NCBI GenBank assembly: GCA_023261645.1
Contig: JAHFOO010000008.1
Location: 1 to 56,070, forward strand
Source: Candidatus Moraniibacteriota bacterium
Lineage (GTDB): Bacteria; Patescibacteriota; Minisyncoccia; Moranbacterales; UBA1568
DNA: 56,070 nucleotides
Direction: 5' to 3'
Translations under genes and position numbers: made by a program
Shown: piece by piece, positions 1-56,070 of the stretch
Position numbering within the stretch: the stretch's first letter is position 1
How the letters are laid out: each line of letters starts with the position of its first letter
Notes under the pieces: generated by a model
Databases searched by the model: none
Seen by the model: the letters and a program-made list of their open reading frames with translations, nothing else
Told to the model about the DNA's origin: nothing

Positions 1-137
1 ACAAAGCTTCCCTTGAGGCTGGCGTGGCCTGTTTTGACCGATTTCACCTCTGATCCGGTCAACACTAAACCAGCCTCGTAACGACCGTCGAGGGTATAGT
101 CAAAACCGGCTCTTCTATTGGTAGCGATGACTGTCAT
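1..137 (-). CDS. smpB: SsrA-binding protein SmpB, 5' part (runs off window start)
   Basis: Manual translation from ATG at 137: MTVIATNRRAGFDYTLDGRYEAGLVLTGSEVKSVKTGHASLKGSF, the SmpB N-terminal signature (NRRA.FDY...EAGLVL.GSEVKS). Not in the ORF track. Confidence 0.92.
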   Translation of the reverse strand, partial: MTVIATNRRAGFDYTLDGRYEAGLVLTGSEVKSVKTGHASLKGSF

Positions 138-240
138 AATCGTACCTCTACTCTAGCGAAAGAATGGGAGAATAGCAATTTTTTCAGCTATCCAGAAAGG
201 GTTCGGAGAGCTCTTTTCTTTTTGACTTTTGTACGCTACG

Positions 241-1854
241 ATGAAGAGTATGAAAAAGATACTGGAAGAAAAGATACGGACAGCGATACAGGAACTCAAA
301 AATGAGGAGATCTTTCCTTCTTTTGATGTGCCGGAAATCCGCGTGGAACGGCCGAAAGACGAGCAGTTCGGCGAATATACGACGAATATCGCGTTGGTCT
401 TGGCAAAACTGGCCAAAAAGGATCCGATGGAAGTGGCAGAGGCTATCAGTCAGCAATTGACAATAAACAGTCAACAAGAAAAAACTTTTGAAAAAATCGA
501 AGTCGTGAAACCCGGACATATCAATTTTTATCTTTCACAAGAAACACTCGTTGCTTTTGTTACAGAAATCTTGGAGGAGGGTCAGAAATTCGGTTCAAGC
601 GAAAAAGGAAGAGGAGAGAAGGTGAACAATGAGTTCATCTCTGCCAATCCAACCGGACCTCTCTCAGTAGGGAATGGTCGTGGTGGATTTTATGCCGATA
701 CACTCTCCAATGTTTTACGTAAATCAGGATATGATGTTACAAACGAATATTATGTGAATGATGGCGGTGGACAGGTGTTGAAACTTGGACACAGTGTTCT
801 CAATGATAGTGAAGCAGTCTATGGAGGAGAATATATAGAACAATTAACAGCTAACAATAGACAAGAAACAGTGAAAGAAACTGGAGAATGGGCTGCTACA
901 TACATAATGGAAGAGATGATCAAGAAAACTATTCAGGAGAAAATGAAGGTTTCTTTTGATAAATTCATTTCTGAAAAGGAAGATATTGTTGAAAAAGGCT
1001 ATGTCGATAAGGCCATCACTCTTCTCAAAGAAAAAAATCTCACCTATGAATCAGAAGGGGCTTTGTGGCTTCGGACGACTGATTTCGGTGATGATAAAGA
1101 TCGTGTGTTGATAAAAAAAGATGGAGCAAGGGCGTATTTTTCTGGCGACTGCGGATATTTTCTTCATAAGATGGATCGAGGATTCACCATTCTCATCCTT
1201 TCCCTTGGGGCGGATCATCATGGATACATCGGACGTTTACGCGCTGCCGCAAAAGCATTGGGGTTTCAAGGAGAACTTCATTTTATTATTTCTCAAATGG
1301 TGAAGGTAGTGAAAGACGGGAAGGAAGTTCGTATGAGCAAGCGTGCCGGTAATGTCGTGACAGTTGATGAATTGATAGAAAAAGTAGGGCACGATGTAGC
1401 ACGGTTCTTCTTCCTTCTGTATGCACCGGAGACGCATATGAATTTCGATCTCGGTCTGGCAGAGGAGCGTTCACAGAAGAACCCCGTGTTCTATGTGGAG
1501 TATGCACACGCCCGTCTCTGTAGTATCTTACGAAAGGCTGAAGAAGGACATTTCGGAGAAAAGAATGGTGACCTGAATCTTCTCGTTCATCCGAAAGAGA
1601 GAGAACTTATTCGAGAACTTCTTTTCTTCCCCGAGCTTATTGAAACGGTTGCAACTGATTTTTCCGTGCACAAATTACCTCAGTATGCTATGCAACTTGC
1701 AGATAAGTTCCATTCTTTTTATAATGATTGCAAGGTGATAGACGAAGAACATCGTGATATGAGTATGGCACGGCTCGAGCTCGTCCGCGCGACGAAGATT
1801 GTTTTGTCAGAGACGCTCAACTTGATGGGTATCGACGCTCCGGAGAAGATGTGA
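241..1854 (+). CDS. argS: Arginine--tRNA ligase
   Basis: EFISANPTGPLSVGNGRG (HIGH-like), GADHHGY, MSKRAG, NPVFYVEYAHAR, APEKM C-terminus. Start could be 229, 241 or 250. Confidence 0.97.
   Translation: MKSMKKILEEKIRTAIQELKNEEIFPSFDVPEIRVERPKDEQFGEYTTNIALVLAKLAKKDPMEVAEAISQQLTINSQQEKTFEKIEVVKPGHINFYLSQETLVAFVTEILEEGQKFGSSEKGRGEKVNNEFISANPTGPLSVGNGRGGFYADTLSNVLRKSGYDVTNEYYVNDGGGQVLKLGHSVLNDSEAVYGGEYIEQLTANNRQETVKETGEWAATYIMEEMIKKTIQEKMKVSFDKFISEKEDIVEKGYVDKAITLLKEKNLTYESEGALWLRTTDFGDDKDRVLIKKDGARAYFSGDCGYFLHKMDRGFTILILSLGADHHGYIGRLRAAAKALGFQGELHFIISQMVKVVKDGKEVRMSKRAGNVVTVDELIEKVGHDVARFFFLLYAPETHMNFDLGLAEERSQKNPVFYVEYAHARLCSILRKAEEGHFGEKNGDLNLLVHPKERELIRELLFFPELIETVATDFSVHKLPQYAMQLADKFHSFYNDCKVIDEEHRDMSMARLELVRATKIVLSETLNLMGIDAPEKM
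445..479 (+). repeat. Degenerate heptamer tract inside argS
   Basis: atcagtc agcaatt gacaata aacagtc aacaaga, encoding ISQQLTINSQQE. Confidence 0.6.
839..873 (+). repeat. Second degenerate heptamer tract inside argS
   Basis: aacaatt aacagct aacaata gacaaga aacagtg, encoding EQLTANNRQETV. Confidence 0.6.
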
Positions 1855-1868
1855 TAGCAGAAGCTATC

Positions 1869-1890
1869 ACCCTGAGCACGGTCGAAGGGT
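1869..1890. repeat. Short REP-like palindrome downstream of argS
   Basis: accctgagcacggtcgaagggt (accct...agggt stem). Confidence 0.4.
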
Positions 1891-1929
1891 TTATTTCCTA
1901 TTTATATATAATCAGTAAGAAATACGAAG

Positions 1930-2082
1930 ATGGCACGACTCAAAAAAGAATACAGAGACAAATACAAAAAAGAGCTTGGTTGGGATGAAAAATTGCTTCG
2001 TTTCGCTATAAAAGCTGTCGGTTCAGCTGCGTTGTTCTTTGTAGCGGCTATCGGCATAGACGCTTATCATTTCTTCCACTGA
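1930..2082 (+). CDS. Small 50-aa single-pass membrane protein
   Basis: Manual ORF MARLKKEYRDKYKKELGWDEKLLRFAIKAVGSAALFFVAAIGIDAYHFFH. Basic N-terminus plus hydrophobic C-terminus; fills the gap on the coding strand. Confidence 0.6.
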   Translation: MARLKKEYRDKYKKELGWDEKLLRFAIKAVGSAALFFVAAIGIDAYHFFH

Positions 2083-2099
2083 ACATTATTTCGTTTTGT

Positions 2100-2666
2100 A
2101 TGATTACTTTTTATCTGGTACGACACGGGGAGGCGGAAAACAACGTGAATCACATCGGTAATTCTTCTCCAGAAAAGATAAAAATGCATCTTACGGTAGA
2201 GGGTATCCGTCAAGTAACAACTACTGCTGAGTTTCTCGTCGGGAAAAATATTGATGTCATTCTTGCTTCGCCTCTCCAGAGAACGCGTGAAACAGCGGCT
2301 CTTATTGCAGAAAAGATAGGGAAAGAAGTGTTGATCGACGATCGTCTGCACGAGACAGGAATGGGTATTTATAACGGAGAGCCGATAGAGAAATTTTTCT
2401 CTCGGTACCCCGATATGCGTGCGCGTATCACCACTCTTGGTGAGGATGGTACGGAAAGTTTCATCGATATGAGGGGTCGCCTGACAGAATTACTGAGTGA
2501 TATGAAAAAGGTCTACGCGGACAAGAAAGTCGTGCTTGTGTCGCACGGTGATGTCTTGGATCAACTCTACGGCATATTGAGCGAAGAAAGTATCGGATGG
2601 ACACTGGATGATGATTGGTATCCGGAAAAAGGGTCTTGTATGGAAGTAGTGTGGTCTGAGAATTGA
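2100..2666 (+). CDS. Histidine phosphatase (phosphoglycerate mutase-like) family protein
   Basis: LVRHGE, SPLQRTRETA, VSHGD motifs. Confidence 0.93.
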   Translation: MITFYLVRHGEAENNVNHIGNSSPEKIKMHLTVEGIRQVTTTAEFLVGKNIDVILASPLQRTRETAALIAEKIGKEVLIDDRLHETGMGIYNGEPIEKFFSRYPDMRARITTLGEDGTESFIDMRGRLTELLSDMKKVYADKKVVLVSHGDVLDQLYGILSEESIGWTLDDDWYPEKGSCMEVVWSEN

Positions 2667-2705
2667 TTTTCTCATTCGTTTGTGATAGTATAACCGTACG
2701 ATTTT

Positions 2706-2894
2706 GAAAGGCGATGAAGGAGATATCACTCCGGAGCTGTGGAAAGAAATCTCAGTGTGAGACGTAGAATCTACCGGGCTGACCCGTAATAGTCAGAGAT
2801 GAAGGGTAATTATTCGTAATTACTAAAGTAAGGTGGTACCACGTTCTGAATGTTTCAAACGTCCTTAACACGGTTTTGTGTTGAGGATTTTTTT
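2706..2894 (+). promoter_or_regulatory. T-box leader (Ile) with terminator
   Basis: T-box AAGGTGGTACCACG at 2830-2843; antiterminator partner CGTCC at 2860-2864; terminator tccttaacac/gtgttgagga (2862-2887) plus T-run; directly upstream of ileS; candidate ATC specifier near 2749. Confidence 0.85.
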
Positions 2895-2918
2895 GTTTAT
2901 CTTGTTAAAGTGAAACAT

Positions 2919-5819
2919 ATGAAAAAAGTAGAATCACAAGTGAGTTTCCCGGAGATGGAAGAGGAAATCCTCAGGTTTTGGGACGCAGAAAAAATATTTG
3001 AGAAGTCGATAGCCAACCGTCCGGCTGATAAGTTGTACAGTTTTTATGACGGACCGCCATTTGCGACGGGGACACCTCATTATGGGCATATCGTAGCGAG
3101 CGCTATCAAAGATACGGTACCGAGGTACTGGACGATGAAGGGGTACCGAGTGGAACGCAAATGGGGCTGGGATTGTCACGGACTGCCTATCGAGAATATC
3201 GCTGAAAAAGAATTGGGCATCGCGCACAAGAAAGAAATTGTAGAAATGGGAGTGGAGAAATTCAATGAAACGTGCCGTTCGAAAGTATTGGAGTACGTCG
3301 CTGAATGGAAAAAAGTGATGCGTCGTTTCGGACGCTTTGCTGATATGGAAAATGCCTACAAGACGATGGATCTCGACTATATGGAGTCTGTCTGGTGGGT
3401 ATTCAAAGAATTGTGGGATAAGGGACTCATCTATGAGAGCTACCGAACGATGCATATCTGTCCACGTTGTGAGACGACACTTTCTCAGTCCGAAGTGGCA
3501 GAAGGATATCTCACAGTCAAAGATCTGGCAGTGACAGCAAAATTTGAACTCATAGACGAGCCTGGAACATTTATGCTTGCTTGGACAACGACACCGTGGA
3601 CTTTGCCGGGTAACGTCGCTCTGGCGGTGGGAAAAGATATCAAATATCAAGCGGTAAAAATCAAAGGAGAGAAAGAAAAATATATCGTAGCGGAAGACAG
3701 AGTTCAGGAAGTGTTCAAGGATAAAGAGTATGAAGTAGTCGAGGAATGTACAGGTGAAAAACTCATCGGGAAATCATACAAACCGCTGTTTGATTATTAC
3801 GCGAAAGATGAAACGCTGGAAAATCGTGAGAATGGATGGAAGATCTATCATGCGGATTTCGTGACTACCGATATGGGGACTGGTATCGCTCACGAAGCAC
3901 CGGCTTTCGGTGAGGATGATATGGAACTTGGGAAAACAAATAATTTGCCATGGGTTCAGCACGTCAATATGGATGGTACGATGAAGCCGGAAGTGACTGA
4001 CTTCGCAGGCCAGCCGGTGAAAGACAAGGAAGATCCGCAAGGGATGAATGTCGAGATTATCAAATATCTCGCGAAACAAGGGACACTTTTTGCGAAAGAA
4101 AAATATGAGCACAGTTATCCGCACTGTTGGCGTTGTGATACCCCTCTCCTCAATTATGCGACGTCTTCCTGGTTTGTTTCGGTGACGAAAATTAAACCAG
4201 AGATGCTTGAATTGGCAAAAAATATCCATTGGTCACCAGAACATATCAAGGAGGGACGATGGGGGAAGTGGCTCGAGGGAGCACGGGACTGGTCCATCAG
4301 TCGTCAGCGGTATTGGGCGTCTGTGATGCCGATTTGGAAGTGTGAATGCGGTGAGATGAGAGTCTTCGGCTCAGTGGCCGATCTCGAAAAGGCCAGCGGA
4401 AAAAAGATCGGTGATTTGCATAAACATATCGTCGATGAAATCACTGTGCCGTGTGAGAAATGCCAGAAAGATATGAAGCGTGTTCCTGATGTGCTCGATA
4501 CGTGGTTTGATTCGGGCTCGATGCCATATGCGCAATCGCATTATCCTTTCGAGAATAAAGAAAAATTTGAGCAGACATTCCCAGCTGATTTCATTGCCGA
4601 AGGTATCGATCAGACTCGTGCCTGGTTTTATTATCAACACGTCATAGGTACAGCAATCAAGGAAAGCAATGCCTTTCAGAATGTCATTGTGAACGGTACT
4701 GTCGTAGCCGAGGATGGCAAAAAAATGTCGAAGCGTCTGAAGAATTATCCTGATCCGATGGAACTCATCAATAAATATGGAGCTGATGTTCTCCGTTACT
4801 ATCTTCTTTCTTCACCCGTGGTGACAGCAGAGGATCTCAATTTTTCTGAACGAGAGCTCGGTGATGTGAGTCGTAATATATTCCGAATGCTCTGGAATTC
4901 ATATTCATTTTTCACGACGTACACGTCGATTGATAATTGGGTACCGAAGAAAAATGCGAAACCATCAGAGAATTTGCTCGATCGGTGGATTCTTTCGGAG
5001 CTTCAACTCCTTATTAAGGAAGTCGATGGTGCTATGCAAAGTTATGAGCTCAATCGGGCGACGCGAGCCTTTGCACCGTTTGTTGATAACCTTTCGAATT
5101 GGTATATCCGCCGGAGTCGCAATCGTTTCTGGAAATCAGAAGATGGTGGCGACAAGGAGAATGCCTATCAGACGTTGTATGATGTTTTGGTGACGCTTTC
5201 GAAAGTGATGGCACCGTTCACACCGTTCCTTTCGGAAGAAATTTACAAAAATCTTACAGGAAAAAATTCGGTTCATTTGGCCGATTATCCAGTACCCAAT
5301 GAGACATTGATCAATAAGGATGTACGAGAAAAAATGATGATAACTCGCAATCTCGTTGTTCAAGGTCTCCAGAAACGTTCAGAAGCGGGTATCAAGGTCA
5401 GACAGCCACTGGCTCTGTTGTCAGCAAAGATTAGGATTGACCTACCTCAAGAGTATAAAGACATCATCAAAGAGGAACTGAATATTAAGGACATTGTTTT
5501 TGATATCTTAGAGAGTTTGGAGATGGAAGAAGACATTGTGCTTGATATTAAAATCACTTCTGAATTGAAGCTCGAAGGGGAAGCACGGGAAATTATTCGA
5601 GCCATCCAGGAAGGCCGTAAGAAAGCCGGATTTAATGTGGAAGATCGTATCAGTCTCAGTTCTGTCGGGAAAGAGAAAGTCTTCGAGAAATTCGGTGATA
5701 TGATTGCAAAAGAAGTTCTCGCTACTAAAGTAGAGTCAGGCGTACCTTCCGATGCCGAATATTCTGAAACAGTATCGCTTGATGGTGAAGATTTTTCTTT
5801 CAGTTTGAAACGGATATGA
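2919..5819 (+). CDS. ileS: Isoleucine--tRNA ligase (type 2)
   Basis: DGPPFATGTPHYGH, GWDCHGLP, WTTTPWTLP, DWSISRQRYW, KMSKR. ATG at 2919 chosen because it lies downstream of the T-box terminator. Confidence 0.97.
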   Translation: MKKVESQVSFPEMEEEILRFWDAEKIFEKSIANRPADKLYSFYDGPPFATGTPHYGHIVASAIKDTVPRYWTMKGYRVERKWGWDCHGLPIENIAEKELGIAHKKEIVEMGVEKFNETCRSKVLEYVAEWKKVMRRFGRFADMENAYKTMDLDYMESVWWVFKELWDKGLIYESYRTMHICPRCETTLSQSEVAEGYLTVKDLAVTAKFELIDEPGTFMLAWTTTPWTLPGNVALAVGKDIKYQAVKIKGEKEKYIVAEDRVQEVFKDKEYEVVEECTGEKLIGKSYKPLFDYYAKDETLENRENGWKIYHADFVTTDMGTGIAHEAPAFGEDDMELGKTNNLPWVQHVNMDGTMKPEVTDFAGQPVKDKEDPQGMNVEIIKYLAKQGTLFAKEKYEHSYPHCWRCDTPLLNYATSSWFVSVTKIKPEMLELAKNIHWSPEHIKEGRWGKWLEGARDWSISRQRYWASVMPIWKCECGEMRVFGSVADLEKASGKKIGDLHKHIVDEITVPCEKCQKDMKRVPDVLDTWFDSGSMPYAQSHYPFENKEKFEQTFPADFIAEGIDQTRAWFYYQHVIGTAIKESNAFQNVIVNGTVVAEDGKKMSKRLKNYPDPMELINKYGADVLRYYLLSSPVVTAEDLNFSERELGDVSRNIFRMLWNSYSFFTTYTSIDNWVPKKNAKPSENLLDRWILSELQLLIKEVDGAMQSYELNRATRAFAPFVDNLSNWYIRRSRNRFWKSEDGGDKENAYQTLYDVLVTLSKVMAPFTPFLSEEIYKNLTGKNSVHLADYPVPNETLINKDVREKMMITRNLVVQGLQKRSEAGIKVRQPLALLSAKIRIDLPQEYKDIIKEELNIKDIVFDILESLEMEEDIVLDIKITSELKLEGEAREIIRAIQEGRKKAGFNVEDRISLSSVGKEKVFEKFGDMIAKEVLATKVESGVPSDAEYSETVSLDGEDFSFSLKRI

Positions 5820-6355
5820 AATACGGAGTGCAAAATTGGGAAGAGACTTCTCGTGAAGAAGTGTTCAAGAAATTCGGTCGTGGCATCGAGAAGCGGGTCT
5901 ATCGTTTGCCACACGGAAAAGAAGCGGAATTTTACCTCAAAACAGGGCATTCGAGCATTGCTTGTTTGGCCCTCACGAAAGAGCATCAGGTTATTCTCGT
6001 GAAACAATTTCGTCCCGGTCCGGGAAAAGTTCTGATAGAAATGCCCGGTGGCGGAATGAATGGGGATGAAATGAGGGAGGATGCGATGAAACGTGAATTG
6101 CTTGAAGAAACGGGCTATAAAGGTGACATCGAATTTATTGCGGAGATTCTACCGGATGCATATTCGACATATACGAAGAATTTCTTCGTCATAACACAGT
6201 GTGAAAAAATTTCTGAACCACAGGTTGAAGACAATGGAGAGGAAGTAGAAGCGATCCTGATGAATCTGGAGGAATTCCGTACACATATCCGTACCGGACA
6301 GATGACGGACATCGAGGGGGCCTACCTGTGTCTCGATTATTTGAATTTATTGTAG
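5816..6355 (+). CDS. NUDIX hydrolase (ADP-ribose pyrophosphatase-like)
   Basis: KQFRPG...EMPGG...AMKRELLEETGY Nudix box. Confidence 0.9.
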   Translation: MKYGVQNWEETSREEVFKKFGRGIEKRVYRLPHGKEAEFYLKTGHSSIACLALTKEHQVILVKQFRPGPGKVLIEMPGGGMNGDEMREDAMKRELLEETGYKGDIEFIAEILPDAYSTYTKNFFVITQCEKISEPQVEDNGEEVEAILMNLEEFRTHIRTGQMTDIEGAYLCLDYLNLL

Positions 6356-6376
6356 TTTTTTGAGGCAATGCGATCA

Positions 6377-6525
6377 AGACATCTGCGGCAAGAATTTTTC
6401 AGAGAGGCTTGAAACTTTTGCGAGCATGGCTCCGGCGTTTCGCCGGATCGCAAAAGTTTTAGGAGTGAAGTCCGTCGCTGGACGGACGAGTGTCTCTCTG
6501 GAAGATTGCTTGCCGTCAGATGTCT
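6377..6525 (+). repeat. Conserved multibranch structured element, copy 1 (upstream of recO)
   Basis: Nested inverted repeats agacatctg/cagatgtct, aaacttttgcga/tcgcaaaagttt, tccggcg/cgccgga, gtccgtc-gctg-gacggac; motifs shared with 22929-23071 and 33454-33600. Confidence 0.75.
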
Positions 6526-6553
6526 CTCTAAAAATCTTTACTAAAAATATTCA

Positions 6554-7276
6554 ATGGAAATTCGTTACAACGCCATTATCCTGAGAAAAAAAGAGGTGGG
6601 GGAAACCGACCGCTTGTATACATTGTATACGGAGACGGCCGGCAAGGTTTCACTTGTGGCTAAAGGCGTGCGGAAATCCGAAGCCAAACTGGCCGGACAG
6701 CTTGAAACCCTGATGCAGGGGCTCGTTATCGTGGTCAAAGGACGCGGAACAGGCAGGATAGCCGGTGCGGTAGCAGAGAAGAATTTCCTCTCTCTGCGTA
6801 CGGATGGTGATATCCTGAAGCGCGTACTCGAAACCATCAATATCTTCGAACGTTTGGTCGGGTGGGATGAGCCGGATAAAGAATTATTCCAACTGCTCGA
6901 AGTATATCTCATTTTGACGGACGATCTGGCGAAAGATGGGAAAAAAGAAAAGATATTCTTATTGACAGAAGGTTTTCTCGTACAGCTTTTTGCGCATCTG
7001 GGGTATACGATTGAAACCGGCCAATGCGCCGTATCGGGAGAGAAGGTGCGATCAGGAGAACGATATTTCTTCAGTCCGAGTGCCGGAGGTATACTTGCTG
7101 AGAAGTATGCCAATACCACAGAAGGTGCTTTTCCTGTCAGCGAGAATACGATAAAACTCATCAGACTTTTCCTCTGTAATCGTCTGGATACGTTTTCTCG
7201 AGTGAGAGTGACCGAAGGAGGGCTGCGTGAAGTGAATCTCGTCGTTACGCGTTTCTTCCAGTGGATTATGCACTGA
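6554..7276 (+). CDS. recO: DNA repair protein RecO
   Basis: AIILRK..VGETDRLYTLYT...GKVSLVAKGVRK OB-fold start; CAVSG...FSPSAGG. Confidence 0.93.
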   Translation: MEIRYNAIILRKKEVGETDRLYTLYTETAGKVSLVAKGVRKSEAKLAGQLETLMQGLVIVVKGRGTGRIAGAVAEKNFLSLRTDGDILKRVLETINIFERLVGWDEPDKELFQLLEVYLILTDDLAKDGKKEKIFLLTEGFLVQLFAHLGYTIETGQCAVSGEKVRSGERYFFSPSAGGILAEKYANTTEGAFPVSENTIKLIRLFLCNRLDTFSRVRVTEGGLREVNLVVTRFFQWIMH

Positions 7277-7344
7277 TGAGTTGTGGAAACCCCTCATTTC
7301 TGATAAAATTGCAGGAGACAAATACAAATACTGAACAAAGAAGT

Positions 7345-9273
7345 ATGGCTCTTGAAGATCTGAATGAAAAACTCTATGGCCGTGATATACACCTCGGTCG
7401 TATGGAGAAGCATACCCCATTTGATCCAAAGCGAGGCGGGGCTGATCTGAATGTTGAGGGACAATTCCGAAAAGATGAAGAATGGCAGGCTCCTGTCCCA
7501 AAAACTGATCCGATCAAAGTATTGACGGACGTTGCAACGAACAAACGAACAAAAAAAATAGCTTTCTTTTTGGGAGGTTTGGCGATCATTCTCCTCCTCG
7601 GTGGAACTGTCATCAAAATACGTACGATGATTTTCAGTGAAAATCAGGTTGCCGTATCGATTTCCGGCCCGAAAGATGTCGCGAGTGTTGAGGTGACGAC
7701 CTTTACAGTCACATATGCCAATGATAATTGGGCAGGGTTGGACAATGCGACATTGATTCTCGCTTATCCGGAAACATTTCATCTGCAAGCTGAAAATACG
7801 ATGAGTGTCAATGGATCGCGAGCAGAAATCTCCATTGGAAATATAGCAGCGAGAACTCAAGGAAAGATAATAGTGGAAGGGAAATTCTATGGTTCCAAAG
7901 GAGATAAGCTGGATCTGCACGCGACACTCCGTTACTCGCCGAGCAAGGTATCGACCATACTCGAAAAAACAACACAGCTCACTGTGACTGTCGGCTCTTC
8001 GCCGCTTTCTCTCGAGATTACTGCACCGCTCGAAATGGCGACCGGTCAGGACGTCGAATATGTTTTCGATTACAGCAATAAGAGCGATTTGCCGTTTTCC
8101 AATCTGCGGGTGAAGGCGGACTATCCTGATGGATTTCGTTTCGTGAGCGCTGAACCGGCGCCATCAGAAGGGGAATCTGTCTGGTATGTGGGGAATCTGG
8201 ATGCCGGTGTCAAAGGAAAAATCACTATTCATGGAGTGATAATCGGAAAAAGTCAGGAGTACAAAATCATCCACGGTACTATCGGTTTTTTCGGCGGTGA
8301 CGGAAAATTCGTTTCATACGAAGCAAATGATCGACAAATTCGGATCATCGCTTCGCCTCTTTCCATTTCTCAAGCAGTCAATCGTCTCACGGATATCGCG
8401 GTGAAAGCCGGCGATGTCCTGCGGTATGTCGTCCATTACAGGAATGATGGGAATATCGGTTTGCGTGATGCCATCATTACCGTTGAAATCGATCCGACTT
8501 TTCTCGATGTCAATCGGCTCCTGGTAGAAAACGGCGCTTACGATCCGGCACGCAGAGTAATCGTGTGGAAAGCCTCCGATGTCCCTGCACTGGGGAAATT
8601 GGCGCCAGGCGATGAAGGCGATGTATTCTTTTCTGTGCCGGTACTGGAAAAAATCGATGTGAATAGCGGGAAAAACCTCTCCATCAAAACCGTTGCCAAA
8701 ATAGACAGTCTCGATATCCCGACGCCCATCGGAGCGAACAAGATAATCGCGAGTAACAATCTCTATGTGAAGTTGCAGTCATCGGTGGCTATCAATGTGA
8801 GTACGCTTTATACGGATACTGTTTTTCCTAATAGTGGTCCTATCCCGCCCAAGGCTGGACAAGAAACGAGTTATACCATACATTTGAATGTGACCAATTC
8901 TTCGAATGATCTCAGATCAGCGCGTGTTGCTATCACACTTCCGACAGGCGTGCATTATGCCGGGAAATATTCCAAGTCGGATGAGGTGCTCACATTCAAT
9001 GAACGGAGCAATGAACTCGTGTGGGAACTCGGGACATTCTCCGCGACAGAAGGGAAGCCACACGAGATTGTCTTTCAAGTGTCCGTTCTCCCTGGTCCGG
9101 ATCAGATCGGGAATACGCTGGATCTGATAAACAGCGTCGTACTCACTGCTTATGATACGTTCATCAACCAGGATATCCGTGTCGAGAAAGGAAGGCAGAC
9201 GAACGCTCTCGGTGATGATTCCGTGTATGGCTCTTTTTCTAATAATGCGAGTATGGTAGAGAAGGCCGATTAG
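7345..9273 (+). CDS. Membrane-anchored multi-Ig-like (DUF11-type) surface protein
   Basis: N-terminal TM helix then repeated beta-sandwich units (Y.N.....L.N..., W.lG.L.AG). Start at MALEDL. Confidence 0.7.
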   Translation: MALEDLNEKLYGRDIHLGRMEKHTPFDPKRGGADLNVEGQFRKDEEWQAPVPKTDPIKVLTDVATNKRTKKIAFFLGGLAIILLLGGTVIKIRTMIFSENQVAVSISGPKDVASVEVTTFTVTYANDNWAGLDNATLILAYPETFHLQAENTMSVNGSRAEISIGNIAARTQGKIIVEGKFYGSKGDKLDLHATLRYSPSKVSTILEKTTQLTVTVGSSPLSLEITAPLEMATGQDVEYVFDYSNKSDLPFSNLRVKADYPDGFRFVSAEPAPSEGESVWYVGNLDAGVKGKITIHGVIIGKSQEYKIIHGTIGFFGGDGKFVSYEANDRQIRIIASPLSISQAVNRLTDIAVKAGDVLRYVVHYRNDGNIGLRDAIITVEIDPTFLDVNRLLVENGAYDPARRVIVWKASDVPALGKLAPGDEGDVFFSVPVLEKIDVNSGKNLSIKTVAKIDSLDIPTPIGANKIIASNNLYVKLQSSVAINVSTLYTDTVFPNSGPIPPKAGQETSYTIHLNVTNSSNDLRSARVAITLPTGVHYAGKYSKSDEVLTFNERSNELVWELGTFSATEGKPHEIVFQVSVLPGPDQIGNTLDLINSVVLTAYDTFINQDIRVEKGRQTNALGDDSVYGSFSNNASMVEKAD

Positions 9274-9285
9274 AGAAGAGAGAAT

Positions 9286-10419
9286 ATGACAGTATGGAAA
9301 CAACGAGAAGAAAGTGATGGAAAACGCAGAGGCGTCTTCGTCACAAGGAAGGGGAGCTTGCAAACTCCTTTTTTTATGCCGGATGCGACCAGAGCGTCGG
9401 TGCGAGGTCTGTCTCCAGAGGATTTGGAAAAGATCGGTATAGAAGCTCTTGTCGTCAATACGTATCACCTTTTTCTTCAGCCCGGTGAGGCGCTCATCAA
9501 AGAGGCGGGAGGGATACATACATTTATGAACTGGGACAGGCCGGTATTGTCTGATTCGGGAGGCTATCAGGTGTATTCGCTCATTCATAAGAATCCGGAT
9601 CTGGGGCGTATCACCGAAGATGGTGCGGAGTTCCGTTCGGTGATTGATGGATCGAAGCATCTGCTCACGCCCGAACGTGCGATTCAAATCCAGTTTGATC
9701 TCGGGACGGATATGATGGTCGTCCTTGATGATCCGCGACCAAATGATGCGTCGGAAGAAGAAATCATCCGAGCAGTGGATCGTACACTCAGATGGGCGAA
9801 GCGTTGTCGGGATGAATATGAGAGACAGGTAACAGCACGAGCATTCGACGATACGACTCGCCCGCTTCTTTTCGGAGTGGTGCAGGGAGGAATGATACTT
9901 TCAGAGCGCAAACGTTGTGCTCTTGGACTGATCGAAATAGGATTTGATGGCTATGGACTGGGTGGTCGGCACGTAGATATGGAAGGAAAATTTTTGGGTG
10001 AGCTTATGACGGCACTTGCTTCGTTCATACCAAAAGACAGCATTCGTTTTGCTTTGGGGGTAGGGAAGCCTGAGGATATCGTCCGTCTCCATAGTGTCGG
10101 TTGGGATATGTTCGACTGCGTGATTCCTACCCGTGAAGGCAGGCACGGTAGGTTGTTCGTCTGGAAAGAAGGGAAAGATGTGAATCCGGAACAGCTCGAT
10201 TTTTATGAAACCATCAATATCCATAATGAACAATTTACGAGGGATTTCACACCGGTAGATGAAACGTGTGACTGCGCGCTCTGTATTCACTATACGAAGA
10301 GTTATCTGAGGCATCTGTTCCGTGTCGAAGAATCTCTCGCTTTTAGCCTTGCTTCGATTCACAATCTGCGTTTTTATGCGAAGCTTATGGAAAAACTTCG
10401 AAGTGATGAATCTCTTTGA
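9286..10419 (+). CDS. tgt: tRNA-guanine transglycosylase
   Basis: TPFFMP, NTYHL, DSGGYQ, FGVVQGG, DMFDCVIPTR, CDCALC...HNL Zn site. Confidence 0.95.
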   Translation: MTVWKQREESDGKRRGVFVTRKGSLQTPFFMPDATRASVRGLSPEDLEKIGIEALVVNTYHLFLQPGEALIKEAGGIHTFMNWDRPVLSDSGGYQVYSLIHKNPDLGRITEDGAEFRSVIDGSKHLLTPERAIQIQFDLGTDMMVVLDDPRPNDASEEEIIRAVDRTLRWAKRCRDEYERQVTARAFDDTTRPLLFGVVQGGMILSERKRCALGLIEIGFDGYGLGGRHVDMEGKFLGELMTALASFIPKDSIRFALGVGKPEDIVRLHSVGWDMFDCVIPTREGRHGRLFVWKEGKDVNPEQLDFYETINIHNEQFTRDFTPVDETCDCALCIHYTKSYLRHLFRVEESLAFSLASIHNLRFYAKLMEKLRSDESL

Positions 10420-10468
10420 CTTTTGGCTCTGGAAAGGGTAGATTGAGTGTACTTATTAATACTTTTTT

Positions 10469-11788
10469 ATGGCAGAAGAAAAAAACGATTTGATGGAAAA
10501 AATAGTGTCACTCTGTAAACGCCGAGGATTTGTGTTCCCGGGGAGTGATATTTATGGCGGGCTAGCCAATAGTTGGGATTTTGGTCCGTATGGGTCTCAG
10601 CTCAAAAAAAATATCAAAGATCATTGGTGGAAGTTTTTCGTAGAACAACGTGATGATATGGTGGGGCTTGATGCCAGTATCATTATGAATCCAGAAGTCT
10701 GGAAGGCAAGTGGTCATACAGAAAATTTTACGGATCCTTTGGTGGAATGTAAAAAATGTCATCATCGGCATCGAGCTGATCAGATTGATGTAACGAAGGG
10801 TTGTCCGGATTGTAAGGGAGAACTTTCAGAAGCTCGTCCGTTCAATGGGATGTTGCGGACGTTTCTCGGTCCGATTCAAGATGAGGGTGCTCAGGTATAT
10901 CTCCGTCCCGAAACGGCGCAGGCAATGTTTGTGGATTTTGTACAGATTCAACAGACGAGTCGGAAGAAGCTTCCTTTTGGCGTCGCACAGATTGGCAAGG
11001 CATTCCGCAATGAGATCACTCCGGGGAATTTCATTTTTCGTACGCGTGAGTTTGAGCAGATGGAAATAGAATATTTTTTCAATCCTGCAAAAACGAAATG
11101 GGAAGAAGTTTTTGCCGTGTGGCAGAAAGCGATGGAAGAATGGATGATGACTGTCGGTATCGATACGGCGAAGACGCATATCGTAGATATTCCAGATGGA
11201 GATCGCGCACATTATTCCAAGCGGACAATAGATTTCGAATTTGAATATCCGTTTGGTCAGAAAGAACTTTTTGGATTGGCGTATCGTGGAGACTATGATT
11301 TGGAACAGCACGAAAAAGTGAGCGGACAGGAGCTTCGTTACCTCGATTCAGAAACAAATGAGAAAGTCCGCCCGCATGTTATTGAGCCGTCACTCGGTGT
11401 CGAGCGAGGAATGCTTGCTATTATCCTCTCTGCTTTTGAAGAACAGAAACTCGAAGGGGATGATGTACGTACAGTGCTTCATCTGAAACCAGCTATCGCC
11501 CCGGTGCAAGTAGCGGTGTTTCCGCTTATGAAGAACAAGCCGGAGCTCGTGGAAAGAGCCAAGGAGGTATACAGTGCTTTGAAAAAAGATTTCCGTGTCG
11601 AGTTCGATGATAATGGCAATGTTGGGAAACGTTATCGCCGTCAGGATGAGATCGGGACACCATACTGCGTAACTGTCGACTTCGATAGTCTCGAAGACGG
11701 TGCTGTCACTGTTCGTGACCGCGATACGATGGAACAGACGCGCGTGAAGACAGAAGAGCTGAAAAAATACTTTGAAAATAATTTTTAA
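10469..11788 (+). CDS. glyQS: Glycine--tRNA ligase (alpha2 type)
   Basis: LCKRRGF, YLRPETAQ, FRNEITPGNFIFRTREFEQMEIE, GKRYRRQDEIGTPYC. Confidence 0.97.
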   Translation: MAEEKNDLMEKIVSLCKRRGFVFPGSDIYGGLANSWDFGPYGSQLKKNIKDHWWKFFVEQRDDMVGLDASIIMNPEVWKASGHTENFTDPLVECKKCHHRHRADQIDVTKGCPDCKGELSEARPFNGMLRTFLGPIQDEGAQVYLRPETAQAMFVDFVQIQQTSRKKLPFGVAQIGKAFRNEITPGNFIFRTREFEQMEIEYFFNPAKTKWEEVFAVWQKAMEEWMMTVGIDTAKTHIVDIPDGDRAHYSKRTIDFEFEYPFGQKELFGLAYRGDYDLEQHEKVSGQELRYLDSETNEKVRPHVIEPSLGVERGMLAIILSAFEEQKLEGDDVRTVLHLKPAIAPVQVAVFPLMKNKPELVERAKEVYSALKKDFRVEFDDNGNVGKRYRRQDEIGTPYCVTVDFDSLEDGAVTVRDRDTMEQTRVKTEELKKYFENNF

Positions 11789-11790
11789 GT

Positions 11791-12336
11791 ATGAAAGTGA
11801 TCATTGCTTCAGAAAACCCAGTCAAACAATCTGCCGTAGAGATTGGATTTCAGAAAACATTTCCTGATACTGAATATGAGTATGTCGGAATGAAAGCGGA
11901 ATCTTCCGTCAAGGATCAGCCTGATACTGACGAAGAAACAATCACAGGAGCGAGAAATCGCATCGCACATCTCAAAAAGGAAGACCATAACGCCCAATAT
12001 TATATCGCTATCGAGGGTGGAATAGAGAAAATATATGATAAAATGTTTGCTTTCGCCTGGGTTGTCATCGAAGATGAAAATGGAAAAGTGGGCGAGGCGA
12101 GGACGGGTGCATTTGAACTCCCTCCTCAAGTAGCGAAGCTTATTGAAGAGGGAATAGAGCTTGGAATAGCGAACGATCAAGTCTTCGGAACGGAGAATTC
12201 GAAACACAAGAATGGAGCCCTCGGTATTTTGACCAATGATCTCATTACGAGAACGTCGGAATATGCGAATGCAGTCGTACTCGCACTCATACCGTTTCAG
12301 AAACACAAAGAGCTGTATAATTCACAGAAAAGATGA
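11791..12336 (+). CDS. yjjX: Inosine/xanthosine triphosphatase (YjjX family)
   Basis: ASENPVK, DQP...ETITGARNR, IEGGI, ELG...D..FG..NSK...GALG.LT. Confidence 0.9.
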   Translation: MKVIIASENPVKQSAVEIGFQKTFPDTEYEYVGMKAESSVKDQPDTDEETITGARNRIAHLKKEDHNAQYYIAIEGGIEKIYDKMFAFAWVVIEDENGKVGEARTGAFELPPQVAKLIEEGIELGIANDQVFGTENSKHKNGALGILTNDLITRTSEYANAVVLALIPFQKHKELYNSQKR

Positions 12337-13616
12337 AAATTATGAAATATCAGAAACACACACTGAAAAGCGGACTCCGAATCATATTGGCTCCGATGCC
12401 GGGGTCGGGAACGGCGACGGTAATCGTGATGACGGGGGTCGGATCACGCTATGAATCGCGGGCCGAGAACGGTTTGGCGCATTTTCTCGAACATATGTTC
12501 TTCAAAGGCACGATCAAGCGTCCGACGGCGATGGATATTAGCCGAGAGCTCGACGCCATCGGAGCCGAGTACAATGCTTATACCGGCAAAGATCGCACGG
12601 CGTATTATGCGAAAGTCGAAGCACATCATTGGGAAACAGCTCTCGATGTCGTCTCTGATCTGTTCCTCAATGCCAAAATCGATCAGGAGGAGATCGATCG
12701 TGAGCGTGGGCCGGTCTTGCAGGAGCTCAATATGTATGAAGATATGCCGATGCGTCACATCGGAGATTTGTGGGAACTCCATCTCTATGGGGATGAGCCG
12801 TTGGGTTGGGAAATCATCGGGCCGAAGGAAAACATCAAGCGATTCCAGAGGAAGGATTTCATCAAATATCTCAATCGTGGATATATGGCAGACAATGTCG
12901 TCATCGGTGTGGCTGGGAATATCGATCCAAAGAAAGTAAAGAAAGAAATCGAAAAACACTTTGCAGGTATCCGCACCGGTAAGAAGCCGACGTTCAAAAA
13001 AACGACAAAGAAACAATCGGTACCGGAGGTTTTCGTGCAGAACAAGAAGACCGATCAAACCCAGCTCATTGTGGGAGTGCGGGCATATGATATGTATCAC
13101 AAAGACAGATATGTCCTGGCAGTTCTCTCAACTATTTTGGGTGGAGGAATGTCGAGCCGTCTCTTTATGGCTGTGCGGGAACGACGAGGATTGGCATACA
13201 GTGTCCATACGATGACTGAGACTTTTCACGACGCAGGCTATCTTGCCACTCAAGCAGGAGTGGAGCATGAGAATCTCGAGAAAACGATCGCTATTATTCT
13301 GGATGAATACAAGAGAATTGCTACCGAAAAAGTCGAGGCGGACGAACTGAAAAAAGCCAAAGAATATATCAAAGGTAAAATGGCAATGGGACTCGAAGGA
13401 TCGGATGATATAGCGGAGTATCTTGTGACAGAGGAAGCTGTCCGGGGAGAAATTATCGTGCCGAAAGAAAAAGCCAAGAGAATCGATGCCGTGACTGCTT
13501 CAGACATCTCGCGTGTCGCCAAGGACATCTTCCAGAATAAAAAACTCAACCTTGCCGTTATCGGTCCAAAGGCATCCGAAGCAAAGCTTCGCAGAATCTT
13601 GAATTTTGAATCTTGA
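12333..13616 (+). CDS. M16 family zinc peptidase
   Basis: HFLEHMFFKGT (HxxEH), NAYT, LGGGMSSRLF...RERRGLAY. Confidence 0.94.
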   Translation: MKIMKYQKHTLKSGLRIILAPMPGSGTATVIVMTGVGSRYESRAENGLAHFLEHMFFKGTIKRPTAMDISRELDAIGAEYNAYTGKDRTAYYAKVEAHHWETALDVVSDLFLNAKIDQEEIDRERGPVLQELNMYEDMPMRHIGDLWELHLYGDEPLGWEIIGPKENIKRFQRKDFIKYLNRGYMADNVVIGVAGNIDPKKVKKEIEKHFAGIRTGKKPTFKKTTKKQSVPEVFVQNKKTDQTQLIVGVRAYDMYHKDRYVLAVLSTILGGGMSSRLFMAVRERRGLAYSVHTMTETFHDAGYLATQAGVEHENLEKTIAIILDEYKRIATEKVEADELKKAKEYIKGKMAMGLEGSDDIAEYLVTEEAVRGEIIVPKEKAKRIDAVTASDISRVAKDIFQNKKLNLAVIGPKASEAKLRRILNFES

Positions 13617-13621
13617 ATTTC
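13594..13621 (+). repeat. Heptamer tract at peptidase / four-helix-bundle junction
   Basis: gaatctt gaatttt gaatctt gaatttc. Confidence 0.7.
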
Positions 13622-14008
13622 GATATGACTGAGAAAAAGATACAATCATTCACGGATCTCAATTCTTGGAAGGAATCACACAAATTTGTTCTGTTGGTAT
13701 ACAGAAAGACAGCGTCCTTCCCAAAAGAAGAAATATTCGGTATAACTAACCAGATTCGTCGTGCTGTGGTTTCCATTGTTTCCAATATCGCAGAAGGATT
13801 TGGGAGGCAATCGTATAAGGAAAAGGTTCAGTTTTATTCCATAGCACAGGGTTCAAATCTCGAGATACAGAGTCAGATGCTAGTTGCTAGAGACTTACGG
13901 TTTTTGGAAGAGAACGATTTTCAGGAAATTGCTGATCAATCGATTGTCGTTGGAAAGTTACTGAGTGGGTTGATTAGAGCGACGAAGGATCGTTCTGCAA
14001 AAATCTAA
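13613..14008 (+). CDS. Four-helix-bundle protein (23S rRNA IVP / S23-like family)
   Basis: SFTDL..WK, FPKEEIFGITNQIRRAVVSIVSNIAEGFGR, IAQGS..E. Start may be 13625. Confidence 0.92.
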   Translation: MNFDMTEKKIQSFTDLNSWKESHKFVLLVYRKTASFPKEEIFGITNQIRRAVVSIVSNIAEGFGRQSYKEKVQFYSIAQGSNLEIQSQMLVARDLRFLEENDFQEIADQSIVVGKLLSGLIRATKDRSAKI

Positions 14009-14030
14009 ATTCGATAATCAAGATTCGATT

Positions 14031-15077
14031 ATGACTGTCGATGAACACATTGAAGTCGGAACCAAAGTATTGCTCAGGGCTGCCATTATGGTCGGTGCAC
14101 TGTACGCTGTGTACCTGATTCGCGACGTAGTGCTCCTTGTACTTCTTTCTGTGCTAACAGCTACCGCGCTCGTACCGGCTATTACGAAACTGCGTTCATT
14201 TGGGTTGTCTCGCACTGTGGCCGTCATCATTTCTTATTCCATTCTCTTCTTCGTCGGAGTGATGTTGCTCTCGGTTTTTCTGCCACTTTTCTTCTCTGAA
14301 ATCAAACAATTTCTCGGGAGTTGGCCGGAACACGCCAGGCGATTCGATAGTTTTATGAACGGTGTAGAAACATATACCGCTAGTATCGGTATCGAATGGA
14401 GCAAGACAGATTTCACTCAGAATATCGATAGTAACGTCTCTTCATGGCTCTCACATATTTTCTCAACGACAGTCAACTTGTTTCAGAGCTTCATCCATTT
14501 CATCGGGTATTTCTTTCTTGCCCTCTATCTCTCGCTTGAAGAGAAAGGCATCGAAAATTTTTTCCTCGTTCTCACTCCAAAGAAATATCATCATCAAGCA
14601 CTTTCGATTGCTAGTCGTATGCAAGACAAGGTAAGTCGTTGGCTCTTCGGGCAGATGCTCCTTATGCTCATCGCTTTCGGGCTATATTTCGTCGGACTTC
14701 TGATTCTCGGTGTACCGTATGCACTCGCCATCGCTTTTTTTGGAGGGTTGATGGAAATCCTCCCGTATGTCGGTCCGGTCCTGGCTGCTGTCCCGGCTCT
14801 TATCATCGGACTTCTTGTTTCGCCGGTACTTGGCATTTCTGTGCTTGTCTTTTATATCATCGCTCATCAGTTGGAAGCACACATTGTCGCCCCTCAAGTG
14901 ATGAAACACTCCGCCGGACTGAACCCTGTCGTTCTCATTATCGCCATCCTGATCGGGCTCGAGCTCGGTGGACCACTTGGTATCATACTTGCTGTACCAA
15001 TTACGATGATTCTCTCCGTCTTCGTGGAGGATTTGGTCTTGAAGAAAAGTATTGAGAAAACAGAAGCGATACTATGA
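14031..15077 (+). CDS. AI-2E family transporter
   Basis: Multi-TM; ILPYVGP, QLEAHIVAPQVM, LNPVV, G.LGIILAVP. Confidence 0.9.
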   Translation: MTVDEHIEVGTKVLLRAAIMVGALYAVYLIRDVVLLVLLSVLTATALVPAITKLRSFGLSRTVAVIISYSILFFVGVMLLSVFLPLFFSEIKQFLGSWPEHARRFDSFMNGVETYTASIGIEWSKTDFTQNIDSNVSSWLSHIFSTTVNLFQSFIHFIGYFFLALYLSLEEKGIENFFLVLTPKKYHHQALSIASRMQDKVSRWLFGQMLLMLIAFGLYFVGLLILGVPYALAIAFFGGLMEILPYVGPVLAAVPALIIGLLVSPVLGISVLVFYIIAHQLEAHIVAPQVMKHSAGLNPVVLIIAILIGLELGGPLGIILAVPITMILSVFVEDLVLKKSIEKTEAIL

Positions 15078-15775
15078 CAGAAAAAACAGGCATCTTGTAT
15101 ATGGTAGCCACACCGATTGGGAATCTCGGAGATATCACTTTACGCGCTCTCGAAACATTGAAGGCAGTAGATACCATATTGTCTGAAGACACGCGCGTGA
15201 CAGGGAATTTGCTCCGTCATTTTGAGATCAAGAAACCGCTCATATCATTTCACGAACACACGGATTCTGACAAAGCACAGAAACTCATCGATCGGATAGT
15301 AGCAGGAGAGAATATGGCGCTTGTGACTGATGCGGGTACACCGGGAATATCCGATCCGGGCAATGTCTTGGTAGAATTGGCTGTCCTCGCAGGAGTGAGT
15401 GTTATTCCTCTTCCTGGGGCCAATGCCCTCGGAGCGATTGTTTCCGTCGCAGGGATTGATATGCGAGAGTTTATTTTTCTTGGGTTTCCACCACATAAGA
15501 AAGGGCGGGAGACGTTTTTCAAAAAGGTGGTCGCATCGGAATATCCGGTCATCTATTATGAATCGCCTCATCGGGTGATAAAGAATCTGGAACTTCTCGC
15601 AGAACTGGCACCGCACAGAAAACTTGTTTTGGGACGGGAATTGACCAAGATATTCGAAGAAGTGGTGCGGGGTAGTGTCGGTGAGGTGAAAACATATCTG
15701 GAAAACAAGGCGGGGAAAACAAAAGGGGAGTTCGTGATTATAGTATATAATAAAGAAGAGAGGAAAGAAGTCTAA
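15074..15775 (+). CDS. rsmI: 16S rRNA C1402 2'-O-methyltransferase
   Basis: VATPIGNLGDITLRA, EDTR, TDAGTPGISDPG, YESPHR, RELTK, KGEFV. Confidence 0.96.
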   Translation: MTEKTGILYMVATPIGNLGDITLRALETLKAVDTILSEDTRVTGNLLRHFEIKKPLISFHEHTDSDKAQKLIDRIVAGENMALVTDAGTPGISDPGNVLVELAVLAGVSVIPLPGANALGAIVSVAGIDMREFIFLGFPPHKKGRETFFKKVVASEYPVIYYESPHRVIKNLELLAELAPHRKLVLGRELTKIFEEVVRGSVGEVKTYLENKAGKTKGEFVIIVYNKEERKEV

Positions 15776-15852
15776 GAAGAAAAAAGTATACAAAAGAAAA
15801 AGCTCGACCGTACTATGTACAAATCGGGCTTGGGTTCCAGGTTTTGGCGAGT

Positions 15853-16065
15853 TTATCTGCCGAAGAGCCTAGCAAAGTTCACGAGAACCTCTCCCCACCA
15901 GTAATTGGCGAAAGAGCAGGGACCACCGTGGTAGCAGGCGGTGGAGAGGAGTGAGAACGCAATCGACAGAGTGATTGCGACAAGTGCTACCGCGAAAATA
16001 ATTTCGCTGAGCGGTATCCCTGACTCTGGCTTGGCCAGCTGACGGAAATCTTCTCGAGTAGTCAT
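15853..16065 (-). CDS. Small hypothetical membrane protein
   Basis: MTTREDF... with one TM helix; occupies the rsmI-metG gap. Confidence 0.5.
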   Translation of the reverse strand: MTTREDFRQLAKPESGIPLSEIIFAVALVAITLSIAFSLLSTACYHGGPCSFANYWWGEVLVNFARLFGR

Positions 16066-16148
16066 TGACTGTCTCCTAGAGTTAAAAAGGTACTGTAGAA
16101 CCATTATACATCATAAATAACAATTTGTCAAGTATAGAAAGAATAATT

Positions 16149-17576
16149 ATGCCAAAAGGTACTGAAAACAAGCCATTTTTCATCACAACACCGATCTATT
16201 ATGCCAGTGGATCGCCACATATCGGACATGCCTACACTACGGTTGTTGCGGATTGTTTGGCACGTTTCAAGAAAGAACAAGGTTATGAAGTTTTCTTCTC
16301 TACTGGTACTGATGAACACGGGCAGAAGATCGCCAAAAAGGCGGAAGAGGAAGGAAAAGAAGTCAGAGCTTTCGTCGATGAGATGACAGACGGATTTCAG
16401 AAGCTGTGGCAGGCGCTCGATATCGAGTATACGAAATTCATCCGCACGACCGATACGCATCATATAAAAGCGGTGCAGAAAGTCTTGCAAACACTCTATG
16501 ACAATGGATCTATCTACCAGGGATTCTATGAAGGACTCTACTGCATCGGTTGCGAACAGTTCAAGACAGAGGAAGATCTTGTTCTCGGCAAATGTCCTGA
16601 TCATAACAGTGTGCCGGAATTTATGAGAGAGGAGAGTTATATTATGAAGATGACGGAACTTCAGGATGAATTGATCCATCGTATCGAAACAGATGTTCTT
16701 TGTGTCACTTCGGGGAAATATAAAACGGAAATTCTTTCTTTTCTTAAGAGAGAAAAATTGGAAGACGTTTCCATCTCTCGTAAGAATGTGAAATGGGGGA
16801 TACCTCTGCCATTTGATGAAGCACATACGACGTATGTGTGGGTAGATGCTTTTCTCAATTATCTGACGGTGCTCGGATGGGACGGCGATACGGATGTCGT
16901 GCCGAAAGAATGGCCCGCCGATGTACAGATTATCGGTAAAGATATCTTGCGCGTGCATGCGACCATCTGGCCGGCCGTTCTGATGCACCTCGGCATCCCG
17001 ACGCAGAAACTCCTTCTCACCCACGGACATATCTTGTCGGGCGGGAAGAAGATGAGCAAGACTATGGGGAATATAATCGATCCGCTTACACTGGTGGAAC
17101 GGTTCGGTGTCGATGGGACACGCTATCTCCTTATGAGTGCGGGAACATTCGGTGGAGATGTCGATCTTACTTTGGAGCGGATGACAGAAAAATACAATGC
17201 TGATCTCGCCAATGGCCTCGGAAATCTGGTCTCTCGGGTACTCAAGCTTGCGGAGCAGGTTTCTCTCTGCAGAGAAATAAGCACGTTGAAAGACAGCGAG
17301 ACGATGGACACATTGATGAATGAATATAAATTCTCCGAAGCTCTCCAACATATCTGGCAGAAAGTTTCAGAGGCCAACAAATATATCGATGAGATGAAAC
17401 CATGGGTACTTGTGACGTCTGATGGAACGAAATTTTCTGAAGTAATGGAGGTTCTCCTCGGACAGCTTGCATCTATCGCGATACTCCTCCAGCCATTTAT
17501 GCCTGAAACATCCGAAAAAATAAAAAGAGCTCTCAAGACAGGAAAAGTCGAACCACTTTTTCAACGAATCAAATAA
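16149..17576 (+). CDS. metG: Methionine--tRNA ligase (short form, no C-terminal tRNA-binding domain)
   Basis: ITTPIYY..GSPHIGHAY, GTDEHGQK, YVWVDA, GKDILRVH, KMSKT, LFQRI C-terminus. Confidence 0.96.
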   Translation: MPKGTENKPFFITTPIYYASGSPHIGHAYTTVVADCLARFKKEQGYEVFFSTGTDEHGQKIAKKAEEEGKEVRAFVDEMTDGFQKLWQALDIEYTKFIRTTDTHHIKAVQKVLQTLYDNGSIYQGFYEGLYCIGCEQFKTEEDLVLGKCPDHNSVPEFMREESYIMKMTELQDELIHRIETDVLCVTSGKYKTEILSFLKREKLEDVSISRKNVKWGIPLPFDEAHTTYVWVDAFLNYLTVLGWDGDTDVVPKEWPADVQIIGKDILRVHATIWPAVLMHLGIPTQKLLLTHGHILSGGKKMSKTMGNIIDPLTLVERFGVDGTRYLLMSAGTFGGDVDLTLERMTEKYNADLANGLGNLVSRVLKLAEQVSLCREISTLKDSETMDTLMNEYKFSEALQHIWQKVSEANKYIDEMKPWVLVTSDGTKFSEVMEVLLGQLASIAILLQPFMPETSEKIKRALKTGKVEPLFQRIK

Positions 17577-18437
17577 ATGCAGGACATCCATACACATCTC
17601 TATTGGAAATCATACGACGTTGATCGGGACGACGTGATCTTGCGTGCCCGCGAGGTGGGAGTGAAAGAGATGTTCGTCATCGGGTGTACGGTCGAGGAGA
17701 GCCGACAGTCTCTTTCTCTTGCGGAGAAATACTCGGATATGTACGCTTCTATTGGTATCCATCCACAAGAATTTTTTGATGCATCTGGAATTTCGAGTTT
17801 GGAGTTGTGGATCGAAGAGCTTGGTGTATTGGCAAAAAATAAGAAAGTGATCGCCGTAGGAGAGTGTGGACTGGAGTATTATAAACATCCTGTCTCAGAT
17901 ATCGCACCGCTTACTGAAGAACGAAAGCAGTGGCAGAAAAAAGCTCTTTTGGCGCAGATCGCTTTGGCACAAGAGGCCGGACTTCCCCTCATTCTTCATT
18001 GTCGTCCGTCCGTTGGCACTCAAGACGCATACGAAGATATGTTTGATATTTTTTCGGATTCAAAACTCAAAACTCAAAACTCAAAATCCGTTTTGCACTG
18101 TTATATGGGTGATACCGAAGTGACGAGAAAATTTTTGACGTTACCGAATATATATTTTTCTTTCACTGGGAACATCACCTATCCGGTGAAGAAGGCTGTT
18201 ATAGGAACGAAAGATGACCTGACTGAAACAGTGAAAATTATTCCGCTTAATCGAATTTTCACCGAAACGGATTGCCCGTTTCTCGCTCCGCAATCAAAAA
18301 GAGGGGAACGGAACGAGCCGGGTTATGTGAGAGAGGTGCTCGAGTGTATCGCCAAACTTCACCATCAAGAGATTTCGGTCGTCGAGCGAGCAATAGAAGA
18401 GAATGTTAAGAAAGTTTTTCCTACAATTTTATCCTAA
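17577..18437 (+). CDS. tatD: TatD family DNase
   Basis: DIHTHL, GIHP, AVGECGLEY, LHCR, LHCY, TETDCPFLAP, RNEP. Confidence 0.93.
   Translation: MQDIHTHLYWKSYDVDRDDVILRAREVGVKEMFVIGCTVEESRQSLSLAEKYSDMYASIGIHPQEFFDASGISSLELWIEELGVLAKNKKVIAVGECGLEYYKHPVSDIAPLTEERKQWQKKALLAQIALAQEAGLPLILHCRPSVGTQDAYEDMFDIFSDSKLKTQNSKSVLHCYMGDTEVTRKFLTLPNIYFSFTGNITYPVKKAVIGTKDDLTETVKIIPLNRIFTETDCPFLAPQSKRGERNEPGYVREVLECIAKLHHQEISVVERAIEENVKKVFPTILS
18059..18086 (+). repeat. Heptamer tract (CTCAAAA) inside tatD
   Basis: ttcaaaa ctcaaaa ctcaaaa ctcaaaa, encoding SKLKTQNSK. Confidence 0.8.
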
Positions 18438-18441
18438 ACAT

Positions 18442-18675
18442 ATGCCAGAGAAACCACCTGTACCACCAATGCCGGAGGACAATACTGAAAAAGAAATGAC
18501 ATTGGAACAACTCGGACAGAAGATCGAAGAATGTTCCGCCCAAATCGAGGATCTCCTTGGGAGAAACGCGGGAAACCAGACTTTTCAGACTGCCATTTCT
18601 CGAAAAATCAATGAGCGGGCAGGCTATATTATGAAGCGAGATGAAATATTGCAGAAAGGATCCGAGAAGCATTGA
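18442..18675 (+). CDS. Hypothetical protein
   Basis: ORF MPEKPP..., co-oriented, coiled-coil-like. Confidence 0.55.
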   Translation: MPEKPPVPPMPEDNTEKEMTLEQLGQKIEECSAQIEDLLGRNAGNQTFQTAISRKINERAGYIMKRDEILQKGSEKH

Positions 18676-18732
18676 TGTACTGCTGTCCGGAATACTGTAT
18701 AATAGAGGAGTATAAATATTTTTTCTATTCTT

Positions 18733-19113
18733 ATGAGATTCGGGAAAGAGAAACATATCCAAGAAGTATGGAGGGAAAATGCCTCAGAGAAGAAAAAAGT
18801 TGTCGGCAAGGAAGAACAGTTGTTCATTCAAGCAGAAAAAGAGGCTTTGAAACAGAGAATGGAATCCGAAATTGTTCGTCTCAAGGAAAATATCAGTATC
18901 ATCAAAGAAAAACAGGAGAGACTGGCGATACGGATAGCGGAGGTGCACACCGAGGTGGCCTCCGATGATGGTACTGATCCGCATATTACCGGAGCTCGTG
19001 TAGCTATACTGAAAAAATACGAAAAATACAGAGATTTGGGAGAGGTACTACTGATGAAAGAAACAATAAAATTGGAAGAACAGGAAGCGAGATACCGGAC
19101 AGTTCCCGAATGA
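18733..19113 (+). CDS. Hypothetical coiled-coil protein
   Basis: 126-aa E/K-rich ORF preceded by a TGnTATAAT-like sequence near 18695. Confidence 0.6.
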   Translation: MRFGKEKHIQEVWRENASEKKKVVGKEEQLFIQAEKEALKQRMESEIVRLKENISIIKEKQERLAIRIAEVHTEVASDDGTDPHITGARVAILKKYEKYRDLGEVLLMKETIKLEEQEARYRTVPE

Positions 19114-19225
19114 ACGAATGGATATTTCTCTCTGATTGACGTTTCTTGTCTCCCGATATATACTGAAGTCGCTAAAAAAGAAGGGCAATCCTTCTTTTTG
19201 CTTGTTTTGAAATCTATTGGAAGGT

Positions 19226-19978
19226 ATGGAAATATCGATTGCCGCTGAAAAATTATTTATGTTGGGATCTTTCCCTGTGACGAATTCTTTTCTGATCGGT
19301 TTTTTGGTCAGCCTGGGGATGGTGCTTGTGACGTGGTTTATTTTTCGCAAGAAAGAGCTCGTGCCTCGCGGATTGCAGAACGTCTTCGAGCTCATAGTGG
19401 AAGAACTCTTGTCGTTCATCGAAAGCGTGACAGAGGACAAAGCTCAGGCAAAAAAATATTTTCCGCTTATCGCGACGATTTTTCTCTTCGTGTTGTTTTC
19501 CAATTGGATCGGACTTCTGCCCGGTCTCGGTACTGTCGGCCTCTCTCATATAAAGGATGGACATTCGACAATCATCCCGTTTCTCCGAAGTACATCGGCT
19601 GATTTGAACTTCACGCTGGCATTGTCGCTTATCGCCGTCATTACCGTGCAATTTACCGGTATTGTCGCTCTTGGTATCATCGGATATGGTAAAAAGTTCC
19701 TTGTCAGTCCATTTCACAAGCCATACGTCATTGGCACGATCGTCGGTATTCTTGAACTCGTGAGTGAGGTCGGTAAGACTATCTCGTTTACCTTTCGTTT
19801 GTTTGGCAATGTGTTTGCCGGCGAGGTACTTCTTACCGTTATGCTTCATCTCGTTCCGTTTTTCTTGCCACTTCCGTTTATGTTTCTTGAGATATTCGTC
19901 GGACTTATTCAGGCAGTAGTATTCTCTATGCTCACACTTGTCTTCCTCAAGATGGCCACTATTCCGGCAGAGCACTAG
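19226..19978 (+). CDS. atpB: F0 ATP synthase subunit a
   Basis: NWIGLLPG, RS..ADLN, SFTFRLFGN.FAGE, IQAVVFSML. Confidence 0.97.
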   Translation: MEISIAAEKLFMLGSFPVTNSFLIGFLVSLGMVLVTWFIFRKKELVPRGLQNVFELIVEELLSFIESVTEDKAQAKKYFPLIATIFLFVLFSNWIGLLPGLGTVGLSHIKDGHSTIIPFLRSTSADLNFTLALSLIAVITVQFTGIVALGIIGYGKKFLVSPFHKPYVIGTIVGILELVSEVGKTISFTFRLFGNVFAGEVLLTVMLHLVPFFLPLPFMFLEIFVGLIQAVVFSMLTLVFLKMATIPAEH

Positions 19979-20038
19979 GAGGAAAATCATGTCATATGGA
20001 CAGATGTGAGAAAAAGCTGTAGAATAGTTTAATGTTAA

Positions 20039-20287
<249 letters not shown>

Positions 20288-20351
20288 TTGTACCGATTGA
20301 TAGTGAACGGAGGTATCTCGTTTTTTGTTTACTGTCGATCACCGATTGTTT

Positions 20352-20837
20352 ATGGATATTTTTACAAAACTTGGTATTGATTGGAAATTGCTCATCGCTC
20401 AGGTGATCAATTTTGGTATTCTTTTTTGGATACTTCGTCGTTACGCTTATCAGCCAATGTTTGATTTTCTCGAGAAACGTACTACCCGCATCGAACAAGG
20501 ATTGAAGGATGCTGAGGCTGCCACAGTGAGACTTGGTGAAATGGAAGTGAAAGAGAAAGTCGTTCTGACAGAGGCTCGTGCTGAAGCTCGAAACATTATC
20601 GCTTCTGCCGAAGAATCGGCCAAGAAACGCGATACGGAACGTGAAAAGGAAACAGAAACGAAAGTGAAACGTTTGCTCGAAGAGGCTGCCATAAAGATTC
20701 GCGAAGAAAAGGATGCGATAATGACGGAAGCGAAACAGGAAATCGGCGAGCTTGTCATCATCTCAGTCGAGAAGATCTTGCGCGAAAAGGTGGACGTGAT
20801 AAAGGACAAGAGTCTGATAGAAGGGATGATGAAATAA
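20352..20837 (+). CDS. atpF: F0 subunit b
   Basis: LGIDW..LIAQ.INF.IL...L....Y.P; position in operon. Confidence 0.95.
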   Translation: MDIFTKLGIDWKLLIAQVINFGILFWILRRYAYQPMFDFLEKRTTRIEQGLKDAEAATVRLGEMEVKEKVVLTEARAEARNIIASAEESAKKRDTEREKETETKVKRLLEEAAIKIREEKDAIMTEAKQEIGELVIISVEKILREKVDVIKDKSLIEGMMK

Positions 20838-20839
20838 AG

Positions 20840-20962
20840 AATTTTCAATTCACAATTTTCAAACAATGGTTCAATTTAAAAAATTTCGAAATTAAGTCAT
20901 TGGAGATTCCTGCCCGCTCGGCAGACGGGGTTTAGAAATTAGAAATTGGAATTTAGAAATTT
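20840..20962. repeat. Inverted heptamer tracts enclosing a small palindrome (atpF-atpH spacer)
   Basis: aattttc aattcac aattttc ... gaaatta gaaattg gaattta gaaattt, with cctgcccgctcggcagacgggg at 20909-20930. Confidence 0.65.
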
Positions 20963-20969
20963 AAAAAAT

Positions 20970-21368
20970 ATGCGTCCAACTGTTTCACAATATGCACGGG
21001 CATTGGAAGAACTTTCACAAGAAAATGTGATGCCTTTGCCCGTTGTTGTTCGGAGCTTCTCTGATTTTTTGAAGAGGCAAGGGGAATCGAAGAAATTCGA
21101 TGCCATTGTGAAACAACTGGAAAAATCAGATACAATGCGCTCAGGAAAATTGTCAGTCATTGTCGTGACGGCGTACGAGCTTTCTCCTGAGACAAAAGTT
21201 CTCTTGACGAAGAAGGCAGAAGATATTTTTCCAGGGAAAACAGCGATTCTTTCCTATGAAGTCAAGAAAGATATCATCGGCGGTGCCTGTTTTCGGACGG
21301 ATGAAATCTTGTATGATGTCACCATCGCAACCGAGCTTTCAGCTCTCAAGAAAGTGATTCAAAAATAA
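20970..21368 (+). CDS. atpH: F1 subunit delta (short form)
   Basis: QYARAL, VTAYEL, DIIGG; lies between atpF and atpA. Confidence 0.88.
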   Translation: MRPTVSQYARALEELSQENVMPLPVVVRSFSDFLKRQGESKKFDAIVKQLEKSDTMRSGKLSVIVVTAYELSPETKVLLTKKAEDIFPGKTAILSYEVKKDIIGGACFRTDEILYDVTIATELSALKKVIQK

Positions 21369-21419
21369 GTATTCTCATTTTCTATTTTTCTAAGACATAA
21401 TTGCTAAAAAGTCATTCCT

Positions 21420-22919
21420 ATGAGTAACCCACTGATTCAAGAATTGAAGAAACATATTTCTGAATTTCATCACGAGCCGAAAGTCGAGGCTATCGGTACG
21501 GTGCTCGAGATCGGTGATGGAGTCGCTCGCGTTGCAGGTCTTTCAGAAGTTATGGCAGGGGAAATGGTAGAATTTGAAAACGGAGCCGTCGGCGTCGCTC
21601 TCAATCTCGAAGAAGGTGAAGCAGGAGTGATGCTTCTTGACGAGACAGGGACACTCGGTGAAGGAGCGATTGCCAAGAGTACGGGCAAGATTCTGTCGGT
21701 GCCGGTAGGTGAAGGCGTGATCGGACGAGTCCTCTCTCCTCTCGGTATTCCTATCGATGGGAAGGGAGATATTGAAGCCAAAGCATATTATCCTGTCGAA
21801 AAAATCGCTCCCGGTGTCATTACGCGTCAGTCGGTCAATCAACCACTTCAGACGGGTATCAAAGCCATCGATGCTCTCATTCCAATCGGACGTGGTCAAC
21901 GTGAACTCATCATCGGTGATCGTCAAACAGGTAAGACGGCCATTGCTATCGATACGATCATCAATCAGAAGGGGCAAGGAGTCATCTGTATCTATGTCGC
22001 TATCGGACAAAAGGAATCCAAAGTTGCTCGTATCGTAGCAGAACTGGAGAAGAGTGGTGCGATGGAATATACCACGATAGTCGTCGCCGGAGCTTCTGAT
22101 CCCTCAGCTTTGTCGTTCATCGCACCATACGCCGGTTGCGCTCTCGGAGAATACTTTATGGATCAGGGCAAGGATGTGCTCGTGATTTATGACGATCTCT
22201 CGAAGCATGCGGTCGCGTATCGTCAGATATCGCTCATTCTCCGTCGTCCACCGGGACGCGAAGCTTATCCTGGAGATGTGTTCTATGTCCATTCACGTCT
22301 GCTCGAACGGAGCGCGAAACTCAACAAAGAAAATGGCGGTGGATCATTGACAGCCCTCCCTATCATCGAAACGCAAGCCGGCGATGTGTCGGCCTATATT
22401 CCGACGAACGTGATTTCGATCACTGATGGTCAGATTTATCTGGAGAGCGATTTGTTCTACAAAGGCATCCGTCCGGCGCTCAACGTCGGCCTTTCCGTAT
22501 CGCGTGTGGGCTCATCGGCTCAGATCAAGGCGATGAAACAAGTATCGGGAACACTCCGTTTGGATCTCGCTCAATTTCGTGAGCTGGAAGCTTTTTCTCA
22601 GTTCGGATCCGATCTCGATGAGAAGACAAGGACGCTCATCGAACGCGGAAGGCGAGCGGTGGAAATATTGAAACAGCCTCAATATTCACCGCTACCGGTT
22701 GAGAAAGAAGTAGCAGTGCTGTACGCTCTCACTCGCGGATATGTCGATGACATTGCTGTCGAGGAAATCAATCGTTTCGAGAAAGAATTCGTCGCGTATC
22801 TGAATAATGAAGGGAAAGCGATATCCGAAATGATAATGAAGGAGCGGGCTCTGACACCTGAAGTGGAAGAACTGTTGAAAAAAAATATTGAAGAGTTTAA
22901 GAAAGGATTTACGGTATAG
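21420..22919 (+). CDS. atpA: F1 subunit alpha
   Basis: [35 protein letters not shown]. Confidence 0.99.
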
Positions 22920-22928
22920 TTTTTGGAA

Positions 22929-23071
22929 GTTCGTTGAAAAAATATTTCTTTTGAGACCGTTGGAATCTGGACGGGCACGGTTTCCGCCAAAGGCGGAAGA
23001 GGGAAGATTCCACAGAACGAGCTCCCCGCTGGGGAGTGAGAGGGTCGCAAAAGGAATATTTTTCAAAGAAC
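22929..23071 (+). repeat. Conserved multibranch structured element, copy 2 (atpA-atpG spacer)
   Basis: Outer stem ttgaaaaaatatttcttttg/caaaaggaatatttttcaa; tggaatct/agattcca; ttccgcc-aaa-ggcggaa; ctcccc-gctg-gggag. Confidence 0.75.
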
Positions 23072-23089
23072 GCTTAATGAAAAAATTGT

Positions 23090-24004
23090 ATGGCAAGTGC
23101 ACGAGACATCAGAAGACGGATCAAGGGAGTGAAGGGCACGGGGAAAATCACCCGCGCTATGGAAATGATTTCGGCTGTCAAAATGCGCAAAGCTGTCGTG
23201 AATGTGCTTTCTATCCGTCCGTATGCCAAGAGTGCTGTCGAATTGCTCGAACAATTGAAACGTGCCGTAGGGAATGAAGGACACGTCCTTTTGACACAGC
23301 GTCCGGTGAAGAGGGAGCTTTACGTGATCATCACGAGTAATCGTGGTCTGTGCGGAGCGTTCAATGCTCAGATCGTGAAGCATTTGCGCCAGACATTGAA
23401 AGATGATGCGAATCGGGAGCGAGTGTTTATTACTATTGGAAAAAAGGGAGAAAATGCGGTGCGACGAATGCTGGCAACTCCGGGAAAGTGGGGAGGGATT
23501 ATCGCTTCATTTCCTGATGTTCTTTCAGTGCCGACCATTCTCGGTATGCGGGCCATCGCCAAAATTATCATTGAAGAGTTTGAGATGAAGCGTGTCGATC
23601 GTGTGGTGATGGTGTATACGAATTATGTTTCTATGCTTTCTCAGGAGGTGAAGGTGCGGGCACTTTTACCGGTTGCCATCAAAGATACGAAGAAAGCGAT
23701 GTATGAGATGGATGAGAAGCGGGGAAAGAATATTCCGATCGATGCCGAATACGTGATTGAGCCAACGCCGAAAAAAGTACTGTGGCAGATGATTCCACGA
23801 TTGATCGAGATGGAACTCTACCATGCCGTACTTGAAAGCAACGCCTCACAAGAATCATCTCGTATGATGGCGATGAGAAATGCCACCGATGCTGCCAAAG
23901 ATATGGTAGCCGATTTGACGCTCGCCTACAATCAGCTCCGTCAAGGAAAGATTACACAGGAAATAGCGGAATTATCGGCTGGTATGGCGGCGGTACAGAA
24001 ATAG
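23090..24004 (+). CDS. atpG: F1 subunit gamma
   Basis: KITRAMEMISA.K, SNRGLCGAFN, RMMAMRNATD, RQGKITQEIAE. Confidence 0.98.
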   Translation: MASARDIRRRIKGVKGTGKITRAMEMISAVKMRKAVVNVLSIRPYAKSAVELLEQLKRAVGNEGHVLLTQRPVKRELYVIITSNRGLCGAFNAQIVKHLRQTLKDDANRERVFITIGKKGENAVRRMLATPGKWGGIIASFPDVLSVPTILGMRAIAKIIIEEFEMKRVDRVVMVYTNYVSMLSQEVKVRALLPVAIKDTKKAMYEMDEKRGKNIPIDAEYVIEPTPKKVLWQMIPRLIEMELYHAVLESNASQESSRMMAMRNATDAAKDMVADLTLAYNQLRQGKITQEIAELSAGMAAVQK

Positions 24005-24035
24005 TCGAACGTTGTTGAATGGTTCTATCGCTTTA

Positions 24036-24094
24036 TTACCAAACGAAGTGAGTGAAACGAAAGTTTACTTTCGTTTCCGAGCGAGTGCTGGTAA
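24036..24094. repeat. Palindromic element in atpG-atpD spacer
   Basis: gaaacgaaagt/actttcgtttc (24054-24077) nested in ttacca/tggtaa. Confidence 0.55.
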
Positions 24095-24142
24095 AATCGG
24101 GTGAATACCCGTTATAATGTATTGAGCGATGAAACAGTGTAA

Positions 24143-25582
<1,440 letters not shown>

Positions 25583-25637
25583 TATGTTCCAGTCGTTTGA
25601 AGAAACATCGACAACTGACTGAAATATTCTCAAACGT

Positions 25638-26084
25638 ATGATCAAATTCAAAATTATCACTCCGGAAAAAATAGTCATCGAAGAGGAAGTATATCAAGCG
25701 ACACTGCCGGTTCTGGGTGGGGAAGTGACCATCTTATCGAACCATATACCCTATATCGGTGCTTTGCGAGCCGGAGAAATCATTTTTCGGAAAAAGCAAA
25801 ATGAGGAAGAAACAAACCTCGCTACTTCAGGTGGTTTCGTAGAATTTCATAACAATGTTCTCTCTATCCTGGCTGATACGGCAGAACGAGCTGAAGAAAT
25901 CGATCTGGCCAGAGCCGAAGAAGCACGAGAACGAGCTGAGGCATTGAAGAAAGAGCGTTTGACTATGGATGATGAAGAATATGCCCGCATATCAGCTCTT
26001 CTTGAGAAAGAATTGACTCGTGTACAGGTAGCTCGAAAGCATCATACGAGACGAGGCATATCTCTCGGAAACAATACGCTGTAA
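25638..26084 (+). CDS. atpC: F1 subunit epsilon
   Basis: IITPEK, GEVTIL.NH.P, SGGFVE, ADTAE. Confidence 0.95.
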   Translation: MIKFKIITPEKIVIEEEVYQATLPVLGGEVTILSNHIPYIGALRAGEIIFRKKQNEEETNLATSGGFVEFHNNVLSILADTAERAEEIDLARAEEARERAEALKKERLTMDDEEYARISALLEKELTRVQVARKHHTRRGISLGNNTL

Positions 26085-26109
26085 TCAAGCATTACTTGCT
26101 TGTCGATTG

Positions 26110-26142
26110 AAGAAGTCCTGATTCCTTAGGACTTCTTTGTTT
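26110..26142 (+). terminator. Intrinsic terminator after atp operon
   Basis: aagaagtcct...aggacttctt followed by T-rich run. Confidence 0.7.
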
Positions 26143-26193
26143 TAGTGTGAGATTCTCCACACACAGAGAAGGAAGTGACTTATTCTTCAATAA

Positions 26194-27495
26194 ATGCTAT
26201 ACTCTAGACCTTCAAGTACTTTTGTAAAGACCACTATGCTTCCACTCTATCCACTGGAACGCACAAGGAGGTTCCAGAAAAAACATATTTTCTTTTCGGC
26301 TCCGCTGATACTTGTCGCTCTAGGGAGTTTCTATTTCTTTATGCCTTTTTTCCATAAGGAAAGCGAGATGGCGATTGTTCCGAAAGAAGAATCATCAGTA
26401 CCGGAACTTTCAGAATGGGTGGATGAAAAACCGACTCTTGACGAAAAGGATATTCCGCAAAAAGAAGGAGAAGGAGGTCTTCCTTTTCTCCCTCCTCCTC
26501 CGCCCCCATCGATGGATCGGATGAAAAAACAGGGTTGTGTGGCCGATGGTTTTCTCTCAGGATATGGGGGAGACCTGAATAGTTCCATAGCGCTTATAAA
26601 CCGTTCGAAATGTTATTATCTGCATCGGGCACTCGAGACATGGCTCCGTCCGCCAGATTTCGAGTTAGCACGAAAAATACAATCAAAAGTCACAAGGCCG
26701 AATATTTTGTACGGTATGTTTATCGCGGAAGCCATAAGTACGAGTGTGAAGTACTATTATCCGGCAGAAAATCGTGATTTCAATTTCAGTGATATGTGTC
26801 GCAGTGGGAGTAAGAATTACTGGGGCGAACATACCTGTAAGCCATCACTTACGAAAGAAGAATATCGTAAATATGTAGAGTACATAGCGGAACAAGCTAT
26901 GGATATGGGCATACAGAGCTTTCTTTTCGGAGAAGTGTCCTATCAGGATGCAGGAGATTTGGGAGAGAGCGTGATGCCAGAAGTCATCGCGGGTATGCGT
27001 GAGTATGCCGATTTCCGCGGTATGAAAATTTTTATCGGTGCTCAAACCAATGACATCACCGACGAGAAATATCTACGTCTTTTTGATTATATCGAAGGCG
27101 GGGTCGGAGTGAGCGGAAACGGTACTGTCGAAAACGGACCCTGTTTCTCACGCTGGTGGCAGAAGCCAGGGGATTGGTGCTGGGCGCTTCTCTGGCATCC
27201 TCAATTCTCCAGTCGAGCGAACAATGTCCTTGTACACTTTGATTGGAGCGGGAAATGGGGAGATGATATGAGTGTTTTTACGCGGATGGACAAAAATGAT
27301 CGCGAAACGACATTGTATAATCTCTATACATCATTTACCGCCAGAGGTACAGGATTCCTGATGCCTGTTTTGGCGACGCTGTATAAGGACAATGGAGGCT
27401 GTCGAGGACCGAAGAAACGTTTTTATTCCGCCAGCGATAAATATTCTTGCCAGGATGAAGATGCTATCAATCGTATCCTCTCCGGGAGAGAATGA
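26194..27495 (+). CDS. Hypothetical membrane-anchored extracytoplasmic protein
   Basis: N-terminal TM, poly-Pro linker, Cys/Trp/Tyr-rich globular domain. Start uncertain. Confidence 0.7.
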   Translation: MLYSRPSSTFVKTTMLPLYPLERTRRFQKKHIFFSAPLILVALGSFYFFMPFFHKESEMAIVPKEESSVPELSEWVDEKPTLDEKDIPQKEGEGGLPFLPPPPPPSMDRMKKQGCVADGFLSGYGGDLNSSIALINRSKCYYLHRALETWLRPPDFELARKIQSKVTRPNILYGMFIAEAISTSVKYYYPAENRDFNFSDMCRSGSKNYWGEHTCKPSLTKEEYRKYVEYIAEQAMDMGIQSFLFGEVSYQDAGDLGESVMPEVIAGMREYADFRGMKIFIGAQTNDITDEKYLRLFDYIEGGVGVSGNGTVENGPCFSRWWQKPGDWCWALLWHPQFSSRANNVLVHFDWSGKWGDDMSVFTRMDKNDRETTLYNLYTSFTARGTGFLMPVLATLYKDNGGCRGPKKRFYSASDKYSCQDEDAINRILSGRE

Positions 27496-27561
27496 TTTTT
27501 TCTTCGCTTTGAAAGAGAATTCTTGATATAATGAATCGTGTAAGATACTGTTTATTTTTTT

Positions 27562-27888
27562 GTGATGCCTCTCTCTCAGGAAAAGAAATTTCAACGACGA
27601 AAAGAAGATTTCCAATGTGAAAACTGCGGAGCTATGATGTTCGGAGACGGATATACGAATCATTGTACGAAGTGTCTCTGGAGCAAGCACGTAGATATCG
27701 CTCCTGGGGATCGCTTGGCCCTCTGCGGAGGATTGATGGAGCCGATAGCCTTGAGATTGGAAAGTACCGGGTATATATTGATTCATCATTGCAAGAAATG
27801 CGGATACGAAAAGAAGAATAGAGGGGCAGAAGATGATGATTTTGAAGCTTTGATTGAGCTTTCCCGTCGATTGGCGAACAAGCAATAA
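27562..27888 (+). CDS. RNHCP domain protein
   Basis: F.CENCG...TNHCTKCLWSKHVD..PGDR...CGG.M.P...H.CKKCG. Confidence 0.88.
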   Translation: MMPLSQEKKFQRRKEDFQCENCGAMMFGDGYTNHCTKCLWSKHVDIAPGDRLALCGGLMEPIALRLESTGYILIHHCKKCGYEKKNRGAEDDDFEALIELSRRLANKQ

Positions 27889-27900
27889 AAACAAAAGAAT

Positions 27901-30471
27901 ATGGAGTGGAAAAAGATAGCTTCGGAAGACGTCGCACAAGTCTTTTCGGAACTTGAGAGTCAGGAATCAGGTCTTTCAATCAAAGTTGCTGAAGAGCGAT
28001 TGCGTGCTCTTGGAGAAAATAGTGTGAAGGAGAAATCGACCTCACTTTTTGAAATGTTTAAACGACGCCTGCATTCTTCTTTTCTGTACCTCCTCCTCGG
28101 AGCGGCCGGACTTTCTTATTTTTTGGATGATCGGATAGAATCCGGTCTTATCCTTCTGTTCATTCTCATCAATATCGGCCTGGAAATGTATCAAGAGTAT
28201 CGTGGAGAGAAGGCTGTAGAGCTCCTCAAAAAATATCTCGTGGTACATACTCGGGTGAGACGAGGCGCTACGGTGATGAATATAGAAAGTGAGAACGTTG
28301 TTCCTGGAGATATTGTCCTTGTCGAGGCGGGAGACCGTCTGCCGGCTGATATGCGCTTCACCGCTTGTTTCGGTCTTGCTCTTGATGAAAGCGTGATGAC
28401 AGGCGAATCAATCGCTGTACAGAAAAAGAGTACGCAGCTCCCTACCTCTCCAGCTGAAATGTTTGAAGCGGAGAATATCGGATTTGCAGGAACCATCATA
28501 ACAGCCGGGCGAGGGGAGGGTATCGTTTTTGCAACGGGCGATAAAACAGCTCTGGGGGATATTCAGGCGATCGTCACAGAGCAGAAGCACGAAACAGGCT
28601 TCGAAAAGAGCCTTGCAGAGTTCAGTCGTTTCATCGTGAAGTTCGTTATCGTAACATTGGTGTTGGTATTTCTTGCAAATATATTCATCAAGGGAGAAAG
28701 CGTGAATATCACGGAATTACTCATTTTTTCTCTGGTGCTCGCCGTATCAGTCATCCCGAATGCATTGCCGGCGATTGTTACTGTGGCGCTTTCTCGTGGT
28801 GCGATCCAGCTCGTGCACAAAAAGGTCATCATCAAACGTCTTTCAGCTATCGAAGATCTCGGAAGTATTGAAATCCTTTGTACCGATAAGACAGGGACAC
28901 TTACTGAGAATATCCTCTCCGTGAGTCAGGTGCAATCTTCCGATAAGCGACGATGTCTCTCTCTCTCGATGATTGCCTCTCTCTCGGCACCGCTCCATCA
29001 GAAAGATTTGCATGATGCTTTCGATAAGGCATTGTGGAAAGAGCTTTCTCCGCTCGAACGATCATCCGTGAAGAATGTACGACGAATCGATACCATCCCC
29101 TTTGATCCGGAACGGAGACGGAACAGCGTTTTGGTGGAAAGTCAAGCAGGTGAAAGAGAAATCATCGTACGAGGCGCACCTGAGGAAATATTACGTCTTT
29201 CGCATAATGTCGATTCTTTCGCCATCCGAAAATCTCTTGAGTGGATGAAGGAGAGGGGCATTCTCGGAGAACGAGTGTTGGCTGTTGCGAGACGATCCTT
29301 TCCTGTAAAACGAGAGTACACTTTGTTCGAAGAACAACAGCTCGAATTCGTAGGACTGATTTCTTTTCTTGATCCTCTCAAAAAGACGACCAGAGAAACG
29401 TTGATGAAGGCGAAAGCTCTCAATGTGCAGGTGAAAATTCTCACTGGTGATAGTAAGGAAGTGGCGGGTGCTGTCGGTTATGCTGTCGGACTATTGCGAC
29501 GCCCAGGAGACGTGATAACGGGGAGCGACCTTTCGATGATGAAGTATGTAGAAAAACGGCGAGTGGTACTCTCGAACACTGTTTTTGCGCGTATTTCCCC
29601 GAGAGAGAAATATGAGATCATCAAGATATTGCAAGAGAAATATGAAGTCGGTTTTTTGGGAGAGGGCATTAATGACGCGCCAGCACTTCAAACGGCTGAC
29701 GTCGGACTTGTGGTAGCAGAAGCATCAGATGTCGCTCGCGGGGCTTCTGATGTCATTTTGCTCGAGAAGAGTCTCGATACGGTTATTGATGGCATAAAAG
29801 AAGGGAGAATAATTTTTGCGAACATCTTGAAATATCTCAAAATCACACTGACATCCAATTTCGGTAATTTCTATTCCGTAGCCGTAGCTTCTCTTTTTCT
29901 TCCGTTCGTTCCGCTCCTCCCTGTACAGATACTTCTCCTCGATCTCCTTTCGGATTTTCCGATGATTGCTATCGCGACGGACACCGTCGATACGGAAGAA
30001 TTGGAACAGCCAAAAAAATATCAAGTGCACTCCGTTATTTTGGCTGCCACACTTTTTGGCGTCGTAAGCTCTGTCTTCGATTTCATTCTCTTCGCAAAAT
30101 TTTATCATACGAGCGAAGCGACACTTCAGACGGCTTGGTTCCTCCTCAGTATCGCGACAGAAGTGATCTTGGTGTATTCTCTTCGTACTAGGAGACCATT
30201 CTTCCAATCGAGAAAGACCCCTCTTTTTCTCGGATCACTTTCTCTTTTCATAGTGGCGCTTGCTTTTTCTCTTCCGTTCACTCCGTTGGGAAAGGATATG
30301 TTTCTTTTTGCACATCCGACGGCACAGATGTTCCGTACAGTCATACTTCTTATACTTGGTTATTTCATAATGACTGAAATCGTGAAGCATTTTTATTTCC
30401 AGTATTTTCATGAATACTCGGAGAAGAAATCAACTCGGTTCAATAGAAAAAGACAGTTTGCGAAAGTATAA
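27901..30471 (+). CDS. P-type cation-transporting ATPase (MgtA-like)
   Basis: TGES, DKTGTLT, PFDPERRR, GAPEE, LTGD, GEGINDAPAL, SNFGN. Confidence 0.9.
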   Translation: MEWKKIASEDVAQVFSELESQESGLSIKVAEERLRALGENSVKEKSTSLFEMFKRRLHSSFLYLLLGAAGLSYFLDDRIESGLILLFILINIGLEMYQEYRGEKAVELLKKYLVVHTRVRRGATVMNIESENVVPGDIVLVEAGDRLPADMRFTACFGLALDESVMTGESIAVQKKSTQLPTSPAEMFEAENIGFAGTIITAGRGEGIVFATGDKTALGDIQAIVTEQKHETGFEKSLAEFSRFIVKFVIVTLVLVFLANIFIKGESVNITELLIFSLVLAVSVIPNALPAIVTVALSRGAIQLVHKKVIIKRLSAIEDLGSIEILCTDKTGTLTENILSVSQVQSSDKRRCLSLSMIASLSAPLHQKDLHDAFDKALWKELSPLERSSVKNVRRIDTIPFDPERRRNSVLVESQAGEREIIVRGAPEEILRLSHNVDSFAIRKSLEWMKERGILGERVLAVARRSFPVKREYTLFEEQQLEFVGLISFLDPLKKTTRETLMKAKALNVQVKILTGDSKEVAGAVGYAVGLLRRPGDVITGSDLSMMKYVEKRRVVLSNTVFARISPREKYEIIKILQEKYEVGFLGEGINDAPALQTADVGLVVAEASDVARGASDVILLEKSLDTVIDGIKEGRIIFANILKYLKITLTSNFGNFYSVAVASLFLPFVPLLPVQILLLDLLSDFPMIAIATDTVDTEELEQPKKYQVHSVILAATLFGVVSSVFDFILFAKFYHTSEATLQTAWFLLSIATEVILVYSLRTRRPFFQSRKTPLFLGSLSLFIVALAFSLPFTPLGKDMFLFAHPTAQMFRTVILLILGYFIMTEIVKHFYFQYFHEYSEKKSTRFNRKRQFAKV

Positions 30472-30474
30472 TCT

Positions 30475-31053
30475 ATGACAAGAAGACAAAGTATTTTCCT
30501 CCTTCTGACGCTTTTTTCGGGTGTAAGCGTCGTGGTCATACTGCTGGTTCAAAATATCTCAGAACAAAGCGTATTTTCTTCTGTGGCAAGGTGGAAAACA
30601 AGTCTGGGAACGAATTTTTTCGGGCAGAAAGTAAACGATAGCGATGAAACGTTCTTGGTAAAAAGAGTTGTGGATGGCGATACGATAGAACTGGAGAATA
30701 AAGAAAAAGTCCGTTATATCGGTATTAATACGCCAGAAAGTGTCGATCCAAGAAGAAAAGTCGAGTGTTTCGGCAAGGAGGCATCGATATACGACAAGGA
30801 GCTCGTCGAAGGGAAAAGAGTACGACTCGTAAAAGACGTTTCTGATCGTGATATGTATGGACGTTTGCTCAGATTCGTCTATCTGGAAGATGGAACATTC
30901 GTGAATGAAGTGCTCATACGAGAAGGATACGCTTTCGTTTCGACCTATCCGCCGGATGTTACCAATCAGGATGTCTTTCGTCAGGCAGAAAGAGAGGCGA
31001 AGAATGAAAAGCGCGGTTTGTGGAGCGAAACTACCTGTAATGGAAAAAAATAA
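30475..31053 (+). CDS. Thermonuclease (SNase-like) family protein
   Basis: VVDGDTI, VRYIGINTPE, D.YGRLLR.VY, KRGLW; N-terminal TM. Confidence 0.93.
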   Translation: MTRRQSIFLLLTLFSGVSVVVILLVQNISEQSVFSSVARWKTSLGTNFFGQKVNDSDETFLVKRVVDGDTIELENKEKVRYIGINTPESVDPRRKVECFGKEASIYDKELVEGKRVRLVKDVSDRDMYGRLLRFVYLEDGTFVNEVLIREGYAFVSTYPPDVTNQDVFRQAEREAKNEKRGLWSETTCNGKK

Positions 31054-31102
31054 AAATACTGAGAATAACGGACGTTTGCTTCACTCATTTTGTTTGATAA
31101 TA

Positions 31103-31142
31103 AAAAGTGCCCGGCATCCTCGTAAGGAGCCGGGCTTTTTTC
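31103..31142. terminator. Probable bidirectional terminator
   Basis: A-run, gcccggc...gccgggc hairpin, T-run between convergent genes. Confidence 0.65.
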
Positions 31143-31170
31143 TGACGACGATGCGTCAACGGAGTGATAA

Positions 31171-31524
31171 TCAGCAGGCAGTGCAGTAGTAAATGTGACC
31201 ACGTGTGATAAGGCGTCCGTTATTGGCATCGTGCATATTCAGATGACAATGATGCCTGCCTGAAGCTGAGTGACAGATATCCGGATTGCAGACATCTTCA
31301 ATAGATTTTCTCTTGAGCTCCGCTTTTCTCAGAGCGGCCCGTACTGTCGTCATTACTGAGCTTTTGTTATACAGACGCTCAGAAATCTGTGCCTGGGCGA
31401 TTGCTCTTTTTGCATCTTCCTCGGCAATCATCTGTTCATCGATGCCAGGGTGACAAGGAACATTGATCGGAATGTGATTACAACCGATTGTCTGAAACGC
31501 TGTCGCACGAAATTCGTGTGTCAT
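31171..31524 (-). CDS. Hypothetical Cys/His-rich protein
   Basis: ORF from MTHEFRAT; no recognised family. Confidence 0.4.
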   Translation of the reverse strand: MTHEFRATAFQTIGCNHIPINVPCHPGIDEQMIAEEDAKRAIAQAQISERLYNKSSVMTTVRAALRKAELKRKSIEDVCNPDICHSASGRHHCHLNMHDANNGRLITRGHIYYCTAC

Positions 31525-31640
31525 TTCTTCTCTCCTATTGTTGTGAACTCTTTTGACTTCGTTTGAAGCCTGCGTAACAAAAAACGGCGTGCCGTTTCTT
31601 GTTACCGTTTTTATACCACGGCGAAGTTTTTTGTGCAATA

Positions 31641-33416
31641 CTATTCTTTGGACGCAATCAGTTGTCCAAAAAGGGTGACGCATTCATCAGGTGTTTTCGC
31701 TCCGAGAGAACCATCGATCCGGTGTTCGAGTGTGACAGTACGAGCTTCCACCTCTTTGTCTCCAATGATGATGAGATAGGGGATTTTCTGTACCTTGGCA
31801 TTTCGTACGCGTTTGCCGAGAGATTCATTGTCGAGATCGAGGTCAACGCGGATATCACGCTTTTTGAGTACGTCGGCTATTTCTTTGGCATATGCCTGAT
31901 GGCTTTCTCCTATAGGAAGGACGACCACCTGAACCGGCGCAAGCCAGAGAGGAAAAGCTCCGGCATAATGCTCGATGAGAATCCCCATAAATCTGTCCGG
32001 CGAACCGATGAGAGCACGATGAATCATTACCGGTGTCTTCTCTGTACCATCATTGTCAGTATAGACCAGGCCGAATCGTTTCGGTTGATTGAAATCGAGT
32101 TGTACGGTAGAAATCTGCCATTCCCTCCCGAGAGCATCAACGGCCATAATATCAATCTTTGGACCATAGAAGGCGGCTTCGCCCTCTGCTTCTTTGTGAG
32201 TGATATTTTTCTCTTGCAAAAGTTTGCGCATAATCGATTGCGAGCGTTCCCAGACACTGTCGTCTCCGAGATATTTTTCTTTTTTCTCTGGATCACGGAG
32301 AGAGAGACGCATCCAATAGTCGATCTTGTATGTCGTGAGAGCAGTATCAATAGCAGTGAGTATGTTTGCCATCTCTTCTTCTATTTGACTTTCCATACAA
32401 AAAACGTGTCCATCATCTTGTGCGAATGAACGCAATCGGGTAAGTCCTGAAAGTTCACCGGGACGTTCATCGCGGTAGAGATTGGCGAAATCAGAGTAGC
32501 GGATAGGCAAGTCGCGATAACTGCGAGGCCGAGAAGCATAAATTTGTGTATGTTGCGGACAGTTCATAGGTTTCAAAAAATAGTCCTCGTCGCTGTACTG
32601 CGATCGCACAACGAGCATATCCTCCTTGTATTTGTCATAATGGCCGGAGATTTTGAAAAGTTCCGCCTTGTTTATGTTCGGAGTGTGAACCTCTTCGAAT
32701 CCGAGACTGTGATTCAACTCACGTGAGAAACCGATGATGGCATTGCGAATGATATTTCCTTTGGGAGTGAACATCGGCATTCCAGAGCCCACGAGATCAG
32801 AAAATACGAGCAAGTCCTGTTCTTTGGCAATTTTTCTGTGATCACGTTTCTTGGCTTCTTCTTGCTTTGTGAAGTACGTCTTGAGTTCTGCTTCAGTAGC
32901 GAAGGCTGTCCCATAGATACGAGTGAGCATCGGATTTTTCTCATCACCACGGAAATAAGCACCAGCCAGATGAGTGATGGCAAATGATTTGGCATCGATT
33001 TCACCGGTATTCTCGACGTGCTTTCCTTCGCACAAATCGACGAAGTCACCGGTGGAATAGAGACTGAGAGTCTCACCACTTTTTTCGATGTCATCGATGA
33101 TGGCAAGTTTGTAGGGATTGTCGGCAAACTGTTTTCGAGCTTCCTCTACCGAGATCTCCTTTCGTATGAATGGGAGCTTTTTGTTGATCTGTTTGCGTAT
33201 CGTTTTCTCGAAGGCTTTCAAATCCTCCGGAGCAGGGGTCTTGCCAGTGCTGAAATCGATATCGTAATAGAAACCGTTCTCGGTGACTGGGCCGACGGAA
33301 AGTTTGGCATCCCGATCGTGTTCGAGAGCTGCTATGGCGAGCAGATGAGCCAAAGAATGACGTATATTATAGAGTTTTTCTTCCATATCATTGAGTATAG
33401 TAGTTTTTGATGACAA
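31641..33416 (-). CDS. thrS: Threonine--tRNA ligase (lacks N-terminal TGS domain)
   Basis: RHSLAHLLA, DLCEGKHV, RDHRK, KPMNCPQH, EAAFYGPKID, MIHRA. Confidence 0.97.
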   Translation of the reverse strand: MSSKTTILNDMEEKLYNIRHSLAHLLAIAALEHDRDAKLSVGPVTENGFYYDIDFSTGKTPAPEDLKAFEKTIRKQINKKLPFIRKEISVEEARKQFADNPYKLAIIDDIEKSGETLSLYSTGDFVDLCEGKHVENTGEIDAKSFAITHLAGAYFRGDEKNPMLTRIYGTAFATEAELKTYFTKQEEAKKRDHRKIAKEQDLLVFSDLVGSGMPMFTPKGNIIRNAIIGFSRELNHSLGFEEVHTPNINKAELFKISGHYDKYKEDMLVVRSQYSDEDYFLKPMNCPQHTQIYASRPRSYRDLPIRYSDFANLYRDERPGELSGLTRLRSFAQDDGHVFCMESQIEEEMANILTAIDTALTTYKIDYWMRLSLRDPEKKEKYLGDDSVWERSQSIMRKLLQEKNITHKEAEGEAAFYGPKIDIMAVDALGREWQISTVQLDFNQPKRFGLVYTDNDGTEKTPVMIHRALIGSPDRFMGILIEHYAGAFPLWLAPVQVVVLPIGESHQAYAKEIADVLKKRDIRVDLDLDNESLGKRVRNAKVQKIPYLIIIGDKEVEARTVTLEHRIDGSLGAKTPDECVTLFGQLIASKE

Positions 33417-33453
33417 TGTAAATTATAAGAATTGCGAGCATTATTTACAGTTA

Positions 33454-33600
33454 TTTCTTCCCATTTTCTTTTGAGAGCACATTCGCTTCACCCAGCCGTT
33501 CCGCTCATTCCTGTTTCCCCTTCGCTCTTTTTGCTTTTGAAAAGCAAAAAACCATGCCCGCTTCAGGAAAACAAGTCTCTCAAATGAAAATGGGAAGAAA
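33454..33600 (-). repeat. Conserved multibranch structured element, copy 3 (upstream of thrS)
   Basis: Outer stem tttcttcccattttc/gaaaatgggaagaaa; minus-strand gcgggcatggtt, tttttgcttt/aaagcaaaaa hairpin, caggaatgagc, gctgg. Confidence 0.7.
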
Positions 33601-33650
33601 CATGATAGGAAACGAATGATAAATAACACTGTTTATTCTTAGATGCAAAT

Positions 33651-35063
33651 CTATTTTTTCTCTTCTACAGTTTGAATAGAGAAGTTGAGATCTTTCTTCA
33701 ATTCAGTGGTTTGATCGTAGGTCTTCCCGTCTTTGGTTTTGAGATGGACAGTGACAGGAATCGTGCCGACGCCGGATTGCTTCTGAATCAGGAGATGATA
33801 ATTTTCTGAAGTGATCGTATCGGGGAGTTCATAGGTGAGAGTGGTATGGACGTCGCTTTGTCCGATTTCGACATCCACGAATCCATCGAAATATGTTTTA
33901 TTGAAAGCCGTCTTGGTCGTCACGGCATTGATCATCGAGCGAGTGAGAAATACCGATCCTTGCGGAACATAAGCGCGGAGATAGGTGTGGTAGTCGCTGG
34001 TACGCCAATCACCATGAGGAGCGGTATTCTGATATGTATAGACGACTGTTCCTGTTGGTTTTTCTCCGGTGAAATCAGCCGTGTATTCGAGTGATCGTTT
34101 GATGTAAAAATCCGTTTTGAGCGCTCCCATATTGGCATCGACAAGCATCAAATAATCATTGTTCCAGTCTTTGGAAACACTTCCATCCCAATGGACGCTT
34201 TCCACGAGTGATTGAAGAGCAGGATCTTTGAAGTAGAGCATTACGTCTTTGTTGCGCAGTTCTGTCTGTACGAATTCTGCCAGTTTCGGGATATTGGAAA
34301 CGGTCACTGCCCGCTTCATAATTTCCGCGGCGATCTTCTTCATAATCGATTTTCGTGCCTGTTTGAGTTCTGCAGGAACGTCCTCTCCGAGATATGCTCT
34401 TTCGACACGATCTTCCAATTTATAGGCTCCATCAGTACTGGTATAGACGTTGGAGTCCCCGGGAATCTGGATAGGACCGGTGAGAGCCAGGATATTATTG
34501 AAAGTGAGAGAGTTGACGGCGATAACACCATCAAATGCTTCTCGTCCTCCGGCAAGGCGATAAAAATACTGTGCCTTTTCGGCGTTGGTCGGAAAATCGG
34601 GTGAAAAGTTGGAATCGCGGAATTTCCATTTCTTGAGTTGTATCTTGCGATCGAACGGATAGGGAGTGGGTATATCGGCGGTGATACGCTGATCGAGGAG
34701 ATTGGCATCTTCGACAAGTGTCGATGTCACTTCGCCATTTTTCGTTTTGACGATGGCGTACTGTCCGAGGAATCCTCCGCCCGGACGGAGCTCGTCGCTA
34801 TTTTGGAGGAGGATAAGGAATGTGTGGGTTTGATCGTCTTGCTTGGTTATGGCTTCGACGAGTTTGTTTACCACGTCGATTTCTTTTTTCGTATCAGGAG
34901 CGATAGGGAGAAGTTGTGAGACCTTTTGGAAAAGATTGAAAGAATTCGCTGCGAATTCTGTCTTATGCGTTTGAGCATAAGAAAACAAAAAAAAGCCTCC
35001 TCCAAGAACGAAGGTAAGGATGGCGATAATGATAATACGTTTGCGGGTAAAAAACGAGAGCAT
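33651..35063 (-). CDS. DUF4012-like membrane-anchored protein
   Basis: LILLQNSDELRPGGGFLG, FRDSNFSPDFP, DGVIAVN, VDANMGALK, QKQSG. Confidence 0.8.
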   Translation of the reverse strand: MLSFFTRKRIIIIAILTFVLGGGFFLFSYAQTHKTEFAANSFNLFQKVSQLLPIAPDTKKEIDVVNKLVEAITKQDDQTHTFLILLQNSDELRPGGGFLGQYAIVKTKNGEVTSTLVEDANLLDQRITADIPTPYPFDRKIQLKKWKFRDSNFSPDFPTNAEKAQYFYRLAGGREAFDGVIAVNSLTFNNILALTGPIQIPGDSNVYTSTDGAYKLEDRVERAYLGEDVPAELKQARKSIMKKIAAEIMKRAVTVSNIPKLAEFVQTELRNKDVMLYFKDPALQSLVESVHWDGSVSKDWNNDYLMLVDANMGALKTDFYIKRSLEYTADFTGEKPTGTVVYTYQNTAPHGDWRTSDYHTYLRAYVPQGSVFLTRSMINAVTTKTAFNKTYFDGFVDVEIGQSDVHTTLTYELPDTITSENYHLLIQKQSGVGTIPVTVHLKTKDGKTYDQTTELKKDLNFSIQTVEEKK

Positions 35064-35286
35064 AGAGACAAAAAAGAGGAAATTAAATACTTTCCCAGTG
35101 TATCAGGAGTAGAGCTATTTGGAAAGTTTACCCCGTTACATATTTTGAACACATTTTGCTTATATACATAGTGTAAGACGCAGTCGCTCATAAATCCTAG
35201 TTTACAATTTGCTGAGTCTTTCTGAATATGTAATTGGGGCTTGCTCGTATAGTGGTGGATGCATTACAATAGAGCCATAAAGAACT

Positions 35287-35395
35287 GCGGGTAGAGGACT
35301 TGTCTGCCGTAGGCAGGCTTCCTAAGGAAATATTTGCGAGATTAGTATAATGGTAGTACACGACTCCGCCAGAGGCGGATAAACTTCCCTGGTGG
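35287..35395 (+). pseudogene. tRNA-Gly-like 5' fragments interrupted by small palindromes
   Basis: gcgagattagtataatggtagtacacgac (35336) resembles the 5' half of the adjacent tRNA-Gly, followed by tccgccagaggcgga and cttccc, with no T-arm. gcgggtag plus a gtctgccgtaggcaggc palindrome at 35287-35318. Confidence 0.5.
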
Positions 35396-35404
35396 TTTTA
35401 TAAA

Positions 35405-35475
35405 GCGGGTATAGTATAGTGGTAATACGTGACCTTCCCAAGGTTAAGCGAGGAGTTCGATTCTCCTTACCCGCT
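35405..35475 (+). tRNA. tRNA-Gly(CCC)
   Basis: Acceptor gcgggta/tacccgc, D-loop TAGTGG, anticodon arm tgacc-TTCCCAA-ggtta, T-arm aggag-TTCGATT-ctcct; CCA not encoded. Confidence 0.95.
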
Positions 35476-35486
35476 CTGAAAAGTAT

Positions 35487-35520
35487 AAAAGACCTGTTCG
35501 AAGAGGTCTTTTCTCTTTTT
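35487..35520. terminator. Terminator hairpin after tRNA-Gly
   Basis: aaaagacct...aggtctttt plus T-run. Confidence 0.7.
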
Positions 35521-35539
35521 ATTTTCTGATAGAAGATGG

Positions 35540-35875
35540 CTATATATCAACACTTTCAGCAGTCTCTATTTTTCTCTGAGCAGTCGCCACCAATGCATCT
35601 ATTTGCCCGGCAGTTTTTGCAAGTTCCTGGTCTATTCCCAATTGTTTCATAAAGGCGACATTTTCAGGAATTTTTCCGGTGATATGTTTCAATGTCATAT
35701 CAGCACCTGTTATTGCTTTGTTTCCGTCTTCCTTGATAAGTTTTTTGACACTTTCTCCATAGAGGACGAGACCATCTTCAGTGATGATTCTCCTTGGTCC
35801 TTCTGGAGGAATATAACGTTCCCGCGCAATACGTTCATCACCGATCTTTTTTATTTGCTCTGTTTGTTCAATCAT
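35540..35875 (-). CDS. Hypothetical protein
   Basis: 111-aa ORF coupled by ATGA overlap to the upstream small ORF. Confidence 0.6.
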   Translation of the reverse strand: MIEQTEQIKKIGDERIARERYIPPEGPRRIITEDGLVLYGESVKKLIKEDGNKAITGADMTLKHITGKIPENVAFMKQLGIDQELAKTAGQIDALVATAQRKIETAESVDI

Positions 35876-36045
35876 ATGATACCGAGAGATTTCTTAATTT
35901 CCATCATCCTTTTCCCTGTGAGGACTTTTTCAAATTCGACGATGATCTTGTCCTGTTCTCTTCTCAGATCGGAGAGTTTATCGATGTAGGATATATAGAT
36001 TTCTTCGATTTCTTCCACGCGTTTTTTGATTTCTTCTTCGGTCAT
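35872..36045 (-). CDS. Small 57-aa helical protein
   Basis: Manual ORF MTEEEIKKRVEEIEEIYISYIDKLSDLRREQDKIIVEFEKVLTGKRMMEIKKSLGII; ATGA overlap with the next gene. Confidence 0.6.
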   Translation of the reverse strand: MTEEEIKKRVEEIEEIYISYIDKLSDLRREQDKIIVEFEKVLTGKRMMEIKKSLGII

Positions 36046-36163
36046 AGGATCGTTATTTATGATTGTAATAGAAGTATAGACTGCACTCTCATCTCTTGCA
36101 AGTGCCTGTCACAATATCGATTGTGTGTTATAGTAGAGAAAAATAATTCATTTTTTTGTGTAT

Positions 36164-36895
36164 ATGGAAACTTTTCGCATCGGAGAAGCACTGTCGTATG
36201 GGTGGGAGAAATTCAAGGTGCATTTTCTCTTTTTGTGGACGATACTCGGAGCTACTTATGGCATTTTTCTCGTGTTCGATCTCCTCCAGAAAGGAGCAGG
36301 GAAAGAAACATTGCTCGGTTCGCTCCTTGGGTTGGTCGCTATCGTTGTCGGATTCATCGTGAAGCTTGGTCTGATCCGGATGTATCTCGATCTGGCGGAG
36401 GGAACCAAAGACAAGGTGGCAGTACTCTTTTCTCAGTATCAGCTGATTTGGAAATATTTCGGTTCCTCCATCCTCTATGGGCTGATGGTGGTGTTCGGAC
36501 TCATTCTTTTCATCATCCCGGGCATTTACTTCGCTTTGAAATACCAGTTTTATTCCTATCTCATCGTGGATAAGAATCTCGGCGTGACGGAGGCTCTGAA
36601 GAAAAGCGCCCGTATGACCGACGGAATCAAATGGAAACTTTTCGGTTTCTCATTGGTGCTCTGCGGGTTGAATTTCTTGGGACTCATCGCTCTCGTATTC
36701 GGACTTCTCGTGACGGTGCCGATGAGCATTATGGCGTATGTGTATGTGTATCGGACACTCCGAGACCGCGGACAAGAAATGATATCGAAAGAGACTCTTG
36801 TGACACCGCCGGTCGCAACACCGACTCCTTCTTCTGTCGTTTCTACTACGACTGTCTCCGGACAGCCGGTAGAAGTCTCTTCAGAGAATAAGTAA
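36164..36895 (+). CDS. Integral membrane protein (DUF975-like)
   Basis: GLILFIIPGIY...YLIVD......EALKKS..MT.G.KW; S/T/P-rich tail. Confidence 0.75.
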   Translation: METFRIGEALSYGWEKFKVHFLFLWTILGATYGIFLVFDLLQKGAGKETLLGSLLGLVAIVVGFIVKLGLIRMYLDLAEGTKDKVAVLFSQYQLIWKYFGSSILYGLMVVFGLILFIIPGIYFALKYQFYSYLIVDKNLGVTEALKKSARMTDGIKWKLFGFSLVLCGLNFLGLIALVFGLLVTVPMSIMAYVYVYRTLRDRGQEMISKETLVTPPVATPTPSSVVSTTTVSGQPVEVSSENK

Positions 36896-36928
36896 CCGGT
36901 ATATATCGTTTCCACAAGAGTGAAGTCC

Positions 36929-37594
36929 TTATCGTACAGAAGTATTCAGAAATTCATTGAGAGAAGTGTTGATTTTCGAGAGGATGGATCCTTCGGATGG
37001 GAGAGGAATCGATTCTGATACGGAAATCAGATTCGTTTCTTCGGATGGGAGGAAGGTGAGAATGATTGTATCGGGTAACTGCACTCGTGTGCCGTACGCC
37101 AGGATATCCTGCGGGAGAGGACGGTCAGGATCGAGAGACAGCTGGTCACTTTTTATTTTTATGGGAATATTCTCTTCTGTCGGCTGGAGGGTTTCTTCTG
37201 ATCTTCTGATCGATGTCCCCAATACGAGAGGAGTACTCTCTTCGTTTATAACCGTTTCTTCTTTTGATGGCTGAGGGTTTTTCTTTGCCGGCACAGTCCA
37301 TCTCCAAGCACTCCCTTTTTCTTTTTTGTAAACAGCATTTTCTGCAACCGGTTTGTCGAGCTTGTACTTGATGCTTTGTAACACTTTGCCGTCAGGCGCA
37401 CGGAGTTCTATCTTTCCTTTTTGATTGGGGAGCGTGAAGAGAGAGAAATCGTGTGTGAGTTTAGCGTCTTTACTCGACCCGATAAAGAAATCTTCACGGA
37501 TGGGATGATTCGAGAGTGTCTTCCATCCGACAGCGATACTGTACCCTTTCAGATTTACTTTTTTCTTCTCTCGATTCTCGATGAGGAGCCACTC
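36929..37594 (-). pseudogene. 3' half of interrupted lamin-tail-domain/PKD surface protein gene
   Basis: EWLLIENREKKKVNLKGYSI...FTLPN..G.IELRAPDGK is the rest of the lamin-tail domain begun by ITSLLPNPSGIDTGNE at 54760-54810; joins in frame at the CACTC core. Confidence 0.88.
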
Positions 37595-37929
37595 ATGGAC
37601 TGTCCCACAATACGGAATCCTTTCAGGTGGTATTGAAGGCAGAAGTGGCAGATCAGGACTACTCAAAGGCCAATATGAACTTTTATACTGATACAGGACA
37701 GCTAAGGGGATTGCCGGGGCGAAAGATAGCAGGAAATTACGATTTGGAGTACCATTTATCTAGGACAAGTAATAAAGACGTCCAGAAGCAGATTCTGAAG
37801 CTTGTAGGGCAATACAGCAAAGAGGAAGGGGTTACTATCTCGTACTCACAGCGTCGTATTTGCTTCAAAAAAGGCCTGACCTTTTTAAGTGCAGAAATAG
37901 GGAAAAATGGGGTTAAAATAAGGAAGTAG
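37594..37929 (+). CDS. Detached C-terminal segment of the serine recombinase (in frame only after circularisation)
   Basis: HGLSHNTESFQVVLKAEV...IRK* (111 codons) is in frame with recombinase codon ACT 54758-54760 across the reconstructed attP. Confidence 0.7.
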   Translation, partial: HGLSHNTESFQVVLKAEVADQDYSKANMNFYTDTGQLRGLPGRKIAGNYDLEYHLSRTSNKDVQKQILKLVGQYSKEEGVTISYSQRRICFKKGLTFLSAEIGKNGVKIRK

Positions 37930-38006
37930 AGAAAAAATGAACCGACTGAGGTAATGAACCTCTTCGGACGCTTAATTTATTAATATTTATATTACAATTA
38001 CAGGGC

Positions 38007-38690
38007 ATGATCTACCAACATTCATATTTTCAACTAGATACAGAGGCAAAAAAAATCTTTGACGAAAACGGAAAAGAACTTGTTTTAACGGGCAACGCAT
38101 ATCGTATGCTCGTTTTTTTATGTGCGAATAAACACGCTTCGTTAACTAAGATAGGGGAATACCTTGATTGGGCGAAAGAATATACAGAAAACCATCTAAG
38201 GCAGTACAGATATAAAATTAACACGATCATTAGCAGAGAAGTCATTGAGTATAAGAATGGTATTTATTCGCTATTAGGAGAGATCAAAAATGTCGATAAA
38301 CTAAGCACTAACGGGCGTAATACGGATTTATTACAGGGAGACCCTTTAAAATCGAAGATGAAGGGTATGGAAAATCGTATGGAGACAAAATTCAATAAAC
38401 TCCCGGCTATTTTTGCTACCGTTTTATTACTGTTAGCGTTTTTTAGCTGGCCTTACGCCTTTTATACATTTCTGCGGATTGTGACAACTGGAGTGGCCGT
38501 ATATTACGCATATTACCTTTTCACAATTAAAAAACAGGATTATTGGTTTTGGGCCTTAGTGTTAATCGCAGTATTACTCAACCCTTTTGCCCCTATTTAT
38601 ATAGGCGACAGATCGATTTGGAGGATTGTAGATCTTATTGTAGCCATATTCTTTATTACCTTAGTTTGGAAACAAAAAAAGTATGAATAA
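38007..38690 (+). CDS. Putative winged-helix domain fused to a 4-TM (DUF6804-like) domain
   Basis: N-terminus resembles an OmpR/ToxR-type wHTH (F.LD......DENGKELVLTG..Y.ML.FL...GIY); C-terminal WPYAFYTFLRIV...LLNPFAPIY...W.IVD. Confidence 0.6.
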   Translation: MIYQHSYFQLDTEAKKIFDENGKELVLTGNAYRMLVFLCANKHASLTKIGEYLDWAKEYTENHLRQYRYKINTIISREVIEYKNGIYSLLGEIKNVDKLSTNGRNTDLLQGDPLKSKMKGMENRMETKFNKLPAIFATVLLLLAFFSWPYAFYTFLRIVTTGVAVYYAYYLFTIKKQDYWFWALVLIAVLLNPFAPIYIGDRSIWRIVDLIVAIFFITLVWKQKKYE

Positions 38691-39456
38691 TTTTCTGTTG
38701 AAAAGTGGAAGTGTGTTAGGTGCATCTTTGTTAGGATTGATAATACTAATAAACTTTTCTGCAGGCATAGTGTCTGGCGTGTGGCTTGCAATTTCAGGCA
38801 ATTGGGCAAACATATTCTATGGATTGCTTCTTTCTATTGTGATGCCGTTTGCATATACAGTTGTTGCCTTGCCTACGATGGCCATAATGCCATTAATGCT
38901 GAAGGTTATTGAAAAAAAGATTAAATCTGCGACCTTTGTTCTGGGATTTATCAATATTTTGTATTCAAACGGAATAATGATTGTTTGGACTTATTTTGTT
39001 TTTACAGAGTTCTCTAAAAATGCGAGTGGATTAATGGCTGTACCTCTAATTCTTTGGGGATATTCGACTGTTGTGGCACCACTTGCTTATATGGCCAGAA
39101 ACGAACCCCCAGATAGTACCGGGACATCATTGGGAATATTTCTTGCACAGGTTGCGTACATTCTAGCGACCGTTTTTTGGATGATTGGTCTTTCTGCTAG
39201 TTTTATACTTTGGGGCATGATTTTATTGGCACTAGCATTTACTTTGTTTTCAATATCTATTGTGATGAAGACCTTTGATGAGGAACAAAAAGTAATGACA
39301 TATCAAGAAGAACCGCCCAAAGTTATTGACGCTGAAATTGAAGAGCTTTTTAAAGATGATGAGACAGAAGTAGCTGTAAAATTTTGTAATAGTTGTGGAA
39401 AGGAGATTATACCCGGTAGTAACTTCTGTAAGTTTTGCGGTAAAAAATTAAATTAG
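38683..39456 (+). CDS. Multi-TM protein with C-terminal zinc ribbon
   Basis: FCNSCG...SNFCKFCG at the C-terminus. Confidence 0.75.
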   Translation: MNNFLLKSGSVLGASLLGLIILINFSAGIVSGVWLAISGNWANIFYGLLLSIVMPFAYTVVALPTMAIMPLMLKVIEKKIKSATFVLGFINILYSNGIMIVWTYFVFTEFSKNASGLMAVPLILWGYSTVVAPLAYMARNEPPDSTGTSLGIFLAQVAYILATVFWMIGLSASFILWGMILLALAFTLFSISIVMKTFDEEQKVMTYQEEPPKVIDAEIEELFKDDETEVAVKFCNSCGKEIIPGSNFCKFCGKKLN

Positions 39457-39462
39457 AAAGAT

Positions 39463-40044
39463 ATGTTTTGTAAAAATTGTGGAAAAGAAGTCAGTCAAGA
39501 AGCAAATTTTTGTAAAAATTGCGGCGACTCAACAAAAGAATTAATTGTAGAGTCACTAAACAGTACAAACAAAAGTGTGGTTTCTGAGAAAAAACTTGTC
39601 CCAGAACTTACAGAGGATGGTATTTCTAAGTACAGAGGTATTCATGGTTGGCTTATAGTAGTAGTTTTGGGGCTGTTTATTACAACTGGTTATGTAGGTT
39701 TTCAATTTCTGGATATATTTTTTGGCAGCGTTCAATATGGTGAAAATACTGGACTATTTGTTTATGATTTTTTGAGCATGGGCTCAGTTACGGTTTTGTC
39801 TATATATGTTATTTACCTTTTTTTTACAAAGAAAAGAAAGTTTCCAAAATACTATATTTCTTTGCTGATTCTTCTTATGGTAGTTAATATAATTACGCTC
39901 ATAGTAGTATCATCCTACTCAGTAACCGGAAGTGATCTTGCGGAATACTCAAATAACGCCGGGAGAGCCACTGTTCAAGCGATAGTTTGGGGATTATACG
40001 CAACTAAGTCTAGGCGTGTCAAAGCGACATTCGTGGAAAATTAG
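39463..40044 (+). CDS. Zinc-ribbon plus DUF2569-like membrane protein
   Basis: MFCKNCG...ANFCKNCG; GIHGWL...W.LY..KSRRVKATF. Confidence 0.78.
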   Translation: MFCKNCGKEVSQEANFCKNCGDSTKELIVESLNSTNKSVVSEKKLVPELTEDGISKYRGIHGWLIVVVLGLFITTGYVGFQFLDIFFGSVQYGENTGLFVYDFLSMGSVTVLSIYVIYLFFTKKRKFPKYYISLLILLMVVNIITLIVVSSYSVTGSDLAEYSNNAGRATVQAIVWGLYATKSRRVKATFVEN

Positions 40045-40067
40045 GCAATTATATAACTAAATGATCT

Positions 40068-40604
40068 ATGGATTGTCCGAGTTGTAGAAAAAGTATTGGT
40101 GCAGATGCTGTTTTCTGTAAGTACTGCGGAGTGGAAGTAGCCCCAATGCGAGTGAAACTTCTGGCTGAAATGTATATCGAGCCAGAAACACAAGAACATC
40201 CATCTGCGTTGCCCGTTGCACAAAGTATAAAAAAAATTCCACAACCTTCAATATGGGAGTCTATTAAAGGCTTGTCTTCATTATGGGATGTAGTCAAAAG
40301 TTCATCTGGAGTTGTCAGAGTGATTTTGTTATTTATAGGTCTGAATGTAATTTTATGGGGAGCTCAAGAGCTTTACTATTGGGGTGATTCACAAAAGATG
40401 GGGGAATTAGATACTCAAATTACGAGTATGGATAGTCAAATAAAAAGTATAGAAAGCTTTCCAAATACCACAACTCAAAGCCAATACGAAAGTTTAATTA
40501 ATAAGAGAAACAAGGCTGCAGATGAGTATAACGCTCTAGTTAAATCGTCTGGTACTAGATGGTATTTAATACCGATCCCTCTAGGTGGCCATTCACTAAA
40601 ATAA
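40068..40604 (+). CDS. Zinc-ribbon, single-TM protein
   Basis: MDCPSC...AVFCKYCG; TM; short coiled coil. Confidence 0.72.
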   Translation: MDCPSCRKSIGADAVFCKYCGVEVAPMRVKLLAEMYIEPETQEHPSALPVAQSIKKIPQPSIWESIKGLSSLWDVVKSSSGVVRVILLFIGLNVILWGAQELYYWGDSQKMGELDTQITSMDSQIKSIESFPNTTTQSQYESLINKRNKAADEYNALVKSSGTRWYLIPIPLGGHSLK

Positions 40605-40621
40605 CTATTAACTTTAAAAAT

Positions 40622-41203
40622 ATGTTTTGTACAGATTGTGGGAAGTCACTAGAGAAAGACAGCGTTTTTTGTGAATTCTGTGGGGCTAAACAAGCAGAAG
40701 CAGGGCCGACAACAGAACCGGGGGCATCTATTTCGGATCAAGTAATGAGTTTAAAAGGCGAGAGTCCAATCAATGCTTCAAAAGAAATTTTAAATAAAGA
40801 ACTTAAACAGATGGCTGACCATCTTGAGTTTCTAGGGTATGGGATTGAAAAGTTAGAAACTAGCGGAGATGACAAAAGAGAGAATGTTTTTGCACAGCAT
40901 CCAAGTAACCTTGATTTTACATTACTGGAAGTATTCCCAGGCTTTATTATTCTCAAAGTGCTAATGGCGACAAAAAAGAAGCCATCTTCAGAGATCGACG
41001 CTTTTATTAATGATATGAATAAGAACTTTATAATTTCGAAAATCTATCGTGAAATAGAGAATGAAACTGTATACCTCAGAATCGAATCAATTTATATGGG
41101 TGTTTACGTTAAGGATCTGTTTGTAAAGTTTATGGACCTGAACATTAGGGAGCATAATCAATTACGATCATCAGATGATTTTACTAATTTGTTTGTAAAT
41201 TAA
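40622..41203 (+). CDS. Zinc-ribbon protein with possible YbjN-like C-terminal domain
   Basis: MFCTDCG...SVFCEFCG; C-terminal alpha/beta domain. Confidence 0.68.
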   Translation: MFCTDCGKSLEKDSVFCEFCGAKQAEAGPTTEPGASISDQVMSLKGESPINASKEILNKELKQMADHLEFLGYGIEKLETSGDDKRENVFAQHPSNLDFTLLEVFPGFIILKVLMATKKKPSSEIDAFINDMNKNFIISKIYREIENETVYLRIESIYMGVYVKDLFVKFMDLNIREHNQLRSSDDFTNLFVN

Positions 41204-41207
41204 ATTA

Positions 41208-41744
41208 ATGGAAAAATTTAAATCAATAGTTTCGGCATTCTTTGTTATTATCGGCATAGCTTTTGGTATCTTCATATTTGTTAAAAGTTCTGTGCTTACC
41301 ATATGGTCGTCACCATCTGTTCCCGAAACGTATGCAATTAATGGTGCTGATGGTAGATCGATTAAAATAATATTTTTGCCAGAAAATAAAACTATAATGT
41401 GGTATAAAGATCCCAATGTTGGTTCTGAAGAATATAACTTAGTCGAGATGAAGGGAACATATGGGACGCATTATTTCTGGGGACTATGGAAAATAGAAGG
41501 CCCCGGTATTGCTTTTGGGTATAGATTTTATCCTGATGGAACTGAACCAGTTGTAATGGAGACAAAAACAATTCAAAAATACATGAACGGAAAAGGCGAT
41601 CCCAACTTTTCTCCAGTTGGTAAAATTACAAATACCACTTGGCTATTTCGGAAAGATTCTGCCAAGTTTCAGGATATGTGGTTGCAAAAAGAAGAAAACA
41701 ACAATTTATTTATTTCACAGTTATTAAATAACTTGGAGAGGTAA
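41208..41744 (+). CDS. Hypothetical membrane-anchored beta-rich protein
   Basis: N-terminal TM; in operon. Confidence 0.65.
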   Translation: MEKFKSIVSAFFVIIGIAFGIFIFVKSSVLTIWSSPSVPETYAINGADGRSIKIIFLPENKTIMWYKDPNVGSEEYNLVEMKGTYGTHYFWGLWKIEGPGIAFGYRFYPDGTEPVVMETKTIQKYMNGKGDPNFSPVGKITNTTWLFRKDSAKFQDMWLQKEENNNLFISQLLNNLER

Positions 41745-41764
41745 TTAATTTTAATTATAGTCAT

Positions 41765-42076
41765 ATGAAAAAGATTTTAATTTTCCCGCTGCTTTTGTCG
41801 GCATTATTACTATCAGGCTGCAGCGATACAAATTCCTCGGCACTTACTAACACTGCCGTGCCTTCAACAACATCGTCTAAAGCAACCGTACCTGCCGTAG
41901 CTCCCTCTACAAAAACATCCGCTTCTGAAAATACAACAAATCCAAATGTCAAAAAAAGTACCTCTGGGATCTGTCATGCTAAAGGGTCTACCTATTACGG
42001 TAGAACGTTGAATTTTACTGCTTACGATACTATAGATGATTGTCTTAATAGCGGGGGAAGAATGCCAAAAAAGTAA
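41765..42076 (+). CDS. Lipoprotein with small Cys/His C-terminal domain
   Basis: Lipobox LLSGC; S/T linker; KKSTSGICH..GSTYY.RT....D.CL.SGGR.PK. Confidence 0.75.
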   Translation: MKKILIFPLLLSALLLSGCSDTNSSALTNTAVPSTTSSKATVPAVAPSTKTSASENTTNPNVKKSTSGICHAKGSTYYGRTLNFTAYDTIDDCLNSGGRMPKK

Positions 42077-42081
42077 TTTGA

Positions 42082-42729
42082 ATGAGTATGGAGTTCGGTA
42101 CTGAAAACATGGGCAGAAAGAAAGCAATAGTATTATTTGCAGCCCTTTTTGTTTTTGTAGTTGCTGTCGCAGTTTATGCCGGATCATTACTCAGGCACCA
42201 ACGAGATGATATTGGGGTAATAGCTTCTCCTTTGACTGATACTCCTGCCAAAGAGATAGGTATCTTGCCGGAGCAAGGGACTGTTAGCGTGGAATCGGCT
42301 GAGGCAAAATGCCACGTTGTTGATGGCCTCCCTGACCTATTATGCACACCTGGGGTAACCGATTCTCGGGTTACACAAGAAAATATTAAAGACACAATTT
42401 GTAAGTCTGGTTATACAAAGACAGTCCGTCCTCCAGTTACAGTGACTTCAAAAATCAAAGAGCAAACAATGAAAGACTATGGATTTACAGATAGCCCAAG
42501 TAACTATGAGTTAGACCATCTTATTTCCCTGGAGCTTGGCGGCTCCCCGGATGATGTAAAGAATTTATTTCCTGAGCCCTATAATATTGAATTGGGTGCC
42601 ACAAAGAAAGACACTGTGGAAAATTATCTTCACGCTCAAGTATGTAGCGGGCTACTCACGCTTAAGGAAGCTCAGAAGGCAATCTCGGAAAACTGGGTGC
42701 TAGTGTATCAGACAAATATTGTGAAATAG
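42082..42729 (+). CDS. Secreted HNH-like nuclease-family protein
   Basis: N-terminal TM; LPD...TPG, TIC..GYT..VRP, YELDHLISLELGGS....NL.PE, VCSG. Confidence 0.65.
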   Translation: MSMEFGTENMGRKKAIVLFAALFVFVVAVAVYAGSLLRHQRDDIGVIASPLTDTPAKEIGILPEQGTVSVESAEAKCHVVDGLPDLLCTPGVTDSRVTQENIKDTICKSGYTKTVRPPVTVTSKIKEQTMKDYGFTDSPSNYELDHLISLELGGSPDDVKNLFPEPYNIELGATKKDTVENYLHAQVCSGLLTLKEAQKAISENWVLVYQTNIVK

Positions 42730-42756
42730 TTTGATATAATGATCAACTGAATTTTT

Positions 42757-44766
42757 ATGGTAGATGGAATCTTTATTTTTCTGGTTAGTGCGGCGGTTGT
42801 TGCTTTGGTGACAATCGCTAATAGATTGTTTGCGAATGGCGGAGATTCTTTGCGAGATAAGAAAGAGGGCCATAATGAAAAGAAACTTGAAACAGTACAG
42901 CTTACCGTAGTTAAAAGTGAGGCTAGTTTAAAAAAAACTGCTAATACAGTAGAAGAAATACCTGGTAAAAAGAAACTTGAAGTAACGACAACTCTACAAA
43001 AGAGAGTATGGACAGTAATAAAAAGAATCAGTAGAAAATATAACCACCTACTTCTGTTTGAGCTCCTAGTGATTCTTACCTGCTTATTTGGCTACATATC
43101 TATCTACAAGCTAGGATCGCCAAATGCTGAATATAACTCTTTCTATAATTATTATTTATTACAATACTTTTTTCTCAAAAAAATACTTCTAACTATTGCT
43201 ATAGCGGTAGGGGTAGCACTTTCTTTAATAATCGTTTTGGCTCTATTGAAAAAGAAACGTTTTAAGAAGAAATACGCAGTCCATTCTTTTTCAGTAGTTG
43301 CGGTCATAATCCTGGCTTTCAATATATCCTTTTTAGCTATCTATGCTTTTTCTTTTGTTGAAACTAGATACTTGCAATATGAAATATCTTCAAACCAAGA
43401 GACGCATGGACTTATCTGGGGCAATGATAAGCTTGTGTCAAAATTAGAGAGCGAAGTAGCGTCACCGCGGATAGTGAAAGCAGAAGAGAACCCAAGCAAT
43501 CAAATAGTTCGGTATATTGTCTCAAATAGAAAGAATAGAGGAGACTACTATTTGCAGAAGATATTAAATGGTGTACTAAACAAATTTCCTACAAACCTCG
43601 GTATTCCTAGTGAGGCTCCTTTGTTCATGTATAGTGATAATTTGTATATAAGAAAACTTGAAAAAGATTCTTATGCAGCGATCAGTCCAATTTTAGGCAA
43701 GCTTTTAGTAAAAGGTGCTTTACCAGATAGGAATATTAAAGATGAGCCCTCCCTCCTTGTAATGGATCGAGAAGAATACAATACCTTCCGTATAGACCAA
43801 ATTAATGAGCATATAGCAAAGATGAAGGATGCCATAGCACGAATTACGAAGGTAGTGAACTCCTACTACTCGGCAGTTTCCTATGATAAAGGGAGGGTTA
43901 ATTATAATGTAGGCATGGCAAATTCGATGATAGCAGAAGGAAACTCAGCCTATTCAAGTTGTATCCGAGCACAAAGCTGTACCTATAACTACATCCCCGG
44001 AACTTGCACATACTATCCATACGTTTATTGTAGTCCTGGATACTCTTATCAAACTTGCCTGCCAAGATATACTCCCTCATACTGTTCGGGTCAAATGGAT
44101 TTTTACTACAACCTTGCTGACGGATATAATAGAAATGCGAATGAATGGAGAGATCAATTGGGTTACGATCAGTATTATCTTGGAGTATATGTTGATTTAA
44201 GAGATACAGTAGAGACATATAAAGCTATGGCTGAAGCGTCTAAAGAAGACGTACCTTATGAGTTAGGTTTGTTTCAGCCGGATCTTGGTATAAAGGTTGT
44301 TTTGGAATCAGATAATCCAGAAACCGTGGCGGATAATATAGGTATCTTAGTCCATGAGTATCTTCACTACACGAGCTATGTTCCCGATATGAGTTTACCG
44401 ACATTCTTTGAAGAGGGTCTGACAGAATATTTCTCAAGAGAGATTGTTGACAAAAATATGGGAGTAAAGACAAAGATCGGGTACCCACTGATAACAAAAG
44501 TAATCGAAAGGATGACCGAAAAGATTTCGGAACAAGAGTTCAGAGACATATACTTTTCTAAAAATAGTGCTCTCCTAACGAGTACCCTGGATCGAGCTTA
44601 CGGTAAAGATTTTTCAAAGAAATACGAACTCTATTTTGAATTCATTTCCTATTTGCCACCAAAGGATGCTCTAGAAATTACAAATAAGTTTTTGGATAAG
44701 ATAGGTGTTGAAAAAATAGTTGAAGAAGACTTGTATAGTAAAGCGAGTGAGTTTAATGCCAATTGA
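42757..44766 (+). CDS. Membrane-anchored zincin-like metalloprotease with Cys-rich insert
   Basis: Several N-terminal TM helices; HEYLH...EEGLTEY. Confidence 0.7.
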   Translation: MVDGIFIFLVSAAVVALVTIANRLFANGGDSLRDKKEGHNEKKLETVQLTVVKSEASLKKTANTVEEIPGKKKLEVTTTLQKRVWTVIKRISRKYNHLLLFELLVILTCLFGYISIYKLGSPNAEYNSFYNYYLLQYFFLKKILLTIAIAVGVALSLIIVLALLKKKRFKKKYAVHSFSVVAVIILAFNISFLAIYAFSFVETRYLQYEISSNQETHGLIWGNDKLVSKLESEVASPRIVKAEENPSNQIVRYIVSNRKNRGDYYLQKILNGVLNKFPTNLGIPSEAPLFMYSDNLYIRKLEKDSYAAISPILGKLLVKGALPDRNIKDEPSLLVMDREEYNTFRIDQINEHIAKMKDAIARITKVVNSYYSAVSYDKGRVNYNVGMANSMIAEGNSAYSSCIRAQSCTYNYIPGTCTYYPYVYCSPGYSYQTCLPRYTPSYCSGQMDFYYNLADGYNRNANEWRDQLGYDQYYLGVYVDLRDTVETYKAMAEASKEDVPYELGLFQPDLGIKVVLESDNPETVADNIGILVHEYLHYTSYVPDMSLPTFFEEGLTEYFSREIVDKNMGVKTKIGYPLITKVIERMTEKISEQEFRDIYFSKNSALLTSTLDRAYGKDFSKKYELYFEFISYLPPKDALEITNKFLDKIGVEKIVEEDLYSKASEFNAN

Positions 44767-44779
44767 TTTAAAAGAGAAA

Positions 44780-45265
44780 CATATGATAGAAGAAATGTCA
44801 CAAATTATTAAAGATGAAAAAAATGGTTTTTTAGAAAAGTATCTTAATCGGGATACGGCTTTTATAACTGTTATTATTATTCTCGCTGGATTCTTTTTAG
44901 TACCACAGATATGGAGTAAAAATCCGTATAAGGCAGGTACGCAGTATTTTGTTTACCTTTTCCCAGATATTAATTCATCACTAAACTACAGACTTCCCGC
45001 AGATATTCTAATAGAGGAAGACTGTACTGGAGGGGAATGCGAACACGATATTCAAATAGAGACTGTTTACCTTGAGAATGGAAGTAGTAAGTATTTTGGA
45101 TGTATCGTTCAGCTCAAATATGAAAATTTCTGTAAAGATCAGGATGGAAAGGAATGGATGATTGTTTTGAGTGATTGGGAAGAAGCGAAAACAATAAAAG
45201 AGATTAAAGATTCAAAGAAAAAGGTAGATGATATTGTAAATAGCGTGATGAGTGAGGATCATTAG
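44780..45265 (+). CDS. Hypothetical single-TM protein
   Basis: ORF with TM and four Cys; start uncertain (44720-44800). Confidence 0.55.
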   Translation, partial: HMIEEMSQIIKDEKNGFLEKYLNRDTAFITVIIILAGFFLVPQIWSKNPYKAGTQYFVYLFPDINSSLNYRLPADILIEEDCTGGECEHDIQIETVYLENGSSKYFGCIVQLKYENFCKDQDGKEWMIVLSDWEEAKTIKEIKDSKKKVDDIVNSVMSEDH

Positions 45266-45288
45266 TTGTTCACCCTACAGAAAATACT

Positions 45289-45522
45289 TTGTATGAACTA
45301 GTGGCAAAGAATGGAACTCAAGTAACATCACAAACGCTCAATGTTCAGTATCCTTTATCAGTGAAGAAAACAGTTGCTCAAAATCCTGTAAATGTGGTTA
45401 ATGAAGCTTCTGATACTTCACAAAATGAAAATAATTCTAGTGCAGTCGGACTGTTGGTGGCGATAGTGGGTGGGGGAACTGTGTGGGCGGTAAGAAAATA
45501 TTTAGGAAAAAGGGTGCTCTAA
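45289..45522 (+). pseudogene. Probable gene remnant with C-terminal TM anchor
   Basis: No ATG start; ends in a TM helix plus basic tail. Confidence 0.35.
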
Positions 45523-45568
45523 GAGAATAGATTGTTAGAAATTTAGTGAAAGAAAATTATTGTGACTC

Positions 45569-46930
45569 CTAATTCGATATATTTCCTGATGGAGCCTTCT
45601 TCCTACGGATGTATTTAAAAAACTTTCTTTGTTGTGAGGATATTCCTCGGCCTATGTTTTTCATAACTTCCCCAGCATTTTTTATATAGATGCCTCCTTT
45701 TCTTTTCTTAATTAATCCAATGGCGCTTGGTTGTTTACGTGGATTTTTGTAAGTTTGTCTGTCTAAAAACTTTTGAACTTTCTTGTGCGCCTTTCTGTAT
45801 GCATTCTGTAATGTTTTTCCACGTACTTGGACATTAGATCCATTAAATTCGAAGCCGAGATAGTCAATAAACTTTCGCCCCAATACTTCTCCGTTCCCCG
45901 TTTTAACTTCAACACATACCACAGAACCGTCGCATAGTCTTTTAAAAGTAGCGATAAATGCCTTAGCTGGATTTATCTTTAGTGCATGTAATTTTATCGA
46001 CTCGCACAACGAAGAAAAAACAGCCTCTTTTTCGGGAATGGCACAGACGATTGCAATATCGTCACTGTATCTTCTGTATAACGTGTGAGGAAACTTTTTT
46101 ACAAATTCATAATCAAATAGAGACATGTAAATATTTGCTAAAAGCCCACTCAGAGCACTTCCCTGGGGTATTCCTATAGGCGTTTTGTTTTCTTTAATAG
46201 TTCCATTCCGTCCCAACTCGTATATTGCCTTCACTAGTGGATACTTATTGTGCCTAACCTTTTTCGAAACTTCTAAAATAAACTTTGCATATGTACTAAA
46301 CTTTCTTCGGTGGTGACTATCGTTTAACACATACCTAAATGCTGTTAAGGATCTCAGCACTTTGTATTCATCTCCCGACAGTTTGTTGCCGAGAATCATG
46401 GAAATATTTTCTTTCAGTATCCTGTGGTTTAAAGTATCAAAAAACTTTGAAATATCTGCAATAATTACCGCGCATTCGCCGTTACTTTTGATGTGGTCAA
46501 ATATCTCATGCGCAAAAAAGATATTGTTTTTTCCTTGTAGATTGTCCTCTTCCTTTGTAGCTTTCCTGCTCCTGTATGCTATTGTGTTAGTCTCAATACC
46601 CTTTTCGCGCACAAAAACTTCATATTTTTTACCCCATTGATATGCATAGAAACTGTATATGTGTGCATCAAGATGAGAGGCGTACATGATGGGTCTCTCC
46701 TTTATAGTTCGTATAGGGTTCTTATCTTTATCTTTTCGATATCGGATATCTTTCTTAATGAATTTTACTAAAGGGAGAAATTGATGCGTGCTTATATTTT
46801 TCAATGTAGTTACAACTTGCTCAAAGTCTCGAACATTGTCTATGTCTAGAGTTCTATCAAAATGTCTATATGCACGTTTTCTCTGTTTTGGTTTTAGCGA
46901 CTCCTTCCATTGTGTGTACACCTCTTCCAT
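45569..46930 (-). CDS. drt2: Defense-associated reverse transcriptase, DRT2 / UG2 family
   Basis: KR.Y.HFD, H.FLP, RPI.YASHLD.HIY.FYA, KNNI.FA, DISKFFD.L.H.ILK, GIPQGS.LSGLLANIYM, YRRYSDD, YLGF.F.GSN...R: motif order recognised as DRT2 RT; standalone, with ~320-nt structured upstream region. Confidence 0.88.
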   Translation of the reverse strand: MEEVYTQWKESLKPKQRKRAYRHFDRTLDIDNVRDFEQVVTTLKNISTHQFLPLVKFIKKDIRYRKDKDKNPIRTIKERPIMYASHLDAHIYSFYAYQWGKKYEVFVREKGIETNTIAYRSRKATKEEDNLQGKNNIFFAHEIFDHIKSNGECAVIIADISKFFDTLNHRILKENISMILGNKLSGDEYKVLRSLTAFRYVLNDSHHRRKFSTYAKFILEVSKKVRHNKYPLVKAIYELGRNGTIKENKTPIGIPQGSALSGLLANIYMSLFDYEFVKKFPHTLYRRYSDDIAIVCAIPEKEAVFSSLCESIKLHALKINPAKAFIATFKRLCDGSVVCVEVKTGNGEVLGRKFIDYLGFEFNGSNVQVRGKTLQNAYRKAHKKVQKFLDRQTYKNPRKQPSAIGLIKKRKGGIYIKNAGEVMKNIGRGISSQQRKFFKYIRRKKAPSGNISN

Positions 46931-46944
46931 AAATTTATTTCGTA

Positions 46945-47250
46945 TATGTAAAAACCCTTGTCCTCTGGCGAGCTTATCAGCATGCTCTTGGACAAGGGTT
47001 CTGTGGGCAAGCCCAGGCTATATTCATTGACATGTGTCCAAAAGGAGACACAAGGCTGACGGAACTACATTGATATAATAGTAATGACTATGACTCAAGA
47101 ATGGCTGCACTCTATCGTCGCTGACATCATTATTATGTTGTTCATCACGACCGCGAGCCGAGGCTTGCATATCGTTGTAAACACATCGCCTAACACCCCT
47201 AGAAGCAAGACGGTAGTATAGCCAATTCCTTCTTGAACCGAACGTTAGTC
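46945..47250 (-). ncRNA. DRT2-associated ncRNA (template plus scaffold)
   Basis: Lies between a sigma70 promoter and the RT start. Hairpins 46953-46963/46990-47000, 47004-47015, 47033-47038/47047-47052; long-range pairing of 47084-47106 with 47220-47252. Confidence 0.8.
47070..47183 (+). other. Candidate 114-nt neo-type repeat unit (hidden gene formed by cDNA concatenation)
   Basis: TATAAT at 47074-47079 near the unit start, TTGCAT at 47165-47170 near the end, ACA at 47067-69 and 47181-83 (offset 114), one stop-free frame. Confidence 0.65.
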
Positions 47251-47255
47251 ATAAC

Positions 47256-47284
47256 ATCATATCACAATGGATCGGTTTCCGCAA
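47256..47284 (-). promoter_or_regulatory. sigma70 promoter of the ncRNA-RT unit
   Basis: TTGCGG (47284-47279), N17, TATGAT (47261-47256) with extended TG. Confidence 0.7.
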
Positions 47285-47337
47285 GAGCTGAAGATGCTTC
47301 ATCTCTCTCGTTTTAATTTTGATAACGTTCTCATCTA

Positions 47338-47604
47338 CTAATAAATACGGAAGGCCTTACTCTTCTTCTTCCACATGCATGCGCTTATAGCGTCTTCTGA
47401 TGTTTTAAATTTATTATACTCATCAAATGTATAATAATCCCCTTTATCATTGGACACGACATTCTGTTCCCTTGGTGGCTGATAGTGAACTTCGCTGACG
47501 CACCAACGAGTTTTAGAAATGTACCACCATCCACCCAAAATCGGTACTCCAACTAATAGAGCAATGCCAAGAACCTTAATAATCTTTTTGTCAGTGTTAT
47601 TCAT
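47338..47604 (-). CDS. Small single-TM protein
   Basis: N-terminal TM; two Cys. Confidence 0.6.
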   Translation of the reverse strand: MNNTDKKIIKVLGIALLVGVPILGGWWYISKTRWCVSEVHYQPPREQNVVSNDKGDYYTFDEYNKFKTSEDAISACMWKKKSKAFRIY

Positions 47605-47904
47605 AGTGTTTTATTGTCGTTATTGAACATTATTTGCTTCTGTCTCCTGCCCCGTCGACCCGTTAAATAGGGGATTAAAATTAATTTGATTTAAAAATCA
47701 GGAAAAAAAATTAACAAAACTATTATTTTAAGCCATTACTTCGTTTAAAAAGGTATTTTGTTTTTTTATTCTTTAAACAAAACCCAGCTAAAATATTTTG
47801 ATAAATTTGATTTTTTTAGAAAAAAATATTTTGTCTTTTTCTGTTCAGGTCGTCATACATTTTTTAACTTAAGGGACTCTCAATCTCAATCCTCCTACCC
47901 CTGG

Positions 47905-48168
47905 CTACCAGAGATTAAAAAATACATACAAAGAAAGTGCCGTGATTAACAATTCTGCAAATAGACCAATGACAATCCAAGATTTTGTTACTGGAGTACT
48001 ATGATTTATTCCATTTTCTCGAACATCTTTTCTTAATGCAGAACTAGCAGAAAAATCGACCATGAGCAGAGCAACTATTGTCCAGCCTAGCTGTGATGGC
48101 AATGCAGAATCTGCCATTGACAAAAATATGAGTGCAGCAATACCAATTAGGTTAGAAATTATCGACAT
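47905..48168 (-). CDS. Small 3-TM membrane protein
   Basis: Hydrophobic 87-aa ORF. Confidence 0.6.
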   Translation of the reverse strand: MSIISNLIGIAALIFLSMADSALPSQLGWTIVALLMVDFSASSALRKDVRENGINHSTPVTKSWIVIGLFAELLITALSLYVFFNLW

Positions 48169-48200
48169 AGCGTTTTAATTAAGAGTTTCCACACGCGCAC

Positions 48201-48722
48201 CTATAGCTCCTTTTTTCCTATGCACTGGTTATAGTCAAAGGTATCTATGCTTTTCTTATTGCTTCTGCATCGACTTACTCTCTCATCCGTTTTAGTGTTT
48301 TGGTAATCGACGCTTAAATCTTCGTTTGCACACCCATCCTCTCTAAATTGCTTTTCCGCTAACTCTTTCCCAATCTGAGAAACTATCATGCCCTCTATAG
48401 GCAGTCTTCCTTGTAAGCACTCTATCTTTTTTTGGTTTACTCTAGACTCATTCATTTTCTGATTTACTATAATAGCGTCCATTTTTTGTTTTTCTGATTT
48501 TTCTGCAAACAAAGCAAGTGTCCCAAATACTATAAAAATAAGTAGAGCAATCGGTAGCAAAGCAATTATAATTTTTTTAGATTTATTATAGGAACTAGTG
48601 AGCTTCTGAGGCGTTAGCTGTTTTTTGATATTTACCATCGTACCTTCCAACCATTCGCCACAAAACCGACACTTTTTTGCATCATCCTTTACTTCTTCTG
48701 AACAAAATGAACATTTTTTCAT
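48201..48722 (-). CDS. Zinc-ribbon, single-TM protein
   Basis: MKKCSFCSEEV..DAKKCRFCGEWL; TM. Confidence 0.75.
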   Translation of the reverse strand: MKKCSFCSEEVKDDAKKCRFCGEWLEGTMVNIKKQLTPQKLTSSYNKSKKIIIALLPIALLIFIVFGTLALFAEKSEKQKMDAIIVNQKMNESRVNQKKIECLQGRLPIEGMIVSQIGKELAEKQFREDGCANEDLSVDYQNTKTDERVSRCRSNKKSIDTFDYNQCIGKKEL

Positions 48723-48743
48723 AATAGTTATTTCTTTTAAACT

Positions 48744-49301
48744 TTACAGGGGCGGATATACAACCCAAATAACAACCATAATGACAATAAAGAAGATTAT
48801 CCAGCTCCATTTCATTTTCATCTTGGCAGTCAACGTGTATTTAACTGGGATGAGAATATTCCAACTAAAAAGAAATATTGTTATCCCTATTCTCCAATTG
48901 AAAAAGATATACACTAACCCGAATAACGCACATATCGATATCGCATTATTTCCATACTTATGGAAGTAATATTCGGGATAAAACATTCTGTTTTGTTCTC
49001 TAAATTTTATATATTCATCGGGGCTAACCGTGTCTTTATACTTTTTAAATGCTTTATGCCTCGCAATAAAAAGAGGTATATAAAAAATGATAACACCCGC
49101 AAATGCAAAAATTAAAAACCATAAGAAATCGAGCTGGACGAGAGAAATGACTCCTGAAAACAAAACGCCTATCCCTACTATGCTTATCCAATGCATCTTA
49201 GCCGGACTAAGAACTTCTCGAAGTATATCTTTTTGCTCTATAGTCATTTCATCTGCGTCTAAGCCAAAACCTTTATCAAACATCTCTTTGTCGTTATCCA
49301 T
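48744..49301 (-). CDS. Hypothetical multi-TM protein
   Basis: About five hydrophobic segments. Confidence 0.65.
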   Translation of the reverse strand: MDNDKEMFDKGFGLDADEMTIEQKDILREVLSPAKMHWISIVGIGVLFSGVISLVQLDFLWFLIFAFAGVIIFYIPLFIARHKAFKKYKDTVSPDEYIKFREQNRMFYPEYYFHKYGNNAISICALFGLVYIFFNWRIGITIFLFSWNILIPVKYTLTAKMKMKWSWIIFFIVIMVVIWVVYPPL

Positions 49302-49319
49302 AATCTTTTTAGACCTGAA

Positions 49320-49574
49320 TTAAAAATAGTTCTCATGTTTGTTTCTGTCATGAAACCACGCCCAAATAAATAGCCACGCAACGATATATGTTAATGAAGT
49401 TTTGACACTCCAGTATGAGTCTGTAAGCCAAGCCATTCCTTCCCCAGTTCTTCTAAGAAAAAAAGAAAGTCCCATACAAAAAACCAGAATGAGTCCTGGC
49501 GTCAATGCGGCAAAAAACAAAGATACTAATATTTCTAAACAATATCTCCAAAAATTCGATTTTTCACTTCCCAT
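49320..49574 (-). CDS. Small 2-TM protein
   Basis: First gene of the leftward cargo operon. Confidence 0.6.
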   Translation of the reverse strand: MGSEKSNFWRYCLEILVSLFFAALTPGLILVFCMGLSFFLRRTGEGMAWLTDSYWSVKTSLTYIVAWLFIWAWFHDRNKHENYF

Positions 49575-49604
49575 AACTTTAACTAAGGATTATTTTTTAG
49601 ATAA

Positions 49605-49748
49605 CAAAAAAGGACAGCCGAGTTGTTCACCCACAACAGACAGCCTCGAAAGGAAGTCCAATCATGGAACTCGACTGCCCCTTACTACCCACGATTGGAT
49701 AGAAAAAAAGACAGTTTCCTTTCGAGAAAATCTATTGTAGGTGAACGG
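49605..49748 (-). promoter_or_regulatory. Structured leader (long hairpin whose loop pairs with the 3' flank, then U-tract)
   Basis: gttcacctacaata/tgttgtgggtgaac, ctcgaaaggaa/ttcctttcgag, tccaatcgtgg/ccatgattgga; loop gggcagtcgagtt complements downstream aactcggctgtcc plus TTTTTT; TATAAT just upstream (~49765-49770). Confidence 0.6.
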
Positions 49749-49821
49749 ATAAATATTATTACATATTATAGAAAAACACAAACCCAGCTTGATTGTAGAG
49801 TCTGCTTAGAGTAGGGTAAGA

Positions 49822-50730
49822 GTGAGTATTTTTGGATTCAATCTTATGAGCAAAAAAAAGCGGAATAATTATCAAGAGCAAGTGGAGGATCTTATAAAAC
49901 AAGGTAAAGATTTTGAGTATATAGAGAAATTTACTCAAGAAAATTATCCTGAGGAATGGGAGAGGGAAAAAGTGTCTATTGAGACATTCAACAAAAGGAT
50001 ACTAGAAGAAAATGAAAGGAGTATGAGCGCACAAGCATACACTAAGATATCACGTCATTTGGCTGATGTTGTAGTTAGTGCAGATTTTATAGATGAGATA
50101 CAAAAATTAAGGAGAAAATACAAAATACCAGAGAATGGGTTCTCTGTTAATGACCCACATGAAATTGAAGAGCATACCAAAATGAGTCTATGGCCAATCG
50201 AATGGAAATATATAGATGAAGACGAAGACTTAGACTTATACTTTAAAATTGAGGATGAATTAATTCGCCTTGCTATTGCTTTTGGATTACCGCCTCAATG
50301 TAGAGTTTTATTTGACCATTTAGTTTACCGGGATAAGAATTCGCAACTAAACTCAGACGCATCTTTGTGTTATATCAGCGATAGGCTGGAAGAACGAAAA
50401 TATAAAGATGAAATGGTTAATGATTTCTATTACCCGATAGCTATCAGGGTTCATCCGGGGGCATCTCAAAATGATATAACGGATTTTATTAAAAAAAATT
50501 ACACAAGCATTATTAAGCCACTTCAGGAAAAATACGAGGATAAGATGTGCCCTGTAGGAAAAACTCGAAATCGAAAAATCGATATACGGCAGCGTAACGA
50601 TTTCATATACGAAAATAGGGAGAAAAGCGGGAAAGAAATAGCTTCATTGGTATTAAGAAAATTTGGAGTATCTATTGACCATGGGCACGTTCTTAAAATA
50701 ATTTCCTTAGAGAGAAAAAGAAGAAGTTAA
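49822..50730 (+). CDS. Hypothetical protein, possible C-terminal HTH (element regulator?)
   Basis: 302-aa ORF ending RNDFIYE....GKEIASLV.RKFG..I....VLKII; start probably ATG 49846. Confidence 0.65.
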   Translation: MSIFGFNLMSKKKRNNYQEQVEDLIKQGKDFEYIEKFTQENYPEEWEREKVSIETFNKRILEENERSMSAQAYTKISRHLADVVVSADFIDEIQKLRRKYKIPENGFSVNDPHEIEEHTKMSLWPIEWKYIDEDEDLDLYFKIEDELIRLAIAFGLPPQCRVLFDHLVYRDKNSQLNSDASLCYISDRLEERKYKDEMVNDFYYPIAIRVHPGASQNDITDFIKKNYTSIIKPLQEKYEDKMCPVGKTRNRKIDIRQRNDFIYENREKSGKEIASLVLRKFGVSIDHGHVLKIISLERKRRS

Positions 50731-50772
50731 GTGTGGCATAGTTAGTTCTTATCCAAAAACAACCCGATCGAT

Positions 50773-50802
50773 TAACCTAGCTTTAAATAGCTAGGTTTTT
50801 TT
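50773..50802 (+). terminator. Intrinsic terminator
   Basis: aacctagct/agctaggtt plus T-run. Confidence 0.7.
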
Positions 50803-50838
50803 ATTTCCATCTGTAATTTTAATCATTAAGTAAAAAAT

Positions 50839-51186
50839 ATGTTCAGCCAGGATTCGTTATCTAAGTTACTAACAAAAAAAATAACATCTATGGAAGGCAA
50901 GGGATTTGGTATAGGGAGGATTTTCAACCGCTTAAGAAAAATGAGGGTTTGCGAATGCTTAAGTGATTTAGCGATACTAAGACTAATTCTTTATGAATTG
51001 CAAGGCTTAGAGAGGCTTCCATCAAGAAGCAAGATTTTGCATCATTTTCGAACCAAAATACCGAAAGAAGATTGGAGAGGAGTTCTGAAGACAGAAATTT
51101 TGAGCGATCTTTGTAATCCTATGAATATATCAAATTTTAAGGCACTTTCTTTGTGTAAGAGGTCTGTTAAATTGAAAAATCGATAA
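50839..51186 (+). CDS. Hypothetical basic protein
   Basis: 115-aa ORF in the element core module. Confidence 0.5.
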   Translation: MFSQDSLSKLLTKKITSMEGKGFGIGRIFNRLRKMRVCECLSDLAILRLILYELQGLERLPSRSKILHHFRTKIPKEDWRGVLKTEILSDLCNPMNISNFKALSLCKRSVKLKNR

Positions 51187-51195
51187 GTTACCTCA

Positions 51196-51357
51196 ATGAC
51201 CAAAGAATACCAGGTAAAACTGATGTTTTCTGAAAAAGAAGAAGATGAAAATAAACTTCTTTTGGTCTTTGAATATATCCTTAATCTTCAAAATAAAGAT
51301 AAACAAGATGAATCAAAAATACACGCAGGAAATGTTGAGGGAAATAGAAATAAGTGA
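51196..51357 (+). CDS. Small 53-aa ORF
   Basis: Manual ORF MTKEYQVKLMFSEKEEDENKLLLVFEYILNLQ...RNK, overlapping the next start. Confidence 0.4.
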   Translation: MTKEYQVKLMFSEKEEDENKLLLVFEYILNLQNKDKQDESKIHAGNVEGNRNK

Positions 51358-51952
51358 GCTTTCCGATTTTTCTCATGAACTGGAAAAAGTATGGAGGAGA
51401 TCTCGTTTAAAATTCACGGATAAGGAGCTTGTCTCCCTATTTCCTGAAGCCAAACAAATTATCTCTCAAAAAATTGAAGAATGGAAAGAAGTTTTAAAAT
51501 TGAAAAGAGAAACAGTTAGGTGTTCATTGAAAGAAATCTATAAACTAAATGTTGATGATCTATCAAAATGGTTTGGAGAATATATGGTTGAGGTATTCCT
51601 TTTCAATGAGGTAAAGGGAATTTATAAGCATATTGGTAGATTACAAAGACAGTTGATGCAGATTAATGGTGAACAAGGGGTTCGAATAGAATTTTGGGAC
51701 AATCAATTAGAGAAGGCACGAGGAAAACCAATAGCGGATATTGCAGAGCAAAATCTCCTAGTAAGAAATATCGGAAATAGATTTTCAGCTAAATGTCCTT
51801 TTCATGAAGACAAAACACCAAGCTTTTATATTTATCCAGAAACAAATACATATCACTGCTTTGGATGTCAGGCTCATGGGGATGTAATTAATTTAACCAT
51901 GCATTTATACGGACTTTCTTTTAAGGAGGCGGTACAAATGCTTAATCAATAA
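51308..51952 (+). CDS. CHC2 zinc-finger protein (DnaG-type Zn-binding domain at C-terminus, no TOPRIM)
   Basis: CPFHEDKTPSF......YHCFGC..HGDVI.......SFKEAV. Confidence 0.88.
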   Translation: MNQKYTQEMLREIEISELSDFSHELEKVWRRSRLKFTDKELVSLFPEAKQIISQKIEEWKEVLKLKRETVRCSLKEIYKLNVDDLSKWFGEYMVEVFLFNEVKGIYKHIGRLQRQLMQINGEQGVRIEFWDNQLEKARGKPIADIAEQNLLVRNIGNRFSAKCPFHEDKTPSFYIYPETNTYHCFGCQAHGDVINLTMHLYGLSFKEAVQMLNQ

Positions 51953-51958
51953 TATCGT

Positions 51959-53005
51959 ATGGATGCCTTTGAAAAGTTGAAAGAAGAAGCTAAAAATGAA
52001 GTCATTTCTGAGGGAAAAGGAATGAATTTTCTCACTATTAAGGATGTGTGGAATATGGTATTCCCTCCAAATAGATGGGTTGTGGATCAAATTGTCCCTT
52101 CTGAGGGTATTACAATCATCTCTGGTGCACCTGCGAGCTATAAGACGTGGCTTATCCTTCAGATGGCTATTAACATATCAAGAGGAGAATCGTTCTTAGG
52201 AAAGTTCAATACTGAGAAGGGGAATGTATTGATGATTGATGAGGAGAATCACCTTCAATTAGTTAAAGATAGACTTATTCTTTTAGGAGGAGATGATTTG
52301 CTCTCTATCTGTTTTCTTTCTCAACAAGACTTCTTAATCACAGACGAGAGAATGGTGAAGAAAGTGCTATCTATGTGTGAAGAGAAAAGTATATCAGTTA
52401 TATTTATCGATTCACTTGTGAGAATAAATCGTGCTGATGAGAATGATGCCTCTAGAATGTCTGAAGTCTTCCGAGCTATAAGAAGCCTTTGTAAGGCAGG
52501 GAAGACAGTTATTCTTACCCATCATGAGAAGAAAGAAGGGACATTTAAGCTCTCTCCTCAATCAAGAATGCGAGGATCATCAGATATTTCTGCTTCAGTT
52601 GATGCTCATCTAGCGATATCTCGAGATAGAGATAATAAGACATTTCTGATTCTCGAGCAGGCTAAGAATAGACGAGAAATGGAAATTGCTCCGTTTGGAG
52701 TCGAGGTTAAGAAAGAGAATAATCGTGTTTGGTTTGAATATAAAGGAGATTATGATATGGGGAAAAATAAGAAAGGTGAAGCCAGAGAGTCTATCCTCCA
52801 GATGCTCGAAGGCTATCCTGATGGTATGACGAAAGGAGATATTTCAATACAGATTTCTGAAACCTGTAAGATTGGAGCAAAGAGTTGTAGAGAAGCGTTG
52901 GATGATTTAATTAAAGAGGAGCTTGTGAAAGAAAAACCTGGTGTTGGTAATACGAAACACTGTGTATTAGCGAAATATTCTGTTGATGAACAAGGGGAGA
53001 TTTGA
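51959..53005 (+). CDS. RepA-like / AAA_25 (RecA-fold) ATPase-helicase
   Basis: W.VD.IVP..GITIISGAPASYKT (Walker A), IDEEN, FIDSL, THHEKK, RGSSDI. Confidence 0.85.
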   Translation: MDAFEKLKEEAKNEVISEGKGMNFLTIKDVWNMVFPPNRWVVDQIVPSEGITIISGAPASYKTWLILQMAINISRGESFLGKFNTEKGNVLMIDEENHLQLVKDRLILLGGDDLLSICFLSQQDFLITDERMVKKVLSMCEEKSISVIFIDSLVRINRADENDASRMSEVFRAIRSLCKAGKTVILTHHEKKEGTFKLSPQSRMRGSSDISASVDAHLAISRDRDNKTFLILEQAKNRREMEIAPFGVEVKKENNRVWFEYKGDYDMGKNKKGEARESILQMLEGYPDGMTKGDISIQISETCKIGAKSCREALDDLIKEELVKEKPGVGNTKHCVLAKYSVDEQGEI

Positions 53006-53072
53006 AATGGCGAATTGGCATGTATATATAGTAGTGCCATTTTGCCGATTCAAAGTGTGGTATAATGTAATT

Positions 53073-53190
53073 ACTTATCCAACAATGTTACCTGCGAGTT
53101 TTATTTTGCCAAACTAAAAGGGTAACCATGCTGACAAACCTCGCGGAATGTTGGATAAGTCATGGTTACCCCTTTAGTTTTTATTTTTAT
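53073..53190 (+). promoter_or_regulatory. Structured leader of the recombinase (interleaved inverted repeats plus U-tract)
   Basis: acttatccaaca (53073) / tgttggataagt (53149-53160); aaactaaaagggtaaccatg (53111-53130) / catggttacccctttagttt (53161-53180); TGnTATAAT at 53058-53066. Confidence 0.62.
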
Positions 53191-53194
53191 TATT

Positions 53195-54805
53195 ATGAAT
53201 AAGGCAGCAATATATCTTCGTGTTTCTAGCGAAGAACAAGTAAGAGGTTTTGGACTAGAAGTACAAGAAGAAAAACTGAGAGACTACTGTAAGTTGTATG
53301 ATTTTGAAATTGAGGAAAAACACGTATTTCGTGAGGAGGGTGTTAGCGGCGCAGAGAGAAATAGACCAGAGTTAAACCGAATGCTTGTTTGTGCTGAGAA
53401 GAAAGAATTTTCTGTTGTTCTCGTATATAAAATAGATCGTCTATCAAGACTATTACTACACCTTCTTGAGGTTACAAATAAATTCGAACAACTTGGTGTT
53501 GGCTTTCGTTCTGTTACTGAGCCTATCGATACAACTAACTCTTTAGGAAGATGTATTTTTCAGATTCTCGGATCATTTGCAGAGTTTGAAAGAGGGGTCA
53601 TCAGAGAGAGGACTTATGGTGGTCAAATCAAGAATAAACAGCAAGGAAATTGGGTGAGCGGTATTACTTCTTATGGTCGTGATTATGATAAAGTCACAAA
53701 AAAACTTGCAGTGAATGAAGAAGAAGATAAATGGGTTCAAAAAATGTTTGAATGGATGACGAAAGATAGAATGTCTTTACATGGTATTGCAGATAGACTT
53801 AATGCTTTAGGTGTCCCAACAAAGTATGACAATCTTGGAAAAAAGAAAAAGGTGAACGGAACTTGTTATTGGAGACCGAGAGCCGTAGGAAGAATTATTG
53901 CTAACAGTACCTATACTGGCACCTTCACTTATAATAAATATGAGAATTCAACAGTTGGCAGTAAGTTACGACCAGAGGATGAATGGATTCCTATTGAAAC
54001 ACCTAAAACAATCAGTAAGGAAATATTTGATCTAGCTCAAGAACAACTTAAATCAAATAGGCGCTTTTCATTAAAGAATGCAAGACATATTTATCTTTTT
54101 TCTGGAATACTTAATTGTGGGGACTGCGGGGGCAGATATGCAGCGAGTTATGATACGGGTAGGAAGACGATGTCAGAAATACAGAAGAAAAGATATTACT
54201 GTAATAATACTCGAAAATATGTTCGTCAGCTGACGTGTAAAGTTCCTAGTATTACTGAACACAGACTAGCAAACCCTATTTGGGAGAAACTTCTTGGTTT
54301 GCTGGAGGATCCAAATGTTGCACTTGAACAATTAGAAAAATTGAACGAGAAAACTGGAGAGCTTAATGATGCTCACACAAGACTAGCCGAAGCAGAGACT
54401 CTTTTGGAGAAAAATACTGTAAAACAGAAGAAGCTTTTAGATGCTTTCTTAGAAGTGGAGGGCGGACTTGAACAGAAGGACTTTCTCTCTAGAAAGCATG
54501 ATTTAGAGGAAGATAAGAATAAGCTTTTAGATGAGAAGCGACGTTATGAGTCAATGCTTATATCTGATGGCGAGAAGAATACTCGTGTAAATGCGATTCA
54601 GATTATGTATCGAAAAATCAAAGAAAACCTTACTAATATTTCTTATGAACAAAAGAGAGAGGTGCTGAAGATGTTGGTAAATAAGGTTATTGTTACTGGT
54701 TCTGAGATAGATATTCACTGCAATATACCCTATCAATTTGCTTTTGCGGAACAGAGCACTCGTTTCCCGTATCGATCCCGGAAGGATTCGGCAGAAGGGA
54801 AGTGA
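53195..54805 (+). CDS. Large serine recombinase (integrase); integrated-state form reads across the att site
   Basis: AAIYLRVSS.EQ, EEGVSG...RPEL, VYKIDRLSR, AEFER..I.ER, Zn ribbon LNCGDCG...YYC...C, coiled coil; last 14 codons derive from host DNA. Confidence 0.95.
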   Translation: MNKAAIYLRVSSEEQVRGFGLEVQEEKLRDYCKLYDFEIEEKHVFREEGVSGAERNRPELNRMLVCAEKKEFSVVLVYKIDRLSRLLLHLLEVTNKFEQLGVGFRSVTEPIDTTNSLGRCIFQILGSFAEFERGVIRERTYGGQIKNKQQGNWVSGITSYGRDYDKVTKKLAVNEEEDKWVQKMFEWMTKDRMSLHGIADRLNALGVPTKYDNLGKKKKVNGTCYWRPRAVGRIIANSTYTGTFTYNKYENSTVGSKLRPEDEWIPIETPKTISKEIFDLAQEQLKSNRRFSLKNARHIYLFSGILNCGDCGGRYAASYDTGRKTMSEIQKKRYYCNNTRKYVRQLTCKVPSITEHRLANPIWEKLLGLLEDPNVALEQLEKLNEKTGELNDAHTRLAEAETLLEKNTVKQKKLLDAFLEVEGGLEQKDFLSRKHDLEEDKNKLLDEKRRYESMLISDGEKNTRVNAIQIMYRKIKENLTNISYEQKREVLKMLVNKVIVTGSEIDIHCNIPYQFAFAEQSTRFPYRSRKDSAEGK

Positions 54806-56051
54806 TGCGGATATCTAAATGTGGATATGATTCTATTTTGAGGGTAAACGCTTCTTCCGTGTCATCCTTGCCATCACTGGTTTTGAGGATGACGGTATAG
54901 GTACCGTTCTTTTCATATGTATGTGAGGTTTTTTCTTTGTAACTTTTGTGGCCATCACCGAAATCCCAGGTGTATTTGAGAGCATCGTCGTCACTGTCTT
55001 TTCCTTGTGCAGAAAAATCTATCGCCACCCCATGGTAGCCTTTTTTTGGAACGTTTTCTTTGGTTTGAGGGAGAGTGTTCGGTTGATTGGGGGCGCCAGG
55101 TGTCGGTGTACCGCCTCGAAAATCTGTGGCTGTGTAATTCCAAGAGATATTTTCTTTGGCCGTCTTGTATGACACGCTCTCTTTTTCCTCATTATTCGGA
55201 TCGAGGAGAGAAACGGTTTCATCAGAATTATTCAGAGCGAATTTGAATAGTGGACGATAGAGAACGAGAAAACCCTTTGATTGGATTTTTGTCTCACGCG
55301 GGAGAATATATTTTCCACTAGCACTCGCGTCTTTCAGTATCCAGAGAGAAAGATCGACGACCGAATCAGATGGATTGAAGAGCTCTATGAATTCATTCTC
55401 TTCCTCGTCGCCGGAGGGATTGGCGAAGATCTCATTGATACGGACAGATATACCGTATGTGGCTTTGGGTGTCGGTTCAGGTTCAGGGCAGAGTGTACTC
55501 GTACTTTTTGTCGGTGTTGGTATGAGAGAAAAATCCGGTAACCAGTCGCTGGTAGCGACATTACGCACCATACTTTTATCGGCTGTTGGGCTGGTGGCAA
55601 ATTTGTAAGCAGATTCATCGAACTGATGGTTGTTTTCCCAGGAGACAGAATCAACGAGAGGATTAGCAACACCTTCCGGCAACAGAAGGGCGAGACTGTA
55701 TTTCGAAGAGAGACTTGTCCCGGTTTTGGTATCAGCAATATCTGCGAAGGCGCCATTGCTATTCGCCCAAAGATAATATCCGTGAGCTGCGATGCAGGTG
55801 TTACCTTTTATTTTATTGAGAGAGTTTTCTGTGCCGGCACTATTTCTGTAACGGAGACGATAGTTGGATATGTCGATGGGGACAGTATGAGGATTATAAA
55901 GTTCAATGAAGTCATCATCAGGGTGCCCGGCGATGCCGGTTATCTGGATTTCACTTATGATGATCTTGTTTGTTTCGGCGTCTGCAGGAGAAATGTGAAA
56001 GAATACGTATGAAAAAACAGCAATACCGATGAAAATGTTTTTTATTTTCAT
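54757..56051 (-). pseudogene. 5' part of interrupted secreted lamin-tail-domain (x3) plus PKD protein gene
   Basis: Signal peptide; IIISEIQ...DDFIELYNP; VRINEIFANPSG...EFIELFNP; YTWDFGDG PKD; third LTD cut at NPSGIDTGNE, then read-through to a stop at 54693 inside the element. Confidence 0.9.
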
Positions 56052-56070
56052 AATCAGATTTTGAACTGAC

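What the first reader, a model, noticed from the sequence alone, without database searches (positions are those of the whole stretch)
37590..54805. attP lies inside the serine integrase gene: integration swaps a 111-aa C-terminus for a 14-aa host-encoded tail
Seen: the recombinase ORF reads through the right junction (...AEQST|RFPYRSRKDSAEGK*). Circularising at CACTC (54757-61 / 37590-94) gives ...AEQST|HGLSHNTESFQVVLKAEVADQDY...KIRK*, 111 uninterrupted codons ending at 37929 in an AT-rich element. The otherwise orphan ORF 37627-37929 is thus the far end of the integrase (about 633 aa in the circle versus 536 aa integrated, counting from ATG 53195). Reconstructed attP has imperfect inverted arms (ttgcggaacagagca vs ttgtgggacagtcca, 11/15). 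Established analogues: SSV1-type tyrosine integrases split by attP and mycobacteriophage BPs repressor truncation. Inference: a state-dependent integrase isoform that could control directionality or stability without, or alongside, a separate RDF.
Basis: partly seen in the sequence, partly recalled or inferred. Interest (0 to 1): 0.85.

Follow-up and report, generated by a model that had tools for sequence, protein, structure and literature searches.

The report
Integrase gene rewritten by its own integration
A 17-kb mobile element in a tiny groundwater bacterium carries its recombination site inside the end of its own serine integrase gene, so the free circle encodes a 633-residue enzyme and the inserted copy a 536-residue one; the layout is real and shared by relatives, but what the extra tail does is unknown.

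Summary
The integrase ORF (53195-54805) runs through the right junction. Joining 54761 to 37595 at the shared CACTC gives an unbroken 633-codon frame ending at 37929. An independent metagenome contig carries the exact empty site: it skips 17,167 bases, shares 5 letters and has 0 mismatches. The element is therefore a discrete insertion in a lamin-tail-domain (LTD) gene. The 111-residue tail is real coding sequence. A 634-residue relative, P0001, has core and tail fused, with 73.9% identity in the core and 66.4% in the tail. All 13 aligned family members share the sequence up to an invariant Q..T. Twelve then end in unrelated tails of 9-34 residues, and one continues into the tail. In all 3 integrated elements with both ends recovered, the frame stays open across the rebuilt attP (111, 157 and 44 codons). 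All insert at one Glu codon of the LTD motif around a central TC. The tail is a flexible linker plus half of a YdhG-like/DUF5655 fold. The short form keeps every canonical domain. A regulatory role for the tail is untested, and one relative lacks the domain. This is a new variant of a known kind.

The parts
37595..54761 (+). Integrative element, 17,167 bp. Because CACTC is shared, 37590-54756 is equally valid.
   Evidence: An empty-site contig in run X3 skips exactly this stretch. G+C is 36.1% against 45.1% in the flanks. Excision restores the host ORF.
37565..37622 (+). attL. Host B arm, shared CACTC at 37590-37594 with the inferred crossover dinucleotide TC at 37593-37594, then the element P' arm (ATGGAC TGTCCCACAAT).
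   Evidence: TC is the only dinucleotide shared by attL and attR in all three elements.
37595..37929 (+). Far end of the integrase gene: 111 codons plus stop. The first codon, CAT, is completed by C54761. Model residues 1-20 have pLDDT below 50 and residues 50-110 are confidently folded.
   Evidence: Open frame. 66.4% identical to the C-terminus of the fused 634-aa P0001. Homologous orphan tails P0122, P0124 and P0125. Model pLDDT above 90 for residues 50-110. Fold match to 2i8d_B, Z 7.9.
53195..54805 (+). Integrase ORF as integrated (536 aa). Element-encoded core codons 1-522 end at 54760/54761. The last 14 codons (54762-54802) and the stop are host DNA read antisense.
   Evidence: Pfam Resolvase, Recombinase and Zn_ribbon_recom. 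The family profile aligns to SPbeta integrase up to profile position 503. Translation.
54735..54790 (+). attR. Element P arm (TTTGCGGAACAGAGCAC), TC at 54760-54761, then the host B' arm.
54762..56051 (-). N-terminal part of the interrupted host gene (two LTD domains, a PKD domain and the start of a third LTD).
   Evidence: Pfam LTD at 5.2e-28 and PKD. LTD matches at 55164-55448 and 55638-55979.
36929..37594 (-). C-terminal part of the interrupted host gene. It begins inside the third LTD domain.
   Evidence: The LTD match 37364-37594 starts at profile position 23, exactly at the junction. The frame is continuous after in-silico excision.
51245..53005 (+). Replication module just upstream of int: a protein with a DnaG-type zinc finger (51245-51952) and an AAA_25/DnaB-like ATPase (51959-53005).

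Best explanation
The stretch 37595-54761 is an integrative element of a small-genome (840 kb) groundwater bacterium. It moves by a large serine recombinase (LSR) whose attP site sits inside the 3' part of its own gene.

Shown:
- The element is inserted in an LTD-domain gene, at the Glu codon of the conserved ...NPxGxDxxxE-W... motif, on the opposite strand.
- The exchange point lies within the shared CACTC.
- The free (attP) configuration gives a 633-aa integrase. It has a 522-aa canonical core (catalytic, recombinase and zinc-ribbon domains), a poorly ordered segment whose first codons are the P' arm of attP, and a folded alpha/beta module that matches the first half of a YdhG-like/DUF5655 domain.
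- The integrated configuration gives the same core with 14 host-encoded residues.
- The layout is a family trait, not an accident of this copy.

Inferred:
- The crossover dinucleotide is TC.
- The long form is made only from the free circle, so it is the enzyme that carries out integration. The short form is the only one an integrated copy can make, so it is the enzyme available for excision, presumably with an unidentified directionality factor.
- The tail is under purifying selection, which means it does something in the free state. My leading guess (about 0.35) is that it tunes activity, stability or site choice of the integrating enzyme and is not needed for catalysis.

The confidence below refers to the architecture and the two isoforms.
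For: Frame and junctions:
- Frames and junctions read as described.
- An exact empty site occurs in an independent run: it skips 17,167 bases, shares 5 letters and has 0 mismatches.
- The host LTD profile match begins at profile position 23, exactly at 37594.
- The host ORF is restored by in-silico excision.

The tail is coding sequence:
- 7 of 20,000 shuffles stay open.
- The only long protein found with the tail (1 with E <= 0.01 among 95 candidates, and again 1 among 8,000) is P0001. It is a 634-aa LSR with the tail fused at the same point.
- Window versus P0001: core 386/522 identical, tail 73/110. Window versus L003: core 224/517, tail 37/110.
- An exhaustive search found 9 proteins at E <= 0.001. 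Five are tails: the window's own ORF, P0122, P0123, P0124 and P0125.

Family-wide break point:
- In alignment A3 (13 sequences, 41-75% identical to the window) Q520 and T522 are invariant. Twelve of the 13 then end after 9-34 unrelated residues, and one (P0001) continues.

DNA level:
- Three of 3 integrated elements with both ends recovered keep the frame open across the rebuilt joint. These are the window (111 codons), L003 (157 codons; L095 is a near-identical contig) and L002+L091 (44 codons; L094 is identical).
- The P and P' arms are inverted repeats matching at 15, 20 and 18 of 26 positions. The B and B' arms match at 7, 8 and 8 of 26. TC is at the centre in all.
- Four of 4 attR junctions with DNA abut the antisense of an LTD motif.

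The short form is complete:
- Pfam finds all three LSR domains in residues 4-366.
- The family profile aligns to SPbeta integrase up to position 503 and to A118 integrase up to 508, out of 522.

Tail fold:
- Pfam DUF5655 matches P0125 at 27.7 bits against a cut-off of 24.
- In the model of the window tail, residues 50-110 have pLDDT above 90 and residues 1-20 below 50.
- 2i8d_B matches at Z 7.9, rmsd 2.3, 63 aligned, chain residues 2-66 of 121.
- The 157-aa L003 tail matches the YdhG-like 9t2w_A at Z 10.2 with 97 aligned.
Against: - No circular junction was observed. Only contigs of the runs could be laid.
- The DNA behind P0001 could not be fetched, so I cannot say whether that contig is a circle, and no dN/dS could be computed.
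- The folded tail is not universal. The L002/L091 element has a 44-aa tail with no match to the tail profile. L093 ends 16 residues after the G-Q of the motif, at what looks like an intact attP. P0026 and P0040 appear to have natural tails of about 30-45 residues. Recombination in this family therefore does not need the domain.
- The window and P0001 tails cover only the first half of the fold seen in L003, P0122 and P0124.
- The window tail itself has no Pfam or NCBIfam hit.
- P0014 (42% identical, left out of A3) lacks the GQST ending.
- Nothing here shows that the two isoforms differ in activity.
Confidence: 0.85

Rival explanations
1. The architecture is right but the tail is a functionally neutral passenger. 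attP happens to sit in the last codons of int, perhaps because a site embedded in constrained coding sequence is protected from drift. A once-separate small DUF5655 gene downstream was read into the frame. Both isoforms recombine equally.
For: - The tail domain is absent or short in L002/L091, L093, P0026 and P0040.
- The window tail is only half of the fold.
- All canonical domains are in the short form.
Against: - The tail keeps 66% identity where the core keeps 74%, and 34% where the core keeps 43%.
- The truncated end point is shared by the window and P0001.
- In attL the tail has no upstream in-frame start before GTG 37627 and no promoter-like site. Selection on it is therefore most easily explained by its expression as part of the long integrase.
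Confidence: 0.35
2. This is suicidal-type control. The short, integrated form is inactive or unstable, so integration is a one-way trap unless a second free copy supplies the long enzyme, as proposed for SSV1-type tyrosine integrases.
For: - attP lies inside the gene, as in SSV1-type systems (passages of PMC8371274).
- Most database members of the family are in the integrated form: 12 of 13 in A3.
Against: - The break lies after the last element shared with solved LSRs, not between functional domains.
- An exact empty site exists in a near-identical genome. This is compatible with excision but equally with a never-occupied site.
Confidence: 0.15
3. The tail ORF is an independent gene with its own start (GTG 37627, 100 aa). 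Its continuity with int across the joint is coincidence, and P0001 is a gene-calling or assembly artefact.
For: - ORF callers list orphan tails as separate proteins: P0121-P0125.
- An in-frame GTG exists at 37627.
Against: - Frame continuity recurs in 3 of 3 elements.
- P0122 starts within two residues of the junction-equivalent position.
- The residues between the joint and the GTG are conserved in P0001.
- P0001 was seen on 2 contigs.
- There is no promoter-like site upstream in attL.
Confidence: 0.05

Closest known systems
SSV1 / pTN3 / pT26-2 'suicidal' integrases of archaeal viruses and plasmids
   Same: attP lies inside the recombinase's own gene, so integration rewrites the gene and the free and integrated states encode different products (passages of PMC8371274).
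   Different: Those are tyrosine recombinases. According to that review they are known only from archaea, and the split separates N- and C-terminal functional parts. Here the enzyme is a bacterial large serine recombinase, the cut comes after all canonical domains, and only an accessory tail is exchanged.
Integration-dependent immunity (mycobacteriophage BPs type; also Bifidobacterium and M. abscessus prophages)
   Same: attP near the 3' end of a gene, so that viral and prophage products differ only at the C-terminus (passages of PMC6109161 and PMC8092301).
   Different: There the rewritten gene is the repressor and the integrase is a tyrosine recombinase. The removed piece is a short ssrA-like degradation tag of about 18 residues. 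Here the rewritten gene is the serine integrase itself and the removed piece is a 111-aa segment with a folded domain.
Canonical phage and element large serine integrases (SPbeta SprA, A118, Bxb1, phiC31) with a separate directionality factor, and engineered integrase-RDF fusions
   Same: Same domain set, short att sites with inverted arms around a 2-bp crossover, and insertion into a host gene. Engineered C-terminal fusions of an RDF to an integrase exist: PDB 9dxd is named as a YokA-YotN fusion, and the title of PMC5737554 appears in the listing. They show that a C-terminal add-on can set direction.
   Different: In those systems attP is, as far as I recall, beside the int gene and not inside it, so the protein is the same in both states. 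The natural tail here has no detected likeness to a known RDF.
Tn4451/Tn4453 TnpX
   Same: A large serine recombinase whose expression depends on the state of the element. The circle joint is reported to create its promoter.
   Different: There the joint changes transcription and not the protein sequence.

Membership tests
Large serine recombinase (serine integrase) | N-terminal resolvase-type catalytic domain | tested here: met
   PF00239 at 5e-37, residues 4-153. The family profile matches the TP901-1 integrase catalytic domain at 5.9e-35.
Large serine recombinase (serine integrase) | Recombinase domain and zinc-ribbon domain C-terminal to the catalytic domain | tested here: met
   PF07508 at 1.2e-18 and PF13408 at 2.7e-11. 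The profile aligns with SPbeta integrase over positions 56-503.
Large serine recombinase (serine integrase) | Short att sites with imperfect inverted arms around a central dinucleotide, and a precise conservative insertion | tested here: met
   The P and P' arms match at 15, 20 and 18 of 26 positions around TC in three elements. The exact empty site shares 5 letters.
Large serine recombinase (serine integrase) | Catalyses attP x attB recombination; excision needs a directionality factor | not testable with these tools
   No assay was possible and no RDF candidate was identified.
SSV1-type 'suicidal' integrase | attP inside the recombinase's own gene | tested here: met
SSV1-type 'suicidal' integrase | Tyrosine recombinase of the archaeal Phage_integr_3 group | tested here: not met
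   The enzyme is a serine recombinase by Pfam. Relatives carry Patescibacteria/Saccharibacteria record titles.
SSV1-type 'suicidal' integrase | Integration separates essential parts of the enzyme | tested here: not met
   The cut falls after residue 522, beyond the last position aligned to solved LSRs (503-508).
Integration-dependent immunity | attP inside the repressor gene; a C-terminal degradation tag is removed by integration | tested here: not met
   The rewritten gene is int. The tail ends KIRK in the window and EIMV in P0001 and contains a folded domain. No degradation tag was assessed experimentally.
DUF5655 / YdhG-like domain (for the tail) | Match to the Pfam DUF5655 profile above its cut-off | tested here: inconclusive
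   Met for the homologous L003 tail P0125 (27.7 bits against a cut-off of 24). There is no Pfam hit for the window tail, P0122 or P0124.
DUF5655 / YdhG-like domain (for the tail) | The alpha/beta fold of YdhG-like proteins | tested here: inconclusive
   The window tail model matches 2i8d_B at Z 7.9 over the first 66 of 121 residues only. The L003 tail model matches 9t2w_A at Z 10.2 with 97 aligned. Foldseek found nothing at E <= 0.001. Z values of 7-10 are only moderately above background, according to the tool's own note.

The most novel reading that the evidence does not exclude
The tail is a built-in sensor of DNA topology for a serine integrase. Because attP cuts the gene, the free circle makes an enzyme with a C-terminal module that sets direction or activity (for example favouring attP x attB, or blocking attL x attR). 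The inserted copy makes a module-less enzyme with the opposite bias. This would be a natural 'all-in-one' directionality switch with no, or a reduced, need for a separate RDF. It would be coupled to targeting of a conserved protein-domain motif (LTD) that offers many landing sites in Patescibacteria.
Probability: 0.2. Interest if true: 0.85.

Novelty: new variant of a known kind. Interest (0 to 1): 0.66.

Why it matters
1. [quoted passage not shown] This would be a bacterial, serine-recombinase counterpart, in a milder form that exchanges a tail and does not split the enzyme.

2. It gives a directly testable natural case of one integrase gene producing two proteins depending on whether the element is free or inserted. 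That bears on the long-standing question of how serine integrases set direction.

3. It has a practical consequence for integrase mining. In this family, 12 of the 13 aligned database proteins carry chimeric, host-encoded C-termini. The enzyme that integrates in nature can only be read from the rebuilt attP.

4. All four junctions examined lie in the same conserved motif of LTD-domain genes. This suggests a recombinase family that homes to a protein-domain signature and not to one locus.

Tried and rejected
- Binding of the tail to the integrase. Complex prediction with the zinc-ribbon/coiled-coil part (residues 290-522) against the tail (residues 20-110) gave 'no answer', score 0.00. This is no evidence either way.
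- Tail as a duplication of the integrase C-terminus. MAFFT placed the tails on the integrase's last strands, and a first hhalign hit was only P0001's own tail within A3. With P0001 removed the result was E 0.16, probability 0.4%, which is not significant. Rejected.
- Sequence match of the tail to solved structures: none below E 0.6. Foldseek against the PDB: none at E <= 0.001.
- Tail relatives in viral contigs: none. Integrase relatives in viral contigs were 35% identical or less and were not examined further.
- Tail profile in the genomes behind L002, L004, L005, L014 and L079: no match. The tool warns that this shows little.
- P'-arm patterns in G001: the strict pattern had 0 hits. The loose pattern had 9 hits, of which only the attR P arm was relevant. 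attL of that element was instead found through the LTD profile.
- Circle junction. No 'go back' joint appeared among the contigs of 4 runs. Contigs cannot show rare forms.
- Expression. No RNA holder was listed.
- Promoter-like and terminator-like sites in 37300-38100: 0 of each. The consensus may not apply to this phylum.
- Rfam and tRNA scans of 36800-55800: nothing.
- PHROGs on 10 element ORFs: only the reverse transcriptase and one small ORF matched, and no virion genes were found.
- Literature. Searches listed no paper that places attP inside a serine integrase's own gene. I saw only listings for these, plus passages of PMC10083194, PMC6109161, PMC8371274 and PMC8092301. Supplements were not available, and Durrant et al.'s supplementary att-site tables might contain overlapping cases. 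The DUF5655 search gave one unrelated paper.
- Rows left aside. P0014 was not put in A3 because it lacks the GQST ending. P0126-P0128 were not fetched; they are long repetitive proteins with partial matches. P0129 was fetched and is a repeat protein. Loci L004-L081 and L096-L229 (35% identity or less) were not analysed for att sites.

Full report
**What is there.** The ORF list and the sequence show a large serine recombinase gene on the + strand. Its most likely start is ATG 53195: relatives begin MNKA.., and an upstream ATG at 53162 would add 11 residues. Pfam finds the three LSR domains in residues 4-366. The ORF ends at 54805.

As integrated, the protein ends ...AEQST followed by 14 residues, for 536 aa in total. 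If 54761 is joined to 37595 at the pentamer CACTC, which is present at both 37590-37594 and 54757-54761, the frame continues for 111 codons to the stop at 37927-37929, for 633 aa.

The same script showed that removing the stretch restores one uninterrupted minus-strand host ORF. In attL the tail frame is closed four codons before the joint (TGA at 37582-37584; 114 open codons). The orphan can therefore only be read from the circle or from the internal GTG at 37627.

**Is it more than chance, and are the ends right?**
- Only 7 of 20,000 shuffles of the tail stretch stay open, and the other five frames are full of stops.
- The element has 36.1% G+C against 45.1% in the flanks.
- The strongest evidence came from public runs. 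In run X3, from a different study and habitat label than the probable source runs X1 and X2, a 3,166-nt contig at depth 187 matches 36800-37589 and 54757-55623 without a single difference. It skips exactly 17,167 bases, with 5 letters fitting both sides. That is the unoccupied attB in a near-identical genome.
- The Pfam LTD profile matches the host frame at 37364-37594, starting at profile position 23 exactly at the junction. Two complete LTD domains and a PKD domain lie on the other side.
- No circle joint was seen, but only contigs could be laid.

**Is the tail part of the integrase?**
- A search for longer proteins containing the tail returned one protein, P0001. It is a 634-aa LSR in which core and tail are contiguous and which reads ...VGQSTHGLSHNTESFQV... 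through the point where the window is cut. A profile search again found only P0001.
- Window and P0001 are 73.9% identical in the core (386/522) and 66.4% in the tail (73/110).
- An exhaustive HMMER search of 1.84 billion representatives found 9 proteins at E <= 0.001. The five best are tails annotated as small orphan proteins: the window's own ORF, P0122, P0123, P0124 and P0125. The other four are long repetitive proteins with partial matches.
- P0122 begins within two residues of the junction-equivalent position (MFHCLSHNNKTF..).

**It is a family trait.**
- The integrase search gave 433 proteins at E <= 1e-20, of which 120 were listed. I fetched 31 of them.
- In an alignment of the window with 12 relatives of 41-75% identity (A3), Q520 and T522 are invariant. 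Immediately after them 12 sequences diverge completely and stop within 9-34 residues. Only P0001 continues.
- P0014 (42% identical) lacks this ending and was left out of A3.
- More distant members P0026 and P0040 read ..AGQPT-GELSRKH.. and ..AGQAA-QRLSRKD.. and then end after roughly 30-45 residues. They look like un-integrated forms with short natural tails.

**DNA of relatives.** The scans of genome and metagenome contigs gave these loci:
- L003 (an 8,872-bp Patescibacteria contig; L095 is a near-identical metagenome contig),
- L002 (Saccharibacteria; L094 is identical),
- L092,
- L093.

In L003 the integrase (P0013, 43% identical) is at the right end and the tail ORF (P0125) is at the left end of the same contig. 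With a TC crossover, the rebuilt joint reads GQST-RSLSHNRKLF... in frame for 157 codons.

For L002 the left end was located through the LTD profile (a partial LTD at G001:C3:19320-19562) and fetched as L091. The element is about 20.8 kb. The joint is again in frame, but the tail is only 44 codons and does not match the tail profile.

So 3 of 3 elements with both ends keep the frame, and 2 of 3 carry the domain.

Aligned on the centre:
- The P arm and the reverse complement of the P' arm match at 15, 20 and 18 of 26 positions. The core motifs are TTGnGGGACA and TGTCCCnCAA.
- The B arms match at only 7-8 of 26.
- TC is the only dinucleotide common to attL and attR in all three elements, which points to TC as the crossover.

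All four attR junctions with DNA (window, L002, L003, L092) abut the antisense of ..(L/F)LP(N/D)PxGxDxxx(E/N/G)-E.., the LTD signature, and the host ORFs are LTD proteins. The host-encoded integrase tails are therefore antisense readings of LTD codons. L093 ends 16 residues after the G-Q of the motif (GQA + MNMSSCKTNPRKK), at what looks like an intact palindromic site with the complementary centre GA, on a 97-kb contig. I did not follow this up.

**What is the tail?**
- Pfam DUF5655 matches P0125 above its cut-off (27.7 against 24 bits). The window tail, P0122 and P0124 have no Pfam hit, and NCBIfam finds nothing.
- In the AlphaFold2 model of the window tail (6-row alignment, mean pLDDT 74), residues 1-20 are disordered. 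These include the codons that form the P' arm. Confidence is low to about residue 45. Residues 50-110 form a confident helix plus four strands.
- Foldseek found nothing significant.
- The exhaustive aligner put 2i8d_B first (Z 7.9, rmsd 2.3, 63 residues), covering only residues 2-66 of that 121-residue protein. A YdhG-like protein came next at Z 5.4.
- The 157-aa L003 tail model (mean pLDDT 69) matches the YdhG-like 9t2w_A at Z 10.2 over 97 residues, followed by YjbR and DUF419 proteins.
- The window/P0001 clade therefore carries the first half of a YdhG-like alpha/beta domain, ending at the same point in both proteins. No function follows from this fold.

**What the short form keeps.** The family profile aligns with SPbeta integrase to position 503 and with A118 integrase to position 508, out of 522. 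The cut is beyond every element shared with solved LSRs. Integration does not split the enzyme; it exchanges an appendage.

**Mechanism.**
- Shown: the insertion, its exact ends, the target motif, the two coding configurations, their conservation, and the existence of the fused form in nature.
- Inferred: TC is the crossover. The long protein is what a free element makes and hence what integrates. The short protein is what an integrated element makes and hence what must excise, with an unidentified partner.
- The tail is conserved almost as well as the core. In attL it has no start before 37627 and no promoter-like site. Selection most plausibly acts on it as part of the long integrase.
- What it does there (tuning direction, stability, oligomerisation or site choice) is open. 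I put about 0.35 on a real functional difference between the isoforms, about 0.35 on a near-neutral passenger, and 0.15 on the short form being disabled.
- Relatives without the domain show that it is not needed for recombination as such.

**Context.** The element carries:
- a DnaG-type zinc-finger protein and an AAA_25/DnaB-like ATPase next to int,
- a reverse transcriptase closest to the antiviral Drt2 model (295 bits, below its cut-off of 390),
- a run of small zinc-ribbon membrane proteins.

No virion genes were found. It looks like a replicative integrative element with defence cargo, not a phage. The own genome holds one copy of the integrase and one of the tail.

**Comparison with what is known.**
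- The layout works like the archaeal 'suicidal' tyrosine integrases. A review says these are found exclusively in archaea (passages of PMC8371274).
- It also works like integration-dependent immunity, where attP sits in the repressor gene of phages with tyrosine integrases (passages of PMC6109161 and PMC8092301).
- It is a member of neither, because their defining features were tested and not met. It is a bona fide large serine recombinase.
- Six literature searches and passages of the large LSR survey PMC10083194 turned up no description of a serine integrase with attP inside its own gene. Supplements could not be read.
- I therefore rate it a new variant of a known kind.

Noticed in passing
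window 45569-46930 (-): A reverse transcriptase ORF (453 aa) is closest to the antiviral Drt2 model (E 9e-88, 295 bits, below the cut-off of 390). It matches group II intron and Drt3a models more weakly. It is probably defence cargo of the element.
   Followed up: partly
window 49590-49760: A strongly structured stretch: inverted repeat 49625-49655 / 49716-49746, RNA fold -44.7 kcal/mol, z -4.3, with 0 of 200 shuffles as good. Several contigs of other runs break here. Related ~100-nt pieces reach depths of 426-511 in run X4, far above their surroundings. There is no Rfam match. It could be a widespread small RNA, an origin or a repeat.
   Followed up: partly
window 38683-41203 and 48201-48722: A series of small proteins, each with an N- or C-terminal zinc-ribbon and predicted membrane parts (DUF2569, DUF6804 nearby). 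They share ~29-nt DNA repeats at their starts (family D1). This looks like a paralogous cargo family of unknown role.
   Followed up: no
L093 11480-11700 (97-kb metagenome contig): A 49%-identical integrase ends 16 residues after the G-Q of the motif (GQA + MNMSSCKTNPRKK), at what looks like an intact palindromic attP (GGGAC-16 nt-GTCC) whose centre is GA and not TC. It may be an un-integrated or oppositely oriented member on a large replicon.
   Followed up: partly
proteins P0003-P0015 (database entries): The C-terminal 9-34 residues of these deposited 'recombinase' proteins are most likely antisense readings of host LTD codons, which makes them annotation chimeras. This was verified at DNA level for P0008 (L002) and P0013 (L003).
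   Followed up: partly
window 54762-56051 / 36929-37594 (-); L002, L003, L092 right flanks: All four junctions lie at the same Glu codon of the LTD-domain signature. The host genes carry several LTD repeats (three in the window gene), so the genome offers several near-identical candidate landing sites.
   Followed up: partly
window 54640-54735 versus 37840-37926: The end of the tail (ISYSQRRICFKKGLTFL..) resembles the end of the integrase core (ISYEQKREVLKMLVNKV..), and MAFFT aligned them. The profile comparison was not significant (E 0.16).
   Followed up: yes

Follow-up and report, generated by a model that had tools for sequence, protein, structure and literature searches.

To our knowledge, no system other than DRT2 is known to write a gene from a non-coding RNA. 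The parts of the founding papers drawn on here concern close relatives of one Klebsiella system, in which a pair of flanking ACA motifs is treated as the jump signal (10.1101/2024.05.08.593200, PMC12039810). As the relevant passages of the second report describe it, the primer-binding site of Klebsiella DRT2 lies at template bases 142-146, the template ends at base 148 and is followed by ACA, and a -35 and a -10 box come to stand 17 bp apart only across the junction between repeats (PMC12039810). A hydrophobic bias of Neo is also among the published observations, and published unit lengths run from 111 to 129 nt, against 105-114 nt in the clade described below. The passages of Tang et al. that touch on divergent clades call the annotation of Neo difficult there and raise other mechanisms as a possibility (10.1101/2024.05.08.593200), and their Table S1 lists two Parcubacteria DRT2 reverse transcriptases with NA entered for RNA, cDNA and Neo (PMC11100668).

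The window (the whole stretch of 56,070 nucleotides analysed) holds a system of this known kind, which was described in 2024; what is new is the little-studied lineage in which it occurs and an altered template RNA. A reverse transcriptase (RT) of the DRT2 clade is preceded on the same strand by a covarying RNA, and a serine-recombinase element is the carrier of both. The RT, its RNA and their putative promoter are placed as follows.

45569..46930, minus strand: DRT2-clade RT, 453 aa, identified by profile scores, a solved-structure match and a tree
46950..47249, minus strand: DRT2-type non-coding RNA, ~300 nt, conserved and covarying, both ends estimated
47256..47284, minus strand: putative promoter, TTGCGG-17 nt-TATGAT with TG one base 5' of the -10 box, the -10 aligned in nine relatives

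The host had been suspected from sequence alone to be a CPR bacterium, and this is borne out by a genome of 0.84 Mb at a completeness of 95.8% and by a core gene with 85% identity to a Candidatus Moranbacteria genome bin; in this respect the module differs from Klebsiella DRT2. It is also rare, in that one of 50 genomes of the genus carries a DRT2 RT and two of 401 sampled genomes of the phylum carry the module.

The sequence-only reading had proposed a 453-aa RT with a YSDD active site and had assigned it to DRT2/UG2 from its motif series, naming a defence-system search and a phylogeny as checks, and both points hold. The open reading frame has the proposed length, and YSDD occupies residues 288-291 and is invariant across 30 relatives, whereas the solved Klebsiella chain has YCDD at the catalytic motif. 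PADLOC scores the protein at 343.5 bits for Drt2 as compared with 82.3 bits for the next family (RT_UG17), and a second PADLOC Drt2 score is 237.2 bits. The top NCBIfam match is likewise Drt2, but its 295.2 bits miss the equivalog cut-off of 390 bits; the RT is a divergent member and not an equivalog of the NCBIfam seed set. Among solved structures, Klebsiella DRT2 (9c0i_A) is matched at E=8.9e-42, with residues 14-386 of the query against 7-352 of the chain, the only span over which the two RTs are alignable, and the next structure is a retron-type RT at E=8.7e-5. In a tree built by quick search without named UG reference sequences, 50 DRT2 rows split from the other RTs with an SH-aLRT of 100 and the window RT lies inside them; three of the four intended outgroup rows separate, and the fourth, L020, fell inside the ingroup. 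The window RT belongs to a 10-row clade (SH-aLRT 100) in which every named member comes from Patescibacteria. The earlier claim that no partner protein accompanies the RT also stands, since across 11 related loci the only protein that recurs beside the RT is a serine recombinase, present in six of them. Overall, the module is probably complete, and its subclade occurs, among named records, in Patescibacteria alone.

Does the sequence upstream of the RT behave as an RNA of the DRT2 type? About 325 nt lie between the -10 box and the ATG of the RT, and this stretch folds at -97.1 kcal/mol (z = -2.69), a stability reached by one of 100 shuffles. Mean column identity of the RNA is 69% in nine relatives whose RTs are just 48-60% identical. 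Covariation analysis of the upstream regions, another of the checks suggested earlier, gave a consensus of 73 pairs, with 95.9% of cells paired in the nine relatives as compared with 38-49% in slid controls; both sides have changed in 21 pairs as compared with 3-8 in the controls, and none of 500 shuffles did as well. The nine sequences amount to some five or six independent lineages, and two of them, L027 and L032, are near-identical. The structured parts outside the candidate template are the following.

47190..47248, minus strand: 5' hairpin domain of covarying helices, P1 (47248-47238 with 47202-47190) and an inner helix (47234-47228 with 47213-47206)
46952..47052, minus strand: 3' scaffold (helices 6-8), comprising P4 (47052-47033), a small hairpin (~47016-47003), the long P5 (47001-46952) with an inner stem, and a U-run
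47055..47059, minus strand: UCAGC, putative pseudoknot with GCUGA (46981-46977) in the apical loop of P5

Helices 1 and 2, which form the 5' domain, are 100% and 96.8% paired with four and five pairs changed on both sides, and the domain is the counterpart of the published DRT2 "5' handle". All three 3' hairpins that had been read from the sequence were found at 47052-47033, ~47016-47003 and 47001-46952, the small one assessed by eye, sequence by sequence; the last has an outer stem of 12 bp followed by UUUUU, 20 nt 5' of the ATG. Helices 6, 7 and 8 of this scaffold show five, two and one pairs changed on both sides. For the candidate pseudoknot, all 45 cells are paired and a single change is compensatory (UUAGC/GCUAA, in L024), a result that 46 of 500 shuffles reach, and sister-clade loci show, by eye, GCUGAC/GUCAGC or GUUAAC/GUUAAC at the corresponding sites. 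As an alternative, UCAGC might pair with the 3' strand of P1, but two relatives disrupt this helix, also by eye, and the last loop is the better-fitting partner. Joining the two variable linkers on either side of the template in a basal stem was rejected, cognate linker pairs doing no better than mixed ones (permutation p=0.57).

One structural claim did not survive comparison. The 5' end of the RNA (47252-47220) was said to be partly complementary to 47106-47084, where the putative start codons of neo lie, a pairing that might gate access to the template. The complementarity is present in the minimum-energy fold of the window, but it disappears once 8 nt are taken off the folded RNA, and relatives do not conserve it; the helix is paired in 59% of cells in the nine relatives as compared with 95.9% for the consensus fold, and it competes with two covarying helices. 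The suggestion that the fold may differ from the enterobacterial one is overstated: the architecture is the same as published, and the differences are in the sequence, which has no RT-12 match, and in the motif flanking the template. Klebsiella pneumoniae DRT2, as the consulted parts of the published descriptions present it, shares with the window a single RT gene that is preceded by an RNA on its own strand. In both, this RNA has a 5' hairpin, a template in hairpins and three 3' hairpins, and the Klebsiella pseudoknot between the post-template stretch and the loop of the last hairpin has a probable counterpart in the window.

Rfam RT-12 (RF03016) corresponds to the 3' scaffold of classical DRT2 RNAs, scoring 65.6 bits in L002 and 36.5 bits in L007 with matches that end just 5' of the RT start. 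It has the same order of three hairpins as the window RNA, and the loop of its last hairpin holds a GCCGC to which a 5' GCGGC is complementary; from our interpretation of the printed consensus, this may be a pseudoknot of the same topology. The close relatives L024 and L105 have no RT-12 match at gathering score, and a search of 46800-47500 at E up to 10 returned only chance-level matches to eukaryotic RNA families, none of them to RT-12. Across the whole window, Rfam at gathering scores finds a tRNA only.

The promoter read earlier is present as TTGCGG (47284-47279), a 17-nt spacer and TATGAT (47261-47256), with a weak consensus match of 3/6 and 5/6. A consensus scan returned no promoter or terminator at its thresholds, and shuffles average 1.4 promoters. 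Sequence similarity among the nine relatives starts at the -10 box, and the -10 box is supported for that reason.

Between the 5' domain and the 3' scaffold lies the part of the RNA that would be copied. The boundaries of this unit were inferred from an antisense reading frame and from the pattern of indels, and the motifs around it are as follows.

47070..47183, minus strand: candidate template and rolling-circle unit, 114 nt, with hairpins P2 (47182-47140) and P3 (47136-47075)
47072..47076, minus strand: AUAUC, at the position of the Klebsiella primer-binding site, followed by AA and then by UGU (47069-47067) where Klebsiella has ACA-2
47071..47079, plus strand: TGATATAAT, extended -10 in the cDNA sense near the start of the unit, TATAAT in 9/9 relatives and TG in 7/9
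47165..47170, plus strand: TTGCAT, -35-like in the cDNA sense, 13 nt from the end of the unit, beginning with TTG in 9/9

The plus strand of this unit would encode one 38-codon Neo-like repeat, a hydrophobic peptide of 38 aa. One circular antisense frame is free of stops in all nine relatives, whose units measure 105, 111 or 114 nt, and the remaining two antisense frames contain 3-21 stops per three units. Gap runs inside the unit are 3, 3, 6 and 3 nt, so that four of four are multiples of three as compared with none of 15 outside; such indels do not tell which strand codes. Entropy by codon position is 0.60, 0.41 and 0.67. Changes on both sides of a pair number one and zero in the helices inside the unit, as compared with four, five and five in the flanking helices. 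The repeat peptides have GRAVY values of 0.96-1.25, every unit holds an in-frame ATG, and the first ATGs lie 4-10 nt downstream of the -10 box; no clear ribosome-binding site is seen.

Comparison of 23 in-frame 5' boundaries singled out the 114-nt unit (U=114), which alone combines a stop-free frame, a GU match and TTG at 17-nt spacing, each in nine of nine relatives. In silico, the spacing of 17 nt between the TTGCAT-like box and TATAAT arises only across the junction of one unit with the next, again in nine of nine, and the -35-like hexamer agrees with TTGACA at 3-5 of six positions. AUAUC is found in seven of the nine relatives and AUACU in the other two. No ACA is conserved at the template boundaries in the nine relatives, the window and L024 alone having one at the 5' site; in its place stands GU, GUU or UGU, and the shared motif is just 2-3 nt long. 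The same script recovered 120-nt ACA-to-ACA units with one open frame in Idiomarinaceae L007, L008 and L010, whose RTs are of the same family at 31-33% identity and whose antisense circular frame is open too. There, TTGACAGCTTGT is followed across the junction by ATAAT, and TATAAT is therefore formed at the junction itself. For the sister clade (L001, L003, L009), several in-frame unit junctions are available and none stands out. In the window, two directly repeated copies of CCGTC stand 151 nt apart, but they are out of frame and lack conservation, and a 222-nt open frame for a small protein on the sense strand of the window is shut in three of nine relatives. Assembled contigs from four groundwater DNA runs (two studies) show no joints, loose ends or differences at the locus, and contigs cannot show cDNA repeats.

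Klebsiella DRT2, in the published passages relied on here, likewise has AUAUC two bases 5' of the downstream repeat motif, a TATAAT that overlaps AUAUC on the cDNA strand, and a unit whose length is a multiple of three, with one circular frame open and a hydrophobic repeat, features that in the window are predicted from sequence. The differences are that Klebsiella has ACA-1 and ACA-2 where the window clade has GU, GUU or UGU, a unit of 120 nt instead of 105-114 nt, and the -35 box TTGACA where the window has TTGCAT with no ribosome-binding site seen. The Parcubacteria RTs of Table S1 also come from CPR hosts, and one of them shows, by eye, the conserved blocks of the window clade; unlike those entries, the window clade now has a defined RNA and a candidate unit.

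How else might the locus be read? An RT of group II intron, retron or other UG origin, instead of DRT2, is hardly credible. The only Pfam match of the protein is RVT_1, and weak secondary matches to a group II maturase (TIGR04416, 78.8 bits), Drt3a (66.4 bits) and retron St85 (32.8 bits) speak for such an origin, but these scores fall far under the respective cut-offs of 300, 200 and 235 bits and far under the Drt2 scores of the same protein; moreover, no Rfam family (group II intron and retron RNAs included, if in Rfam) reaches its gathering score here, and the tree places the RT within the DRT2 rows. An alternative hypothesis accepts the RT and the RNA and holds that the cDNA is non-coding, whether single-copy or repetitive, with the open frame a side effect of RNA structure or base composition and no Neo-like protein made. 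Taken alone, the window acquires a circular open frame in 5118 of 20000 shuffles, and the sense strand of the unit is open too in six of nine relatives, both of which favor this hypothesis, as do the missing ACA motifs, the lack of a clear ribosome-binding site and the position of Tang et al., whose passages on divergent clades leave Neo without annotation and whose Table S1 gives NA for the two Parcubacteria. Yet all nine frames are open together in only 51 of 20000 column shuffles, indels keep to multiples of three inside the unit and never outside it, and the -35 and -10 boxes reach their 17-nt spacing only across a junction that is itself in frame, with an in-frame ATG in every unit. We regard a non-coding cDNA as unlikely.

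It is also conceivable, though quite improbable in our view, that the Neo mechanism operates with a different junction, namely a 90-nt unit with a TTGACC-like box at 17 nt in some relatives, a 117-nt unit, or a 102-nt unit joined at UUA. The 114-nt junction has just 2-3 nt of microhomology, for U=90 the hexamer at 17 nt scores 4-5/6 in seven of nine relatives, and a UUA pair is conserved at U=102. Against these, U=90 has a motif match in one of nine relatives and would end in the loop of the P2 hairpin, U=102 removes TATAAT from the unit, and U=117 has no -35-like box and a motif match in none of the nine. Units longer than 117 nt have stops in at least two of nine relatives, which also argues against a 150-nt unit reaching into the 5' hairpin, where indels that are not multiples of three occur. 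The 3' boundary of the 114-nt unit, in contrast, agrees with the position of the primer-binding site in the pertinent part of the published account (PMC12039810).

With 47070-47183 as the probable unit, Klebsiella DRT2 offers an analogy from which a mechanism can be proposed. One promoter would drive both the RNA and the RT, and the RT would bind the 5' hairpin and the 3' scaffold with its putative pseudoknot. Priming at AUAUC would be followed by copying of the 114-nt template from 47183 down to 47070. After phage infection the repeats would be made double-stranded, each junction would assemble TTGCAT-17 nt-TGnTATAAT, and the resulting transcript would carry an endless frame of strongly hydrophobic 38-aa repeats whose product would stop host growth. 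We hypothesize, at a confidence that we put midway between doubt and belief, that the Patescibacteria DRT2 subclade carries out RNA-templated gene synthesis with GU/UGU as the jump site in place of ACA, units of 105-114 nt and very hydrophobic endless repeats of 35-38 aa, and that it spreads among ultra-small episymbionts on serine-recombinase elements.

The carrier in the present case can be described from the following features.

37607..54749: integrated element, ~17.1 kb, low GC, ends taken from protein alignments to within a few tens of bases
51245..53005, plus strand: replication-type genes, a CHC2 zinc-finger (primase-like) protein and an AAA_25/DnaB-like ATPase, from Pfam
53162..54805, plus strand: large serine recombinase at the right end of the element, Pfam Resolvase 127.6, Recombinase 67.6 and Zn_ribbon_recom 44 bits

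A mobile element as carrier, as the sequence-only reading had it, is confirmed by a low-GC insertion (GC 0.34-0.38 inside and 0.42-0.49 outside) with a large serine recombinase at its edge. The flanking open reading frames are two halves of a surface-protein gene, and in 27 of 30 relatives the halves abut and read as one open frame. The element has at its edge the same three-domain recombinase as integrative elements of the large-serine-recombinase type, and it is further like them in its insertion into a host gene, its lower GC and its primase-like and helicase-like genes. Among its Pfam matches there are no recognisable phage structural or conjugation genes, and most of its open reading frames have no family. 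The description as an anti-phage island is not upheld, as PADLOC assigned none of the 21 other island open reading frames to a defence family beyond a domain-level match to a primase zinc finger.

If the hypothesis for the subclade is correct, the window clade would provide the first defined RNA and neo for CPR DRT2, which are entered as NA in the published catalogue, and the jump motif would be free to evolve. Primer site, promoter geometry and open frame are retained in the clade, and probably the pseudoknot as well, with ACA replaced. Such a combination, if confirmed, would separate what the mechanism needs from what is incidental to it, and the clade offers shorter natural units for testing. 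More broadly, DRT2 can enter reduced CPR genomes, where recognised defence genes are few, on a small integrative element, the price of which in this host was a surface-protein gene.

The reverse transcriptase (RT) gene of the window encodes a type 2 defence-associated RT (DRT2) with a YSDD active site, as had been proposed from the sequence, and is preceded by a structured non-coding RNA.

Features of the RT locus
45569-46930, minus strand: RT ORF, 453 aa, YSDD at residues 288-291
47248-47190, minus strand: 5' hairpin domain, from the consensus fold
47182-47140, minus strand: hairpin P2, from the consensus fold
47136-47075, minus strand: hairpin P3, from the consensus fold
Between P3 and P4, minus strand: invariant single-stranded AUUAUAUCAAUGU, from the alignment
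Following in order, minus strand: P4, a small hairpin and the long terminal hairpin P5, with a U-run after P5, 20 nt before the ATG

Two PADLOC Drt2 profiles rank highest for the RT, at 343.5 and 237.2 bits versus 82.3 bits for the runner-up family, RT_UG17. The best NCBIfam match is Drt2 at 295.2 bits, below its equivalog cut-off of 390, and the other models (group II maturase, 78.8; Drt3a, 66.4; retron, 32.8 bits) all fall far below their own cut-offs; Pfam returns RVT_1 alone. The top solved-structure match, over residues 14-386, is the Klebsiella DRT2 RT (9c0i and five more entries, E=8.9e-42), and the second-ranked is a retron-type RT at E=8.7e-5. A quick IQ-TREE of 53 rows, with partial-match loci left out and without named UG references, places the RT among 50 DRT2 rows split from three other RTs with SH-aLRT 100; L020, meant as a fourth outgroup row, falls inside the 50. 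Within these, the RT belongs to a 10-row clade (SH-aLRT 100, stem 0.88) in which every named member is from Patescibacteria, and two other CPR RTs (L131 and L198) are placed elsewhere. Of 3934 candidates, a protein search recovered 435 with an E-value no higher than 1e-20, 29 of these 435 at 48-66% identity; the closest named records (41-50%) come from bins labelled Patescibacteria, Paceibacteria, Taylorbacteria and Saccharibacteria, and RTs on metagenome contigs reach 60%. In one Patescibacteria bin (L009, 2995-4532) the RT lies in two pieces, 2995-3789 and 4107-4532, and is probably a broken copy.

Does the RNA upstream of this RT have a fold of its own kind? The stretch can be aligned in nine distinct relatives (about five or six independent lineages) at a mean column identity of 69%, with similarity starting at the -10 box and extending to the RT start. 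The RNAalifold consensus contains 73 pairs. Of 653 cells, 95.9% are paired, whereas sliding the partners by 1-3 columns leaves 37.7-49.4%; changes on both sides affect 21 pairs versus 3-8 in the slid controls, and neither value was matched by any of 500 shuffles. The structured RNA is thereby borne out, as are its three 3' hairpins and the U-run before the RT. In addition, the apical loop of P5 contains GCUGA (46981-46977), the complement of UCAGC at 47059-47055; the two are paired in 45/45 cells and changed on both sides in L024 (UUAGC with GCUAA), although this pairing level with a single compensatory event was reached by 46/500 shuffles, and one event is weak evidence. By eye, sister loci carry GCUGAC/GUCAGC (L001 and L009) or GUUAAC/GUUAAC (L003) at the same two places. 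Upstream of two related DRT2 RNAs lie tRNA-Gln genes (L106, 2052-2123, about 60 nt away; L105, 612-685, about 1.5 kb away), which suggests tRNA-linked integration in those genomes.

In the Klebsiella RNA described by Wilkinson et al. (PMC12039810), the template is loosely held, and the other elements are a 5' handle hairpin, a pseudoknot and two further hairpins. Rfam RT-12, the 3' scaffold of classical DRT2 RNAs, scores 65.6 bits in L002 (2875-2986) and 36.5 bits in L007 (2852-2962); its consensus has the hairpin order of the window RNA and a GCGGC complementary to GCCGC of the last loop, an apparent pseudoknot absent from the model's structure line. RT-12 gave no match in the window at E up to 10. 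Since the published layout is present and RT-12 finds no match, the window RNA has the known DRT2 architecture in a sequence diverged past the existing model; the difference from the characterised RNA lies in the sequence and not, as had been suggested, in the fold. The supplement of Tang et al. (10.1101/2024.05.08.593200) describes 2,116 homologues and further covariance models for other clades; its Table S1 has two Parcubacteria RTs, with RNA, cDNA and Neo all NA. An unpublished model for this clade may exist. A full-text search found no literature on DRT2 in Patescibacteria, and DRT2 with 'candidate phyla radiation' gave one paper, an unrelated co-mention.

The sequence-only reading also paired the RNA 5' end (47252-47220) in part with 47106-47084, which could gate template access. 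This helix was seen in one fold of the window and is lost once the folded stretch is trimmed by 8 nt. When its 34 pairs are mapped to the alignment, 59.0% of cells pair, versus 39.6-49.3% for slid partners, the former value being inflated because the helix was taken from one of the aligned rows. It also competes with the covarying helices P1 (47248-47238 with 47202-47190) and P3, and was rejected.

In Klebsiella, DRT2 writes the gene neo from its RNA template as joined cDNA repeats, and the neo mRNA is antisense to the RNA (Tang et al.). In Wilkinson et al., the primer-binding site is AUAUC (template bases 142-146), the template ends at base 148 before a second ACA, TATAAT and TTGACA stand 17 bp apart only where two repeats join, units are 111-129 nt and Neo is hydrophobic; Tang et al. 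describe Neo annotation as difficult in divergent clades. As a method check, three Idiomarinaceae loci (L007, L008 and L010) gave 120-nt ACA-to-ACA units with exactly one open circular frame. Their in-silico junction joins TTGACAGCTTGT to ATAAT, making TATAAT, which lies just 5 nt past TTGACA, unlike the published Klebsiella 17 bp.

A conserved ACA pair was looked for in the window's clade and not found, and the 3' boundary of the unit was set by position, with AUAUC, AA and UGU against the Klebsiella primer site, two bases and ACA. The plus strand carries a stop-free frame over 47060-47218, and its homologue is open in every relative. Among 23 in-frame 5' boundaries compared over nine relatives, 47183-47070 (114 nt, with its boundary at the P2 base) was alone in showing three features together in 9/9: a frame free of stops, a GU in common and, once units are joined, a hexamer beginning with TTG exactly 17 nt ahead of TATAAT. 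Units above 117 nt contained stops in at least 2/9. The 114-nt stretch is the candidate neo unit. Unit lengths in the relatives are 114, 111 or 105 nt, and the remaining two frames have 3-21 stops for every three units. Column shuffles left all nine open in 51/20000 and the window by itself in 5118/20000, so the signal lies in conservation and not in the window alone. Gap runs within the unit are 3, 3, 6 and 3 nt versus 0/15 multiples of three in the flanking RNA; entropy by codon position is 0.60, 0.41 and 0.67; helices vary largely by wobble changes inside the unit and by double changes outside. The predicted repeat, IDIIVMTMTQEWLHSIVADIIIMLFITTASRGLHIVVN, has a GRAVY of 1.23 (Idiomarina unit, 0.86). 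Against the candidate count a common junction motif of only 2-3 nt, a -35 box matched at 3-5/6 positions, no evident ribosome-binding site, and a sense frame of the unit open in 6/9 relatives. The RNA sense strand at 47027-47248 (minus) is likewise stop-free over 222 nt in the window, and that frame is closed in 3/9 relatives.

The guess of a CPR host was right: the genome, in 12 contigs, comes to 840 kb with completeness put at 95.8%, and one core gene (27901-30471) shares 85% identity with a Candidatus Moranbacteria bin. The RT clade was found in 1/50 genomes of the genus and 2/401 sampled phylum genomes, this genome counted in both. The carriage of the RT on a mobile element was likewise confirmed: GC is 0.42-0.49 to about 37 kb and 0.34-0.38 over about 38 to 54 kb, and the right end encodes a CHC2 zinc-finger protein and an AAA_25/DnaB-like ATPase, together with a large serine recombinase in which the three typical domains are all present. 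Such a recombinase adjoins the RT in 6/11 related loci (Pfam checked for three of the six, some of which are close kin), and the window's has just 22% identity to one of these. In the left part (38007-41744, plus), several small proteins in a row carry zinc ribbons at the N or C terminus and DUF6804 or DUF2569 domains, and 42082-42729 (plus) encodes a 215-aa protein whose faint match, below cut-off, is to a family of non-specific DNA/RNA endonucleases (E=0.0085). Apart from a domain-level primase zinc-finger hit, PADLOC matched none of the 21 other island ORFs to a defence family. Of the proposed anti-phage island, what holds is one recognisable defence module on a mobile element; the element is not a defence island.

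Parts of the interrupted gene
54693-56051, minus strand: lamin-tail/PKD protein, N-terminal part, residues 1-434
36929-37666, minus strand: lamin-tail/PKD protein, C-terminal part, residues 21-242

The two parts adjoin on one strand in 27/30 relatives (15/18 genus genomes and 12/12 of other genera), the best-matching same-genus copies each lying in one uninterrupted frame, 585-784 aa long; among the other three genomes, two lack a match and one has a weak partial match. Because the flanking halves form one gene in these 27, the insertion is estimated to span about 37607-54749. Serine-recombinase elements inserted in genes can excise and restore the gene. Here, the element splits a lamin-tail/PKD surface-protein gene and so probably inactivates the host's copy.

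Follow-up and report, generated by a model that had tools for sequence, protein, structure and literature searches.

The closest described relatives of the locus analysed here are the DRT2 system of Klebsiella pneumoniae and its neo gene (Tang et al. 2024, 10.1101/2024.05.08.593200; Wilkinson et al. 2024, PMC12039810). The published mechanism matches our locus point by point, apart from the differences set out below. In both cases, a single Drt2-family reverse transcriptase (RT) gene follows a structured noncoding RNA (ncRNA) of about 300 nt whose template is flanked by a 5' handle and a 3' scaffold. In Klebsiella, the parts of this RNA are a handle, the template, a pseudoknot, a tower and a buttress. 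The genome carries the -10 element ahead of the -35, and the two stand 17 nt apart once copies of the template are joined; the unit is a multiple of three nucleotides (3n), and one stop-free hydrophobic frame runs through it antisense to the ncRNA. A GATAT lies two bases past a 3-nt homology, at the position of the Klebsiella primer-binding site (motif and offset from Wilkinson 2024, PMC12039810). RNA-sense ACA is called critical in the Klebsiella class, the neo units of the two papers measure 111, 117, 120 and 129 nt (10.1101/2024.05.08.593200; PMC12039810) and the Klebsiella enzyme is described as inserting one extra base at the joint (Tang et al. 2024, 10.1101/2024.05.08.593200). Among other class 2 DRTs, DRT10 (UG17) and DRT9 likewise use a defence RT for ncRNA-templated synthesis of repetitive DNA. 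As far as the available accounts go, these two differ from the present case in making short tandem repeats or homopolymers, in working with separate effector proteins and in assembling no open reading frame (ORF). A further parallel, drawn in both DRT2 papers (10.1101/2024.05.08.593200; PMC12039810), is with the junction promoters of circular insertion sequences and transposons, whose -35 and -10 also reach working distance only after the ends join. Unlike insertion-sequence circles, our locus involves no transposase or DNA circle, and the joint is proposed to arise by reverse transcription.

The window, by which we mean the whole 56,070-nt stretch of DNA analysed, belongs to an ultra-small groundwater bacterium. 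With its 840-kb Patescibacteria-type genome, this host is unlike Klebsiella. The RT gene and the elements of the ncRNA are as follows.

45569 to 46930, minus strand: DRT2 (UG2) reverse transcriptase gene, 453 aa (ORF list, PADLOC, Pfam, PDB)
46941 to 47248, minus strand: DRT2 ncRNA comprising 5' handle, template and 3' scaffold, ends approximate (conservation and consensus fold)
47190 to 47248, minus strand: 5' handle (consensus fold, columns 37-47/85-97 and 51-57/73-79)
47030 to 47056, minus strand: 3' scaffold hairpin right after the acceptor (columns 234-260; compensatory changes at three pairs, 3 sequences each)
46952 to 47001, minus strand: long 3' scaffold hairpin (columns 289-339), followed by a conserved tail UUUUACA(U/C)
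47256 to 47284, minus strand: likely promoter of ncRNA and RT, with TTGCGG at 47284-47279, a 17-nt spacer and TATGAT at 47261-47256

The RT matches the PADLOC profile PDLC03757 (Drt2) with E=6e-103 and 343.5 bits, a far better fit than the best non-Drt2 family, RT_UG17, at 82.3 bits. Against the PDB it finds Klebsiella-type Drt2 chains (e.g. 9c0i_A, E=8.9e-42, residues 14-386). Its catalytic YSDD, residues 288-291, pairs in the alignment with the YCDD region of the PDB Drt2 chain, and Y288, S289, D290 and D291 are invariant in the RT alignment. Pfam reports RVT_1 alone in the protein; the structured ncRNA lies directly upstream on the same strand, and there is no partner gene. The RT falls in a separate clade of the tree, which was built with FastTree only and holds 55 rows. 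Excluded from the tree were duplicates (L034, L038, L040, L045, L064, L078, L090, L091), the split RT of L005, L063, which is under the 300-aa cut, and weak or partial matches (L015-L022, L051, L057, L071, L082-L085, L088, L089, L092-L094). The window's clade comprises seven distinct loci whose RTs are 48-60% identical.

Over these seven loci the ncRNA alignment has a mean column identity of 73%, and its consensus fold contains 76 pairs, with compensatory changes in 22. The 5' handle is made of an outer helix (47248-47238 with 47202-47190) and an inner hairpin (47234-47228 with 47213-47207), and its helices show changes on both sides, as at column pair 38/96, which is CG in four sequences and UA in three. 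The hairpin UUGCUU/AGGCGA, which the first-pass annotation had placed next to the predicted stop point, competes with this covarying outer helix and is not retained. A covariance model of the 3' scaffold, built from the seven clade sequences, scores window positions 46944-47068 at 105.9 bits; run on 64 sources, it recovers its own seven training loci, marginally the sister-clade locus L002 (E=0.097), and no ACA-class loci. Rfam yielded no meaningful family match to positions 44000-50000, only two chance matches with E above 0.6. In the putative promoter of ncRNA and RT, a TG (47264-47263) precedes TATGAT, and the six homologues have TATAnT in the corresponding columns of the alignment; the promoter scan does not list it because its -35 matches at only three of six positions.

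Within the ncRNA, the first-pass annotation had singled out a unit whose concatenation would build both a promoter and a stop-free ORF. Its features are the following.

47069 to 47182, plus strand: predicted neo repeat unit and template, 114 nt or 38 codons (the same circle as 47067-47180)
47071 to 47079, plus strand: extended -10 TGATATAAT of the predicted junction promoter
47165 to 47170, plus strand: -35 TTGCAT of the predicted junction promoter, read as codons TTG CAT
47084 to 47092, plus strand: ATG codons of the open frame at 47084 and 47090, which follow the -10 by 4 and 10 nt (codon alignment)
47219 to 47221, plus strand: TAG terminating the un-concatenated frame, at the end of a 45-aa ORF (47084-47221)
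47181 to 47183, minus strand: donor end of the template, RNA UGU with conserved core G47182-U47181 (predicted cDNA end ACA)
47067 to 47069, minus strand: acceptor of the predicted template jump, RNA UGU within a conserved AAUGU

Direct reading and a script confirm this observation, including the positions of both promoter elements, the ACA trinucleotides at 47067-69 and 47181-83, 114 nt apart, and the genomic stop in the same frame. The genomic -10 has no -35-like hexamer 17 nt before it, the sequence there being CAAGGC (47051-56), and the promoter scan lists no plus-strand site. Joining the unit places TTGCAT 17 nt (47171-47182, then 47069-47073) ahead of the TATAAT of the extended -10, as had been claimed; this -35 is weak, agreeing with TTGACA at only three of six positions. 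GATAT, at the offset of the Klebsiella primer-binding site, occupies 47072-47076 inside the extended -10. Exactly one plus frame of the concatemer is stop-free, the other two having 6 and 2 stops per unit. One opposite-strand frame is also stop-free in the window, and it is kept in only four of the seven distinct homologues. Translated in the open plus frame, the unit reads IDIIVMTMTQEWLHSIVADIIIMLFITTASRGLHIVVN, with a GRAVY of 1.23 and 53% I/L/V/F/M; T occupies the second position in 0.53 of its codons versus 0.26 and 0.13 in the other plus frames. AlphaFold2, run on one 38-aa unit with a 7-row alignment, returned a single helix (pLDDT 82, pTM 0.42). This model carries little weight because short hydrophobic peptides are usually modelled as helices and a single unit cannot reveal a repeat fold.

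We consider it likely that this stretch is the template of the DRT2 ncRNA and operates by a neo mechanism. The RT encoded just downstream would bind the ncRNA (minus strand, about 47248-46941), start copying near 47069 on the acceptor side, proceed through the 114-nt template to 47182/47183 on the donor side and halt about 7 nt short of the 5' handle helix. The 3' end of the cDNA, ACA with a conserved core AC, would then pair again with the UGU of the acceptor (47069-47067), and synthesis would continue from there; successive jumps would produce head-to-tail 114-nt repeats. Once made double-stranded, each junction would bear a sigma-70-type promoter made up of TTGCAT, the 17-nt spacer and TGATATAAT, and transcripts from the junctions would carry stop-less 38-codon repeats. 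Their product would be a polypeptide of strong hydrophobicity and probably helical structure which, by analogy with Klebsiella Neo, would arrest the infected cell (abortive infection). Every step is one that we infer, from priming, jump and second-strand synthesis through transcription and translation to toxicity and the phage trigger.

Comparison with homologues bears out the first-pass reading of a divergent neo with a hydrophobic unit and a split promoter. In all seven distinct loci of the window's clade the unit is 3n (114, 111, 111, 105, 105, 111 and 111 nt), the spacer measures 17 nt and the same plus frame is open, the remaining plus frames containing 1-7 stops per unit. Pairwise, the units are only 56-79% identical, except for L036 and L042 (98%). 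The TTG of the -35 is kept in all seven, with varying last three bases (CAT, CCA, TAT, CAA, CGT), as is TATAAT, and TGn is kept in five. Inside the template, 4/4 distinct gap runs measure 3 or 6 nt, as against 0/13 multiples of three in the 5' handle and 3' scaffold. The hydrophobic bias persists as well (GRAVY 0.96-1.25; T at the second position of 0.43-0.53 of codons). In the sister clade, six of seven distinct loci have a 3n unit (147, 147, 147, 147, 171 and 123 nt), a 17-nt spacer and one open plus frame each; L046 did not match the anchor used. The homologous jump site of this clade carries direct repeats of 3-9 nt (GUUAUCA, GUUAUAAGC, GUUGA, CGUUAA or GUU) that co-vary between loci. Because the RT belongs to DRT2, seven loci conserve the arrangement, template gaps are exclusively 3n and the sister clade has these repeats, we consider it very probable, judging from sequence, that the stretch is a true neo template and that its DRT2 lineage is a divergent one with links to Patescibacteria. 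Part of the conservation of the promoter-like blocks could be explained by roles in the RNA, namely the template hairpin and the GATAT at the primer-site offset.

In the codon alignment, variable sites fall at the three codon positions 24, 18 and 22 times out of 37. Since this is no third-position excess, selection at the amino-acid level is unsupported, and only frame, length and composition appear to be selected. The same result would fit a tandem cDNA that acts as untranslated DNA or RNA, a sponge or a signal in the manner of DRT10 or DRT9, with the frame as a by-product. Such a role would also agree with the production of noncoding repeats by other class 2 DRTs, as far as these are described in the available accounts, and with what is seen at the putative start. 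In the junction context no Shine-Dalgarno sequence precedes the ATGs at 47084 and 47090, and the ATG at 47090 aligns with ATG in 5/7 homologues and with ATA in 2/7, each of the latter having another in-frame ATG. However, indels are 3n inside the template (4/4) and nowhere outside it (0/13), the frame is open in nearly all distinct loci of two clades, and the hydrophobic codon bias is limited to that frame. Shine-Dalgarno sequences are in any case rare in the host (5/45 genes). We therefore regard an untranslated cDNA as improbable and retain the coding reading.

The point at which the proposed jump occurs can be delimited by conservation. The donor anchor GUUU and the acceptor AAUGU are invariant in 7/7 loci. 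The homology shared by donor and acceptor has a GU core, which extends to GUU in four homologues and to UGU in the window only; UGU is thus not the family motif. Its length is 3 nt in the window and 2-3 nt in the clade (2 nt in two homologues). The earlier proposal that the jump uses UGU rather than RNA-sense ACA accordingly holds as regards ACA and has to give way to the GU core as regards UGU. RNA-sense ACA occurs in the window at 47178-76, 47141-39, 47138-36 and 47035-33, and no pair of these yields a 17-nt spacer; the ACA-1/ACA-2 arrangement flanking the template is not found in the window, whose predicted junction forms without RNA-sense ACA. One could argue for another period, such as 116 nt (AUGU at 47186-83 and 47070-67, a 4-nt homology longer than UGU), 117 nt (GUU) or 126 nt (ACA at 47193, giving a unit that is likewise 3n and open), or for untemplated bases at the joint, given the one-base insertion by the Klebsiella enzyme in Tang et al. 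2024. Against this, only 114 nt combines the 17-nt spacer with the kept frame, and conservation among homologues is seen for the GU core and for the 3n period but not for U47183 or AUGU. The 126-nt alternative of the first-pass annotation fares no better, as its second ACA (47193-95) lies inside the covarying handle helix and its -35 would be TAAACA. We rejected the 116-, 117- and 126-nt periods on spacer, frame and lack of conservation, and consider a different period or junction quite unlikely.

Promoter elements of the TGnTATAAT type can dispense with a -35. Even from the one copy in the genome, the extended -10 might fire by itself, so that the gating proposed here may leak. Taken further, this property would allow an ordinary small gene, in which the 45-aa ORF at 47084-47221 is expressed from the chromosomal extended -10 as a type I toxin-like product with the ncRNA as antisense; the ORF is indeed hydrophobic, and a host gene at 42757 also has TGATATAAT upstream. 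Yet the genomic tail past the donor site ranges from 9 to 27 codons among homologues and has its conservation confined to the part shared with the RNA 5' handle, and a small gene would leave unexplained the 17-nt spacer, the direct repeats of the sister clade and the restriction of 3n indels to the interval between donor and acceptor. This makes it a very improbable alternative to the jump-assembled gene.

For the composite scan, a signature required homology of 3 nt or more, a 3n unit of 90-190 nt with an open frame, and a TTG-type -35 separated by a 17-nt spacer from a -10 that agrees at 5/6 or more positions. When the 400-nt region was shuffled by dinucleotide, a comparable signature appeared in 89/2000 cases (4.5%), and one with an equal or better promoter score in 61/2000. 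The single-sequence observation alone is thus weak (p about 0.03-0.045), and the weight of the case comes from the homologues. When each unit was shuffled by mononucleotide, a given frame was open in only 8-13% of cases and any one plus frame in about 25%. The signature is present in 40/65 distinct DRT2 upstream regions in the cDNA sense and absent from 25/65, as compared with 5/65 in the RNA sense and 38/1300 shuffles. L039 falls under the 3-nt homology cut of the scan, for L033 the scan favours another, 126-nt candidate, and L005 gives no candidates. In 400 further genomes of the phylum, L095 was the only other strong RT match, and no signature was found there. Assembled contigs from four groundwater-metagenome DNA runs of two studies (1, 2, 2 and 1 pieces; depth about 3-9) agree with the locus and contain no joints, loose ends or differences; they have no power on cDNA. 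A search of public sequencing runs for the locus returned these four and no RNA run. Chance assembly of promoter-like hexamers and an open frame in an AT-rich structured RNA, for which the shuffle frequencies speak, is made highly improbable by the conservation of the signature over two clades with such divergent units and by the RNA-sense control.

The jump-assembled gene inferred for the window departs from that of Klebsiella in several respects. Its jump homology is GU/UGU in the RNA, and that of Klebsiella is ACA. The predicted junction falls 4-5 nt ahead of the -10 and 10-12 nt past the -35, in contrast with 2-3 nt after TTGACA in the ACA-class loci compared. The register differs too: the window uses the other stop-free one, with TTG as a codon and xxT ATA ATx, in place of the xTT GAC Axx and TAT AAT of the ACA class. 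In place of the ribosome-binding site (RBS) and start 13 nt downstream of Klebsiella, the window has no Shine-Dalgarno sequence and an ATG 4-10 nt after the -10, and its 114-nt unit is absent among the published lengths. Possibly, though with somewhat less than an even chance for all four rules jointly, DRT2 includes a separate lineage, present in Patescibacteria-type genomes and metagenomes, that makes its neo genes by rules other than those of Klebsiella. In such a lineage, the jump would be anchored on a GU core beside the primer site and the -10; the promoter would use the one remaining register that is free of stops; the mRNA would start at or a few bases before the AUG, making it leaderless or Shine-Dalgarno-independent; and the product would be a membrane-type hydrophobic polymer. 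With homology as short as 2 nt, it would be mainly RNA structure and protein, and not base pairing, that decide where such an RT stops and restarts.

Tang et al. mention divergent DRT2 clades, and that of the window may be among them. As in those clades, the ncRNA can be detected and a pipeline built on ACA would not succeed; unlike in those clades, neo can be delimited in the window, by way of the long direct repeats of the sister clade. Our literature search on DRT2 and Patescibacteria returned no paper, although Table S1 and fig. S6 of Tang et al. may cover the clade, and a search on the diversity of DRT2 jump motifs found none either.

If a separate lineage does follow its own rules, the ACA rule would be the habit of a clade and no mechanistic requirement, and pipelines keyed to ACA would overlook whole branches of genes made by reverse transcription. 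The neo-type mechanism would be extended to a divergent DRT2 branch and to a groundwater bacterium with an 840 kb genome. The ACA motif, the position of the junction, the register and the RBS would be replaceable, and the fixed features would be a 3n unit, a 17-nt spacer and a hydrophobic open frame. Searches for hidden neo genes would gain concrete rules in cases where the published ACA-based approach reportedly had difficulty, and natural variants with 2-9 nt of jump homology would offer material for studying how the RT chooses its jump site.

The reverse transcriptase (RT) of the window falls within the DRT2 family, with matches to the PADLOC Drt2 profile (E=6e-103) and, over residues 14-386, to solved Drt2 chains (9c0i and others; E=8.9e-42), and with YSDD as its active-site motif. 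The host genome assembly comprises 12 contigs totalling 840 kb, with a completeness of 95.8%, and the closest RTs in named genomes, at 41-46% identity, come from Patescibacteria MAGs. The system is sporadic in the phylum, since searches with the window RT found no DRT2, only weak RT hits, in 40 relatives, and just one of 400 further genomes of the phylum gave a match at E ≤1e-20. The RT gene is listed here with the elements beyond its start from which a neo gene, built by head-to-tail reverse transcription of the ncRNA template, might arise:

45569-46930, minus strand: DRT2 RT, 453 aa
47067-47069 and 47181-47183, plus strand: pair of ACA motifs, exactly 114 nt apart
47071-47079, plus strand: extended -10 element, TGATATAAT
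47165-47170, plus strand: -35 element, TTGCAT
47084-47221, plus strand: genomic ORF, with the stop TAG at 47219-47221

Inspection of the sequence placed each of these motifs where the first-pass annotation had located it, and the absence of a -35 upstream of the -10 in the genomic arrangement, also proposed there, was borne out by inspection and a promoter scan. When the 114-nt unit is joined head-to-tail, 17 nt (47171-47182 plus 47069-47073) separate TTGCAT from a TATAAT with a TGn extension. A single plus-strand frame runs stop-free through this concatemer, as had been predicted, the remaining two carrying 6 and 2 stops per unit; the opposite strand also has one open frame. Of the six -35 consensus positions, TTGCAT matches only three. 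When the 400-nt region was dinucleotide-shuffled 2000 times, 89 of the shuffles contained a comparable composite signature (TTG-type -35, 17-nt spacer, -10 with at least 5/6 matches, 3n unit of 90-190 nt, open frame and at least 3 nt of homology) and 61 reached an equal or better promoter score; taken alone, the window's signature is only suggestive.

The case is carried by comparison with homologues. Metagenome contigs, searched in one scan with three aligned RTs as the query, yielded 62 loci, nine of which form a clade with the window (seven distinct sequences: the window, L033=L034, L035=L040, L036, L042, L037=L038 and L039), their RTs being 48-60% identical to that of the window. Two RNA-sense blocks invariant across this clade, GUUU at the donor and AAUGU past the complement of the -10, served as anchors. 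The GU-to-GU distances in the seven distinct loci are 114, 111, 111, 105, 105, 111 and 111 nt, all multiples of three; the joined form has a 17-nt spacer in all seven, and the same plus-strand frame is open in all seven, the other plus frames having 1-7 stops and the opposite-strand frame being open in just four. The units share 56-79% pairwise identity (98% for L036/L042), and this frame stays open in only 8-13% of shuffles of each unit. The ncRNA alignment has four distinct gap runs within the template, of 3, 6, 3 and 3 nt, as opposed to 13 elsewhere (handle, linker or 3' scaffold), of 1, 1, 2, 1, 2, 4, 5, 1, 1, 5, 2, 1 and 2 nt, a pattern that reads as that of a reading frame restricted to the template. 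The open frame is biased towards hydrophobic residues as well: T occupies the second position in 0.43-0.53 of its codons (0.13-0.35 in the other plus frames), and the repeat units have GRAVY values of 0.96-1.25. Some observations count against the neo reading: the promoter-like blocks have RNA roles too, the junction homology is very short and the -35 is weak. No third-position excess of changes was found in the clade codon alignment of the template. Assembled contigs from public DNA runs covering the locus, at a depth of about 3-9, contained no joints, a result with no power to reveal cDNA.

The position of the jump can be read from the sister clade. Direct repeats occur there where the window's donor and acceptor align:

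L041: GUUAUCA, 7 nt; unit 147 nt
L043: GUU, 3 nt; unit 147 nt
L044 (=L045=L091): GUUAUAAGC, 9 nt; unit 147 nt
L002: GUUAUCA, 7 nt; unit 147 nt
L001: GUUGA, 5 nt; unit 171 nt
L047: CGUUAA, 6 nt; unit 123 nt

Each of these six loci has the 17-nt spacer and one open plus frame; a further member, L046, did not fit the donor/acceptor anchor. The repeats vary between loci and agree within a locus, which fixes the jump position as template-jump homology predicts, and places the junction where the first-pass annotation had drawn it. In the window's clade the homology is reduced relative to the 3-9 nt of the sister clade: GU in L033 and L039, GUU in L035, L036, L042 and L037, and UGU in the window. RNA-sense ACA plays no part, as had been suspected, and the UGU then put forward is peculiar to the window rather than a family-wide motif.

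The non-coding block from the RT start to about 47248 is kept in the six other distinct clade loci, and the consensus structure comprises 76 pairs, of which 22 show compensatory changes:

47284-47256, minus strand: likely ncRNA promoter ahead of the block (TTGCGG, 17 nt, TG-n-TATGAT)
47248-47238 / 47202-47190, minus strand: outer helix of the 5' handle
within the template, minus strand: hairpins, in one of which the complement of the -10 pairs with template sequence further upstream
47056-47030, minus strand: hairpin 3' of the template
47001-46952, minus strand: long hairpin
end of the ncRNA block, minus strand: conserved terminal tail UUUUACA(U/C)

An RNA hairpin proposed earlier next to the stop point (UUGCUU/AGGCGA) shares bases with the handle helix, which covaries, and does not correspond to the supported fold. 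In all seven clade members, ACAU in the 3' tail (46946-46949) is complementary to the acceptor AUGU (47067-47070). One could imagine this pairing folding the RNA 3' end back to prime just before GATAT, an idea that invites analogy with the self-priming Klebsiella ncRNA. UUGGCU in the 5' handle loop (47221-47226) and AGCC just past the acceptor (47052-47055) are likewise invariant, a state that allows no covariation; a 4-bp pseudoknot between them could draw the donor and acceptor close to each other.

What we observe is the RT's membership of its family and the pattern of conservation; every biochemical step is inferred from the Klebsiella model. The RT would bind the ncRNA, prime at the GATAT site (47072-47076) and copy the template to G47182/U47183, about 7 nt before the handle helix; the cDNA end would re-anneal at the acceptor (47069-47067) and the copying cycle would repeat. 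Second-strand synthesis would then turn every junction into a promoter, with transcripts encoding a stop-less polymer of a 38-residue unit. We consider it quite probable that this template makes a neo gene of 114-nt period. In-frame ATGs lie 4 and 10 nt past the -10 in the window, and an ATG lies 7 nt past it in four homologues, with no SD in either case; against the neo reading, the conserved ATG is ATA in L035 and L039. With the ATG so near the -10 and no SD, the neo mRNA may be leaderless or SD-independent. This would be consistent with the host, in which translation start is mostly SD-independent (SD-like motifs precede just 5 of the 45 window ORFs of at least 150 aa) and the genetic code is standard (17 TAA, 15 TGA and 13 TAG stops among long ORFs). 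A further point against is that the extended -10 might, to some extent, let the single copy in the genome be transcribed. The identical nonamer precedes at least one host gene, at 42757.

Around the locus, GC content is low (0.33-0.40 versus 0.44-0.46 on either side) over about 17 kb (38000-55000), a stretch that also contains:

51245-51952: DnaG-type zinc-finger protein
51959-53005: AAA_25 helicase-like / DnaB-like protein
53162-54805: large serine recombinase

This stretch probably represents a mobile element that has integrated and carries the defence system; 36000-56070 yielded no tRNA genes.

Across 65 distinct DRT2 upstream regions, the composite signature occurs in 40 in the cDNA sense versus 5 in the RNA sense; of 1300 shuffles, 38 contain it. 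Loci that the scan misses include L039, whose homology falls short of the 3-nt cut, and L033, where another candidate of 126 nt is preferred. In a FastTree tree of 55 RTs, a quick method with an arbitrary root, the window's RT belongs to a starred clade of 7 nested in a starred clade of 14, and the ACA class forms a separate starred clade of 15. In Klebsiella-like loci of this ACA class (L004, L008-L010, L055, L060, L062, L066, L068, L077 and L084, for example) the order is TTGACA, 2-3 nt, the junction with RNA-sense ACA, two bases, GATAT, TATAAT, SD and ATG, in agreement with the description of Klebsiella DRT2 by Wilkinson et al. 2024 (PMC12039810). The window shares with it a 3-nt homology followed by two bases and GATAT, but differs in that GATAT and the -10 share bases and in that its junction falls 10-12 nt past the -35. 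The registers differ as well: in the window's clade TTG is a codon and the -10 reads xxT ATA ATx, whereas xTT GAC Axx and TAT AAT are the ACA-class readings, visible in the peptides as L-D and Y-N. Only these two registers are possible, because the third would place TGA or TAA in frame.

Other branches add to this picture. One clade (L074, L075, L076, L080, L082, L089) has RNA-sense (C)GUU homology 5 nt past TTGACA and units of 129-132 nt, possesses both an SD and an ATG and is read in the Y-N register, so that ACA is not the sole motif outside the window's lineage either. Another (L048, L049, L053, L061, L067), sister to the clade of 14, gave 2-nt homologies only, with candidate 162-nt units in a loose scan. 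The composite scan found no neo signature in L095 (G312:C3:58384-62568), the sole other strong RT match in the 400 further genomes (E=1e-47, 34% identity), or upstream of L005 (1432-3035, a Patescibacteria MAG). In the latter, a TTGACA and a -10-like TAAGAT block are readable; the RT of L005 is broken into two ORFs, 286 and 217 aa long, so that this copy may be decaying or may have been misassembled.

Gene-making reverse transcription is itself known (Tang et al. 2024, bioRxiv 10.1101/2024.05.08.593200; Wilkinson et al. 2024). Tang et al. describe ACA-1 and ACA-2 as strongly conserved among Klebsiella-related homologues, and Neo annotation as “more challenging” in divergent clades. Our literature search found no paper on alternative DRT2 jump motifs and none joining DRT2 and Patescibacteria, although supplementary lists of DRT2 papers may include the clade. 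The reading of the window as a neo in a divergent DRT2 lineage, which the first-pass annotation had advanced, is, with the corrections made here, well supported by the RT family together with the 3n units, 17-nt spacer and open frame of all seven distinct loci. It departs from the known neo in the motif used for the jump, in where the junction falls, in the reading register and in the context of the start.
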